This document shows positions 1 to 64,000 of a stretch of 64,000 nucleotides of DNA, one piece after another (position 1 is the stretch's first letter; each line of letters opens with the position of its first letter). The position numbers were made by a program, and so were the translations under genes. The notes beneath the pieces were generated by a model. That model saw only the letters and a program-made list of their open reading frames with translations. It did not search any database and was not told the DNA's origin. The stretch covers positions 6,448,001-6,512,000 of the forward strand of contig OY740795.1 in NCBI GenBank assembly GCA_963514005.1, given 5' to 3'. This DNA comes from Raja brachyura. Lineage: Eukaryota.

Positions 1-1189
1 GAGAGAAGGAATGGGTAACGTCTTTGCTACAGATCCTGCACTGAAGCTTGCTTCACCCCTGAATTAGTTGAATCGATCTGCCAATTAGCCCAATGATTTG
101 CTTTCATATATTAACCTGGAAGTGAGATTAATATGCAGACCATCTATGGAAGGCAACACATTTTGACAATGTAGTGAATCAGTGTAATCTTCTACGTTTT
201 ATCTTCCTTTTTTAATCCTTTAACAAAGGCACACAACGCTAATCATGCAAAAAGAAATCCTGGTCAATGAACTAAGTGAACACCTCAAACTTGTGCAATT
301 TCTTTCCAGCTCCGAGCACCCTAGCACAAATTATAATGCTATCTGAGCTCTTTAAATTAGTTTAGTTTATTCTCACGCACCAGGCACAGTGAAAAGCATT
401 TGAGGCGGGCTAACTAGTCAGTGGAAAGACTGATTACAGTTAAGCCCCATCAAGCCCAATTGATTCCCTTCCCCCCATGAAAGTGTTTATTTTGGGGGGT
501 GGTTTTAAAATCCCCAGATATTTTAAACTTGAAAATTTAGCATTTAACATACCAATAATATTACAATTCTGAACACTTAAAAAAAAAAAGGAACAAAAAA
601 ACAGATTTTCTTTAAGTAATAAGAACCTGAACAACAAAACTGATGGTAGACTCACACTTTATGATTAGAAAAAAAAAAAATTCTGCATTATTAAGGCAAA
701 GGGCAGGAATCATTATGGGTAGAAAATAGTCCAAAAGCAGTTTAAAAGGAATGGTAAGAGTTGAAGGCAGATGCAGAAAACCTCTCTCTGTCTCCAAACC
801 AAAGCGAGTACAAACAAATGATTTTTGCCAAAGATGCGGCTGCTTCAACTTCATTTAACATGACAGAGAATTTCCATCTGTCTAAATATGGGTTAGGCAG
901 AAATTATAGCATTCCAACAGGTCATTTATTTAATTACGGTATCAGTGTTCAATAGCCATAGGAATGTTTTCCACCTCATTAATTTCACATAATAAACGGA
1001 CATTATATCCTTGGCTGTCACATTTTTACAGTTAGGTCATTTTATAAATTTGGACTTGTCATTTACAGACCAAGATTCCACTTAAATTCACCACATTAGG
1101 TTGCAAACAAATTATTTTCCGCATCCGTGGAATAAACTTCACAAAACTATCCTGAGAGGAGAACGCAAAATTAAAAACAAATGGACTTT

Positions 1190-1745
1190 TTTGGGCACCA
1201 AATACACTCCAATTGGGCCATATTTAGAGTGTTGTTTTCAGTTTGGAGCACCATGTTACAGGAAAGACGGCATCAAGCTGGAAAGGGAGCAGAGAAGATT
1301 AATGAGGATGTTGCCAGGACTCGAGGGTCTGTGCTGTAGGGAGCAGTTGAGCAGGCTTGGACTCTATTCCCTGGAGCGCAGGAGGATGAGGGGTGATCTA
1401 ATCGAGGTGTACAAAATCATGAGAGGAATAGATCAGGTAAACGCAGAGTCTCTTACCCACAGTAGGGGAATTGAGAACCAGAGAACATAGGTTTAAGGTG
1501 AGGGGGGAAAGATTTGTTAGGAACCCGAGGGTGATTGGCGCACGGAACAAGCTGCTGGAGGAGATAGTTGAGGCAAGTACTATCGCAATGTTTAAGATAC
1601 ATTTAGACAGGTATGTAGATCGGAAAGGTTTAGAGTGGTATGGGCCAAACACAGGCAGATGAGACTGGAGCAGCGGGACATGTTGGTCAGTGTGAGCAAG
1701 TTAGGCTGAAAGGCCTGTACCCACGCTGTATCACTATATGCTCTA
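1190..1745 (+). mobile_element. CR1-type LINE 3' fragment
   Basis: Decayed ORF2 end (PYLECCFQF...LERRRMRGDLIEVYKIM) followed by the family 3' UTR. Confidence 0.85.
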
Positions 1746-1993
1746 ATGTTTGTTAAGCAGAACACCAGAGTATCCAAGCCAATGTCCTTCCTGACATCTC
1801 TTGTTTGAGATCTAACCAAACAACTCTGGCTTACTTTATACTTTCTAGTCTTGAAGCACAAAATGTTAATTGCAACAACTGCACAACAAACTCAGCCAAA
1901 AACAATAAACCAAGAATGCCAAATGCAACCGAAACCATTGCTCAAGCAAGATCCTTTAACAAATTGCAGTTTAAAATCCCTTCAAAATGGTAC

Positions 1994-2190
1994 CTTTTCA
2001 AGTCGTCAAACACATCAGGCAGTAGGAAGTTGAGCAGAGACCAGAGCTCGGCCAAGTTATTCTGTAGTGGGGTTCCAGTCAACAGCAGCTTGTTGTCAGT
2101 GTTGAATCTTTTTAGTTCTTGAATCAGGCGGCAGTTCAAGTTCTTGATTCTGTGGCCTTCGTCCACAATTAGATATTTCCAGTGAAATTT
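1994..2190 (-). CDS. HELLS: HELLS coding exon (~human exon 11): [17 protein letters not shown]...[12 protein letters not shown]2 motifs II (DEGH) and III (TGT)
   Basis: Acceptor aaatag| at 2191-2192, donor AG|gtacca at 1993. Length 197 nt. Translation closely matches vertebrate HELLS as recalled. Downstream exons lie outside the window. Confidence 0.97.
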
Positions 2191-2339
2191 CTATTTTGGG
2201 GAAAATGCACAACATTATATTTGGTGATCGCAGCTGATAGGCACTGCAGGGCATGGAGGCAACAGTCCCTTCACTTCTCCTCCAATTGTTGCAGGAGTGC
2301 AGTCTCCCAAAGTTTAAACAAAATATCTGTCTGATTTAC

Positions 2340-2483
2340 CTGGAAATACTTGCGGTCCCTCATTGCAATTTCGTAAGAAGTGATGATCACAGGCATGATT
2401 TGCAGAGACCCGTGACACTTTCGAATTTTGCGTAGCTTTTCAACGCGGTCTTTTTGGTTCCCATGATAGAGCAACACAGGAAT
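2340..2483 (-). CDS. HELLS: HELLS coding exon (~exon 10): IPVLLYHGNQKDR...ITSYEIAMRDRKYFQ
   Basis: tttag| acceptor, CAG|gtaaat donor, 144 nt, phase 0-0, HELLS-like translation. Confidence 0.97.
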
Positions 2484-2707
2484 CTAAATGTTAAAGACAA
2501 CAAAATGGCATCAGAAATCCACATGCCAAAATGGACCATCTATTTGATGGGTACTGAATGTACAAGCTCAGAGGTCATGTTGAGGTTATTCAAGACATTG
2601 GGGAGGTCATATTTAGAGTATTGTGTTCCGTTTTGGGCACCATGTTATAAGATGTTGTGCAGCTGGACATGGTACGGAGACGATTTACAAGGATGGTGCT
2701 GGGACAC

Positions 2708-2790
2708 GCGAGAGAGCGCCAGAGAGCGCCAGAGAGCGCCAGAGAGAGACAGAGAGAGACAGAGAGAGACAGAGAGAGACAGAGAGAGAG
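2708..2790. repeat. 10-bp tandem repeat (GAGAGCGCCA)n then (GAGAGAGACA)n
   Basis: Directly visible. Confidence 0.9.
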
Positions 2791-3010
2791 ATTGAGCTTG
2801 GAGAGCAGGAGGCTGAGGGGTGATCTTATAGAGGTGTAGAAAATCATGAGAGGAATAGATTGGGTAAACCCACAAGGTTTAAGGTGAAGGGGGGAAATAT
2901 TTAATAGGAATCTGAGAGGTAACGTTTTCACACAAAGGGTGGTGGATGTATGGAACGAGTTGCCAGAGGAGGAAGTTGAAGCTGATACTATTGCAACGTT
3001 TAAGAGACAT

Positions 3011-3655
3011 CTATTTATTTATTTATTGATTATTTTTTTGGAAGCAATTGTACAAAAAAGAATGACATAACAGTTCTATAACTCTAGCATAGCTTCATTT
3101 TTAACATTTTACAAACAGAATATTGAATTGAATTAAGAAAAAAGAAAAAAGAAAGATGAAAAGAAAGAAAAAAAGGAGATATACCCGTCGACCCCACCCC
3201 TGCGCCCGCTGCCCCAGCTTAACAATCAGTTTTGAGTTTGTGTTCAACCAGAGTATTGTTCAAGAAATTCAATAAAAGGAGACCATATTTTAGAAAATTG
3301 ATCTGGTTTGTCAGTCAAGACAAACCTAACTTTTTCTAGATGTAGTGTCTCTGTCAATTCCATAATCCACATCTGCACTGAGGAGACTGTTGTCTTTTTT
3401 CCAAAATTTAAGTATACACTTTTTTTTGCTGATATTAGCCCGTAATCAAGAAAGCGTTTTTAAAATACCGTTAGTTTGACACATGCTTCTGATATTCCCA
3501 GTATTATCAGTTTTGGGTCTGGTTCTAGTGGAATTTTCAATGTTTTAGAGGTAACATTAAAAATGTCCGTACAAAAATGTTCTATTTTTGTACGTATTAC
3601 AAAAGTATGGGTTAAGGTGGCTTCTTGAGAATGACATTTGTCACAAAGGTTAAGA
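3011..3655 (-). mobile_element. L1-clade LINE 3' end with 9-bp TSD
   Basis: Minus-strand CDKCHSQEATLTH (zinc-knuckle remnant) ...QFSKIWSPFIEFL, A-rich (AAAT)n tail, AAGAGACAT duplicated at 3002-3010 and 3656-3664. Confidence 0.75.
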
Positions 3656-3833
3656 AAGAGACATTTAGATGGGTACATGGATAGGTTTGGAGGGATATGG
3701 GCCAAACGCAGGCAAGAGGGGCTAGTGTAAATGGGACATGTTGGTCGATGTGGGCAAGTTGGGATGCAGGGCCTGTTTGCATACTCTGTGAGTTAGCTCT
3801 GAAGTTGGATCAAACCCACCCCCCCAGACTCAC

Positions 3834-4016
3834 CTTTGGGGTGAATCTCTTGAACTCGGACACCCAGTTTGGTAGCGTAGACAGAGGACCGCAGACGAAG
3901 AACGGCCCCGGGACCCCTCGGTCCACCATCAAGGCGATCATGGCAATGCACTGCACAGTCTTCCCCAGGCCCATCTCGTCTGCCAGGATCCCATTGATGC
4001 CATTTTCCCACAGCAT
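3834..4016 (-). CDS. HELLS: HELLS coding exon (~exon 9): [20 protein letters not shown]...FKRFTPK, Walker A and motif Ia
   Basis: aacag| acceptor, AAG|gtgagt donor, 183 nt, phase 0-0. Carries the [10 protein letters not shown] and PLSTLPNW signatures. Confidence 0.98.
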
Positions 4017-4879
4017 CTGTTAGGGAAAAATACAAACAGCATCAGAAGACGCCCAGACAAACCCACCTCAAATCTTTTCAGTTTAGTTTATTGTGAGTTT
4101 AGTTTTTAGTGCACAATGTAAAAATTGTTGTTGTGTGCTATCTAGTCAGTGGAAATACTATGCATGATTACAATTTAGCCATCCACAGTTTACAGATACT
4201 ACATGATAAAGGGAATGTGTAATGCAAGATAAAGTCCAGTAAAGTCCGATTAAAGATACTCCGAGGGTCTCCAAAGAGGTAGATAGTAGTTCAGGACCAC
4301 TTGCTAGTTGGTGATAGGACAGTTCGGTTGCCTGATAAGAATTGAAAATAAACTGTCCCTGAATCTGAAAGTGTGGAGGTTTCCACACTTCAGTACCACT
4401 TGCCCGATGGAGAAGGGAGGTGGTGGATTTTCAAAATCCATTGTGAACCTCTTCCAAGTGCGGATGCAAAGCGCTGGAGTTACTCAGCGGGACAGGCAGC
4501 ATCTCTGGAGAATGTGGAAAGGTAACATCTCGGGACCTCCGGAAGAAGGGTCCCAACTGGAAATGTCACTTATCCATGTTACTGAGTTACTCCAGCACTT
4601 TTTTTTGCAAACCAGCATGCTGCCTGTCCCGCTGAGTTACTCCAGCTTTTTGAGTCAATCTGCAGTACAATGCCTCTACATCTTTCAAATGGATACAAAC
4701 TATATTGGCTAAAAATAAAATACATGTGTTCAGCAGCTGTCTGCACGGTCAGTTTAAATCAATAGAAGTTGCAGTGGAGCACAAACCCTGAACATGAAGG
4801 GACCCTCACAGTTTCCAATTCTGATTATAACTTATTGGCCCCTGCAGAAAGCAAACCAGAAAATATTCAGGCTTAACAA

Positions 4880-5195
4880 TTTAGTTTAGTTTAAGATACA
4901 GCATGTGAACAGTCCCCTCGATCGACCTAGTCCACGCCAACCACTGATCATGCATTCATACTTGTTCTATGTTATTGCACTTTGGCATCCACTCCCTACA
5001 CATCAGGGGCAATTTTACACAAGCCAATAAACATGCAAATCCGCACGTCTTTGGGATGGGTGAGGAAATCGGAGCACCCAGGGGGAACCCACGTGGTGAC
5101 AGAGAGAACATGCAAACTCCACGCAGACAGCACCCGAGGTCAGGATCGAACTGGGGTCTCTGGCGCTGTGAGGAAGTGGCTCTCCCAGCTGTGCG
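4880..5195 (-). mobile_element. tRNA-derived V-SINE (HE1-like)
   Basis: B-box (GTTCGATCC on minus), V-domain-like core, (CTAAA)n tail. Confidence 0.8.
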
Positions 5196-5239
5196 GCAGC
5201 GGCTCTTCCAGAATCAGCCAGTGGAAGTTCCATTAACTC

Positions 5240-5710
5240 TGATCCGAGGAAGGATGTGCTGGCCCTGGAGAGGGTCAAGAGGAGATTTACAAGAATGATC
5301 TGGGAACTTGGCCTGTACTCGCTGGAGTTTAGAAAAATGAGGGGGGGGACCTCATTGAAACATGGTGAAAGGCTTGGATAGAGTCGATGTGGAGAGGACG
5401 TTTCCACTAGAGGGAGAGTCTAGAACTAGAGGTCACAGCCTCAGAATTAAAGGACGTTCCTTCAGACGAAGAGGGGTTCGTTTAGTCAGTGGATGGTGAA
5501 TCTGTGGAATACTTTGCCACAGAAGGTGGTGGAGGCCAGGTCAGTGGATATTTTTAAGGCAGAGACAGATAGGTTCTTGATTAGTAAGGTGTCAAGAGGA
5601 TATGGGGAGAAGGCAGGAGAATGGGGCGAGGAGGGAGAGATAGATCAGCCATGATTGAACGGTGGAGTAGACTTGATGGGCCAAACGACCTAATTTTACT
5701 ATCACTTATG
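5240..5710 (+). mobile_element. CR1-type LINE 3' end
   Basis: ORF2 terminal remnant plus 3' UTR GATCAGCCATGATTGAA...GATGGGCC. Confidence 0.8.
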
Positions 5711-6020
5711 ACCATCAAAAAGTCCAATTCTGGTCATGACCTATTTACATACTGCAGAAAGTACGTAAAAAAACATTCAGGCTCAATAGCTGCCAACGAT
5801 TGCTGATCAACCTGTCAAGTTTAAAACATTTTAAGAGTGATTGCAAGCACTTCCTGACACCACCAGATTGCACAGCATCTCATCTGCAGCGGAAGCCAGA
5901 ATATAACTGGCAAGATAAAAGTACTTTGGAACATTTTGCATTCACACATAATGTAGTCTCAGGTGCAATCGTATCAGGCAGCTCCAGGAATGGGTTCTGT
6001 TCACTTTTTTCACACCTCCC

Positions 6021-6945
6021 AGGCAACACGGTGACGCAGTGGCAGAGCTACTGCCTTGCAGCGCCAGACAGGGTGTGTGTGCGCGTGAGAGAGTGTGTGT
6101 GTGCGTGAGTGAGTGAGTGAGTGAGTGTGTTGGGGTCGCTGGTCGGTACAGACTTGGTGGGCCAAAGGGCCAGGAGACACTGCCTCAAAAAGGTAGTCAG
6201 CATCTGATTACAGGTGCTGTCTGTACGGAGTTTGTACGTTCTCCCCATGACTACTTGGTTTTTCCCCAGAGTGCTCCGGTTTCCTCCCACATTCCAAAGA
6301 CGTACAGGTTTGTAGGTTGATTTGGCTCTAGTTGAAAAAACCCAACTGTATAAACTCCCGAGTGTGTAGGATAGTGCAGTGTACAGGGATCGCAGGTCAG
6401 CACGGACCCTGGGTCGAAGGGCCTGTTGCTGCGCTGGATCACTAAACTAAAACTGTTGCCGTGGTGTATTGCTCTATTTTCCATCTATTTATGTTTCGAT
6501 ACAGCCTGGAAACAGGTCTTTCAGCCCCACCGAGTCCATCGATTAACCGTACACTAGTTCTATCCTACAAACTAGGGACAATTTACAGAGCCAATTAACC
6601 TACAAACATAGGAACATAGAAAATAGGTGCAGGAGGAGGCCATTCAGCCCTTCGAGCCATCACCACCATTCATTGTGATCATGGCTGATCGTCCCCTATC
6701 AATAACCCGTGCCTGCTTTCTCCCCATATCCCTTGAATCCACTAGCCCCTAGAGCTCTATCTAACTCTCTCTTGAACCATCCCTCTCTCTTAGACCCTGC
6801 CCGTCTTTGGAACGTGGGAGGAAATCACAGCACCCGGAGAATACCCACGCGGTCAACGTAGAAATTCCACAGACAGCTCGGGTAGTCAGGATCGAACTCC
6901 GGTCTCTGGCGCTGCAAGGTTGCAGCTCTGGAGCTGTGCCACGCT
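6021..6945. mobile_element. Cluster: V-SINE (+, 6021-6453, with GT microsatellite) and V-SINE (-, ~6495-6945) interrupted by a CR1 3' tail
   Basis: SINE consensus blocks; CATAGAAA-type tail at ~6604-6620. Confidence 0.7.
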
Positions 6946-7111
6946 GAGAAAATTATGTTGCGAGAAAAAACGTTTTTTATCAAGAATTTAGCCCAAGAAC
7001 CAATCTTTGTTTTCATCCCAACACAAGATATTGGTCAGGCGACGGCTACAGTATTCTTCCCCCACCCCATCACAGACACCAGACTGAAACAGATTACCAT
7101 TATAAACTCAC

Positions 7112-7345
7112 CCTTAGCCACTCCATGCCCTCGACTTGGTACCACCTCATCACTCCATTTGTGAAGAGTTTGGGTTGTTGGTATGGAACTGGTTGGCCGT
7201 CCACCCGTCTGACTGGGTCCCAGAGATGCTGAGAGTAGTGGCGAACCGTTTGGGTCAACCTGTCCTTGATAGCAGAATTGGAGTCCTGGTTCTTCTCCGT
7301 ATCTTCAGTCTCGAGTCCTTTCTGAGTGTACGTGGTGTCCAGATT
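7112..7345 (-). CDS. HELLS: HELLS coding exon (~exon 8): [10 protein letters not shown]...[36 protein letters not shown] (Q motif)
   Basis: Translated by hand; not in the ORF track. ccgcag| acceptor, AGG|gtgagt donor, 234 nt, phase 0-0. Confidence 0.95.
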
Positions 7346-9034
7346 CTGCGGATGAAGATTTTGACCACAATTTACAGAAGTCTTACCGGGATACAGCCGT
7401 TGAAATCTGCACAGAGCCTACAATTGACTGATTAGGTGAATTTATCCTGAAACTACTGCAGAGGGGTTGGACGGACAGCAACAGAGGAATGGCAAATTGG
7501 AGCATTGCCATCTTTACACAACCGCGGTGCTCTTTCCTTCCCCCCGTCCCATCTGCCTTCCAAATGCTTTATGCAGAAGAATGCTTTAGAGAAGATGTAG
7601 TGTTCATCTGGCAAAACAAGAGGCAGGCTGCACCGGCTAACTTTACAGAGCCAGTAAAGACCCTGCCCTCAAATTCACCTCGAATCCGACACCCCCCTCC
7701 CCTTTCTTCTAACCTGATCTCACACTTTATTCTTTTCACCATCGTCCTTTCTCCAACCATCGACCATTAAAAAAAATCCCTCTTGCCTGTATCCACCTAT
7801 CACTTGCAATGCTTTGTCTCATCCCCTCTTTTCCAGCTGACTTCCCCCTACAATCAGTCTGAAGAAGTGTCGCCACCCAAAACGTCGCCTATCCATGTTC
7901 CAGATGCTGCCTGACCCGCTGAGTTACACTGGCTCTGTGCGTCTTTTTTGTTTGTAAACCAGCACCTGCAGTTCCTTGTGCACACAGCCAGTAAACAACC
8001 TGTGCCACAAGGGACATAATTTCCTCGTAGCTTTTCTTTCTTCACAGCTCAAAAATATAAACTTTCAGTTGAGAAAATTCCTAAAGATACTCGAGAAAAC
8101 TTGCACGATGGGATTTAAGATGAATCCCCGAACGTTCATAACAGCAATTTACCAGAAGCAATTGCAACCAAATGGATTGAGAAGCATATACAACATGGGG
8201 CGAGAGGGACACACAAGCTCATAAGAGATAGCAGCATGCCATTTGACTTTTCCAATCTGCTCTGACATTTATCAAGGTCTTGGTTGATCATGTACCTCAG
8301 AACCAAAAGGCCCCAACCCAAAACATTGCCTATCCATTTCCTCCAGACGCTGCCTGCCTCGCTGAGTCACTCCAACACGGAGTGTTTTCCTCAAGATTCC
8401 AGCATCTGCAGTTCATTGTCTCCCCATTTTCCTGCACTATCCTTGCATCTCTCAATTCCCATTACTCCTAGAGATCCATTGATCGATTTTGAACAAAATG
8501 ACAGAGCCTACATGTTCCGTGAAGTGGAAAATGCCAAAGGTACCCCTCATCTCAATCCTAAATCGCCCATCCTTCATTTTGAGAATGACTTCTTAGCCAC
8601 GAGCAACATGCTTCCTGCATCCAGTCTGCCAAGCCCAGTAAGCACTTTGTAACTTACAACTGGTACCTATAGTGTTGGAAACAGCCCAACTTGCCCACAC
8701 CAACCAACATGTCCCATCTACACTAGACCCACTTGCCTGCATTAGGGCCATATCCCTCTAAACCCGTCATATCTATGCACCTGTCCAAATTTTTCTTAAA
8801 CGTTGCAATACTGTCTGCCTCAACCACTTCCTCCGACAGCTCGTTCCATATGTGTGGAAAACTTTACCCCTCAGGTTCCTATTAAATATTTTCCCCCGGA
8901 AGTTGAACTTATGTCCTCTGGTTCTTGTACATGAAGCCTATTCTTATACAACTATGCCAAGACTTAAGCGCCTATGCTTCAACTTCTTGATTTGCAGCAT
9001 CACAGTGTTAACAACTCCTGTTTTATTGACTTAC

Positions 9035-9073
9035 TTCATCCGTTTTAGCCATTTTGACTCGTGACAAAATATC
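9035..9073 (-). CDS. HELLS: HELLS small exon (~exon 7): DILSRVKMAKTDE
   Basis: Poly-T then ctag| acceptor, GAA|gtaagt donor, 39 nt, phase 0-0. Resembles human EILSVAKKNKKENE. Confidence 0.85.
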
Positions 9074-10072
9074 CTAGAAAAAAAAAACGTGTGAATTTTC
9101 ATGGATCAATTGGAGATTAAGAATCACAGTTGAATTATCTATTTGAGTATAGACTTTGTGAATAAAATAAACGCAGGAGAATATGCACACATTTCCCACT
9201 CTTTACAACTTCAGCAAAGGAAAGGAATCACAACGTGGGAGAAACGCACTGTGGCTTGAAAAGAAAATTCACCTGCCTGGATTCCAATGTTGAGTCACAG
9301 TAATTTTAGTTCGGCAAAGGATTGCGTATCTGAATGTTAAGTCAAGGACTTTCCCAATGTTTCAAAATTGTTGCTGCGGAGTCCGTGAATTATTCTTGAA
9401 GTGAATAAGTGGGTTACCTCCGGGTGCTCTGGTTTCCCACCACATCCCAAAGGCGTACAGATTTGTAGAGAAACTGGCTCAGTGTGAAGATGCATCGGAA
9501 GGCAGTGCGAGAGGGGAAGGGGGGAGGGGTTGCTCAAGAGAATGTGGGGGAAATATAAAATGGGTATTGATATAAAATTTGTGCTATGCATGATTGATGG
9601 TCACCACAGACCATAAGACCCAAAATGTCTTTTGTCCATTTTCCTCCACAGATGCTTGAACTACTTGGTTCCTCCAACAGTTTGTTTAGGCTCCAGATTC
9701 CAGCATCTGCAGTCTCTTGGACATCTAAGAGTATTAACAATTGTCCACAAAACAGTGAAATGAAGTTAAAACAGACAAAAAAAAAATAAAAAAAGAAACC
9801 GCGTAACAAATGGCATCCAAGTAAAAGTCTTATTGATAAATAATTGGAGACAGCCCAAGAATGACACAATACTGCGTTTCTATAATTCGTAATTAATAAC
9901 ACAGAACAACTGCAGTGAGAGCAGTGACAGATTTTACAATGACATATGTGACTTGAAGTGGTGCATTCCCAGAGGCGAAATATGAGATAATACAAGCAGC
10001 ACACAACGTGAGGGTTTTACGGGCCACTTCACTAGAGACACCATGGCACGTTAACTAGAACAAACTCTTTAC

Positions 10073-10140
10073 CTCCTTTGAGATGTAATCTGAAATAGTG
10101 TATGTTTCTTCTTCTCTTCCTCTTTTCTTGGATGCTAAAT
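10073..10140 (-). CDS. HELLS: HELLS exon (~exon 6): (D)LASKKRGREEETYTISDYISKE, includes basic NLS-like KKRGR
   Basis: tttttaag| acceptor (an alternative in-frame tag| gives start 10134), GAG|gtaaag donor, 68 nt, phase 1-0. Matches human RKKRGREDESYNISEVMSKE. Confidence 0.92.
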
Positions 10141-10934
10141 CTTAAAAAATAAAAATTAAAAATTAAAAATCAGGTATTTACCCGCCAGGATCTTGGAATA
10201 GTGTGCATGCTCTGCGACACGAAAAAACCACCGCAAACCTGATCAGATCAAAATAAGGCAGAGGGATTTCATGTGATGCCCACTGAATCTTCAAACATTA
10301 TTTGTGTCTTTAGAATAAAATCACAGGATCATGGGAATGGAAAAGCATTCTCATCTTGTCACAGCAAATGACAAAAGGCAAGCACGACATGTGTTACCCC
10401 AAGCAATGCCAGGCCAAGTTAAAAACATTGCAGGTAGACACAAAATGCTGGAGTAACTCAGCGGGACAGGCAGCATCTGTGGAGAGAAGGAATGGGCGAC
10501 GTTTTGGGTCGAGACCCTTCTCCCTCAAAAAAAAATTGCAGATGATCTTTCCAGTCAAAAAAAACTTAAAGACTTCAAAGTAATTATTTTTTCATAAATT
10601 GAAAACAATTCTGAATTTGCATCTTGGATTCACTAGGCAAAAGATGCAGCAGGTCCTGAGATCGCCAACTCTCCTTTCTGTACCAGTTCAGTCATTTTGA
10701 CCAAAATGCACGGGATAATGAAGAAGTGTTCAGATGAAACAAAGTTTGTTCATATGATTGAAAGCTTTGACTATAAGAGGATGCAGATGTACTGGTTGAA
10801 AAATGACAAGTGGAATTTAATCCAGAGAAATGCAAATTAATGTTCTTGACGAAGTTCAACAAGGCAAGAGAAGATACAGTAAATGGCAGGATATTGAGTG
10901 GTGTGGAAGAATTGTGAGTCTTGCAGTGTACACG

Positions 10935-10973
<39 letters not shown>

Positions 10974-11146
10974 CACAAATAAGCTGGTTAAAAACTCATA
11001 TGGGACTAATTATCAATACCATTATAAAGGTAAACTTATTTTTATTAAATCGGAAACAGGCAGTAAACCTTTTTTTTTAAATTAAGAACATTGGTATATC
11101 ACAACAAACAATTCACACTTTTACGTGGGTCAATATGACTAACCCA

Positions 11147-11446
11147 GGGCGACACGGTGGCGCAGGGATAGAGTTGCTGCCTTACAGCGCAGGAGACCCG
11201 GGTTCGATTCCGACTCCGGGTGCTGTCTGTACAGAGTTTGTACGTTCTCCCCGTGACTGTGTGGGCTTTCTCTGAGCTCTTCAGTTTCCTCCCACCCTCC
11301 AAAGACGTACATATTTGTTGGGTAATTGGATTGGTATAAGTGTAAATTGTCCCTAGTGTGTGTTGCTAAGGTGCGGGGATCGCTGCTCGGTGCAGACTCT
11401 GTCGGCCGAAGGGCCTGTTTCAGTGCTGTATCACTAAACTAAACTA
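11147..11446 (+). mobile_element. Full-length tRNA-derived V-SINE (HE1-like); further copies at ~13418, 17254, 33720(-), 37750(-), 40310, 43430, 44185(-), 52205(-), 53540(-)
   Basis: A-box GGTGGCGCAG, B-box GGTTCGATTCC, central GGGC/GTTT..TTTCCTCCCAC..CCAAAGAC block, CR1-like tail GGCCGAAGGGCCTGTTTC, (CTAAA)n end. Confidence 0.88.
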
Positions 11447-11526
11447 TCTGGACTCCTCAACTAAAAGGTATTCCCAAGAGCAAACTATTCAACAAGATCG
11501 ATGTGGTATTTAAAACGCATACATAC

Positions 11527-11566
11527 CTGTTTTCGTCTCTTCTAGTGACAAGTTTTTTCCCTGCAC
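11527..11566 (-). CDS. HELLS: HELLS small exon (~exon 5): VQGKNLSLEETKT
   Basis: tttaaag| acceptor, CAG|gtatgt donor, 40 nt. Phase 0-1 exactly bridges the neighbouring exons. Resembles human GKNSIDASEEKP. Confidence 0.82.
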
Positions 11567-11639
11567 CTTTAAACATACAAAACGAGTCGTCAAATCTGCA
11601 GCTTTGACACCCACATCATCAATCTTTCTCTTCCAATCC

Positions 11640-11990
11640 TTTCCAGGAAAACCACCCCACCCCCCCCCCCCCCCCCCCCCACCAAAAACAGTTTTGCTCC
11701 GATTTCATCTTGCATAAAATCTACCGAATCAACCGCTTCAGATTTCCACTCCATCACCCGATAAATTCTGGACAAGTGTTCAAATCTACAGGCTTCTCTC
11801 CACATTATCGATCTTTCACCTCCAACCATTTCCAGCAAACTAACCTCCCCCACCCCCCCCCCCCCAATAAAAATCGATCGGTCAGTTCCAATTGCGTCTT
11901 TCATCTTGCACAAAATGTACCGAATCAAACTCCCATCTCAGATTTCCAGCTCAGCCCCCAATAAATTCTGGGCCAAATGGTCATTAATCT
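11640..11990. repeat. Degenerate ~197-bp tandem duplication
   Basis: TCATCTTGCAyAAAATsTACCGAATCAA...CAGATTTCCA...ATAAATTCTGG occurs at ~11705 and ~11901, each preceded by a C-run. Confidence 0.6.
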
Positions 11991-13904
11991 CCCAAACTCA
12001 ACCTCAAGAGAGAAGTGTTTGGCAGCACACTTGCCCCAGAACAAAGAAAAGGCGAAATGCTCAAATGCATGCCTACTGCTTGGGTACAACTGGACGTTTA
12101 TGCAGCGGATCAGCAATCACAATGGTCTTCACCACCCTGCACAATCCCAGTTCACTCAATCACTTAGTTCATACAGATTTCAGTCAAGCTTTCTTCTTAG
12201 GGTGATCGATTGAGACATAGAAAAGTAGTCAAAATTTGCTTCCCACAGTATTCAAATCAAAAGGACCGTTTTAAGGCGAGAGGTGGGAGATTAAAAAAGG
12301 GATTGTTGAGGTAATTTTATTTTTTATATATATATTATATAGACAGTTGACATCTGGAATGTGCAGCCAGGGGTGGTGTTGGACCCATATATAATAATGT
12401 TTAAGAGGCATCGAGACAAACGTTTGCAATAGGCAAGGCACAGAAGGATAGCCCTGATTTGATCAAATGGGATTTAGATGGGCAAAAACTGTGGTGTGGA
12501 CACGATGGGCTGAAAGGGTCGTTTGTGTTGTGCAATTTTATGTCTCCATTATCGAAAACTTACAGATCCCCACTTAAGTTAAAAAGTTTAAAAACAAGGT
12601 GCACAATGAAAAAAATTGGGAAATTCTGAGAAAGACCAAAGACGTACAGGTTTGTAGGTCAACTGGCTTGGTAAAATCGTAAACTGTCCCTAGTGCATGT
12701 AGGATAGTGTCAGTGTGCGGGGATCGCTGGCCGAAGGGCCTGTTTCTGTGCTGTATCTCTAAACTAAACCCGATGCGAGTTACAGGTTTCTGTTAAGTTC
12801 TGGAAGAAACAATACTACAAGAAAAGGAGGAACATTGGGCACAATCACATTAATGAAAAATCGCAAAATCTGAATCTGATGTTAAGTTCCTGGCGATAGT
12901 ACCTTATACATTGATAATAACTTCAACAGCAATGCTGCAAGGAACAATCCAAAGTGACAGTTTTGGCTTAGTGGTTAAAATCCCATCAAAATAGTCAAAT
13001 TCGTTGAGACACTACATGGCTTCAGGGAAGGAAATAGTTAATCAATCCAAACGATAGCATCTTCAGAACCACAGCAATGTGGTTGACTCTCAATTAACCC
13101 CGAGATGACCCAGTGACATTCCTGTTTGTATTCTTGCGCAATCAGGTATAAAACCACAGATAGACACAAAATGCTGGAGTAACTCAGCAGAAAAGGCAGC
13201 ATCTCTGGAGAGAAGGAATAGGTGGCTTCGGGTTGAGACCCTTCCGAAACGTAACCCATTACTTCTCTCCAGAGATGCTGCCTGTCCTGCTGAGTTACTC
13301 CAGCATTTTGTATCTATCTTCGGTTTAAACCCGAATCTGCAGTTCCTACAGATATACAACCACACTGCACTGTTCCAGCTTCATTACAGGGACTGCAGCA
13401 ATTCAAGGCGACACCTTAGGGCAGCACAGTGGCGCAGCGGTCGAGTTGGTGCCTTACAGGGCCAGAAGCCCAGATTCGACCTTAACTACAGGTGCTGTCG
13501 GTAAGAAGTTTACTTTCTCCCTGTGAACACAAGTTTTCTCCGGGTGCTCCTGTTATCACCCACGCCCCCAAAACATGCAAGTTTGTAGGTTAATTGGCCT
13601 CTGTTAATTACCCCCCCCCAACTCCCTGCCGCTTGTGTGGCAAGAGGTAGAATCTGAAGAGAGTTATCGTCATACAGCGTGGGAACAGCCCCTTCGGCCC
13701 AACTTGCCCACACCACCCAACATGTCCCTTCTACAGCAGTCCCACCCACCTGCATTTGGCCCATATTCCAATAGGCAATACGGAGAAGGGTGGGAGCAGA
13801 GTTAAATTTAGGATGAGCATAGATAGACTGTTGATGGTTGGCACGTATTTGGAAGACCGAAGAGCCCGTTTCTGTGCAGTAAAACTCCGACTCTAACTAT
13901 ATTC

Positions 13905-16259
13905 AGGCTATTCTAGACTGGGTTTTGAGTAATGAGGAAGGGTTAGTTAGCAGTCTTGTTGTGAGTGGCCCCTTGGGCAACAGTGACCATAATATGGTTG
14001 AGTTCTTCATTAGGATGGAGAGTGACAAAATTGTCAGAAACAAGGGTTCTGAACTTGAACAAAGGTAACTTTGAAGGTATGAGATGTGAATTGGCCAAGA
14101 TAGACTGGCAGGTGATTCTTAAAGGGTTGACAGTGGATGTGCAATGGAAGGTATTTAAAGACTGCATGGATGAAGTACAAAAGTTGTTCATACCAGTTTG
14201 GCAAAAGAATAAATCAGGGAAGATGGCGCATCCATGGATAACAAGGGAAATCAGGGATAGCATAAAAACAAAAGATGAGGCATACAAATTGGCCAGAAAA
14301 AGCAGCCTACCGGAGGACTGGGAGAAATTCAGAATCCAGCAGAGGAGGACAAAGGGCTTAATTAGGAAAGGGAAAATAGATTATGAAAGGAAACTGGCAG
14401 GGAACATAAAAACTGACTGCCTAAGTGTTTATAGACATGTGAAGAGAAAGAGACTAGTTAAAACAAATGTTGGTCCCTTGCAATCAGAAACAGGCGAATT
14501 GATCTTGGGGGATAAGGACATGGCAGACCAATTGAATAACTACTTTGGTTCGGTCTTCACTAAGGAAGACATAAATAATCTGCCGGAAATAGCAGTGGAA
14601 CGGGGGTCAAATACGATGGAGAAACTGAGTGAAATCCAGGTTAGCCAGGAGGTGGTGTTGGGTAAATTGAACGGATTGAAGGCCGATAAATCCCCAGGGC
14701 CAGATAGTCTGCATCCCAGAGTAGTCAAGGAGGTAGCCACAGAAATAGTGGATGCATTAGTGATAATTTTTCAAAATTCCTTAGATTCTGGAGTAGTTCC
14801 TGAGGATTGGAGGGTAGCTAATGTAATCCCACTTTTTAAAAAAGGAGGGAGAGAGAAAGCGGGGAATTACAGACCAGTTAGTCTAACATCGGTAGTGGGG
14901 AAACGGTAGAGTCAGTTATTAAAGATGGGATAGCAGCGCATTTGGAAAGTGGTGAAATCATTGGACAAAGTCAGCATGGATTTACGAAAGGTAAATCATG
15001 TCTGACAAATCTGATAGAATTTTTCGAGGATGTAACTAGTAGAGTGGATAAGGGAGAACCAGTGGATGCGTTATGTCTAGACTTTCAGAAGGCTTTCGAC
15101 AAGGTCCCACAGAAGAGATTAGCATACAAACTTAAAGCACACGGTATTGGGGGTTCAGTATTGATGTGGATAGAGAACTGACTAGCAGACAGGAAGCAAA
15201 GGTTAGGAGTAAACGGGTCCTTTTCAGAATGTCATGCATTGATTAGTGGGGTACCGCAAGGCTCAGTGCTGGGACCCCAGCTATTTACAATATGTATTAA
15301 TGATTTGGACGAGGGAATTCAATGCAACATCTCCAAATTTGCAGATGACACCAAGCTGGGGGGTATAGTTAGGTGTGGGGAGGATGCTTGGAGGCTGCAG
15401 GGTAGATTTGGATAAGCTGAGTGAATGGGCAGATGCAGTATAATGTGGATAAATGTGAGGTTATCCACTTTGGTGGCAAAAACATGAGGGTAGACTATTA
15501 TGTGAATGGTGGCAGATTAGGAAAAGGGGAGATGCAACGAGACCTGGGTGTCATGGTACACCAGTCATTGAAAGTAGGCATGCAGGTGCAGCAGGCAGTG
15601 AAGAAAGCAAATGGTATTTTAGCATTCATAGTGAAAGGATTTGAGTATAGGAGCAGGGAGTTTCTACTGCAATTGTACAGGGTTTTGGTGAGGCCACACC
15701 TGGAGTATTGCATACAGTTTTGGTATCCAAATCTGAGGAAAGACATTCTTGCCATAGAGGGGGTACAGAGAAGATTTACCAGACTGATTCCTGGGATGTC
15801 AGGACTTTCATATGAGGAAAGACTGGATAGACTCGGCTTGTACTCGCAAGAATTTAGAAGGTTGAGGGGGGATCTTATAGAAACTTACAAAATTCTTAAG
15901 GGGTTGGACAAGCTAGATGCTGGAAGATTGTTCCCGATGTTGGGGGAGTCCAGAACAAGGGTTAACAGTCTAAGAATAAGGAGGAATTCCTTTAGGACTG
16001 AGATGAGGAAATCATTCTTTACACAGAGAGAGGCGAGTCTCTGTGAATTCTCTGCCACAGAAGGTAGTTGAGGCCAGTTCAGTGGCTATATTTAAGAGGG
16101 CGTTAGATGTGGCACTTGTGGCTAAAGGGATCAGGGGGTATGGAGAGAAGGCAGGTACGGGATACTGAGTTGGATGATCAGCCATGATCACATTGAATGG
16201 CGGTGCAGGCTCCAAGGGCCGAATGGCCTACTCCTGCACCTATTTTTCTATGTTTCTAT
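13905..16259 (+). mobile_element. 5'-truncated CR1-type LINE (end of APE, RT, 3' UTR), disrupted
   Basis: GNSDH (APE end), [49 protein letters not shown]; stops and frameshifts; (TTTCTATG)n tail. Confidence 0.95.
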
Positions 16260-16322
16260 AATGAATAGAGATAAATAATGCTCCAGCTTCACATTGCATG
16301 TATACATTTCTTGAACCCTTAC

Positions 16323-16367
16323 CAGCAACTTTTTCTTTTTTTCAAGCTTCTCTTTCCTTTTCTGTTC
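16323..16367 (-). CDS. HELLS: HELLS small exon (~exon 4): EQKRKEKLEKKKKLL
   Basis: aaacag| acceptor, CTG|gtaagg donor, 45 nt, phase 0-0. Matches human EQKKKEKLERKK. Confidence 0.9.
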
Positions 16368-17346
16368 CTGTTTAACAAAAAAGGAATAATCTTTCCAGTA
16401 ATTGAATATGACAGGATTACTTTAATCTTTTAAATACCTCGGTGTTTTCTTGTTTTTTTCAAATAATTAAAAATGCTCAGTCAACAAAGGAAGGAGCAAC
16501 AACACGTGACTCTTCTCAGGCTAAAACAATTAATCTCCTTCTGAAGTACACACCCAAAACATCAAAGAAATTCCCTTTGAATGCTGATTCTCATGTACAT
16601 ACCGTAAGAGGAGAAAGAAAGCACAACTTGGCTCTGCTTTAAACACACTTTGCAAGTGGGGGCACTGTACATTAAACAGAAATAGGGGCCTGGCTAATTG
16701 ATTCTCAGTCTATTCAAACAGTACAAAACTAACTAACTATCCAATTCTGCAAAAGCTTGGCACGACAATGCTTATTAGCCAGCAAATGCAAAAGGCTCGA
16801 TGGATTAGACAAACTAAAGATAAGCAGTCCTGAAAACAGCAAATTATTCGACCCAACGACTTAAAATTAAAGTAGTTATCGGACATCTGTGAGGGGTGCA
16901 CAATGGTGCTTTCAATGTAGGTGTGCACAGACATGAACAGGCTGCCTGAGCAAAATATGAAGTGCTGGAGCGCCTCAGCGGGTAAGGTGGCATCTATGGA
17001 AGGAATTGATGGCCGATGTTTCCAGTCGGGACCCTTCTTTAGACCCGAGCCAGCAGAACTCGGAACCAATTTACTCCAGCACTTAGTATTTAGCTCAAGA
17101 TTACAGCATCTACAATTACTTGCCTCTCCATTAAACAGAGTGCGTTGTCCCTTCAATCTGCTCCTTCAGTCAGAGTACCCATATTCTTCCCGTGATCTCT
17201 AGCCTTCCATTTAATTCACATAATTCATATGTTGACGGAAACAACATCAATAAGGGGGGCACGGTAGCGCAATGGTATTGCTGCCAGAGACCCGGGTTCG
17301 ATCCCGACTACAGGCACTGTCTAGACGGAGTTTGTACCTTTCCCCC

Positions 17347-17558
17347 TTGAAGTGCAAAGCACTTATGAAAGCATGGAACTACCAGGCAGAAGACACATGC
17401 AGCTGTGGAGCAGTACAGACAATGTCCCACCTACTGGAGTGTGACGACGCCCCCCAGTGCAGCCCCCAGGACCTGGCTGAACCGACCCGACCAGCTGTGA
17501 CCTGCGCCAGATACTGGCAGAACGACATCTGAGATTGCAATGGACTCGAAGAAGACGA
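17347..17558 (+). mobile_element. 3' end of a Vingi/Ingi-like non-LTR element inserted in a V-SINE (17254-17782)
   Basis: KCKALMKAWNY...CSCGAVQTMSHLLEC...DL...ARYWQNDI* (CxC-x-H-x-C knuckle), short UTR, GAAGAAGAC tail. SINE sequence resumes on both sides. Clade assigned from memory of Vingi C-termini. Confidence 0.6.
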
Positions 17559-17982
17559 CCCCCCCCCCCCCCCCCCCCCCGTGACCTGCGTGGATTTGTG
17601 CCGGGTGCTCCGCTTTCCTCCCACGCCTCAAAGACATACAGGTCTGTAGGCTAATTGGCTTGGTAAAATTTTAAATTGTCCCTAGTGTGTGTAGGATAGT
17701 GCTAGTATGTGGGGATCGCTGGTCGGCGTGGACTCGGTGGGCCGAAGGGCCTGTTTCCAAGCTGTATCCCCAAACTAAACTAACAAACTGTAGGATATGG
17801 AAACATTGGAAGCATCACTTGACCTGTTATAAGAGTACAATGTACACATTGGCTAACCATTCAGGTGTGATCTTGGGCATTTCAGCTTGAGGCAAACCAC
17901 TTATTATTGAACATTTCACTTCATGTTCCTCCCCAGTGGCAATGTGCCCTGAAGGCTGATAAAATAAAACAAGAATTCTTAC

Positions 17983-18105
17983 TTGCAGCTGCTGCTGCTC
18001 CATCTTCATCAGCAAGAACTTGGAGTAAACATTACTCTTCTCCAGCAAATGCTGCAATCGCTTATAACGCATTTCCCGTGAATCTTTTTCCCAAAACATT
18101 TTGGC
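17983..18105 (-). CDS. HELLS: HELLS exon (~exon 3): [42 protein letters not shown]-terminal coiled coil
   Basis: tttttgcag| acceptor, CAA|gtaaga donor, 123 nt, phase 0-0. Carries the conserved [16 protein letters not shown] motif. Confidence 0.96.
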
Positions 18106-18481
18106 CTGCAAAAAGTGTCAACAAGAGATTCAAGATAAAAAAAAGATAAATATGGCAATGCATTCAATCATTTCTAGTTTTACTCATCGCTAAACAGTAA
18201 TTGAGTCACGATTCATTTATGATTATATGACTCTTTTTGTACATAAATCTCTCCACTGATCGGAGCTACCACCAAATCTCAAGCAAAACACAAATTTCTG
18301 AAGTGATTCAGCAGGTCATTTATTCCAGGTTCTCAGTGACCCAGAGTTTCACCAGCACTTAAGATCCTAACATCTACGGTCACTTGCATCTCCGTAGCAC
18401 CAAATCCTGTCCAATGAACATGGTTGAAAGTGCTGGAAGTTTCCATTACATTTGAATGATGGGCCAAATCACCCATGTTTT

Positions 18482-19012
18482 AGAAACATAGAAATTAGGT
18501 GCAGGAGTAGGCCATTCGGCCCTTCGATCCTGCACTGCCATTCAATATGATCACGGCTGATCATCCAACTCAGTATCCCGTACCTGCCTTCTCTCCATAC
18601 CCTCTGATCCCCTTAGCCACAAGGGCCACATCCAACTCCCTCTTAAATATAGCCAATGAACTGGCCTCAACTACCCTCTGTGGCAGGGCGTTCCAGAGAC
18701 CCACCACTCTCTGTGTGAAAAAAGTCCTTCTCATCTCGGTCCTAAAGGATTTCCCTCTTATTCTTAAGTTATGACCCCTTGTCCTGGACCTCCCCAACAT
18801 AGGGAACAATCTTCCTGTATCTAGCCTGTCCAACCCCTTAAGAATTTTGTACGTTTCTATAAGATCCCCTCTCAATCTCCTAAATTCTAGAGAGTATAGA
18901 CCGAGTCCATCCAGTCTTTCTTCATAAGACAGTCCTGACATCCCAGGAATCAATCTGGTGAACCTTCTCTGCACTCCCTCTATGACAATAATGTCCTTCC
19001 TCAGATTTGGAG
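18482..19012 (-). mobile_element. CR1-type LINE 3' end, same subfamily as 13905-16259
   Basis: PNLRKDI...RLRGDLIETYKILKG...GYGEKAGTGY*, tail TAGAAACATAGAAA. Confidence 0.93.
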
Positions 19013-19084
19013 ACCTGGCAGTTTTGCAGCAGCTGGAAGTGTAGATAACACTGCAACTTAAACTATCTGTTCCATCATTGTCCA

Positions 19085-19545
19085 CTTGGGTAATCTACAA
19101 CCCAACGATGTGAACACTGAATCCCCAAATAAATCAATCCACTATCTACCACCCACTCCCATCCCCATCATGCACAAATTCCACCCACTGCTCGTCACCC
19201 TGTTACTTCCCCGCCCCTCCTGCTCATCTCCCATCCCCACCCACTTCGTCCCCATTTCCCTTTCATCCCTCCAGCTGTACACTTTACTCCATTCTTTCTT
19301 TCCATTGCACTAGTCTTTGTCATTGTCCCCATCCATTTGCCTATCAACCCTCTGCTCCCCACCTATATCCACCTACCACTTGCTAGTCTTTGCTCTACCT
19401 CTTCCTTTCATTTCCAACTTTCTTCGCACTTCATCAGTCTGATGGGGGATTCTAACCTGAAACGCCGCCTGTCTACTTTGTCCACAGGTGCTGCCCGACC
19501 TGCTAACTTTCTCTAGCACTTGCTCAGTTTTCCAGCATCTGCTGT
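19085..19545 (+). mobile_element. Penelope-like element 3' end/pseudo-LTR remnant with degenerate hammerhead core
   Basis: LGNLQPNDVNTE (cf. LGxLQPxGMNIEF), pyrimidine-rich UTR, CTGATGG...TGAAACGCC at ~19439-19468. Confidence 0.6.
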
Positions 19546-19838
19546 CCATTGGATACGAAGAGGATGTTTCCACGAGTGGGAGTCTAGGACCAGAGGTCAG
19601 CCTCAGAATTAAAGGAGATGAGGAGGAATTTCTTTAGTCAGAGGGTGGTGACTATGCCACAGAAGGCTGTGGTGGCCAAGTCAGTGGATATGTTTTAAGA
19701 CAGAGATAGACTCCTCATTAGTATGGGAATGGGGTTAGGAGGGAGATATAGATCAGCCATGTTTGAATGGCAGAGAAGACTTGATGGGCCGAATGACCTA
19801 ATTCTGCTCCTATCACTTACGATCTTGTGTCTCCATAC

Positions 19839-20130
19839 CTGTTCCATCAGCTTCTTCACTTCTTCCTGACCTTCCTCTTCCAGCTGCCTCTCCTCCTCCA
19901 GCATGCTGGCTGTAATGAGCTCATTCAGGTCATGCATTTCACCGTTCCTTGGCCCGGTGGCCTCACCATTCCTCAGACCGGCCATCTCACCGTTCCTGTG
20001 CCCAGCCATGTCACCGTTGATGAGCCCGGCCATGTCACCGTTCCCGAGTCTGGCCATCCTGGACGCAGCCACCTCACCGTTTTTCATCTCCGCCACCTCA
20101 CCGTTCCTGGTCTCTGCCATCTCTCCGTCC
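19839..20130 (-). CDS. HELLS: HELLS exon (~exon 2), enlarged by an octapeptide repeat, ending ITASMLEEERQLEEEGQEEVKKLMEQ
   Basis: ttccag| acceptor at 20131-20132, CAG|gtatgg donor. The 3' part matches human ITPAMLEEEEQLEAAGLERERKMLEK. In-frame ATG at 20120. Confidence 0.9.
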
Positions 20131-21487
20131 CTGGAATTTACAGGAAAATAAAATGGGCAAGAAGTTCATATGGACTGCTGTAAATAAACCCGATTGCTCA
20201 GTAATATATTTTTTGTTGATCATTCCAGCAAATTATCCCTCTTTTAATCTTAGGTTATGGCCTCAGGCTAGGAAGGGAATCACATTGTAACCAGCCGACT
20301 GTAAATAATGGATGGCTATGATTTCCACAACTCGCTGCACCTGACTAACTTTTGAAAAACGAGTACCGAATTTGCAAAAACTAATTTCCCTTCAGCCAAG
20401 TCAGGGAGATGGCAAGATGACAGTGATAAATGACCGACAATGTATATCCCAAAGCAGAACAAGTGGAGCCTATTGAGGCCTCGGGAAATGAGTCAATCAG
20501 CCCCAGCCTCCAACCTTCACAGCAAACTGCAATGCCTTCTGCGATCAGCTCCCACAGCTACACGGTGCAATACGATACAATATAACTTTATCCCAGGAGG
20601 GAAATTGATCTGCCACCAGTCATTATACACAAAATACATAGAACATGAAATTAAAATAACGAGTGGAAAGGATTGTGGATGTGTAAAGATAGTGGGGGTG
20701 GGGGGGTTGGAGAAGAGTCAGTCTACGCCACGACAGAAGGGGGAGGTTGTACAGTTTAATAGCCACAGGGAAGGAGGATCTCCTGCGGCGTTCTGTCCTG
20801 CATCTTGGTGGAACCAGTCTATATTTCTCAGGCTGACCAGTGTGTCCTTGTGGGGGCGAGCTGCATTATTGCAATAATTATTAGTGCATTTCCATCAACC
20901 TGGTTTCACTTCAATTTACAGCATGGTTTATTTTTGTATATCTCATAAACATCACGATTCTCTTCCTTTTGATTCCCCAGGAGGGCATCGTTGCAAAAAA
21001 AATTAAAATAATTTCAAGCAGACACCTCGAAATGCTTAATAGCCTGAGTAAAATCAGAATCTTCTACGGGGCTGATCATGTCAAACAGTGGCAATGGGCT
21101 GCACAGCTGGTAGAGCAGCTGCCTCACAGTGCCAGAGACCTGGGTTCAATCCTCACCTCGAGTACTGTATGGAGTTGCATGGGTTTCCTACAGGTGCTCT
21201 GGATTCCAGCAACATCTCAAAGTGGGTTTATAGGTTAATTGGCCTCTATAAATTGCCCCTAATTTATGGAGAGTGGATGTAAAAGAGGGGTAACATAGAA
21301 CTAGTGTGAACGGGTGATCATTGGTCAGCATGGACTGAGTGGACAGACAGGTCTTGGGTCCTGACCTGAAACATTACCTATTCCTTTTCTCCAGAGATGC
21401 TGCCTGACCCGTTGAGTTACTCCAGCACTTTGTGTCTACCTCTCCCTGCTGTATCTCTAAACTAAATTGTCAATTTATGGCTAGTAA

Positions 21488-21824
21488 CACAAAATTGGAG
21501 AATTCAATGTTCATGCAGTTGTTATAAGCTACCCAAGCAGAACATGAGGTGCAGTTCCTCCAGTTTGTGTGTGCCCTCACACTGACAATGGAGGCAGCCC
21601 CGGCCAGCAAGATGAATGGGAATGGGAAAGGAAGTTAACATGGTTCGCAATCAGGAGATCCAGTAAGAATTGGTGGATTAAGTGCAAGTGTTCTGCAATG
21701 GTCTCAGAAGCTACACTTGATCTCACTGATGTAAAGGAAGCCACATCAGGAACACCAGATGCATTCGATGAGGCTAGAGGAGCACGTGAACCTGTGTCTC
21801 ACATGGAAGGGATGCTGGGGTCCC
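21488..21824 (-). pseudogene. Decayed GIY-YIG endonuclease domain of a Penelope-like element
   Basis: Manual minus-strand translation GPQHPFHVRHRFTCSSSLIECIWCS*CGFLYISEIK and LHCQCEGTHKLEELHLMFCLGSL fits the PLE pattern FTCxSxNxIYxIxCxxCxxxYIGET...RKLEEQHLIFRLG. The same C-terminus occurs at ~36970-37065 and ~56055-56095. Confidence 0.8.
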
Positions 21825-22242
21825 TGGATGGATGAAATGTCATCTATCCATGTTCTCCAGAGATATGACCTGACCCTGCTGTTCCTTCATTCTCTGCTGC
21901 TATTTCATCCATTTGGCAATTTCTATGATGCAGGATGGTTCCCCTACTCTTTCCCACTCAATCGCTATCAAGGCTTCTTGTAAAGACACTCCACTGAATG
22001 AAGAACAAGCAAATAACGAACTATATTTCTGCTATCAACAAGAAAAAACAAATGTGCATTATCACTGTGAAATATTTCAACAAGCAGCTTATACCAAGAG
22101 ATTTTGATAAAATAGCTCAACCGGTAAGGGGACTGCTCATACTTTTAAGCCCAAGATCTCAAATTCTTGACACTAAAGATTTCACCAAGCATGGCTCTGG
22201 AGAAGCTCAATAATTTGCATTAAATCACCTGTATCTCACCCA

Positions 22243-22346
22243 GGGTACACAAAAGGCTGGAGAAACTCAGCGGGTGCAGCAGCATCTAAGGAGCGAAGGA
22301 GATAGGTGACGTTTCGGGTCGAGACCCTTCTTCAGACTCCTGAGAA
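22243..22346 (-). mobile_element. Short Penelope-derived insertion with intact hammerhead core and 13-bp TSD
   Basis: TGTATCTCACCCA at 22230-22242 and 22347-22359; minus-strand CTGAAGA-A-GGGT-CTCG-ACCC-GAAACGTC at 22308-22335. Confidence 0.8.
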
Positions 22347-22784
22347 TGTATCTCACCCACATGGCTTTAATATTTAGAAACAAGGAACTGCAGATGCTGG
22401 TTTATAAAAGATGACACAGGAGTGCTGGAGTAGCTCTGCAGATCAGGTAGCATCTCAGGAGAACATGAATTTCCATGTTCTCCTGAGATGCTACCTGACC
22501 TACACTAGTACTGTCTCTCTTTTCTGGCTTTAATATTCATGTACTTTACAGAATAAGTGTAATGCTGGCAATGCCAGCAGTTATTATCCATACCCAACTG
22601 CCTTTCAGAAGTTGGTGATGAGCCCACAGGGATGAAACCTGCATTTTTATCAATCCATTCAACTATGCAAAGATATCCTAGAGAAATATAAACTATCCTC
22701 TAGAGGTTATTGAACTGGAAACAATAAGGTGAAGTACAGTTTGTACATAGGTTCACACTTGACACATGTAGTGGCAGGGGCATA

Positions 22785-23740
22785 CAGTGCCCTCCATATT
22801 GTTTTTAACAAAGACACATCATTTATTTATTTGCCTCTGTACTCCACAATTTGAGATTTGTAATAGAAAAAAAAATTACACGCAGTTAGCGCACATTGTC
22901 AGATTTTAATAAAGGCCATTTTTATACATTGTGGTATGTAGAAATACCACCATGTAGAACTACAGCTGTGTTTATGCATAGGACACATGGCTTCACAGGT
23001 GTTTGCAATTGCTCAGGTGTGTTTAATTGCCTTCTTAATGCAGGTATAAGAGAGCTCTCAGCACCTAGTCTTTCCTCCAGAAAAGGAAACATTTTTTTGC
23101 TGTTTATCAACATGAGGACCAAAGTTGTGCCAATGAAAGTCAAAGAAGCCATTATGAGACTGAGAAACAAGAATAAAACTGTCAGACATCCGCCAAACTT
23201 TAGGCTTACCAAAATCAACTGTTTGGAACACATTAAGAAGAAAGGGAGCACTGGTGAGCTTACTAATCGCAAAGGGACTGGCAGGCCAAGGAAGACCTCC
23301 ACAGCCGATGACAGAAGAATTCTCTCTATAATAAAGAAAAACGCCAAACACTCTTCAGGAGTCAGGTGTGGATTTGTCAATGACCACTCTCCGCAGAAGG
23401 CAGGCCTGGCAGAGCATCGCCAGAGAAGACACCCAGCAACTGGTGATGTCCATGAATCGCAGACTTCAAGCAGTCATTGTATGCAAAGGATATGCAACAA
23501 AATACTAAACATGACTACTTTCATTTAAATGACATTGCTGTGTTCCAAACATTATGGAGCCCTGAAATGGGTAATTACTGCTGTAATTTCTACATTGTGA
23601 AAATAAAATGTATAAAAATTACCTTTATTAAAATCTGACAAAGTGCACTTTAACCACATGTGTTTTATTTCTATTACAAATCTCAAATTGTGGAGTACAG
23701 AGGCAAATAAATAATCATTGTCCCAAACATTATGGAGGGC
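22785..23740 (+). mobile_element. Tc1-like DNA transposon, internally deleted, long (~200 bp) IR/DR-type TIRs
   Basis: TA|CAGTGCCCTCCA left end; right TIR is the reverse complement (GTGGAGTACAGAGGCAAATAAAT...TATGGAGGGC, tip lost). Transposase remnant 23112-23508: MRTKVVP...GTGRPRKTS and ...LQAVIVCKGYATKY*. DDE core missing. Confidence 0.92.
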
Positions 23741-24211
23741 CAAATACATAACTGGCCATCCAATATCTCATCGTTTCTCACGACATCAAACTAAAAAAAT
23801 GCCCAAATACAAAACACAAACTCCCACGACACAAACATGGTGCACATATTTTTATTTATTTACTTTGAAACAAAGCAGGCCATTCGGCCCATAGGACTCA
23901 TGCTAGTCCCCAACAGACCGCCCACGTCAGTCTTGGCCACTCCAGTCTACGTCCACTCCTTACTCTTGTTGACCATCAACTTCGATTGTTTTTGTTTGTC
24001 ATTTATCTCGACTAAAGTGCAAATTACAGACCACGAGGTCAAAACACAAAGTGCTGGAGTAACTCAACGGATTAGGTCCGAATCTAAAAAAAGGGTCCAA
24101 CCACAAATGTTCCCTAACCCGCTCTGTTCTTCCAACATTTTGTTTTGCATAAGATTCAAACAACTCCAGTTATTTCTGTCTCGGCCCTGATGCCCCCGAA
24201 GACAAGCTCAC

Positions 24212-24279
24212 AAATGTCCACTCGGACCACCCTGCCGAGTCCAGTGCTTCAGCCTTTTGGACATCTCTTCTCCCCTCAT
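24212..24279 (-). CDS. HELLS: Candidate first coding exon of HELLS: MRGEEMSKRLKHWTRQGGPSGH(L)
   Basis: TT|gtgagc donor at 24211. From ATG 24279 (or 24264) the exon ends in phase 2, as the 20130 acceptor requires. Lies at the edge of the CpG island. No recognisable homology, so tentative. Confidence 0.4.
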
Positions 24280-24359
24280 CCGTCATTCTCGCCCCAGTCT
24301 GTGCTCCCTCCCAGCCGCCCCCTCCTCCCCCCTCCACCATTGTGCCCAGCCCACTCCCG

Positions 24360-24780
24360 GTGTTGTACCCACTCATTGCACCCACGCACACCCAGCTTTA
24401 CTCCCGACGTTGCATTCACCGGCACCCCGCGTTGCACCCACACACACCCGACGTTACTCCCGGCATTGCACCCACATACACCCGACGTTACTCCCGGCAT
24501 TGCACCCACACACACCCGACGTTACTCCAGGCGCTACACCCACCAACACTCAGCTTTACTCCCGGCGCTGCACCTACTCGCACCCTCTCGGCACCAGAAG
24601 TTACTCCAGACGATGCACTCTCTCGACACCTGAAGTTACTCCCGTAGTTGCACTTGCCCGTACCCGGCGTTATACTCCCCGCACCGGCGTTCTTGGCAGC
24701 GATACACTCCCCGCACCCGGCGTTATTGCCAGCGTTGTACTTCCCGCTCTCGATCCTGCAACCTCCCGCACCCGGCGTTA
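24360..24780. repeat. GC-rich minisatellite, ~34-bp unit CACCCGACGTTACTCCCGGCATTGCACCCACACA, degenerating outward
   Basis: Near-perfect units at ~24445-24530; the core GTTACTCC recurs to ~24740. Confidence 0.85.
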
Positions 24781-25340
24781 GCCCCAGCTCTGCACTCGCG
24801 CCGTTCTCAGTTTTCGCGCCATTTACCGGCGAGTCCAACGGTGCAACCGAGGGGTGCACTTGCGGCCGCTTCTGGTTTTTTGAAGTTCAATCTGAAGTTC
24901 ACCCCCACTTGCTGCGTGCACTGAAGCAACGACAATGGGGTGCAAAACTAATGTTCAAATCCTATACCTGACGCCGTGTGTTCCTCCGATACTGAAAATC
25001 AACTGGGCATTCCGAACCTTCCCCGTCTGTGAGTTGCGAATGGAAACTCCTCCGCGTTGCACCGGGGTGAGCGGGAGCGCGCACGGGCGAGAACAGCGTG
25101 GCGAGCTCCTCTATAATCTTTGGTGGCGACCGGCCGCGGTGGGGGGCACGCGCGATCCAGGCACCGAGGGGAGGGGTGAGCGAGGGAGAGAGCGCACGGA
25201 ATCCGGGGCGCACGTGCTGCGGACCACCAAAGGTGCGGACGATATGGAAGGGCGCGCTTAGCGCGGCGGTTGGTGGCACGTGCGCCCGCGGGTGAGGGGA
25301 GGGGAGGGGGGGGGAGCCGTCGCCGTGCCCGCGCAAAGCT
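24650..25340. promoter_or_regulatory. CpG-island-like HELLS promoter region with E2F site and CHR-like elements
   Basis: Dense CpG/GC. TTTTCGCGCC (E2F consensus TTTSSCGC) at 24811-24820; TTTGAA at 24879-24884 (+) and 24954-24959 (-). HELLS is a known E2F target. TSS not determinable. Confidence 0.65.
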
Positions 25341-25404
25341 AAAACAGTAATGGGGGAGGCTTTGCGAGGCTATAGGATCTTTGATGCGAAGGTAGGAACA
25401 TGAA

Positions 25405-25576
25405 CACACACCCCCACAGACAGACAGAGGAAGACAGACAGATAGGCACACAGACAGACAGAGACACACAAACAGGCGCACACACACAAATAGAGGCACA
25501 CATATAGGGGCACGTACACATACAGACAGACACATGCATACACAGACACAGTGACACACACACACACACACACACA
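25405..25576. repeat. Compound CA/GACA microsatellite
   Basis: Directly visible. Pure (CA)n also at 10941-10969. Confidence 0.85.
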
Positions 25577-26399
25577 AATGATTTGGATCATCTGTCAAAG
25601 TTTGGCTCAAGTCAGCATTGAAATAAAGGAATGCAGATCATGGTTAATGCACAAAAGGGCACACAGTGCTGGAGTAATTCAGCGGTTCAGTTATTTAATG
25701 TATTATGTGAACCAACGTACAGTGAAAAGTATTTTTGTTGCATGCTAGCCAAGTCAGCAGAAAGACTAAGTAATTAAAATTAGGCCGTCCACAGTGCACA
25801 GACACAGGATGATGGGAATAACGTTTAGTGCAAGGTAAACTCCAGTAAGGTTTGATGAAAGATAATCCGAGGATCTCCAATGAGGTTGATGGTTATGGTA
25901 GCTCAGGACCGCTGTCTAGTTGTGATTCAGTTGCCTGATGACAGCAGGGTCAGGAAACATCCATGGATGTTAAGATGGTCATATACAATAGTGGTAGGTG
26001 CACTAGAGCAGAACAGCCCCCTTCCACCTATATCCCCTTCTCTAGCTTCAAATTTCTGCCATCTCTTTCCTGTGCCCCACCCATGCCAAAACGCACCCAG
26101 TTCCCCCACAATCTCCCAACCCTCCCTCCCACTCTATTCCTTTCCCCTCTTTCGGACACACATCTCCCATCGCTGAATCCCTAATTTCTACTTTGTCCCC
26201 TCCCTTTCCCCTTCCACTTGCATCCCACCCTCCGGCTTTACATTTCACTCCTCTTCGCTCCTTATTGGACGCGTCTCCATTTCATCTCTGGCCTTTGTAC
26301 ACCCATCTGCCAACCAACCACCCGCCCCTCACCTCAACACACCTATCACTTGCCTGGCTTTGTCAAGTGTCCCTGATAGGACAATGAAATTCTTGCTTT

Positions 26400-28408
26400 G
26401 CATCAGCACACAGAACATGGAAGGCATTTACTACTAAACAGATCAGTGTGTCCATATACCATATATAAATATATTCAATTCAAGTTTAATGTCATTGCAC
26501 AAATACAAGTATAGGTACAACGAAATATACACACATTAATAAATAAACTAATAAAGTGCAAATAACAGATAATGGGTTTAAGAAACTCAACGGGCGCAGC
26601 AGCATCTAAGGAGCGAAGGAGATAAGCGACGTTTCGGGTCGAGACCCTTCTTCAGACTGGTGAAGGGTCTCGACCCGAAACGTCGCCTATCTCCTTCGCT
26701 CCTTAGATGCTGCTGCACCCGCTGAGTTTCTCCAGCTTTTTGTGTAACCCTCGATTCTCCAGCATCTGCAGTTCCTTCTTTAACACAGATAATGGGTTAT
26801 TAGTTATCAGAGTTTTGTCCGAGCCAGGTTTAATAGCCTGATGGCTGTGGGGAAGTAGCTGTTCCTGAACCTGGTTGTTGCAGTCTTCAGGCTCCTGTAC
26901 CTTCTACCTGAAGGTAGCAGGAAGATGAGTGTGTGGCCAGGATGAAGTGGGTCTTTGATGATACTGCCAGCTTTTTTGAGGCAGCAACTGTGGTAAATCC
27001 CCTCGATGGAAGGAAGGTCAGAGCCGATGATGGACTGGGCAGTGCTTACTACTTTTTGTAGTCTTTTCCTCTCCAGGGCGTTCAAGTTGACGAACCAAGC
27101 CACGATGCAACCGGTCAGCAAGCTCTCTACTGTGCACCTGTAGAAGTTAGAGAGAGTCCTCCTTGACAAACCAACTCTCCGTAATCTTCTCAGGAAGTAG
27201 AGGCGCTGGTGAGCTTTCTTGATAATTGCATCAGTGTTCTCGGACCAGGAGAGATCTTCACAGATGTGCACGCCCAGGAATTTGACGATCTTGACCCTTT
27301 CAACCATCGACCCGTTGATATAAACAGGACTGTGGGTCCCCATCCTACTCCTTCCAAAGTCCACAATCAGTTCCTTGGTTTTGCTGGTGTTGAGGGCCAG
27401 GTTATTGTGCTGGCACCATATGGACAGGTTGAGGGCCAGGTTATTGTGCTGGCACCATATGGACAGTTGCTCGATCTCTCTTCTGTACTCCGACTCATCC
27501 CCATCAGTGATACGTCCCACAACAGTGGTGTCGTCAGCAAACTTGATGATGGAGTTCGCACTGTGACCGACTATGCAGTCATGAGTATATAGAGAGAGTA
27601 CAGCAGGGGGCTGAGCAGGCAGCCTTGAGGTGCTCCCGTGCTGATTGTTATCGAGTCTGACACATTTCCATCAATACGAACAGACTGGTCTGTGAATGAG
27701 GAAGTCGAGGATCCAATTGCAGAGGGATGCGCAGAGACCCAGTTCTGTGAGTTTGGAAACCAGCTTGGAGGGAATGATAGTATTAAATGCCGAGCTGTAA
27801 TCGATGAATAACAGCCTGACATATGAGTTTTTGTTGTCCAAGTGGTCCAGAGTGGAGTGGAGAGCCAGCGTGATTGCATCCACCATTGATCTGTTGGTAC
27901 AGTAAGCGAACTGCAGTGGGTCAAGGTTTTTGTCAAGGTAGGAATTGATTTGCACCATGATCAACCTCTCAAAGCACTTCATCACCACAGGCATTAGTGC
28001 CACAGGTCGATAGTCATTGAGGCATGTCACCTTGCTCTTCTTGGGCACTGGTATAATTGATGCCTTTTTGAAGCAGGTGGGAACCTCAGACCTCAGAAGT
28101 GAGAGGTTGAAAATGTCCGTAAAAACTCCAGCCAGTTGGTCCGCACAGGTTTTTAGAACACGACCAGGTATACCATCAGGTCCAGGCGCCTTTTGAGGGT
28201 TCACCCCTCTGAAGGATTTCCTGACGTCGGCCTCTGTGACTGAGACTGAAATACCATCACAGCGAATGGCGGCTCGGGGAGGCACATCGGTGTTCTCCCT
28301 TTCAAAACGTGCGTAAAACGCATTGAGCTCTTCAGGGAGTGATGTTTCGCTGACATTCGAGCAACCTCCTGATTTCGCCTTGCCTGAAGAAGCAACCAGA
28401 AACGTCAC
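26400..28408 (-). mobile_element. 5'-truncated Rex1/Babar-type LINE (RT plus 3' UTR), frameshifted
   Basis: [77 protein letters not shown]; stop at 26807. Confidence 0.9.
26579..26784. mobile_element. Fold-back Penelope-derived insertion with back-to-back hammerhead cores and 14-bp TSD
   Basis: ACAGATAATGGGTT at 26565-26578 and 26785-26798; ~75-bp arms inverted around 26656. Confidence 0.82.
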
Positions 28409-28927
28409 CTGTTATTCCCTGTTGAGTTCCACCAGAAGTTTGTGTTGTAATATTGCTCAAACAGCCCTTTGTCTGCATTACCCTGATAAAAATAGTGGCT
28501 ATTCTGATCTCAAGAGTTTATTTAAATGTCATTCGAACCAACAATCGCATTCTTGCAGAAGCATAACAGGCTGGTAAACACAAAATGCTGGAATAACTCA
28601 GCGGGACAGGCAGCATCTCTGGAGAGAAGGAATGGGTGACGTTTCGGGTTGAGTCTGAAGAAGGGTCTGGACCCAAACCGTCACACATTCCAGCATTTTG
28701 TGCCTTGTCTTCAGTTTGAACCAGTACTGCAGTTCCTTCCTACACAGGCCTGTAAACACGATACACACGGGTATAATAATCAAAATAGCATGAAATTAAT
28801 TACCATAATTATACAAAAAATCGTTTGTGCAATCAAGACCGTCCATGGAAATTCATAGTTGAGGTAAGTGTTGTGCAGTTCGAGATCCTGATGGGTATTG
28901 GGAAGAAGCTGTTTGAACCAAGTCGAC

Positions 28928-29292
28928 ACTTAAGGGGTTGGACAGGCTAGATGCAGGAAGATTGTTCCCAATGTTGGGAAGGTCCAGGACAAGGGGTCAC
29001 AGCTTAAGGATAAGGGGGAAATCCTTTACGACCGAGATGAGAATGACTTTTTTCACACAGAGAGTGCAGAGTGTCTGGAACTCTCTGCCACAGAGGATAG
29101 TTGAGGCCAGTTCATTAGCTATATTTAAGAGGGAGTTAGATGGGGCCCTTGTGGCTAAGGGGATCAGAGGGTATGGAGAGAAGGCAGGTACGGGATACTG
29201 AGTTGGATGATCAGCCGTGATCATATTGAATGGCGGTGCAGGCTCGAAGGGCTGAATGGCCTACTCCTGCACCTAATTTCTATGTTTCTATG
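28928..29292 (+). mobile_element. CR1-type LINE 3' end
   Basis: RLDAGRLFPML...GYGEKAGTGY*, (TTTCTATG)n tail. Confidence 0.92.
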
Positions 29293-32200
29293 ACACGGTT
29301 TTCAGACACTATGCCTTCTTCCTGGTGGTATGAGTGAAATGGAAGCAGAGGCAGGGTGGTATGCCTTTGATGATATTGGCCGCTTTCTTGAAGCAGCACC
29401 TCTTTTAGATCCAATATGTCTCCATGAGTCTCCAGAAAGATCACAACCTGAAACCTCATCTACCCATGTTCTCCAGAAATGCTGCCTGACCTACTACGTT
29501 ACTCCAGCACTTCATGTCTTTTGTTCCTCCTGCAGATCCCTTTGGTGGTAGGGAGGTCAGTACCTGTGATGGACAGGAACACACAATAGAAAACAGAAAC
29601 CTGCAAATATGTATCTTAGTATTACCAAAATCAAATTACTCACCTGGATGTATAGCTATAGTTTTATAGGCACATAGGTATTCAGGGAATGGAGGGATAG
29701 TAGTACGAGTGTCAGTGGTTAGGGGGAGAAAACGGGAGAATAGTTCAGAGGAAAAGATGGATCAGGCATGATTGAATGGCGGAATATACTTGTTGGCCAC
29801 AATGGCCTAATTCTGCTCCTATGTTATGAATTTATATGGTTCACATCCATGGAGAGGGGATTATGTTTGATACCATTTTTGCCACCTTTCCATTTCTAGC
29901 CTTCATTCACCTATGTAGATCAGATTCAGATTCAATTTTAATTGTCATTGTCAGTGTACAGTACAGAGACAACGAAATGCATTTAGCATCTCCCTGGAAG
30001 AGCGACACAGCAAATGATTTGAATAAATAATAATAAGGGAATTATTGGTAATTCTAGCTATGTACCAACCCCTCCCCCCACTTGTATCCACTTATTATTT
30101 GCCAGGCCTTGTCCCGCCCCCACATCTTTTTTCTAGCTTTCTCCCTACTATAATAATCAGTATCACCTCCAGAGATACTGCCTCACCCACTGAGTTGCTC
30201 CAGCAGTTTATGTTCCAATTATTTTTTTTAATTGGTTTCCTTTTATTTTCTAATTTAATGTTTGAATGTCTGGTTGTTATGAACATTGGATCATGCTGGA
30301 ATATATGATTGCAAAAGAAAACAAGGTGGAATCTTAGTTCATTGTTGTTCCTGTTGCAGTTAGCTATCTGCTAGTGGTAAATATAAACCAATGATAGCTG
30401 TTGCTGTCACCAAATTGACAGAAGTGTTGAAACAAGGAACTGCAGATGCTGGTTTATGCAAAAGGACACAAAGTGCAGGAATAGCTCAGCAGGTCATGCA
30501 ACATCTCTGGAGAACATGGATAGGTGACGTTTAGGGTCAGGACCCTTCTTCGGACCGATTGTGGTGGGTGGGCAGATAAAGTTGGGACAGAAGTGAGCTA
30601 AGCTTTGTCCTATATCTCCTCTCTTCCAACTTTTCTCCCTCCCCTCAAACCTCCCCAATGTCTAGAGAAGGCTCCCTACTCGAAACATCACCTATCTAGA
30701 TTCCCCAAAGATGCTGTGTTACCCACTGAGCTACTCCCCCTTCTCGACAGAAATTTTATAGAAACATAGAAAATAGGTGCAGGAGGAGGCCATTCGGCCC
30801 TTCAAGCCAGCACAGTCATTTATTGTGATCATGACTGATCGTCCGCTATCAATAACCCGTGCTTGCCTTCTCCCCATATCCCTTGACTCCACTAGCCCCT
30901 AGAGCTCTATCCAACTCTCACATAAATCCATCCATTGATTTAGCTTCCACTGCTCTTTGTGGCAGGGAATTCCATAAATTCACAACTCTCTGGGTAAAAA
31001 AGTTTTTTCTCACCTCAGTCTTAAATGACCTCCCCTTTATTCTAAGAATTTTGTTACATTAAGTATCACATTGTGCATGAGGCTGCAGTGCTAATCTGGA
31101 ACCACTAGCAGACAGCAAAGTCATTGTAATTTGCACCACTCACCACATCATTTGGATTGGGGAATGCTGATTTCTCGCTGATTCGCATTGTATACATCCT
31201 AAAGCACCAAAGATAATAAAGTGCCTTCTGATCATTTATCATGGTTGATGAAATGAAATTGAAATTCAGCTCTGCAAACTTCCACAGACAACAATGTTAT
31301 AATGAGCACGTAAACTGACCTGATTAAGAAATCTTGATTGTGTGATTAAATATTGACCAGGATACTTGAGATAACACTCCAACTTGATGCAGTGCCTCAT
31401 TAGCCTGAAATGAGAGACACCTGAGTTCAATCCACCACCGTGAAGATAATTAATATGGATGGCAAAGACTAGAGGGTATGGTTTTAACGTGAGAAAGCCA
31501 AAGTTTAAAGGAGTTGTACAGGCAAGTTTTGTTTTACGCAGAGAGTGGTTGGAATGCACCACCATGGATTGTGGTGGAGGCAGATACAGTAGTGGTGTTT
31601 AAAGAGACTTTTGGATAGGCAATGAATATGGAAGGAGGTGGATCATTTGCAGAGGCGATTAGTTTAACTTGGCATTAAAAGCTGCATTGAAATTGTGGGA
31701 TAAAAGGCCTGTACCTCTACAAGAGCTTGGTGCTAGCTGGTCTCTGTTCAAAAATGAGTCACAGCTTCTCCTTAAACAAAGCAGATCTGTGGCACCTAAA
31801 CACAGTGGGATGCAGCAAACAGTCTGAAGAAGGGTCTCGACCCGAAACATCGCCTATCTCCTTCGCTCCTTAGATGCTGCTGCACCCGCTGAGTTTCTCC
31901 AGCTTTTTGTGTAACCCAACAGCATACAAATCGGTCTGGTGATCTGGACTAAGATGTGTGGAGTGTTAGTCTAGACATTGGAGTAAGGAGTTGTTGAATC
32001 ACTGGCAAGTTAATGTTCTAATGTATGGTAATTCTGCCTGATTTAGAACTTTTATTACTTTCTCAGGATTAGGTGTCTAGTGATAGGTGAATTACTTTGG
32101 GAGCAAGGTCTATTTTTGGGATGACACAAAGCAACACTGTCTGCAGAATACCATTTCAACATTAGCATGAACTGGAAGTCAAAATTACATTGAGTGTAAT

Positions 32201-34947
32201 AGGTAGCATTGCAGCTGTATAAAACTTCTGTTAGCCTGTGTTTGGAGTATTGTGTGATGTTTTGGTTGTCCCATTATAGAAAGGGTGTTGATGGTTTGGA
32301 GAGGTACAGAAAAGGCTCACGGGGATATACCCAAATTAGCTATAAGGCGAGTCATACAGTGTGGAATCGGGCCCTATGCCCCAACTTGTGCATAGCAACC
32401 AACACGTCCCATCTACACTTGTGCCACCTGCCTGCATTTGGCCCATATCCATCTAAACCTGTCAATCCATGCATCTGTCTAATTGTTCCTGCGCCTCTCC
32501 AAACCTTCAACATCCTTCTCAGAGGTTGAATAAACTTAAATTGTTTTCTCTGGAGCATCAGAGGCTGAGATGTACACCTGAGAGAAGTATATAAAATGAT
32601 GAGAAGCATGGATAGTCTTTTTCCAAAATGTCAAATATGAGAGAGCATGGCTTTATGGGGGGGGGAAATGTAAAGGCGATTCACAAGGCAAGTATTTTTT
32701 AATGCAGGGGATGAGGGGTCCTGGAATGTGTTGCCTGGGGAAGTGGTGGAAGCAGATATGATAGATACATGTGAGACAGGCAGGCGATGGTCCATAAGTT
32801 ATAGGAGCAGAAATAGGCCATTCTGCCTAGCAAGTCTACTCCACCATTCAATCATGGCTGATCTATCGTTCTTTCTCAACCCCATTCTCCTGCCTTCTCC
32901 CCACAACCCCTACCACCCTTGCTAATGAAGTATCTGTCAATCTCCATTTTTAAAATATCCATTGACCTGACCTCCACAGCCGTCAGTGGTAATAAATTCC
33001 ACAGATTCATCGTGCGCTCCATAAACAAATGGGATAAACCATGTTTGTGGAAATGGATAGGAAATATTTAGAGGGATATGGGCCAAACGCAGACAAGCGG
33101 ATCTAGTGTATATGAGGCATCTTGATCGGCATGGACAAGCTGAGTCAAAGGGCCTGTTTCTGTGTTGTGTGACTCCATGACTAAATGGGATTAGTTCAAA
33201 TTGGCATTGTGAACAGTATAGACATTGTGGACCAATGAGTCCAGTGTTCCTGTGGTGTACTGTTCTATACTTTGTGCAGTAAATTTTAACGTGACTGGGC
33301 AATAGTGACTGAATGCAGGGTCTGCTTATCACACCAGCCTCAATCTGTCTTCTTTACTGCCTGGAATTATTCTTTGAAAGCCCAATGGGCTCAATGTTAC
33401 TGCACTTTTCCATTGCTTCCCACTGGAGGTGAATCAGACAAACTGTTTGGGATTCTGGAATGTGTAAACAGATGTGTTCTGGGTGTGTGATGGATGAAGA
33501 TGATCAAGGAGCTAGAAATGTAGACTGAAGTCCTGTTTCACTGTTGATGCAATAGGAATTCTGAGTGAGAGTGCAAGTATTCTGTTTCAAGGCAACAATG
33601 TAAACACTCAGTGGGCGGAGAAGTATTCTGAAGGCCACTACAGGACTCTGTGGTAGGTGTGTGAGAGAAAAGGCAGATATCTTTTGTTACTTCCACGTTT
33701 TGGTCTTAGTTTAGAGATACCGAGTCCACGCCGACCATCGGATGACCCGTTTACACTAGTTCTACGTTATCTCATTTTTGTATCCACTTTCTAAGCACTA
33801 GGGGCAATTTGCAGAGGCCAATTAATTAACTAACCCGCATGCTTTTGTAATGTTGGAGGAAACCGGAACACCCAGCGGAAACCCTGGCGGTCATAGGGAG
33901 AATGTACAAACTCCGCATAGACAGCACCTGAGGTCAGGATTGCACTGGGTCTCTGGCCCTGTGAGGCAGCAACTTCTACCAGCTGGGGCTTACCTGGATC
34001 GGGAGCTGCTCCAGTATTTTGGACGTTGGGACTCTGGACTTCTGGAAATGGACAATTTACAGAAGTCAATCAACTGACAAACACACACGTCTTTGGGATG
34101 TGGGAGGAAACCAAAGCACCCGGAGGAAACCCACACGGTCACAGTTGAGAATGTGCAAATTTCATCCGGAGAGCATCAGAGGTCAGGATGAAACCTGGGT
34201 CTCTGGCCCCATGAGGCAGCAGCTCTATCAGCTGCACCACAGTCCTGTTTTATGAGATTACTGCCAATTAATTTTGTTTTATAATGAAACCCTTATCGGA
34301 CTTTGTGCTGATTATTACATTAGTAGCAAATAACGTATACCATAAATATTTAAAGAAAATTCCTGGAAGGTCAACTGCTCTGATAAGCATATCAGTCAAA
34401 AGATAAAGCAAAACTTTGAAATAAAAATTGTATCAAGGAGTCTTCATATTGAAGCAAATTGTGATTAAATCTATAGAAAAAGATAGTCAAGAGTTACAAT
34501 TGTTTCAAGTGATACTGGATTATACAAAAGCAAACAGCCCAGAGGTCAAATGTTAATTCCCTGACACGGGCTGGAAAAACACAATGTTGATATATTAAAT
34601 TCTGGCCAGACAGGAACACATGAACACAAAATCACCAGCTGGAATTTCCGACTAAAACTTTTTTCCCTCCTTTTTACAGATGCAGTGCCCTCTTTGATTA
34701 AGGTTTTGGCCTCAATAATACTTTGCATGGTTCAATGTCAAATTTTGTTTGGTCAGCCTCTCATGCGGTGCCTTGGGGATTTTACCACATGAACAGCACG
34801 ATTAAATACAAATAGTTTTTTACTCGGGGAGAGATAATCCTGAAAGGTTATGTCTAAATGAATAAATGCCCGCTCACATTAGTACATAAATTGGAAACTG
34901 AGGTCAGGATTAGCAAACATCCTGGACGCATACATCAAGCAGAATGC

Positions 34948-35170
34948 AAGGCCCTTTCCCACTTACCCGAGTTACTCACGAACTCTCCTGAGTTTTCCCC
35001 TTAATTCAAACTCGGGGAATTACGGTAATAGCCATTCATAGGTACTCGGGGCTATTTTTTTTACCAGTGGACATTTTTCAACATGTTGAAATATTAAATT
35101 CTCCAAGTTTGAATCAAGGGGAAAACTCGGGAGACTTCGTGAGTAACTCGGGAAAGTGGGACAGGGTCTT
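34948..35170. mobile_element. Non-autonomous DNA transposon (MITE) with ~70-bp TIRs, PIF/Harbinger-like termini
   Basis: Left GGCCCTTTCCCACTTACCCGAGTTACTCACGAA...TTCAAACTCGGGGAAT is the inverted repeat of right ATTCTCCAAGTTTGAA...GTAACTCGGGAAAGTGGGACAGGGTC, followed by TTAA. Confidence 0.82.
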
Positions 35171-35273
35171 AACTCCGGAGAGTGCATTTACTGAAGCATT
35201 TGATTTTCATTGGAAGCCTGTGGGCATCAAAATCAAGCTGTCAAGTTAGTAGGCAAACTACAGTACATTCATT

Positions 35274-35500
35274 CTATCTGGGAGACGAGTTAATGTGAGC
35301 CATGACCAGCCTATCAAAGCACTTCTTGATGGTGGACATCAGAGCTGCTGGATAGTAGCCATTTAGATGCACTACCTTGGTCTTCTTTGGCACTGGAATA
35401 ATAGTGGTCTCCTGAAAGCAGGTGGGAACCTCAGAATGAAGTTGGGAGAGTTTAAAGATGTATGTAAATACTCCTGTCAGCAAGCCCTGTCAAGGATGAT
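35274..35500 (-). mobile_element. Rex/Babar LINE RT fragment
   Basis: SEVPTCFQETTIIPVPKK...CFDRLVMAHINS, homologous to the 27671-28408 ORF. Confidence 0.8.
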
Positions 35501-38500
35501 GCCATTAACTGTATATGTTTCCCCGTACATTTGACCCCCCAAAGTCCAACACCTCGCACTTGTCCAGATTAAACCCCACCTGTGATTTCTTCACCTAAAT
35601 CTGCAATTGACCTGTATCCTGCAGTATCCTTTGACAGCCTTCTTCACTGTCTGCAGCTCCACTCATTTTTGTGTTATCTGCAAAATTCCCAACAAACCCA
35701 TCTACATCGCAGCCGTCCCAATACTGATCCCTGAAGAACATCAGTGGTCTCCGATTTGCAACCTGAATGACACCCTTCCACCACCACCTTCTGTCTTTGA
35801 TAGGTAAGTCAGTTCAGAATGCAGATTGCTATGTCACCGTGGATCCCATGCCTCTTAATCTTCTGGATTAGCCACCATGAGGGACCTTGTTAAATCCTTT
35901 ACTCATGCCTGACAGAAGTTTCTTGTGTCCTGCGTTTTGTAATTGTTGCTTGATTTAGTCACTGTTTAGTTTATTATTGTCATGTGTACCAGGGTACAGT
36001 GAAAAGCTTTTTAGGGTATGGTACTGCAATAAGTTTTACCCTGTCTTGCACCAGCCAGGAAATCAGACAATTTGACCAGAGCCTGTTGAGCTGAGTTATT
36101 TCAGCATTGGAACAAATAGATTGTGGTGAATCCGTGGAAACACTGCCGCAGACGGCTGTGGTGGCCAAATCAATGGATATTTGTAAGGCAGAGTTAGATG
36201 GATTATTTATTAGTACGGGTGGCATGGTTATGTGGAGAAGGTATGAGAATGTGGTGGGGAGGGAAAGATCGATCAGCCATGATTGAATGGCGGAGTAGAC
36301 TTGATGGGCCGAATGGCCTAATTTTTCTCCTGTCACTTGTGAAGTCCAAGGACCCACATCCACGACCCAACACTCATCACCTCCTCAAAAAACGGAATCA
36401 AGGTTTCAAGACATGACCCACCCCAGACAAAGCTAGGCGAACTGTTCCTAATCAGCCATTTCTCTTCAAACTGGAAATACATCCTACCCCGAAGGATCCT
36501 CTCCCTTAGCTTCCCTACTATTGATGTGAGACTCACCAGCCTATAATTTCCTAGAATATCCGTTTTTTTAAATAAAGGAAATCATTGGCTACTCTCCAGT
36601 CCTTGTGGCTAGAAATGATACAAATATCTTTGACAAGGCCCTGGCAATCCCCTCTCTGACAATAATGGGATATATCGCATTAAGCCTGGCGACTTATCCA
36701 CCATAATGCTTTTCAATAGACCCTCGATTTCGGATTGGGACCCGTCTTCAGGGTAGGGAGGAGGGCAGGACAAAGCATAGCAGATAATAGATGAACACAG
36801 GCAAGGGGTGGGTTGATAGGTAGATGGTTAGACAAAAATCCATAGGAAAAAAAATGAATATGAGACAAAAGGATTGAAGAAGTTGAAAATTGTGGAGTCA
36901 GAGGAAGGAATGTAGGAGGAGGGGTGAAACAGGTGCCAGTCCAGGTGGGACACAGGAGGGGGTTGTTAGACGTACCTAAAATTGGAGAATTCAACATTCA
37001 TACCATTAAGCGGAATATGAGGTGCTGCTCTTCCAGTTTGCATGTGGCCTAACTCTGGCAATGGAACAAAAAGGTGAAGTGATTCACTGCTTTTAAGGGT
37101 GATGGTGAACGAACTGTTATTGTTTTACGGTTTGTTTAACAATATTCAGTAATACCTAATTCAACAATAACAAAACAAAAAAACTAATAAATGTTATGCA
37201 TTGATGGGAGCTAAAAGATAGTTGCTGAGAACAGCATGTTCTTGAGTCAGTCAGAGAGCAGGATTAACTGGACTTGGTGTTGTGAAGTGAGATGACATTA
37301 ATTAGTGACATGGTGTTCCAGAGTAGCAGCAGTTCGATAGAGCTCTTAAAGATAGCTGAGTCAGAGGATATGGGGAGAAGGCAGGAATGGGGTACTGATT
37401 GCAATGATCAGCCATGAACACATTGATTGGCGGTGCTGGCTTGAAGGGCCAAATGGCCTACTCCTGCACCTATTGTCTATTGTCCATCATTATATGATTG
37501 AATTTCACATTCAGTTTGTGGAGAGAAGAACAGATCCAAGATCAGTATTTGAAACTTAAATATGGTCAATGACAAGGGCATGAAAGCTGAGCTAGCTAAT
37601 ATGAATTGGCTTATGGCATTAACTCAGCGTGTTAAGCGGTATCTCTGGAGAATATCGATCGGCAACGTTTTGAATCGGGACCCGACTCCAGACATCGACT
37701 GGTGACTCAAAATAGAGGGGGGGAAATGGTTTGATTACTTTTTTCAGTTTAGTTTGGAGATACTGCGTGGAAACAGGCCCACCAACGATCACCCCAACCC
37801 TATCCTACACACTCTGGGTGATTTTACAGAAGCCAATAAACCTACAAAACGGCACGGGAGAAAACTGGAGCACATGGAAAATGCCCATGCAGTCACAGGG
37901 AGAATGTGTAAACTCCAAACACACAGCACCCATAGTCAGGACAGAACCCAGGTCTCTGGCGCTATAAGGCAGCAGCTCTACTGCTGTGCCACCGTGCCGT
38001 CCAATGTAGGACTGGCCTCTAAAGCATATCATTACAAAGGACATGGGCATCAAGCAATTGGACAGAATACAATACAAGCAAAGAATGACTATAATAATGA
38101 AGGAAAAATGAAAGTATGGAATAAAGTCAGCGAGAAATCTAGAATCTTCTAAAAACATATAAGAAGAGTTTCTGTAGATGTTTAAAAAATAAAAGATTTA
38201 ACAAAGTCAGTACAATACTGGAAAAAAAATCCTTATCTCCTTCTTCAGCATAGACATTTAATCTATGCAGGCTCTTGGAGCCCTCTCATCAGAAACTTTC
38301 CCCCACCTTCTAACATGTACCCTATTCTCTGTCACATCCATATTAACTGGAGCAGATGTTTCCGGTAGTGGGAGAGTCTAGGACCGGAGGGCACAGCCTC
38401 AGAATAGAAGGACACACCTTTAGAATGCAGGTGAAGAGGAATTTCTTTAGCCAGAGGGTGGTGAATCTGTGAAATTCATTGCCGTAGGAGGCCATTAGGT

Positions 38501-41363
38501 GTTTTTAAAGCAGAGATTGATAGGTTCTTGATCAGCAAAAGGCATCAAAGTTTACGGGGAGAAGGCAGGAGAATGGGGTTGAGAAGAAAAAATAGTTTCT
38601 ATCAATCTCTGCCATAAAAATACCCAATGACTTGGCCATCACAGCTGTCTACGGCAATGGATTCCACAGATTCTCCACCCTGTGGTTAAAGAAATTCCTC
38701 CTCATCTCTAATATGAAGGTACATCCCTTTATTCTGAGACTGGATCCTCTAGTTCTAGACTCTTCTATTACCGGAAACAACCTTCCCATGTCCCCACCAT
38801 CTGGTATGTTTCAATGGGACTTCCCCCCCCCCCCACCCCCACCCCTATCCTTCTAAACTCCAAGGCCCAGAGACTTTTAAAACTCCTCATACATTAACCT
38901 AATTATCCCCTGGATCATTCTCATGAATCACCTCTGGACCCTCTCCAAAGCCAGCACATCCTTCTTCAGATATGGAGCCCAAAACTGCTCACAGCGTTCC
39001 AAATGTGGCCGCACCAGTGCCCAATAAAGCATAACTCCTACTGGTTACTTCTGCTCCTATTTTCTGCGTAGTTTGTATCGTGGAGTGGGTTGCTTGTCTT
39101 TTGGTGACACTCAAAGTAGTCAGTCTTTTCAGATCCCGACAGGTTTGATTAGTTCTTGTCCCGTGTTCTCCAACTTGACCACAGAGATGCATATCTAAGG
39201 AAAGTATTGCAGAGAATCAGTGAAATGTGAAATACGGCAATAGAAAAGTAATAACTTGCATTTCTCCGCGGTTGCAGTACTGTCTAAAGACGATGCAGCC
39301 CAACTACAGTCAAATAATCTGATGGGGCAGCAGCAATGGAGGCAACACTGACAAAAACTTTCCAATTCTGATCTCAGTCAAGCGACACCAGGGACCACCC
39401 ACAGATCTCAATGATCCTTTCATCCACTCTTTTGGTATAGGTTTATTATTGTCACGTGTCCCAAAGTGCAGTGTATATCTCTCCCTACCTCCCCTCCCCC
39501 TCCCCCTCCACCTACATTCCATCCTCTGGTTTATCAATTTGCAACTCTCATACCTTCTGCTTTAATCTCTGGCCGGTTCTAACCATCTGCCTATCAAAAA
39601 ACCTTGCCTGCCACACACTTTATCCTACCCCACTTCACTCCCAGCTTTCGTTCCCATACCCCTCCCCAACCCCCCCCCCCCCCCCCCCCCACACACACAC
39701 ACTATCAGTCTGAGGAAGTCCTGACCCAAAACGTTAACTATCCATGTTCCCCAGAGATGCTGCCTGACCCACTGAGTTACTACAGCACTTTGCATCCTAC
39801 AGTGAAACACTTTGTTTGCATGCTATCCAAATAGATCAAATAATACTATGCACTTAATAATTGAGTCAAACTCGAGTACAATAGTTGGACAAAGGAGTAC
39901 TTGCAAGAGCAGGAATATATTCTAAGCCCATTGACATCTATGCAGCAGTAGACTGGGAGAAGACACATCCTTCAAACACAAAATGGAGGAAAGGCGAGAC
40001 TTAAAAATTATCCAAGGTGCCATTCCAGGAGTCAGTTTGCATCCTTTTCTAAATTTGCTAAATGCAAGATGTACCCATGGATGCATTAGAACTACCAAAC
40101 CCTTCTAAATGTAGAAACAAGGATCGACACAAAGTGTTCAAAGTGCAGCATCTCTGGTGAACATGGACAGTTGATGTTTCCTTTTAAATGTTTATTCGGG
40201 AATTTTTGCTTGTAGACTTTAATCAGTGAGTCCTCTTACTTCTTAATTAAAGATCCAAGGGCCGGCTATGATCTGCTGTTAAGATCTGTAATACATTGCC
40301 TGAAATGGGTGACAGAGTGGCGCAGCGGTAGAGTTGCTGCCTTACAACAGCAGAGACCCAGGTTTGATCCTGACCACTGGTGCTGTCTGTACAGAGTTTT
40401 ACATTCTCCCTGTGACCGCGTGAGTTTCTCCGGGTGATCCGGTTTCCTCCCACATTCCAACGACGTGCAGGTTTGTAGGTTAATTGGCTTCTGTAAATTG
40501 TCCCTAGTGCGTGTAGGGTAGAACTAGTGTATGGGTGATCGTTGGTCGGTGCAGACACGGTGGGACGAAGGGCGTGTTCCACGCTGCATCTCCAAACTAA
40601 ATCAAACTAAACTAAATTGCAGATAGTCACAAAAAGCTGGGGTAACTCAGCCAATCAGACAGCATCTCTGGAGAAAAAGGAACAGGTGATGTTTCGGGTC
40701 GAGATCTTTCTTCAGATAGTCTGGGAAAATGGGAAACGAGAGATATAGACAGTGATATGGAGAGATATGGGACCAATTATTGACTGATATGCAAAAAAGT
40801 AATGATGATAAAGGAAAGGCCTTTGTTAGCTGTGGGCTGGATGTCATTTCAATAATGGACTTCAAAGTACGGAAAGTTATTTGGAAGTCTGAAAGTAAAA
40901 AATAAATTGCAGGATTATGGGGCGAAAGTAGGGGCAATGAAGCAATGTCTTCTCTGCAAGGCGCCAGCCTAGATTTGGTGGGATGTGAAGCTTGCTTCTT
41001 CCTGTAACAATTGTATGACTCTGATTTTATACATTACATCCTGGCACAGAGCTACTGATTACTGAATGTTTCAATTTCGGGACAGGATTGTGTTTTAAAA
41101 GTGTGCTCATGTGACTTCCTCTGTAATCTTATCACAAAATTCCAAAAGGTACAAGCCATTCTTTTGACTTCTTACAGTGATTGACACAAAGTACCTCAGT
41201 TTTTCCTCCACATGTCCACACTCATTTTTTTTCCTCAACTGAGATCATTCTGCTTTCCCGCATAAAGAAGAACATGGGTTTGATTAGAAAGTAAAGTTCT
41301 CCCTACAATGATCTCGGAGCGGGTAATACCGATATCAACTTTTCCTTTTCCCCTGACTCTCAT

Positions 41364-41391
41364 CTGAAGAAGGGTCTCGACCCGAAACGTC
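41364..41391 (+). ncRNA. Minimal type I hammerhead ribozyme core (Penelope-associated); identical cores at 41943-41970(+), 45917-45944(+), 22308-22335(-), 26628-26655(-)
   Basis: CUGAAGA + extra A + stem II GGGU/ACCC with CUCG loop + GAAA + CG + UC (palindromic ACGU at helix III). Stem I is only ~1-2 bp, so activity is unproven. Confidence 0.65.
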
Positions 41392-41887
41392 ACCCATTCC
41401 TTCTCTCCGGAGATGCTGCCTGTCCCGCTGAGTTACACCAGCATTTTGTGTCTATCTCCAGTTCAAACCAGCATCTGCACTTCCTTCCTACACATTTTCC
41501 CAACTATTTATTGTCACGTGTACCGAAGTACATTGAAAAAATCCAGTTGCGTGCTAACCAGTCAGCGGAAAAACAATACATGATTATAATCGAGCCATCT
41601 ACAGTGTACAGATAAATGGTGAAAGGAATAATGTTTAGTGCAATATAAAGTCCTGTAAAGTCTGTTTGAAGATAGTCCAAGGGTCTCCAATGAGGTAGAT
41701 AGTAGCTCAGGACTGCTCTCTAGTTGTTGGTACCACCTATACTTTCAACTGTACTACCTATCACTTGTCAGGCTTTGTCCCACTCCCACGTCTTCCCCAG
41801 CTTTCTCTCCCCCACTACAATCAGTCTGAAGAAGAATCCCAACCCGAAAAGTCACCTCAATGTCCGCCAGAGATGCTGCCTGGCACT

Positions 41888-42036
41888 GCAGATGCTGGAG
41901 AATCGAGGGTTACACAAAAAGCTGGAGAAACTCAGCGGGTGCCTGAAGAAGGGTCTCGACCCGAAACGTCGCCTATCTCCTTCGCTCCTTAGATGCTGCT
42001 GCACCCGCTGAGTTTCTCCAGCTTTTTGTGTAACCC
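41888..42036 (+). mobile_element. Penelope-derived fold-back insertion with 15-bp TSD, nested in an older copy of the same superfamily
   Basis: ATGCTGCCTGGCACT at 41873-41887 and 42037-42051; inverted GGGTTACACAAAAAGCTGGAGAAACTCAGCGGGTGC arms. Confidence 0.82.
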
Positions 42037-45000
42037 ATGCTGCCTGGCACTCTGAGTAATTGCAGCACATTGTGTTTTGAGCAGGTAATATATGGGTCAG
42101 ATGTTAAAAAGAAAGGATGACATACATTGCCCTTCATGGCCTCCGATATTCCAAAAGTGTGGCACAATGGTGCAGCAGCTAATGCCTCTCAGCTCTAGTA
42201 AAACAGTTTTAATTCCGATTTTTTGTGTTACCTGCATGGAGTTTGCAGGTTTTCTCTGCGGCCTCACGGATTTTCCCCAGCTACTCCGATTTCTTCCCAC
42301 ATCCCAAAGGTTAATGGCTACTGTAATTTACCTCTGGGGTAGGGGAATCAGAGTGGAGTAGATGAGCATGTGAGAGAATAGTTTACCAGGAAATAACTGA
42401 CGGGAATGCATGGGTGAAGATACAGCATAGATTCAATGGATGAATGGCCTCCTCTGCACTTTAGACTTTAAAGTTACCTTTCGTCCCGCCGAATCTCCTC
42501 CGATCAGCGAATACACCGTACGCTAGCACTATCTTACATACTGGGGACAATATACAATTTTGAGGAAGCCAATTAACTTACCAACCTGTACGTCTTTCGA
42601 GTGTGGGAGGAAACCGGAGCACCAGGAGAAATGCTACGCAGTCACAGGGAGAATGTCCAAAATATTGTGTATATGGAACGACATTGCCGTTACTTTTCGC
42701 TGTACCTCAGTACACATGACAATAAAGTAAACGCAACTCAAATCAAGAACCAAAGGACATAGTTTAAGATGAGAGGGGAAAGATTTTATAGGAATCTGAG
42801 GGCAACTTTGTTTCACACAGAATGGAGGGTATAAGCTGCCAGAGGAGGTAGTTAAGCCTCGTAGTATAACAGCATTTACTATTGGCCCTCATAATTTCGT
42901 AAACCCTTTAAAGTTGCCCTTCAGCCTCCTTTGCTCCAGGGAAAACAATCCCAGCCTATCTAGTTTCTCCTTGCAACTGGAGCTCTCCAGTTCAGGCAAC
43001 ATTCCTGTGGATCTTTCCTGCATCCTCTCTGGCTTAATCACATCCTTCCTCAGGCCTGGTAATCGGAACTGCACACAATACTCCGAGTGTGGTCAAATTA
43101 GGGCAAATTATACAACTGCAACATGACATTACAACTCGTACTCAGTGCCGTGGCGGACGAAGACAAGAGTGCCATACGCCTTCTTTGCCATCTACCTTTA
43201 TTTCCACTTTTAGGCAATTATGTACTTGTCCCCCAGCACATTGATCGAGTGACAAAGAAGGTGTTACTCTCCCAACACCTCTACTTTCTTAAAGTGATTC
43301 AACATGCCACTGAATACTGCAGCAACGTTTTACAGATGTACTGTAGAAAATATACTTACTAACTGGTTGCATCATGGCCTGCTATGGCAATTGCAATGCA
43401 CAGAAGTACAACAGGCTACTGAGAGATTTGCTGCCTTACAGCACTTACAGCACCAGAGACCCGGGTTCGAACCCGACTACAGGTGGTGTCTGTACGGAGT
43501 TTGTACATTCTTCCTGTGACTGCTTGGATTTTCTCTAAGATCTTCGGTTTCTTCCCATACTCTTAAGACGTACAGTATTGTAGGTTAATTGGCTTGGTAT
43601 AAATGTAAATTGTCCCTAGTGTGTGTAGGATAACGTTAATGTGTGAGGATTGTTGGTCGGTGCAGGCTCGGTGGGCGGAAGGGTCTGTTCCCACGCTGTA
43701 TCTCTAAACTAAAAAACTAAAGTGGTGGACTCAGTCCAGTTCATCACGGACGCAACGCTCCCCTCCATCGAAGAGCATCTACACTAGGCGCTGCCTCAAG
43801 AAGGCAGCATTTATCATCGAGGATCCCCACCATTTGACCCATGCCCTTTTCTCACTGCTATTATTTGGCTGGAGGTATAGAAGCCTGAAGTCCCACATCC
43901 TTCAGGATCAGGAATAGATACTTGATGTAGGAGCGATCTTTTGGAGCTGCAATGGCGATTTACAGTATTTTATAAATCAATTTTTTTGCCAGACCTGACT
44001 TGCATTGAAAACATTGTTGCCTTTTGCAAGGTATTTTGGAATATGCTTTGGTCTATGCTGGGAGTGCAGGTAAACTCGAACAACAATAGTACTTCCAGGA
44101 CACCAGCAGATTTAAACTAAGGGTGTGCACTTTATTCTGATCTAGCAGCAAGTAACAACAACACCTGATGCTTATTTCTGTTTTAGTTTAGAGTTAGAGC
44201 ATGGGAATAGACCCTTTGGCCCATCTAGTCCACACTGGCCATTGACCACCTGTTCAGACTGGTTCTATGTTTTGTATGCACTTTTGTACGCACTCCCTAC
44301 ACACTAGGGGACAATTTAAAGAGGCTAATTAACCTACAAACCCATACGTCTTCATAATGTGGGAGGAAATTGGAACACCTGGACGAAAACCACGCGGTCA
44401 CAAGGAGAACGTAAAAACACCATACAGAGAGCTCCCGAGGTCAGGATTGAACCCGGGACTGACTTAACTAATCCTGCCTCCTGAGATTTCTGATGAAGGG
44501 CCATTAACTTGAACCATTAACACTATATCCTTTTAAGGCAGGTAAACGTCCTAAAGTTTAAGAAAGAACTGCAGATGCTGGTAAAATCGAAGGTAGACAC
44601 AAAATGCTGGAGTAACTCAGTGGGTGAAGCAGCATCTATGGAGAGAAGGAATTGGTGATGTTTCAGGTCGAGACCCTTCTTCAGACTGCAGCTCGATGTC
44701 TAAACATCCTAAAGTGCTAAGTTGGAGCACAATCAGACAAAAAACAGGACATACATGAAGAGATAACACTGCAGTCTCTGTTGCAAGGATTTTCATCTTC
44801 CACTGACATTAGGAAAATCTTTAGATAAAGTAAAGGTTAAGAGTAAAATATTGTTTCCTAATGCTACTTGATCGTACCCCCACATTAAAAGACATTTGGA
44901 GAGGTACATGGGTAAGAAAGGTTGAGAGGGATATGGGCCAAATGTGTTCAGGTGGGACTAGTATAGATGGGGAATCTTGATTGGCATAGGCAAGTTGGGC

Positions 45001-47309
45001 TGAAGGGTCTGTTTCTGTGCTATATGACTATGCATACCCAGGTGCCTTTGACCTGCTGAGTATTTCTAGCCTGGTCTGGACTTTTCTATTCCAGATTTCC
45101 AGCATCTGCTGAGGAATCGGGTCAAATCTTTCCACTTTGTGCCAGTTTTATTGAAAGATACTGGGTTAGATGGGGAGGTGGGGGGGTAATAGGGAGAGCA
45201 GGAGGAACTGTGATTCATTCTCAATGTTGGCTGAATCAGCCCCTTTTCAACACATGTCAGGGATCAGCAGAGCAAGTAGCAGGTGTGCCGTGATGAGATA
45301 ACATCACACAGGCTGATCAATGCTTGGAGGAGGTCTGCTTGAATTTAGCCAGAGGGATCCAGGCTAAAGGTCAGAGTCCAGTTGAAACTGTATACAGCAA
45401 GAATTAGTGCCAGCATTGGAAACCTTCCAAAATTACATATCAATGTGAACGATGCTAAAAGTAACGCAAGAACAAAAAATAGTAGATATTTTAAAATCGT
45501 GTGTAGGAAGGAACTGCAGATGCTGGTTTAAACTGAAGATAGACACAAAATGTTGTATTAACTTAGCGAGACAGGCAGTATCTCTGGGGAGAAGGAATGG
45601 GTGATGTTTCGGGTCGAGTACCTTCTTCAGACGGATGAACTGCAGATTAGTCGGAAGGAACTGCAGATGCTGGTTTAAACCGGATAGATACAAATCTACT
45701 CCACAAATGTTGCCTGACTTGCTGAGTGACTCCTGTACTTAGTATTTTACTCAAGATTCCAGCATCTGCCGTCCCTTATGCCTGCAGATACTGGAAAAAT
45801 GCCTGCCATTGTTTATTGCTATATTGACACAAAAAGCTGGAGTAAGCTCAGCGGGACAGACAGTATCTCTGGAAAAAAGGAATAGGTGCGGTTTCGGGTC
45901 AAGACCGTCCTTCAGACTGAAGAAGGGTCTCGACCCGAAACGTCACCTATTCCTTTTCTCCAAAGAACTGCAGATGCTGGCTTACACCAAAGAGAGACAC
46001 ACAAAGTGCTCGTGAAACTCAGCAGATCCTACAGCATCTCCGGAGATAAAGGATAGGTGATGTTTTAGGTCGGGACCCTATTTCAGATTGAAATTAAGTG
46101 CTGTGTGGGGGGATGGGGTGTGGGGGGGCTGGGGTGTGGGGGCCGGGGGGGAGGGGGGAGCGGCGGCGGCGGCAGGTGGAAAGACCTGGACAACAGATGA
46201 CCTCAAGCAAAATTGTGTTGTTTAGAAATTCTTTGAACATTTTGTCCATTGTAATTGGAGGTGGACAAAAGGGTTGTTCAAATGAATTAAGTCATTGGAA
46301 ATGGAAGTTCCTATAATGAGATATCCAAGATCCGGTCAACTGGGACTGTCAAACTTTGACTTGAGGCAAAAAAGAAGTGTGAGTGCATTACATTCTCACA
46401 TTGTACAAAAATTACATCGCCTTTAATTTAGCCCCAGGATTAGGCTCTGTCAACAGGAATCCATAAACGGAGATCAAGCTCAACAAATCTGTTGACACAA
46501 GGAACTGCAGATGCAGGTTTACAAAACAAAAGACGCAAAGTGCTAGATTAAATCTCCGGGTCAGGCAGTATCTCTGGAGGATACGAGGAGACACCATTTT
46601 GAGTCGTGACTTTTTTTCAACAAATCTGTTAGTTTTATTAACACTATCCTACAGGGAGGGAGGCTAGGGAGGATACATCTTTGGAGTGTGGGAGAAAACC
46701 AAAGATCTCAGAGAAAACCCACACAGTCGTGCGTTGCAGCAAGTATATATTTTGAGTTTCCAAAAGCCCACGTTAAGGTGCTACACCAGATTATTGACAA
46801 AATTAGAGCACACAATATTCGGGGGTAAAATACTAGCTTGCATTGATTTTGTTGATGGATCGAGTAGGGATAAGTTAGTGAATATTAGTAGGTGATGAAT
46901 CGGTTGTCCAGGATATCAATGATATTCATGATTTGGATGAGAGAACAACTATAATATATCTAAGATGTAGAAAAAGACATGCAGTGCTGGTGCAACTCAG
47001 TGGATCAGGCAGCATCTCTGGAGACATGGATATGCGACGTTTCGGGTGAGCTTTCTTTAAGGGTTCATGCTCCATATTTGGCTATTCATGTTCTCCAGAG
47101 ATGCTGCCTGACTCATTGAATTACTCCAGAACATTGTGTCTTTTTTTAATAATATATCCAAGTTTGCTGATGATACAAATCAGGAATGGCAGTTTGAGAT
47201 GCGAGGAGGATGCGGGCAGTTTCCTGGAGACAAAAGCATACCAAGAGAATGCAAAAAAAAAAGTCAAATATATATAGTTTGGTAGAATGAAATAGGAATA
47301 ATGAAATAG

Positions 47310-47838
47310 AGTATAGTGCTTCTACTCAGCAGCTGTGGAAAGCATCTTGTCCGGAAATATTACAATCTGGTTTTGGAATCGCTCTGCCCAGGACAAGAAG
47401 GCTCTGCAGAGAGTAGTGCATTCGGCAGAATGCACTATGGGAACTTCACTCGCCCCTCTGCAGGAACTATACATCAGGAGGTGCAACTCCAGAGCCAATA
47501 AGATAATGGGAGACCCCTTCCACCCCTGCAGTGGACTGTTCCGGCTGCTACAGTCAGGCAAACGCCTCCGTTGCCATGCTGTGAGAACGGAGAGGTTGAG
47601 ATGGAGTTTCTTCCCAGAGGCCATTAGGACTGTAAACTCCTATCTCACCAGGGACTAACTTTACTGTACCACAATACCGCCCACAATATTTAATATGTAA
47701 AAGAACATGTGATTCTGTTCCATTCTGTTTGTAGTTTGTTGGTTGTTTGGTTGTTTTTTGCACAAAGTCCGCAAGCACTGCCACTTTTCATTTCACTGCA
47801 CATTCCGTATGGGTATGTGATGAATAAACTTGACTTGA
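47310..47838 (+). mobile_element. Rex/Babar LINE 3' end
   Basis: ESILSGNITIWF...QSGKRLRCHAVRTERLRWSFFPEAIRTVN, UTR ending AATAAACTTGACTTGA. Sits within a fragmented CR1 (~46750-48860). Confidence 0.85.
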
Positions 47839-50800
47839 AGGCAGAGTATTTCATTAATGTTAGAAAATTGAGATGAGCTGATGTTCAGAGGGATCTAAGT
47901 ATCCTTCTACATAAATCACTGAGTGCTGAGGTACAGGTTCAGTAGATAACACATGGTATGTTGGTATTCATGGTAAGAAGATTAGAGTGCAAACGTAAAG
48001 AGTCTCCAATTTCCATAGAACCCTGATGAAGCCACATCTGGAAAATTGTGTATACGAAGGGATTGCAGATGCTGGCTTATACCGAGGATAGAAACAAAAT
48101 GATGGAGTAACTCAACGGGTCAGGCATCATCTCTGGAGAAAAGGAATCAGTGATATTTTGGGTCGAGACATTTCTTCAGACTGAGAGTCAGGGGAGATGG
48201 AAACTAGAGATTGAAGAGGTACAAAGAACAAATGAATTAAAGGTATGTAAAAGGACAAATCAAAGCCAGCAACGATAATCAAGGAAAGGTGGAGCACAGG
48301 TGGAGCAACAATGGTCTGTTGTTGGCTGTGGTGTAGGGCTGGTCTTACTACCCAAGGGAGGATGTACTTGCAATGGAGAGAATCCAACAAAGGTTCACCA
48401 GATTTATTCCTGAACTGTGGTGTTTGTTGCACGAGCAGAAATGATACAAACTGGGCTTTATAAATATTAGAGGTGATCTCATTGAAACCTGCAAAATTCT
48501 TACAGGGTTCGACAGGTAGATGTTGAGATTGATTACAAACAATAGTCACTGTTGCAAAATAAGGGATGGGCATTCAGGACAGAATGAGAAGAAGGTGGCG
48601 AATCTTTGGAATTCAGTGCCCAAGAGGCTGGATTTCTGACATGCTCAGCATAGAACAGTACGCCACAAGAACATGCCTTTTGGCCCACAATGTCGGTGCC
48701 GAACAAGGGGCCAAATTAAACTCATCTCCTCTTGCCTGCACGTGATCCATATCTCTGTTCCCTGCAAAACCATGTGCCCATCCAAAAGCCTCTTAAACAC
48801 CGCTGGCGTATCTCACGTATTCAAGGCAGAAACTTTTAGATACGAAGGGAATCAAGGGTTATGGATTTAGTGCAGGAAAGTGCCGCATGTGATATGTAAA
48901 ACATTAACAGTGATTTTACTGAATGGTGAAGCAGGCGTCAGGGGCCAAATGGATCTCGACCCGAAACGTCAACTATCCTTTTTTTTTCTCTCCAGAAATG
49001 GTGTCTGACCCGCTGAGTTGCTCCAGCATTTCTGTGTCTATCTTTAACAAATGGCCCACAACCAGCTTCTCTTTCTTATATTTCGTCGGACTCGCGAGTT
49101 CTGGAAGCAGACATTAGCATCAGTCAGATAGATCAGTGATTTAAAAAAAACTGACTTTTCCAGTATTGCTGCTTGAAAAGGCTTGACTTCACTGCAAGCT
49201 CTTGCACAAGACATGTCATAAAAACATTTCGTGAAGTATTCGACAAACATCGCATACCAGTGGGCAGCCCTCTCTGCAGCCTGATAGAAGTGCATTCCTT
49301 TCCAGCTCTCTCAGCGCTCGCTGTGCGCTCACCAAGGGCTGGCTGCGGCGTGGTGGTTGAAATATGTGCTCATTATCTGAAATATCAAAAGGTGCAACAG
49401 AAGACTTTTAACGTCTGCCAAGAAGCTGGAGGAGGAACACGGGGGGGGGGGGGGGGGGCTTGAACGGGACCTTTCTCACCCCACCTGCCATCGGAGAAGA
49501 GCTTAAAAAACAACCAAAAGGATACAGATGTGCCTCGCAGAGCAGAAAAAGCAACTTTACAATCGTTCCTGTCCAAAGAGATACGACACGGTGAAAAATG
49601 GGGTGTATTTATTTATTTTTGGGTTTCGCCAAATGATCACATCTTCTGCCTTTCAACCTTGCTTCAGAGCATCACACCTTACGAGTGATTTTGCTGGAGC
49701 CTCTCCTATCCTGTGGCTGGCGTGAGTGGGTGTTGATTAGCTGAGCTGCCTCTGCTCTCCTCCTTCCCCCCCCCCCCCCCCCCTCTTAACTTTATCAGGA
49801 AAGGAGCTCTTCCCTCCAGTAAGTGATTACTGGATGTCTGCCTTGAGCAGTGGGAAGTACAGCCGCTGACCCAGCTTTGCTCACACCCAGCTTCCTTCCT
49901 TCGCTGCAAGATTCATCCAGGCAGAGTGTGACTCGAATACATCTCCGCTTGGTTGGGGGGGGAAAAAAAACCTCAAGCATGTTGCCAGCGGACATGGCTG
50001 TGTGCGCGGAGAGAGCTGGATACTGAAGCCGAACAGCAGGAGATCCCATTTCCAACACAACCGAGCGATGATGTTTGGCAGAAACAGCATCTTCGGAATA
50101 GGAAACTCCTGGAAAAAAGGTAGGGATTAGAAGCGCGTCGCGTCGTCTGTTGGCCGGTGTAACAGTTTTCAACGCATCCAGTTTTTTAGTGAGTTAACTT
50201 GGGTTGCACCGAAACGCCTTCTAAACCTGCCAAATCTATAGCTGTCAGATAGACAAAAAACAGCTGGAGTAACTCAGCGGGACGGGCAGCATCTCTGGAG
50301 AGAAGGAATGGGTCCCTTCTTCGGACTGAAAGTCTGAAGAACGGTCCCGACCCGAAACATCACCCATTCCTTCTCTCCCGAGATGCTGCCCGTCCCACTG
50401 AGTTACTCCAGCTTTTTGTGTCTATCTTCGGTTTAAAACAGCAGGATCTGCAGTTCCTTCCGACGCGTCTAGCTGTTATGTCTTTTCAATCCCATCCCCC
50501 TGTCCAGTGGAACCCTGCAGGTCACAGAGTCAGGATTAGAACTGAGTTGACCCGTTGAGTGCCCTCTGATTTAATCCTGCGTATAAATCAGTTCGGCAGC
50601 CCTGCCGCGGTGCTGAGCACGGTGCTATTCCGAGAGGCCTGGCTGGACCTTTCAACCCCCATCAGGTTTGGATTTATGACCAAAGTCGCAGACAGCCAAG
50701 AGTTTGGGTCAGGGGAAAACCCGTGGTGAAAGTGCTACTGGTTCCAACCTCTGCACCCCTACCCCACCACCCTCAAACCTCGCCCCGAGGCCAGCGATCA

Positions 50801-51439
50801 ATAAGCAGAGGACAAGTCCTTTAAACGGCGGAACTAAAAGAGGTCGAGGGTGCAGCGACCCAGAAGCATGATTAAAAACAGGGGAAGTTGATTAAGCTGC
50901 TCAGAAATGAGATCCTGAACAGGGAGGTGCAGGGTACAACAGCAGGATGCGGACTTCAGCTGCTGATGCCGGCATGTATTTATTTTCCTACTCTAATTGC
51001 CCCTCCACTGAGTGGCAGGGAAGACCTCATTTTGTGTGTCTGGAGTCCCGCAGAGTCCACTCCGGGAAATGAAACTGATTTATTTCTGCGGAGGATGTTG
51101 ATGAAACGTTTGTGCAACAATCCAGTCGTGTCATGGTTCCTGTTACTTTTAACACTTGTTTTTTTCTCTCTCTCCTATAACAAAGTCCAGATATTTTTCA
51201 TTTCATTAATTTATCTTCCCTTGCTGCTAGGGTGGGATTCAGGCTTGTATCATGATCAGTAACTCATACCAGAATGCAGAATGATACAGTAAGTTTCTCA
51301 GTATTGTGGCCTAGATAGTGTGCGTTCTATGATGCATCAGTCTCCGGAGGAAATAAAGGCATTGATGTGATTTTTTTTCGCTGTGGCCTCAGTGTGGCTG
51401 AACCAGGACAGATTGGTAATATTTAAACCTAGGAACACA

Positions 51440-51848
51440 AAACTCTCACCCATTTGGGCGGCATGGCGGTGCTGAAATAACGGGCAAATGGCGCGCCAAC
51501 GGCGTACAGGCAGCGCGCGGCGACGCATGGTTACGGACGTTGACGCACGGTGACGACTAATAAATTAGCATAGGCGATGTTCGTGCATCACCATGCGGCA
51601 CCACGTGCTACACGTACGCCAACAGTTCATCAGCGTACGCCGTCGGTACGGCAGTGCGTGCAAGGGGATACGTCACGCAGGAGACGCGCGAGGATTCTGA
51701 ACATTCCAAAATCCTGGGGCGATAGGGAAGCACCGCGCGTCATTGCACACACCCCCCACGCGCCACACATGCGTCACCATGCACCAAACAATTTTTAGGA
51801 TGTGTGTAAATGACATCCAAATGACTCCCAAGTGGGACAGGCCCTTAA
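51440..51848. mobile_element. CpG-rich Harbinger-like non-autonomous element
   Basis: Right end CCCAAGTGGGACAGGCCC|TTAA shares the terminal motif of 34948-35170; left end degenerate (CCCATTTGGG). Confidence 0.55.
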
Positions 51849-54049
51849 GCCTGCACATCTGAGAAGACAATAATATCCATGCAATTGCTGGTCTCCTGCT
51901 ACTGGAAGCCTGTCTGACTCACAAATACTTTACCATAGATTCTGCACCTCGGATGCCAAGACTTAACCAAGAACGTAAGACTTGACCAAGAACGTTGGCC
52001 AACTCACCCTCAACCTAATTATTCAGTCTGATTTTGGGCTGCAGATCCTGTCTGATCCCCTTGTACTTCTTGGTCTAACTTGGATTTTGAAAAGTTAAGA
52101 AGGATATGGGCAGGTGGTACTCGCGTAGATGGAACATCTACGGTCGGCATGGACAGGTTGGGCCGCAGGGCCTGTTTCCGTGCTGCATCTCTGTGATTTG
52201 CTGGACTTTAGGGATACAGCGTGGAAATGGGCCCTTCGGCCCACCGAGTTCATGCCAGCCAGTGATCACCCTATACACTACCAGTACCCGACACACGAGT
52301 GAAAATTTACAATCTTACCGAAGCCAACTAACCTCCAAACCTGCTTGACTTTGGAGGGTGGGAGGAAACTGACGTACATCGTGGAAACCCGTGCGGTCAT
52401 CGGGAGAGTGTACAAACTCCGTACGACAACACCCGGAGATGTCTGGATCGAAACCAGTTCTCTGGCGCTGTGAGGCAGCAACACTGCCGCTGCGCCACCG
52501 TGCCTCTGTGATTCTATAATCTCTTCATCAGTTGGTTTATCTGCATTCCACTCCTGCATGTGGCCAACCAGCAAAGCCTCATTAATGGGTCGGCCGTAGG
52601 AAGATCGTGCAGCACATGCTGCCTCTGAGTGTCATGAATGATGTGACCTGCGATAGGATAGAGGGCAGGAGGACATTGCACGGACTCGGAGAATCACACA
52701 GTGTAAGTGCCTGGCAGCGCTAATCTCCGTTGCACTGTTTATTTTTGGCACACAGGCCAGATCACTGAAATTCCCCCTTCAACGTTTCTATCTCTTCGCT
52801 GAAGAAAAATTGCAAGCTGCCTCAGGAATTTGCAAAGAGAGTAACAAAGTGTCACGACCAATGATGAAGGTAACACAGATGACCACCAAAAGCCCTTTTG
52901 AGTGTGAATTACCTCATCTGTCAGAAGCCTCCATGGGCACCTCATCTGCACTTTAAAGTGAAATCCACATGTAGAAATGATTACTGTAAATTAACAATAA
53001 TGTTAAAAGAAAAGCTATAAAGAAAACTACACACAGTACATTGATATCAACTAATCGGTCTTTAGTTTTACTTTTGTGAGGGCCATGCCAAATTGGAGTC
53101 ATGGAGTGATACAGTGTGGAATCAGGCCCTTCGGCCCAACTTGCCCACACCGGCCAACATGTCCCAGCTACACTCGCCCCACCTGCTTGTGTTTGATCCA
53201 TATCCCTCTGAACTTGTCCTATCCATGTACCTGTCTAACTGTTTCTTAAATGTTGGGATAGTCCCAGCCTCAACTACCTGCTCTGGCAGCTTGTTCCATA
53301 TACCCGCCACCATTTGTATGAAAAAGTTGCCCTTCAAATTCCTATTAAATAATTTTCCCCTTCATCTTGAACCTATGTCCTCTGGACCTCGATTCCCCTA
53401 CTCTGGGCAACAGATTCTGTGCATCTACCCGAGTCATTCCTCTCAGGAGAATACTGGTCCCATTATTTTCATCATTTCATAATTAACAATGCCGCTGGAT
53501 ATCCTGGGACCAGACAGGCCGTGGGCTCCACAAAGTGCTTAGTTTAGTTCAGAGAATCAGCGCAGAAACAGGCCCTTTAGCCCACTGAGTCCGTGCCAAC
53601 CAGCGATCACCCCGTACACACTAGAGACAATGTACAATTTTACCAGAACCAGTTAACCTGCAAACCTACACATCTTTGGTGTGTAGAGCACCCGGAGAAA
53701 ACCCACACAGCCGGTCACAGGGAGAAGGTACACCCTCTCTGCAGACAGCTCAGGATTGAACCCGGGTCCCTGTTGCTGGAAAGCAAGAACCCTACTGCTA
53801 TGCAACCATGCCGCCCTTTGTGCTTGAGGGCTAGATACCAGGATCTGCAGATGCTGAAATCTTTAGTAATGCACAAACTGCAGATGCTGTCTGAATGCTT
53901 TCTTTTTTGATCCTGATTTTTTTTTTTTTTTAAACTGCTGTTTTACTGTTCGTTAAAACCTCCTGACCTGTACATGCAGTGAGCCTGCACTGACAGCCCA
54001 TTGCTTCAACAGTACAGATAATAGAGCAGTCTGAGACTCCATTGAATTT

Positions 54050-54676
54050 AGAAGCATGCAGGTACAGCAGGCAATGAAGAAAACAAATGTCATGTTGGGC
54101 TTCATAGTGAGACGATTTGAGTACAGGAGCAAGGAGGTCCCACTGCAGTTGTACAGGGCCCTGGTGAGACCGCACCTGGAATATTGTGTGCAATTTTGGT
54201 CTCCTGATTTGAGGAATTATTGCCATTGAGCGAGTGCAGCAAAGGTTCACCAGCTTAATTCCTGGAATGGCGGGACTGACATATGATGAAAGAATGGGCA
54301 TATATTCACTGGAATTTTGAAAGAGAGGGAATCTTATAGAAACATATAAAATTCTTAAAGGATGGACACGCTAGATGCATGAAAAATGTTCGTGATATTG
54401 CGCGAATCCAGAACCAGGGGTCAGCCATTTCGGACTGAGATGAGGAAAAACATTTTCACCCAGACAGTTGTGAATCTGAGGAATTGTCAGCCACGGAAGG
54501 CAGTGGAGGCCAACTCAGAGTTCGATGTAGCTCTTAGGGCTAACGGATTCAAGGGATATGGGGAGAGAGTAGGAACGGGGTACTGATTTTGGATGATCAG
54601 CCATGATCATATAGAATGGTGGTGCTGGCACGAAGGGCCAAATAACCTACTCCTGCACCTATTTTCTATGTTTCTA
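54050..54676 (+). mobile_element. CR1-type LINE 3' fragment
   Basis: [21 protein letters not shown]...; TTTCTATGTTTCTA tail. Another CR1 tail lies at 55515-55902. Confidence 0.9.
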
Positions 54677-57257
54677 AGAAGGATTTGGATGGGCTTCAGG
54701 CGGCTCAGGCCATATTGCCCTGTGAGAGGCAACTCAAAATGGCTTGAGGGTAGACCCAGGCTATGAGGAAACAATCCTCACAAAAGTTAGTGGTTACTCA
54801 GAACGCACCACAGCACAGATCATGCGTGGTCACAATTAATGAGGATGCCCCGTATCAGAGGAACAGGTGTTATTTTGGAAGGACCATTAGTTTAGTTTAG
54901 TTTATTGTCACATGGACCGAGATACAGTGAACAGCTTTTGTTGTGTATTATCCTGTCGGCAGAAAGACTGCACATGACACAATCGAGCCGTCCACGGCGT
55001 ACTGGTACATGATAAAGGGAGTAAAGGGACAAAGGGAATAATGTTTAGAACATTGGGGGAGATAGGTTTGACTGAAGCAAAAAATAGAAATCCCCAGGGA
55101 TGCACCGCAAACGCAAACAATGCAGAGTAGGGGCTCTGCAGCTTGATAACAGGGCTCTGGAAAATTGTAAGCACTTAGGACTAAATAGGGAGGAACAGTC
55201 CATCAACTCAAGTGCCTTGAGGACATTATAATCAAAGTGAAGCTTGTGAGAGCAAACAGTTATTTGTGTGGCAACTTTAGGGTTAGAACCGTTCTTCAGA
55301 CTGATTGCAGGCGGAGTTCTCTGTCCAGCCCCATCTCTTTTCCAGCTTACTTTCCCGCCTCCCTCCGCTCTGCAATCAGGGGGGGTGGGGAAAGCTGGAG
55401 GAGAGGTGGGGGTAGTCTGGGATGTGATAGCTGGAAACAGGTGAGGGGGAGGGGTTTGATTAGCAGGTTGTTGCACAAAGGCCAGAGATGAAATGGCAAA
55501 GAGCATTGGAACAGATAAGATTGTTAAGGGCTTGGACACACTAGAGGCAGGAAACATGTTCCCGATGTTGGGGGGGGGGGGGGGGGGGGGGGGAGGAGAG
55601 AGAGAGAGTCCAGAACCAGGGGCCACAGTTTAAGGATAAGGAGTAAGCCATTTAGAACGGAGACGAGGAAACACATTTTCTCACAGAGAGTGGCGAGTCT
55701 GTGGAATTCTCTGCCTCAGAGGGTGGTGGAGGCAGGTTCTCTGGATGTTTTCCAGAGAGAGCTAGATAGGGCTCTTAAAAATAGCGGAGTCAGGGGAGAA
55801 GGCAGGAACAGGGTACTGATTGGGGATGATCAGCCATGATCACATTGAATGGCGGTGCTGGCTCGAAGGGCCAAATGGCCTACTCCTGCACCTATTGTCT
55901 ATTGAGATGAGGATAGAAGAGGCACAAAATGTGAAGCCAGAGGAAGCAACGTAGATGAAAGAGAATGGGGAAAGAGAAAGGGAGAAATTGATGTGCATTC
56001 TGATGGTGCACAGGGAAGAGAGGAGGTTAACGTGTGGGAGGGTATTTGTAGATTAGTTACCTAAAATTGGAGAGTTCATTGTACATACCGTTGGATATTT
56101 CTGGATGCCCTCATCAGGCTTTTCATCATGGGTTAAACCAGACAATTTACTCTTCACGAGACAGACACAAAATGCTGGAGTAACTCAGCGGGACAGGCCG
56201 CATCTCTGGAGAGAAGGAATAGGTGACGTTTTGAGTCGAGTCCCATCTTCAGACTAGTCAAGGGAGAGGGAAACGAGAGACATACAAGGATAGGATACAA
56301 AGGACATTGATTATCACATACACCAATTGGTGTAGTGAAATTTGACTTGCCATTGCAGCACACAAATAAATATAAGACACATCATTGAAGAATTTAACAA
56401 TAAACATAAAAACATAGACAGTGATGTGGAGAGATATAGAACAAATTAATGAAAAATATGCAAATGAGGATCTCGACCCGAAACGTCATCCAATCCTTCC
56501 CTCCAGAGACGCTGCCTGTCCTGCTGAGTTACTCCAGCATTTTTTGTCTGTCTTCAGTTTAAACCTGCATCTGCATTTCCTTCCTACACATTTCGTCTTA
56601 CCATGCATGAGGTTGTTGAGACCTCCCATCTGTGCCAGTGTGGGAGAGAGGTCAGGAATGGAATCGTTGGCTGTTCTCTTTGCTCCCATTCCTTAGTCAA
56701 GGCTACGGGAGATAATTGCAAAACACAGAGCAAAAGAAAATGCCAAAACTGGAAGTCGGAGTTAAAAACAGGAAAACAAAACTCCTGATGATAGACGCGC
56801 AAAGTGCTGGAGTAACTCAGCGGGTCAGGCAGCGATTCAGTCTGAAGAATGGTCCCGACCCAAAGCTTTCTCCAGAGATGCTGCCTGGCCCGCTGAGTTA
56901 CTCCAGCGCCTTTTTGTCTATCTTCAGTATAAACCAACATCTGCCATTCCTTTCTACACAAATAAAACTCCTGGAAGCATGGAGCAGTAGAGTTGCCAAG
57001 CCTGCAGGCATATCCTCCCGTTTCCAGACACATACCATACCAACCTGAAAGAAAAACAAAGTGGGCATTGTAAAAGTGAAATTAATATTGCCTTTAAAGT
57101 AATGCTACAATAAAGTCCCAGCGCGGACTGACAGTTCTTTTTCCAAACAATTGATATTATTCCTTTTCATACTCCTAAAAGACCTTTAACTCATTTTTTA
57201 GAAGTCATACAGTGGCATAATAAATTTTACAGTGAACCAAGCAACTTTAAAAGGAGC

Positions 57258-57450
57258 CGGAAAGAAGTGCAGATGTTGATTTAAATCAAGGCTAGACACA
57301 AAATGCTGCAGTAACTCAGCGGGACGGGAAGCTACTCAGGAGAGAAGGAATGGGTGACGTTTCGGGTTGAGACCCTTAACGTCACCCATTCCTTCTCTCC
57401 AGAGACGCTGCCTGTCCCGCTGAGTTACTCCAACATTCTGTGTCTCCCTT
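57258..57450. mobile_element. Penelope-derived fold-back insertion with 16-bp TSD
   Basis: CAACTTTAAAAGGAGC at 57242-57257 and 57451-57466; inverted GAGAAGGAATGGGTGACGTT / AACGTCACCCATTCCTTCTC arms. Confidence 0.78.
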
Positions 57451-57479
57451 CAACTTTAAAAGGAGCACAGAAACCGGGC

Positions 57480-57690
57480 CCCAGAGAGCAAGTGTGGAAA
57501 CGGGGCTCCAGAACGTTTAAAGGGGATGCACAAAGTGGGGTCCTACTGGGTTTAAAGGGGGTGCAGGAAATGGAGCCCTGCTGAGTTTGGTGTCGAGGCA
57601 GAAAATGGAGCCCCGTGCAGTTTAAAAGGGGTGCAGGAGATGGTGTCCTTCTAAGACGGGAGGGGCAGGAAATGGAACCAAAGGAGCCAA
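57480..57690. repeat. Degenerate minisatellite GTTTAAAGGGG.TGCAGGAAATGGAGCCC
   Basis: Recurs at ~57515, 57550, 57600, 57620 and 57660. Confidence 0.6.
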
Positions 57691-58348
57691 AAGCACATCC
57701 ATTCGGATTTCACAGTGGAAACAAAGAACTGCAGATGCTGGTTTATACAAAGATAGACACAAAATTCTGGAGTAACTCAGTGGGTAAGCAGCATCTGTGC
57801 AGGCAAAGGATGTGTGCCGTTTCGGGTCAGGGTCCTTCATCAGTCAAACAAAAGTAGGGGATGAGGGGAGAGGTGAAGAGCTGGAGGAGACAAAACACCT
57901 GTTCCTGTTAGGTACTGCCCCGCCTGAGGTCATTTGTGGCCTCCCACAAATGTGATCATCGTTGATTCTTGCATATCTTGCATTAATTTGTCCTATCATA
58001 AGATCATGTGATAGGAGCAGAATTATGCCATTCGGCCCATCGAGTCTACTCCACCATTCAATCATGGCTGATCTATCTCTCCTTCCTCACTCCATTCTCA
58101 TACCTCTGACACCCGTATTAATCAAGAATAGTAAGATTGAAAGAGAACTTACCAGTTCGAAGGTTGATCTTTATTTTATGAGGAGTCGAAGTGAGGGATT
58201 TCGTGAAGAGCCCGCCGGCGCGCATGCTCGACATACTTCAAAGTAGCGGCGTGGAATCACAGAAACCAACAAAGAAATGACTTTGCATAGTAAGATTGAA
58301 GTGACTAAGATTACCAGATGAAGGTGATTGAGGGTTGGGCGAGGAGGG

Positions 58349-58461
58349 CACGAAATCCCTCACTTCGACTCCTCATAAAATAAAGATCAACCTTCGAACT
58401 GGTAAGTTCTCGTTCAATCTTACTATTTCATTTCGGAGTCACGTGAGTGACTTCGTGAAGA
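58349..58461. repeat. DIRS internal complementary region (ICR)
   Basis: 58349-58427 is the reverse complement of the left terminus 58127-58205 (one mismatch seen). 58425-58461 is the reverse complement of the right terminus 63238-63274. The two halves overlap at ATT. Confidence 0.95.
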
Positions 58462-58602
58462 CTTCAAAGCTTCTGTGATTACACGCCCTGGACCACGTCC
58501 ATGCTGACACACCACTACCAGGGATGGATGGGAGGAACAAACTTGCTCAATAGTTCATACTGCAAAACAAGAGCAGAGTTATTAACAACAAATCAAAACC
58601 CC

Positions 58603-59682
58603 TCATGCAGGGACATCTCCACGTTCGTGACCTGCATTCAGCACGGCTTCTGCGAACTGTAGAGGAGCAAAAACAGGCTTGTTATAAAAACGCTGGAACA
58701 CAGCTTCATTAGCCCATCCTGCTGTGGCGAGAATTTGGTCCATGGGCACCTCCATGACCCTCGCCGTTGACGTCGATGCAGCCCTGTTGGAAAGAGACTT
58801 GAACACATTAGTGTCGATACCTGACTTACCCAAGACGACTGGAAGCCACATGGATATCGTCTGGACTGTCACTCGATGATGAGGTCTCTTATGAGTGACA
58901 AGCAGGTATCTCTCCATTCCTCTGATGCGTGCCGTCACCTTGACATAGTGGCGGATATGTGAGGCTACACATAGCCTAGCATCTGCGGGGTATGCCGGGA
59001 ACTTCAGCTGCAGCCCTGTGCACCGAGGTCTATGCTGCTTTAGTAGCTCGTCAATGAAAAAGACTACTTCCGTGGGGGTAGACGTCATTCTGTCGACACG
59101 AAGTTGGTGTAGTGTCTGTACCCTCTGAGCTGAAGTCAGCGCTAGTAACATCACCAGCTTCATGGTGCGTTGGTCCAGTTGGAGCCCTTCCATGGGTGAC
59201 CACGTCCTGAGCAGGGTTAATACGTCCCTGACATCCCAGGTGATATTATAGCGTGGTGTAGGCGGATTCATATTGAATATACCCCGCATGAGTCTGGACA
59301 CAACCCTGTTGGATCCTACCTCCAAACTGAGGTAGAATGATAGCGCACTTCTGGCGCTGTTGATGGCACTGTAACTTAAGTGTTCATCATGGTGCAACCC
59401 CGCGAGGAATTCCAGGACGTCGGTTGTTGTCACGTCATCGTACGTGATGCGAGAGCGGCTGCAATCGGCTTCCCACTTCTTAATATGCGAGCGGTATCTT
59501 CGCCTTGTAGACTCTCGACACGACGCCCCGGTGGTATCCATGGTCCGAGCCGAGAGGCCGTATTGGTCTAACAGCCTGTTCAGAACCTGCAAGCCAACAA
59601 ATTTAAATAGCCATGGCAGGGATGCGGCTCCCCTGAGACAGGGTGAGTAACCAATTGTGGGCAACCCTTCAAAAGGACCCAA
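58603..59682 (-). CDS. DIRS tyrosine recombinase ORF (open, but catalytic His apparently replaced)
   Basis: SAM-like YSAINSARSALS; LALTSAQRV (R); KSLSNRAAST in place of HSxR; TAGW...FQRFY (W, Y). True start uncertain. Confidence 0.9.
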   Translation of the reverse strand: MGPFEGLPTIGYSPCLRGAASLPWLFKFVGLQVLNRLLDQYGLSARTMDTTGASCRESTRRRYRSHIKKWEADCSRSRITYDDVTTTDVLEFLAGLHHDEHLSYSAINSARSALSFYLSLEVGSNRVVSRLMRGIFNMNPPTPRYNITWDVRDVLTLLRTWSPMEGLQLDQRTMKLVMLLALTSAQRVQTLHQLRVDRMTSTPTEVVFFIDELLKQHRPRCTGLQLKFPAYPADARLCVASHIRHYVKVTARIRGMERYLLVTHKRPHHRVTVQTISMWLPVVLGKSGIDTNVFKSLSNRAASTSTARVMEVPMDQILATAGWANEAVFQRFYNKPVFAPLQFAEAVLNAGHERGDVPA

Positions 59683-59933
59683 GGTTCGTTGAGCATGTCA
59701 AAGACCACCGGATACCAAGGCTGTGTGGGCCAGTCGGGTATAATAAGGATGCCCTTGGCAGCATCTGCCTGAATCTTTCCCAATAGCCGACTGATGAGGC
59801 AAAATGGGGGGAAGGCATAGAAAAACCACTTCCCCCAGTCCAGCGAGAATGCATCTAGCGCTATTGCCCCAGGATCTGGTTCCCATGAAACGTAGGTTGG
59901 TACCTGATGGTTCCACCGTGACGCAAAGAGGTC
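59580..59933 (-). pseudogene. DIRS Dam-like N6-adenine methyltransferase domain, frameshifted from RNase H
   Basis: Manual translation DLFASRWNHQVPTYVSWEPDPGAIALDAFSLDWGKWFFYAFPPFCLISRLLGKIQAD...LIIPDWPTQPWYP. Confidence 0.85.
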
Positions 59934-61455
59934 ATGTCCGGTTTACCAAATTTGGCTGTGACTTTAGAAAAGATCTCAGGATGCAACATCCATTCAATAT
60001 TGTCATTAAATTTGCGTGACCTGCTGTCCGCCACAGTATTAAGCTCACCTGGCAAATAGGTAGCTGAAATCCAAATGTCTCTTTGAACACACCAGAGCCA
60101 AATTGAGTTTGCCAATTTGTCACACGAAACTGGCCTGGTACCACCCATATGGTTTAAATATGCTACTGCTGTGGTGTTGTCTATTTGGAGACGGACATGT
60201 GCTCCAACAAACTCGGAACAATACGCACAAAGTCCGTGGAATGCTGCCAGCAACTCCAAATAGTTAATCCCTTGAGTTAACAACATCGTTGATTCAAGGG
60301 TGTCCCATCTGCCACCACAACTAGAGCAATTATTCGTGGATCCCCACCATTGGAGCTTGCATCAGTTTGCAAATATACCACCGGATTAGCCTCCCTAATA
60401 GGCTTGAATGAGTTGCTAATGTGACACACCCACCATTGCAACTCATTTATCGCTTCGGGCGGCAGCTGCATGGACCGATCATAATGACCAGCGTTCTGTT
60501 TTAACGCAGCAATTTTAGCTCTTTGCAAATTCTGATAATGCAAAGGTCCATATCGCGCTGCCGGAAACAAAGCTACCAGCTTCCCAATTATTGTAGCTAA
60601 GTGCCGAATCGATGGTATATTGGTGCGGATTAAATCTTGACACACCTGGGTAACCTCCTCAATCTTGTTAATTGGAATGGTAACCCTCATGCTTATAGAG
60701 TTCACCGTGAACCCTAGGTAATTAGTCACCTGGGCAGGGTAGAACTTTGATTTCTCTGGATGGACAATAAACCCCAATTGTTGAAATATATTGACAGCAG
60801 CTGCAACACCCTGTTCAGCCAATTCCAGGGTGTGGCCCACAATTAAGACATCATCTAAATAGGCCATACTATATGGTGTCGTTGTCTCAAATAAGCCATA
60901 ATTGGCTTCACTAATTTAGTGAACAATCTAGGGCTGTGGTGAGCCCATTAGGCAAAGCCTTGTACTGCCAGAGTTGCCCCATCCAGATGAATTTTAAAAC
61001 CTTCTGTCACATTTCTGGACGGATACGGAATAATATGCGTCTTTTAAATCGAGGCATGCCATAAAGCAACCATGAGAAATCAATGATTTGGTTGTTTCAA
61101 CGTATCCATTTTAAAATGAGAATATGTTACAAAAGTATTCAAACGGGTTAGATCAATAATGACACGACAACTTCCATCCTTCTTAGGTCTGGTGAATATG
61201 TTCGAAACAAATTCAACTGGTTCATGCACCACTCTCTTAATCACTCCTTTGCTCAAGACTTAACAATTCCTTATAGCCGGCTGCCTGTTCTGCAGCAGAT
61301 AATTTAAATGTTTGAGCGGGCATGTGCTGGGATGGAGGAATGTCGCCATTAATAAACTCAATTTTATGCCCCTGAATATTCTGCAACACATACTCGTCAC
61401 CAGTAAAATTACCTCATGCACCCCAAAACCACCGAAGGTGACCACCAACATGTGA
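59934..61455 (-). pseudogene. DIRS reverse transcriptase + RNase H, several frameshifts and a stop
   Basis: VGGHLRWFWGA*, FVSNIFTRPKKDGSCRVIIDL, LDLKDAYY, QYKALPNGL, AYLDDVLI, TDAS, INYLELLA, IDNTTAVAYLNHMGG, NTVADSRSR. Confidence 0.92.
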
Positions 61456-61502
61456 AGTTAAACAGAGAGAAAAGAGAGAACCATACCCCCTCACCTCCGT
61501 GG

Positions 61503-63078
61503 TTACCGGCGGTCCTTGACACGCGTGTGTGGACGTGGAGGTGCTGGGTTGGCTTGAGGGCACGGCGTCTTCGTTTCCCACCAGGGTCTCTGCCGACCCT
61601 GTCCTAAAAAAGACCCCTGGTGCTGGGTCTGATGTTGCTGTCGTTGTGGAGCTTGAGGGTGGGTCCTCGTCGAGGTACTGGCAGACCCTCGTGATCGAAT
61701 GTATGGAGACTTTGAGCCTGACGGTGTGGGGGCGCTCTGAGGGCGCATGATCCCCACCGTTTTGGCTTGCTCGTCAAGCTCTTGGACTCTCTTCGAGAAG
61801 TCCTTCCCAAAGAGCTGACGGGGCGGGGGCGGCGGCGGTGGTTTGCACACTCCTGCAAACTTTGGATTGAGCGCTGGGCGGATGCTGGTTTTGCGAAACC
61901 CGTTAATTTCGTGCTGGGTCGCGCACAGGAGGGCCAGGGCATCTCCCTGGTCCAAATTCAATTCGTCCCCGTCCACCGACCGCACAAAGGCGGTACTACC
62001 GGCCGTGAGGAGCTTCAGGATCCGCTGCAGTTTTACCTCCTGTTGACGGATAGCCGCACTGATGTTGCCCCATATCGGCGTATTGACCACAGGCACGTTG
62101 AGGGAGTTGCAATTGGATGGAGCCTTGTGACGGCTCATTGCCTGGATGAGGACTTCTTCCTGCTGCTCCAGGCTGATAGTAGATGTTTGTGAAGACGCCC
62201 TGTGCCTGTTGCTGCCCTGCTGTTGTTGACGTTGAAGCAGGAGCTCCAGCAGCCGCTCCATACGGTCAATACGCCCTTCACCCTGAACACTCAGGTGGTC
62301 GGAGTCCTCCGGCTCTGAAAAGAAACCGGGCTCCTGTCATCGGCCCGCACCTCGTCGAGGCCCTGCCGGTGCCGGTAGTTGTCGCTAACAGCCGCCGAGG
62401 CGAACTGCGCGATTCCTGTGCGGGCGTGTTCAACCGCCTCCGTTTAGCGGGAGCTGAAGCCGCTGCCACTAAGGGCACTTGCGGCGAGGTGTCGGCACCA
62501 GCCGAAGCATGGCTGCCTGGGGCCCGCGCAGTCTTGCCGGCTGCCCACATCGTGGACGTTGCCGACGCATGGTCTCGCCCACTCATCCATGGGGGGCTCG
62601 GCGACCGTGACGAGACCCGACTCGACCGACCCGTCCCGGCATCGAGAGTCGGGGCGTGCCGGCTGGACCTCACAGCCGCCCCGGGTCTTTCCCTGGAACC
62701 TGACCGCTCCTCCGTGTCAGGCAATGCCTTAGCCCTGGTAGGGTTAGGCTTCTGGGCTCCTGCCCTTCCCCTTCTCGGAGGGCTGAGTGGAACAGGCCGT
62801 GCAGCCGCACGCACCCAGCTCGAGGTCGCCAGCGAGCCCGCTGACGACCTGACTGCCATGGCAGGGTCCCCCTGCTCTGGCGGCACACCACACTCCTCCT
62901 CGTCGAACTCCTCCGAGCTGTGGTGTGCTGGCGGATCCGGACCTGTAAACACAGGGCTTACCCACATCTCCGCCTGAGTCCCGGCCTGCGTTGCAGGTAC
63001 TGCCGATGGTAAAGGCCCCGGAACTGTTGACCGGCGAACTCGTCCTGACGTCCTCCGGCCCTTGGAACTCCCATCCAT
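61503..63078 (-). pseudogene. DIRS gag-like ORF1, split into two frames (62278-63078 and 61503-62261)
   Basis: Position upstream of RT; PSNCNSLNVPVVNTPIW...RKTSIRPALNPKFAGVC...LFGKDF resembles the DIRS gag core. Confidence 0.7.
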
Positions 63079-63274
63079 GTCCTTGCTGCAAGACAAAACC
63101 AACAACAAGGACCACCAACTAAAGGTAGAATACTTACCTCCGTGGCCCCTTCTGAAGGGCTGGCGAGGAGCGCGCTCCACCGCCAGCCGTCGCAGCAACG
63201 CGGTACGACGATATGTCGAGCATGCGCGCCGGCGGGCTCTTCACGAAGTCACTCACGTGACTCCGAAATGAAAT

Positions 63275-63990
63275 CTATCTATCTCTGCCTTAAATATATC
63301 CACTGACTTGGCCTCCACGCCTTCTGTGGCAAAGAATTCCACAGATTCACCACCCTCTGACTAAAGAAACTCCTCCTTATCTCCTTCCGAAAAGAATGTC
63401 CTTTAATTCTGGGGCTATGACCTCTAGTCCTAGACTCCCACCAGTGGAAACATCCTCTCCACATCCACTCTCTCTATGCCTTTCATTATTCTGTAAGTGT
63501 CCATGAGGTCCCCCCTCAAATTTCTAAACTCCAGCAAATAGAGGCCCTGTGCTGTCAAACACTCATCATATGCTACCCCACCCATTCCTGGAATTAATCT
63601 TGTAAACCTCCTCTGGACCTTCTCCAGAGCCAGCACATCCTTCCTAAGATATGGGTGCCATATTTGCTCATAGTACTCCAAATATGTACTGATAATCTCA
63701 ACATTGCATCTCTGTTATTTTTGTATTCCAGTCCTCTTGATATAAATGCTAGCATTGAATTTGCCTTCCTTACTAGTGATTCGACTTGCAAATTCACTTT
63801 TTGTGTGTCCAGCACCAGCACTCCCAAGTCCCTTTGCACTTCTGATTTCTGGATTCTCTCTCCATTTAGAAAATAATCTTCGCCGTTATTCTTATTACCA
63901 AAATGCATGTCTGTGCAATTTTCTGCAGTGAATCTCATCTGCCACTTCTCTGCCCACTCTCCTAACTTGCCCAGGTCCTTCTGCGGGCAT
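63275..63990 (-). mobile_element. CR1-type LINE 3' part; its terminal UTR (57995-58126) is displaced by the DIRS insertion
   Basis: QRDLGVLV...RKANSMLAFISRGLEYK...RRFTRLIPGM...; the sequence continues seamlessly at 58126. Confidence 0.92.
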
Positions 63991-64000
63991 TACTCTAGCT

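Follow-up and report, generated by a model that had tools for sequence, protein, structure and literature searches.

Penelope-like elements (PLEs) of the EN+ type have been described as insertions with a single ORF that joins RT and GIY-YIG domains, partial tandems, a head-to-head inverted copy, a tail at one end, target site duplications (TSDs) and a hammerhead in the pLTR (PMC3846280; PMC8557442, the same work as 10.1101/2021.04.23.441226). The protein of one such relative, Anolis Poseidon (PAc), nicks and extends both strands and starts internally at two sites, mainly on uncleaved RNA (PMC11167929). Among the minimal hammerheads (min-HHRs) of metazoan PLEs, a variant with a 2-bp helix I has been described for D. 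virilis (PMC4209133); in this species, the hammerhead is well downstream of the start site, which precedes a 75-bp intron by 46 bp (PMC2377424; PMC4209133). The way in which PLEs form their inverted repeats and tails, as well as in vivo cutting by the min-HHR, are stated as open questions in PMC8557442, PMC4209133 and PMC11167929.

We analysed a 64,000-nt stretch of the Raja brachyura genome (hereafter, the window), in which a sequence-only reading had proposed a family of individually inserted, fold-back units that carry a hammerhead and derive from PLEs. Arms were numbered with +1 at the C of CUGAAGA in the hammerhead core. When a single arm was used as blastn query, 52 matches were obtained in the window, and the following features bear on the argument.

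21489..21853, minus strand: decayed GIY-YIG end of a PLE ORF (tblastn E 7e-12); a neighbouring arm, 21356-21442, is on the opposite strand.
22243..22346, minus strand: young single-arm insertion; 8 extra nt, then parent sequence from -3 to about +94, no tail; 13-bp TSD at 22230-22242 and 22347-22359.
26579..26784, unstranded: young fold-back whose two arms meet head to head, 26581-26661 on the minus strand (-6 to +75) and 26662-26784 on the plus strand (+6 to +128, tail included); flanked by a TSD of 14 bp (26565 and 26785).
31820..31917, plus strand: young single arm, -4 to +94, with one substitution in the core.
36707..37030 (limits approximate), minus strand: member of a divergent subfamily that keeps the canonical order of decayed ORF terminus, 3' region rich in pyrimidines and degenerate core.
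40628..40833, minus strand: arm oriented as in the parent and continuing into about 120 bp of the upstream pLTR (79% to an intact element); the PLE link inside the window.
41364..41497, plus strand: older-subfamily arm with intact core and tail.
41888..42036, unstranded: young fold-back; its minus-strand arm runs from about +59 and includes tail sequence, its plus-strand arm (41943-42036) covers +1 to +94; flanked by a TSD of 15 bp (41873 and 42037).
44558..44700, minus strand: older single arm that has a tail; its 5' junction holds 13 extra nt; flanked by a TSD of 15 bp (one mismatch; 44543 and 44701).
45823..45961, unstranded: older fold-back remnant; intact core at 45917-45944, plus strand.
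46965..47148, unstranded: decayed fold-back, absent from the earlier list, between direct repeats of 14 bp (one mismatch; 46951 and 47149).
57258..57450, unstranded: older-subfamily fold-back in which only the left arm has a tail and the junction cuts the core short; flanked by a TSD of 16 bp (57242 and 57451).

The five direct repeats that had been claimed were all found in place, flanking inserts of 104, 206, 149, 143 and 193 bp in positional order, and the repeat at 46951/47149 was additional to them. A repeat of at least 13 bp occurred in 2 of 300 random flank pairs, which served as chance control. Each of the five units carried its own TSD, in agreement with individual insertion. The fold-back structure held for 26579-26784, 41888-42036 (which sits inside an older arm, 41826-42090) and 57258-57450, whereas the units at 22243-22346 and 44558-44700 turned out to be single arms. 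Five identical 28-nt hammerhead cores were present as reported (22308 and 26628 on the minus strand; 41364, 41943 and 45917 on the plus strand), and a sixth at 31824, plus strand, was one base off. No tandem hammerhead arrays were found in the window, where units were single or head-to-head.

The PLE origin of the units was borne out by the young arms, which match the terminus of a parent. Young units corresponded to the terminal ~95-130 bp of a PLE that the same genome holds with intact RT+GIY-YIG ORFs of 1,192 aa; the arms of these units were 95-100% identical to the pLTR end of this autonomous element. The decayed GIY-YIG end that had been taken as the PLE link is a real remnant; however, the remnant/arm pair at 21356-21853 is not a canonical link because the arm lies on the opposite strand, and it is 40628-40833, together with intact elements at other genomic loci, that makes the connection. 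The ORF start, 37 nt after the tail, was identical in 14 of 20 fetched loci, with the full 1,192 aa in locus L175. The L175 ORF had 1,086 homologues with RT domains and gave Pfam matches to RVT_1 (E 5e-4) and GIY-YIG (E 2e-3), both below the curated cut-offs; a cysteine cluster ahead of the GIY-YIG domain would fit Neptune, a clade with an extra Zn-finger motif between RT and EN, or Nematis. As in EN+ PLEs, the parent whose terminus the units represent had a single ORF with RT and C-terminal GIY-YIG domains, and a 5'-truncated copy lay directly upstream of the ORF in L171, L175-177, L179 and L181-184, giving a pLTR by partial tandems. Also present were the inverted 5'-truncated copy and the one-ended tail, which measured 33 nt against the 30-40 bp of EN+ PLEs, and TSDs of 13-16 bp in the window and 13-19 bp in most fold-backs sampled genome-wide, lengths that for the fold-backs may count one trailing mismatch. 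Two 3' ends about 33 nt apart (~+95 and ~+128) were common to short units and to long and full-length copies, and one 28-mer of the young family occurred genome-wide, in exact form, over 54,000 times. By sequence comparison, the window units are short PLE insertions in the published layout, and not a separate retrozyme or SINE.

Fixed and random unit ends had been proposed as a check on the nature of the family. Ends were largely fixed, and 5' ends were non-random. Exact genome counts with one 3' anchor decreased from 39,725 (from +9) and 30,305 (+1) to 25,321 (-2), 19,088 (-3), 12,346 (-5) and 8,779 (-11), and in 59% of the 30,305 copies the identity to the parent ended 1-5 nt upstream of the core. 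Copy loss per nt was 3.3% within the core, 9-25% at -1 to -5 and 5.5% farther upstream, the loss at -4/-5 and upstream perhaps reflecting in part subfamily differences instead of true ends. In a sample of 58 arms chosen independently of the 5' end, 26 began at -1 to -4 and 13 at +1 to +7, forming a shoulder within the core. The non-parental base preceding a -2 start was G in 3,618 copies, T in 1,628 and C in 987 (58% G versus 32% expected), and before a -3 start G (2,356) exceeded A and T together (2,108). Control positions showed no such excess, with 24 G versus 55 A at -9 and 65 G versus 160 A at +12. By the author's reading of 30 loci, the extra G lay outside the TSD in 13 of the 16 single-arm loci whose TSD was at least 9 bp. 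An extra G is a mark of capped full-length L1 insertions (PMC11702581), and the excess of non-parental G at -2/-3 resembles a capped RNA start. Run-off where the parent's RNA begins is likely the better reading of the fixed 5' end. Of 13 sequencing runs considered, all made up of contigs and one recorded as RNA (with a 0.06 share), four were aligned and displayed neither starts nor ends, a data type in which starts are not visible.

Alternatively, RT could stall at the hammerhead, or at a helix between +2..+11 and the tail, on a longer RNA and add untemplated bases, and copies beginning at +29 (see below) would be stalls too. Folding predicted the pairing of +2..+11 with the tail, so a structural stop is possible, although the fold was no better than shuffles (z -1.6, not significant). 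The shoulder inside the core agrees with stalling, as do the long elements. Of 13 that reach the ORF start with an upstream arm or tandem, only L174 was read as beginning at -3 and most ran into a partial tandem, indicating that templates or jumps past -3 are common. However, the G excess was specific to -2/-3 and absent at -9, +12 and +29, and +29 coincides exactly with the predicted scissile bond, so that we regard stalling as unlikely and run-off as the preferred reading. Other candidates were set aside. A core-less 5' end that begins three bases before +6 had appeared as a fixed-length family through query bias (61 exact copies versus 19,088); a spliced 5' end as its origin found no support; and a stop at a lariat branch point was discarded by inference, as the candidate branch A is at -6 while the peak occupies -2 to -4.

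Copies starting at the predicted cleavage site (+28/+29) formed a smaller class. Matches beginning at +29 numbered 432, compared with 261 and 328 at the neighbouring positions. The automatic end call made some errors in all three sets, and inspection found a true end in 38 of 53 arms at +29 and in 7 of 20 at each neighbour. Estimated starts were about 310 copies versus about 90 and 115, which is about 0.6% of copies and about threefold above the neighbouring positions. Seven loci contained several arms all beginning at +29 (L329, L335, L339, L353, L363, L369 and L370, the last two hand-picked from the match list), a pattern seen in none of 40 control arms. Among single starts at +29, A exceeded G by the author's count; a G excess at -2/-3 and none at +29 fits a capped versus an uncapped end. 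Rare cleavage in vivo after GUC, the predicted site, is likely on these counts. Rare tandem arrays in the genome began after the cleavage site and lacked the core. The idea that most 5' ends arise by cleavage was rejected, since only 5.8% of copies were lost over +23 to +29, and nearly all copies were made from uncut RNA.

The hammerhead itself was examined at the level of motif and structure. The minimal form with a palindromic helix III, as had been reported, was borne out in the window cores, which contained CUGANGA / GAAA / UH, an unpaired base before helix II, G10.1-C11.1 and palindromic helix III positions; 112 of the 189 cores found were identical to that of the parent. Helix I reached at most 2 bp with the parent's upstream bases and not the 4-5 bp of min-HHRs. 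An Rfam search returned no hammerhead family at E<=1, its matches being hairpin artefacts of the fold-backs, and helix II showed no recurrent compensatory change among the 189 cores, dead copies not being expected to covary. The consensus fold of 12 aligned arms had a two-sided change in 1 of 12 and a positive covariation term, which leaves a conserved structure unsupported, and in the folding prediction the hammerhead was not the minimum-energy fold of the RNA.

Fold-backs carried exactly one tail in 26 of 27 rows and two tails in none, the 27 including two rows from L218 and the near-duplicates L196 and L197. Of the two arms, the tailed one had the longer 5' end in 13 rows and the shorter in 8, with equal lengths in 5. 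Junctions were mostly event-specific, and short palindromic overlaps were frequent at them. A variant at +42 agreed between both arms in 23 of 24 fold-backs (P about 4e-4), after exclusion of two rows without the base and one with T; it is a CpG site and may follow subfamily age, and agreement between arms is not proof of a single RNA. One tail per fold-back suggests that both nicks serve as priming sites. In the alternative put forward for rotifer PLEs (PMC3846280), one cDNA or an antisense template primes itself (snap-back), which would account for the variants common to both arms and for the palindromic overlaps. Snap-back of a sense-templated cDNA, however, should put the tail on the arm whose 5' end is the longer, and the reverse occurred in 8 of 21 informative rows (a sample partly selected by tail); fold-back L241 has 148 bp of unrelated sequence between its arms, and the purified Anolis Poseidon protein extends both strands (PMC11167929). 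We consider self-priming improbable and two-nick priming the better account.

The proposal that the units are an independent, retrozyme- or SINE-like mini-element, transcribed from short masters and mobilised by the PLE, was not supported. Fixed ends and long TSDs would suit it; a copy starting at -3 could retain an internal promoter (PMC2377424), and in contigs from related organisms short spacers connect the tail to -4 again. The junction of 26579..26784, the commonest tested, had 10 exact copies genome-wide, and 61 arms start with bases possibly from such a junction; yet these 10 stand among tens of thousands, with the tail on either arm. Such an element is very improbable, given that arms are nearly identical to the autonomous pLTR end, that the 3' sites are common to long and full-length copies, that no diagnostic sequence sets short copies apart from long ones, that by sequence identity short arms share the parent's variants where a SINE-like family would have a distinct lineage, and that neither tandem hammerhead units in the window nor stem II covariation among copies was found.

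Altogether, we think it quite probable, from sequence, that the units represent very short inserts from the terminus (95-130 bp) of a young RT+GIY-YIG PLE, produced by an internal RT start and run-off at a predicted capped start. The PLE protein would initiate reverse transcription internally, close to the 5' end of the RNA that encodes it, and copying would end by run-off where the capped start is predicted, 2-4 nt upstream of the hammerhead core. If the parent RNA starts at about -2/-3, the first copy of the start sites would yield a stub only, and long copies would come from the downstream copy. Both nicked strands would prime, one at +95 and the other at +128, and the two cDNA ends, joined head to head, would give a fold-back. 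The hammerhead would mostly be copied uncut, cleaving in a small share of templates. More tentatively, and with somewhat more doubt than confidence, the genome might be read as a base-resolved fossil record of the PLE cycle, in which the capped mRNA starts at the first hammerhead bases, one dimer primes both nicks at the two start sites of one RNA, explaining the inverted pLTR and the one-sided tail, and germ-line cleavage leaves a 3' product that is copied, sometimes in repeated rounds, into short tandem arrays. As a new element family the finding is ordinary, the units being PLE stubs, and repeat libraries labelling them as SINEs or retrozymes would be wrong. For testing, the young family offers precise positions, namely -2/-3 for the RNA start, about +95 and +128 for RT initiation and +28/+29 for the cut. 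Our literature search, with subscription journals, Dfam and Repbase outside its scope, found no description of PLE stubs, the extra G or the +29 excess, and the family tables of the retrozyme preprint may list the repeat.

Compared with the described EN+ PLE insertions (PMC3846280; PMC8557442), the skate family shares the ORF, partial tandems, inverted copy, one-end tail, TSDs and pLTR hammerhead; it differs in that insertions often consist of nothing more than the terminal 95-130 bp, or of two such pieces, in that the 5' start is sharp and the nearly identical copies number tens of thousands, and in TSDs of 12-19 bp versus 8-10 bp for rotifer copies. Like metazoan min-HHRs (PMC4209133), the motifs have a conserved core with the unpaired base before helix II, G10.1-C11.1 and a palindrome replacing helix III, and are mostly single and dispersed, with some close opposite-strand pairs, whereas the predicted hammerhead here has a helix I of 2 bp, as in the D. 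virilis variant, instead of 4-5 bp and a helix II of 4 bp instead of 7-8 bp. Non-LTR retrozymes (10.64898/2026.07.22.740005) are also pLTR-derived, carry a type I hammerhead and are reported from one cartilaginous fish, but they are defined by tandem units each with a complete hammerhead, which the single or head-to-head units of the window lack. PAc (PMC11167929) is likewise similar, with two internal RT starts flanking the tail, extension of both strands, a hammerhead upstream of the start sites and uncleaved RNA as main template. The PAc ORF begins inside the hammerhead, whereas here the ATG follows the tail; run-off stubs are not discussed in the accessible part of that study, and where its RNA-seq reported no ends at the cleavage site, the present genome holds a small excess of copies that start there.

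The units in the window are short insertions of an EN+ Penelope-like element (PLE) with the outline of the minimal type I hammerhead (min-HHR). The five target site duplications (TSDs) and five identical hammerhead cores named by the sequence-only reading were all found where it had placed them, and 2 of 300 random flank pairs gave repeats of at least 13 bp. Using a single arm (one copy of the parent's terminal ~95-130 bp) as query, we obtained 52 matches within the window. Three of the units described as fold-backs indeed consisted of two arms head to head, but two turned out to be single arms. One window fold-back had a junction (26661/26662) with 10 exact copies genome-wide; fold-back junctions were otherwise variable. 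As for the proposed link to a GIY-YIG ORF, the remnant at 21489-21853 was real but its adjoining arm lay in the opposite orientation; canonical PLE order was present at 40628-40833 and at about 36700-37030. The window also contained these features:

58603-63240, minus strand: tyrosine-recombinase retrotransposon-like element, possibly DIRS/Ngaro; ORFs matching integrase SAM-like (E 5e-7) and RVT_1 (E 3e-6)
13965-16071 (plus strand), 18473-19094, 28929-29298: LINE fragments, several 85-93% alike, presumably CR1 type from their ORF ends; a Pfam search of two of their ORFs gave no match
26807-28411, minus strand: LINE RT fragment (RVT_1, E 1e-13; ALKBH8_N, E 7e-13) adjoining the fold-back at 26579
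24369-24594 and about 24900-25370: 34-bp minisatellite and adjacent GC-rich stretch, a candidate promoter or first exon
4976-5183, 33770-34226, 42560-42666, 44277-44460, 52315-52421: another common dispersed repeat, 100-200 bp long (families D12, D15, D16 and D18), probably a SINE

Around one match in the 2.7 Gb host genome, which its repeat types suggest is that of a cartilaginous fish, a GIY-YIG end was followed by a pyrimidine-rich stretch and then by the same arm. Numbering from the C of CUGAAGA (+1), long and short copies alike had 3′ ends at about +95 or +128, and the 33-nt segment between them is the PLE tail, which one account ties to two internal reverse-transcription start sites (PMC11167929). 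Protein searches of the genome returned 115,704 first-look candidates with a C-terminal query and 5,627 with an upstream query, neither being a copy number, and 150 of each were scored. Fourteen of 20 long-ORF loci shared a common ORF start. In the intact parent L175, the ORF started 37 nt downstream of the tail, encoded 1,192 aa and showed weak RVT_1 and GIY-YIG matches and 1,086 homologues; the parent may be Neptune-type. At L189, the 5′ ORF region of a PLE was amplified in tandem, the repeat period being roughly 195 bp. At L004 and L274, the copy ran from an arm through the tail and 75-100 nt further, reaching the beginning of the ORF, and was fused to another arm, which looks like the copying of an mRNA 5′ end after a jump. 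In contigs of run X1, from a related organism, the tail was connected back to roughly position -4 across a spacer of 5-30 other bases (L175:4019-4035 back to 3890-3900), possibly as part of retrozyme-like tandem hammerhead units.

The 5′ ends were profiled by counting exact matches in the genome with one common 3′ anchor. Counts were 39,725 (+9), 30,305 (+1), 25,321 (-2), 19,088 (-3), 12,346 (-5) and 8,779 (-11), with per-base losses over successive steps of 3.3%, 8.6%, 24.6%, 19.6% and 5.5%; subfamily difference may account for part of the upstream loss. We sampled 58 young arms regardless of 5′ end, from 30 loci, from three 200-kb blocks and within the window itself. Of these, 26 started at -1 to -4 and 42 at -7 to +7, 9 reached far upstream and 7 started at +14 to +29. 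The preceding base was G in 58% of -2 starts (n=6,233; expected 32%) and 53% of -3 starts (n=4,464; expected 29%), while at the controls -9 and +12, with counts 20-55 times smaller, A exceeded G more than twofold. On manual reading of 30 loci, 16 were single-arm with a TSD that could be used, and in 13 of these the G did not derive from the target. An extra G is described as a mark of capped full-length L1 copies (PMC11702581), and we infer from these sequences that the pile-up would reflect run-off at a capped RNA start. Against this, L174 is the sole one of about 13 complete elements to begin there, and the D. virilis transcription start is reported well upstream of its hammerhead (PMC2377424).

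Helix I had 2 bp at most, and the hammerhead was not the lowest-energy predicted fold. Covariation, proposed earlier as a check, showed no recurrent instance among 189 cores. Counts across the predicted cut, between +28 and +29, fell only from 54,241 to 51,115, so nearly all templates were uncut. A foreign purine preceded +29 in 432 matches, compared with 261 and 328 at neighbouring positions. On inspection, 38 of 53 arms in the +29 set (the first 30 matches, 18 of the 20 after them and another 2 chosen by hand) were true ends versus 7 of 20 and 7 of 20 at the neighbours (Fisher P 7e-4, arms within one locus not being independent). Applying this share to the match counts gave about 310 copies starting at +29 (0.6%). 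Rare cutting is the likelier reading of this excess, a stall at that base a possible alternative. Seven loci carried several arms all starting at +29, and none was found among 40 control arms:

L339, L353, L370: fold-backs, both arms starting at +29
L335, L363: arrays of about 62-nt units starting at +29
L329 (G000:C1:74835200-74835650): fold-back and array combined
L369: irregular array

TSDs were visible on both sides of L329, L335, L339 and L353. L329, L335, L363 and L369 held three to five copies of a roughly 62-nt unit in tandem, each copy beginning at the predicted cleavage site, with junction bases constant within each locus and different between loci; template jumping over several rounds, copying of a small circle or expansion at a later stage could each account for such arrays.

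An inverted copy with a one-sided tail and a TSD is the PLE layout outlined in PMC3846280 and PMC8557442. Our fold-back table had 27 rows (25 distinct events; nine rows from a tailed query). One tail was present in 26 rows and two tails in none, the sole tailless row being a mispairing in L218. In 13 rows the tail belonged to the arm whose 5′ end was longer and in 8 to the arm whose 5′ end was shorter; in 5 the arms were equal. Both arms had the same +42 variant in 23 of 24 rows, the exception being a nested insertion, and 30 private differences separated arms. This pattern is compatible with priming from both nicks at two start sites and fits snap-back less well; it does not prove that one RNA was used for both arms.

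Our literature search, mostly without subscription journals, found no account of a 5′ pile-up, an additional G or an excess at +29 in PLEs, and the value of the units is as footprints of the PLE copying mechanism. The separate non-autonomous mini-element suggested earlier was not borne out: the units show no lineage of their own and lack the tandem arrangement that defines non-LTR retrozymes (10.64898/2026.07.22.740005). Their core agrees with the min-HHR as described in PMC4209133.
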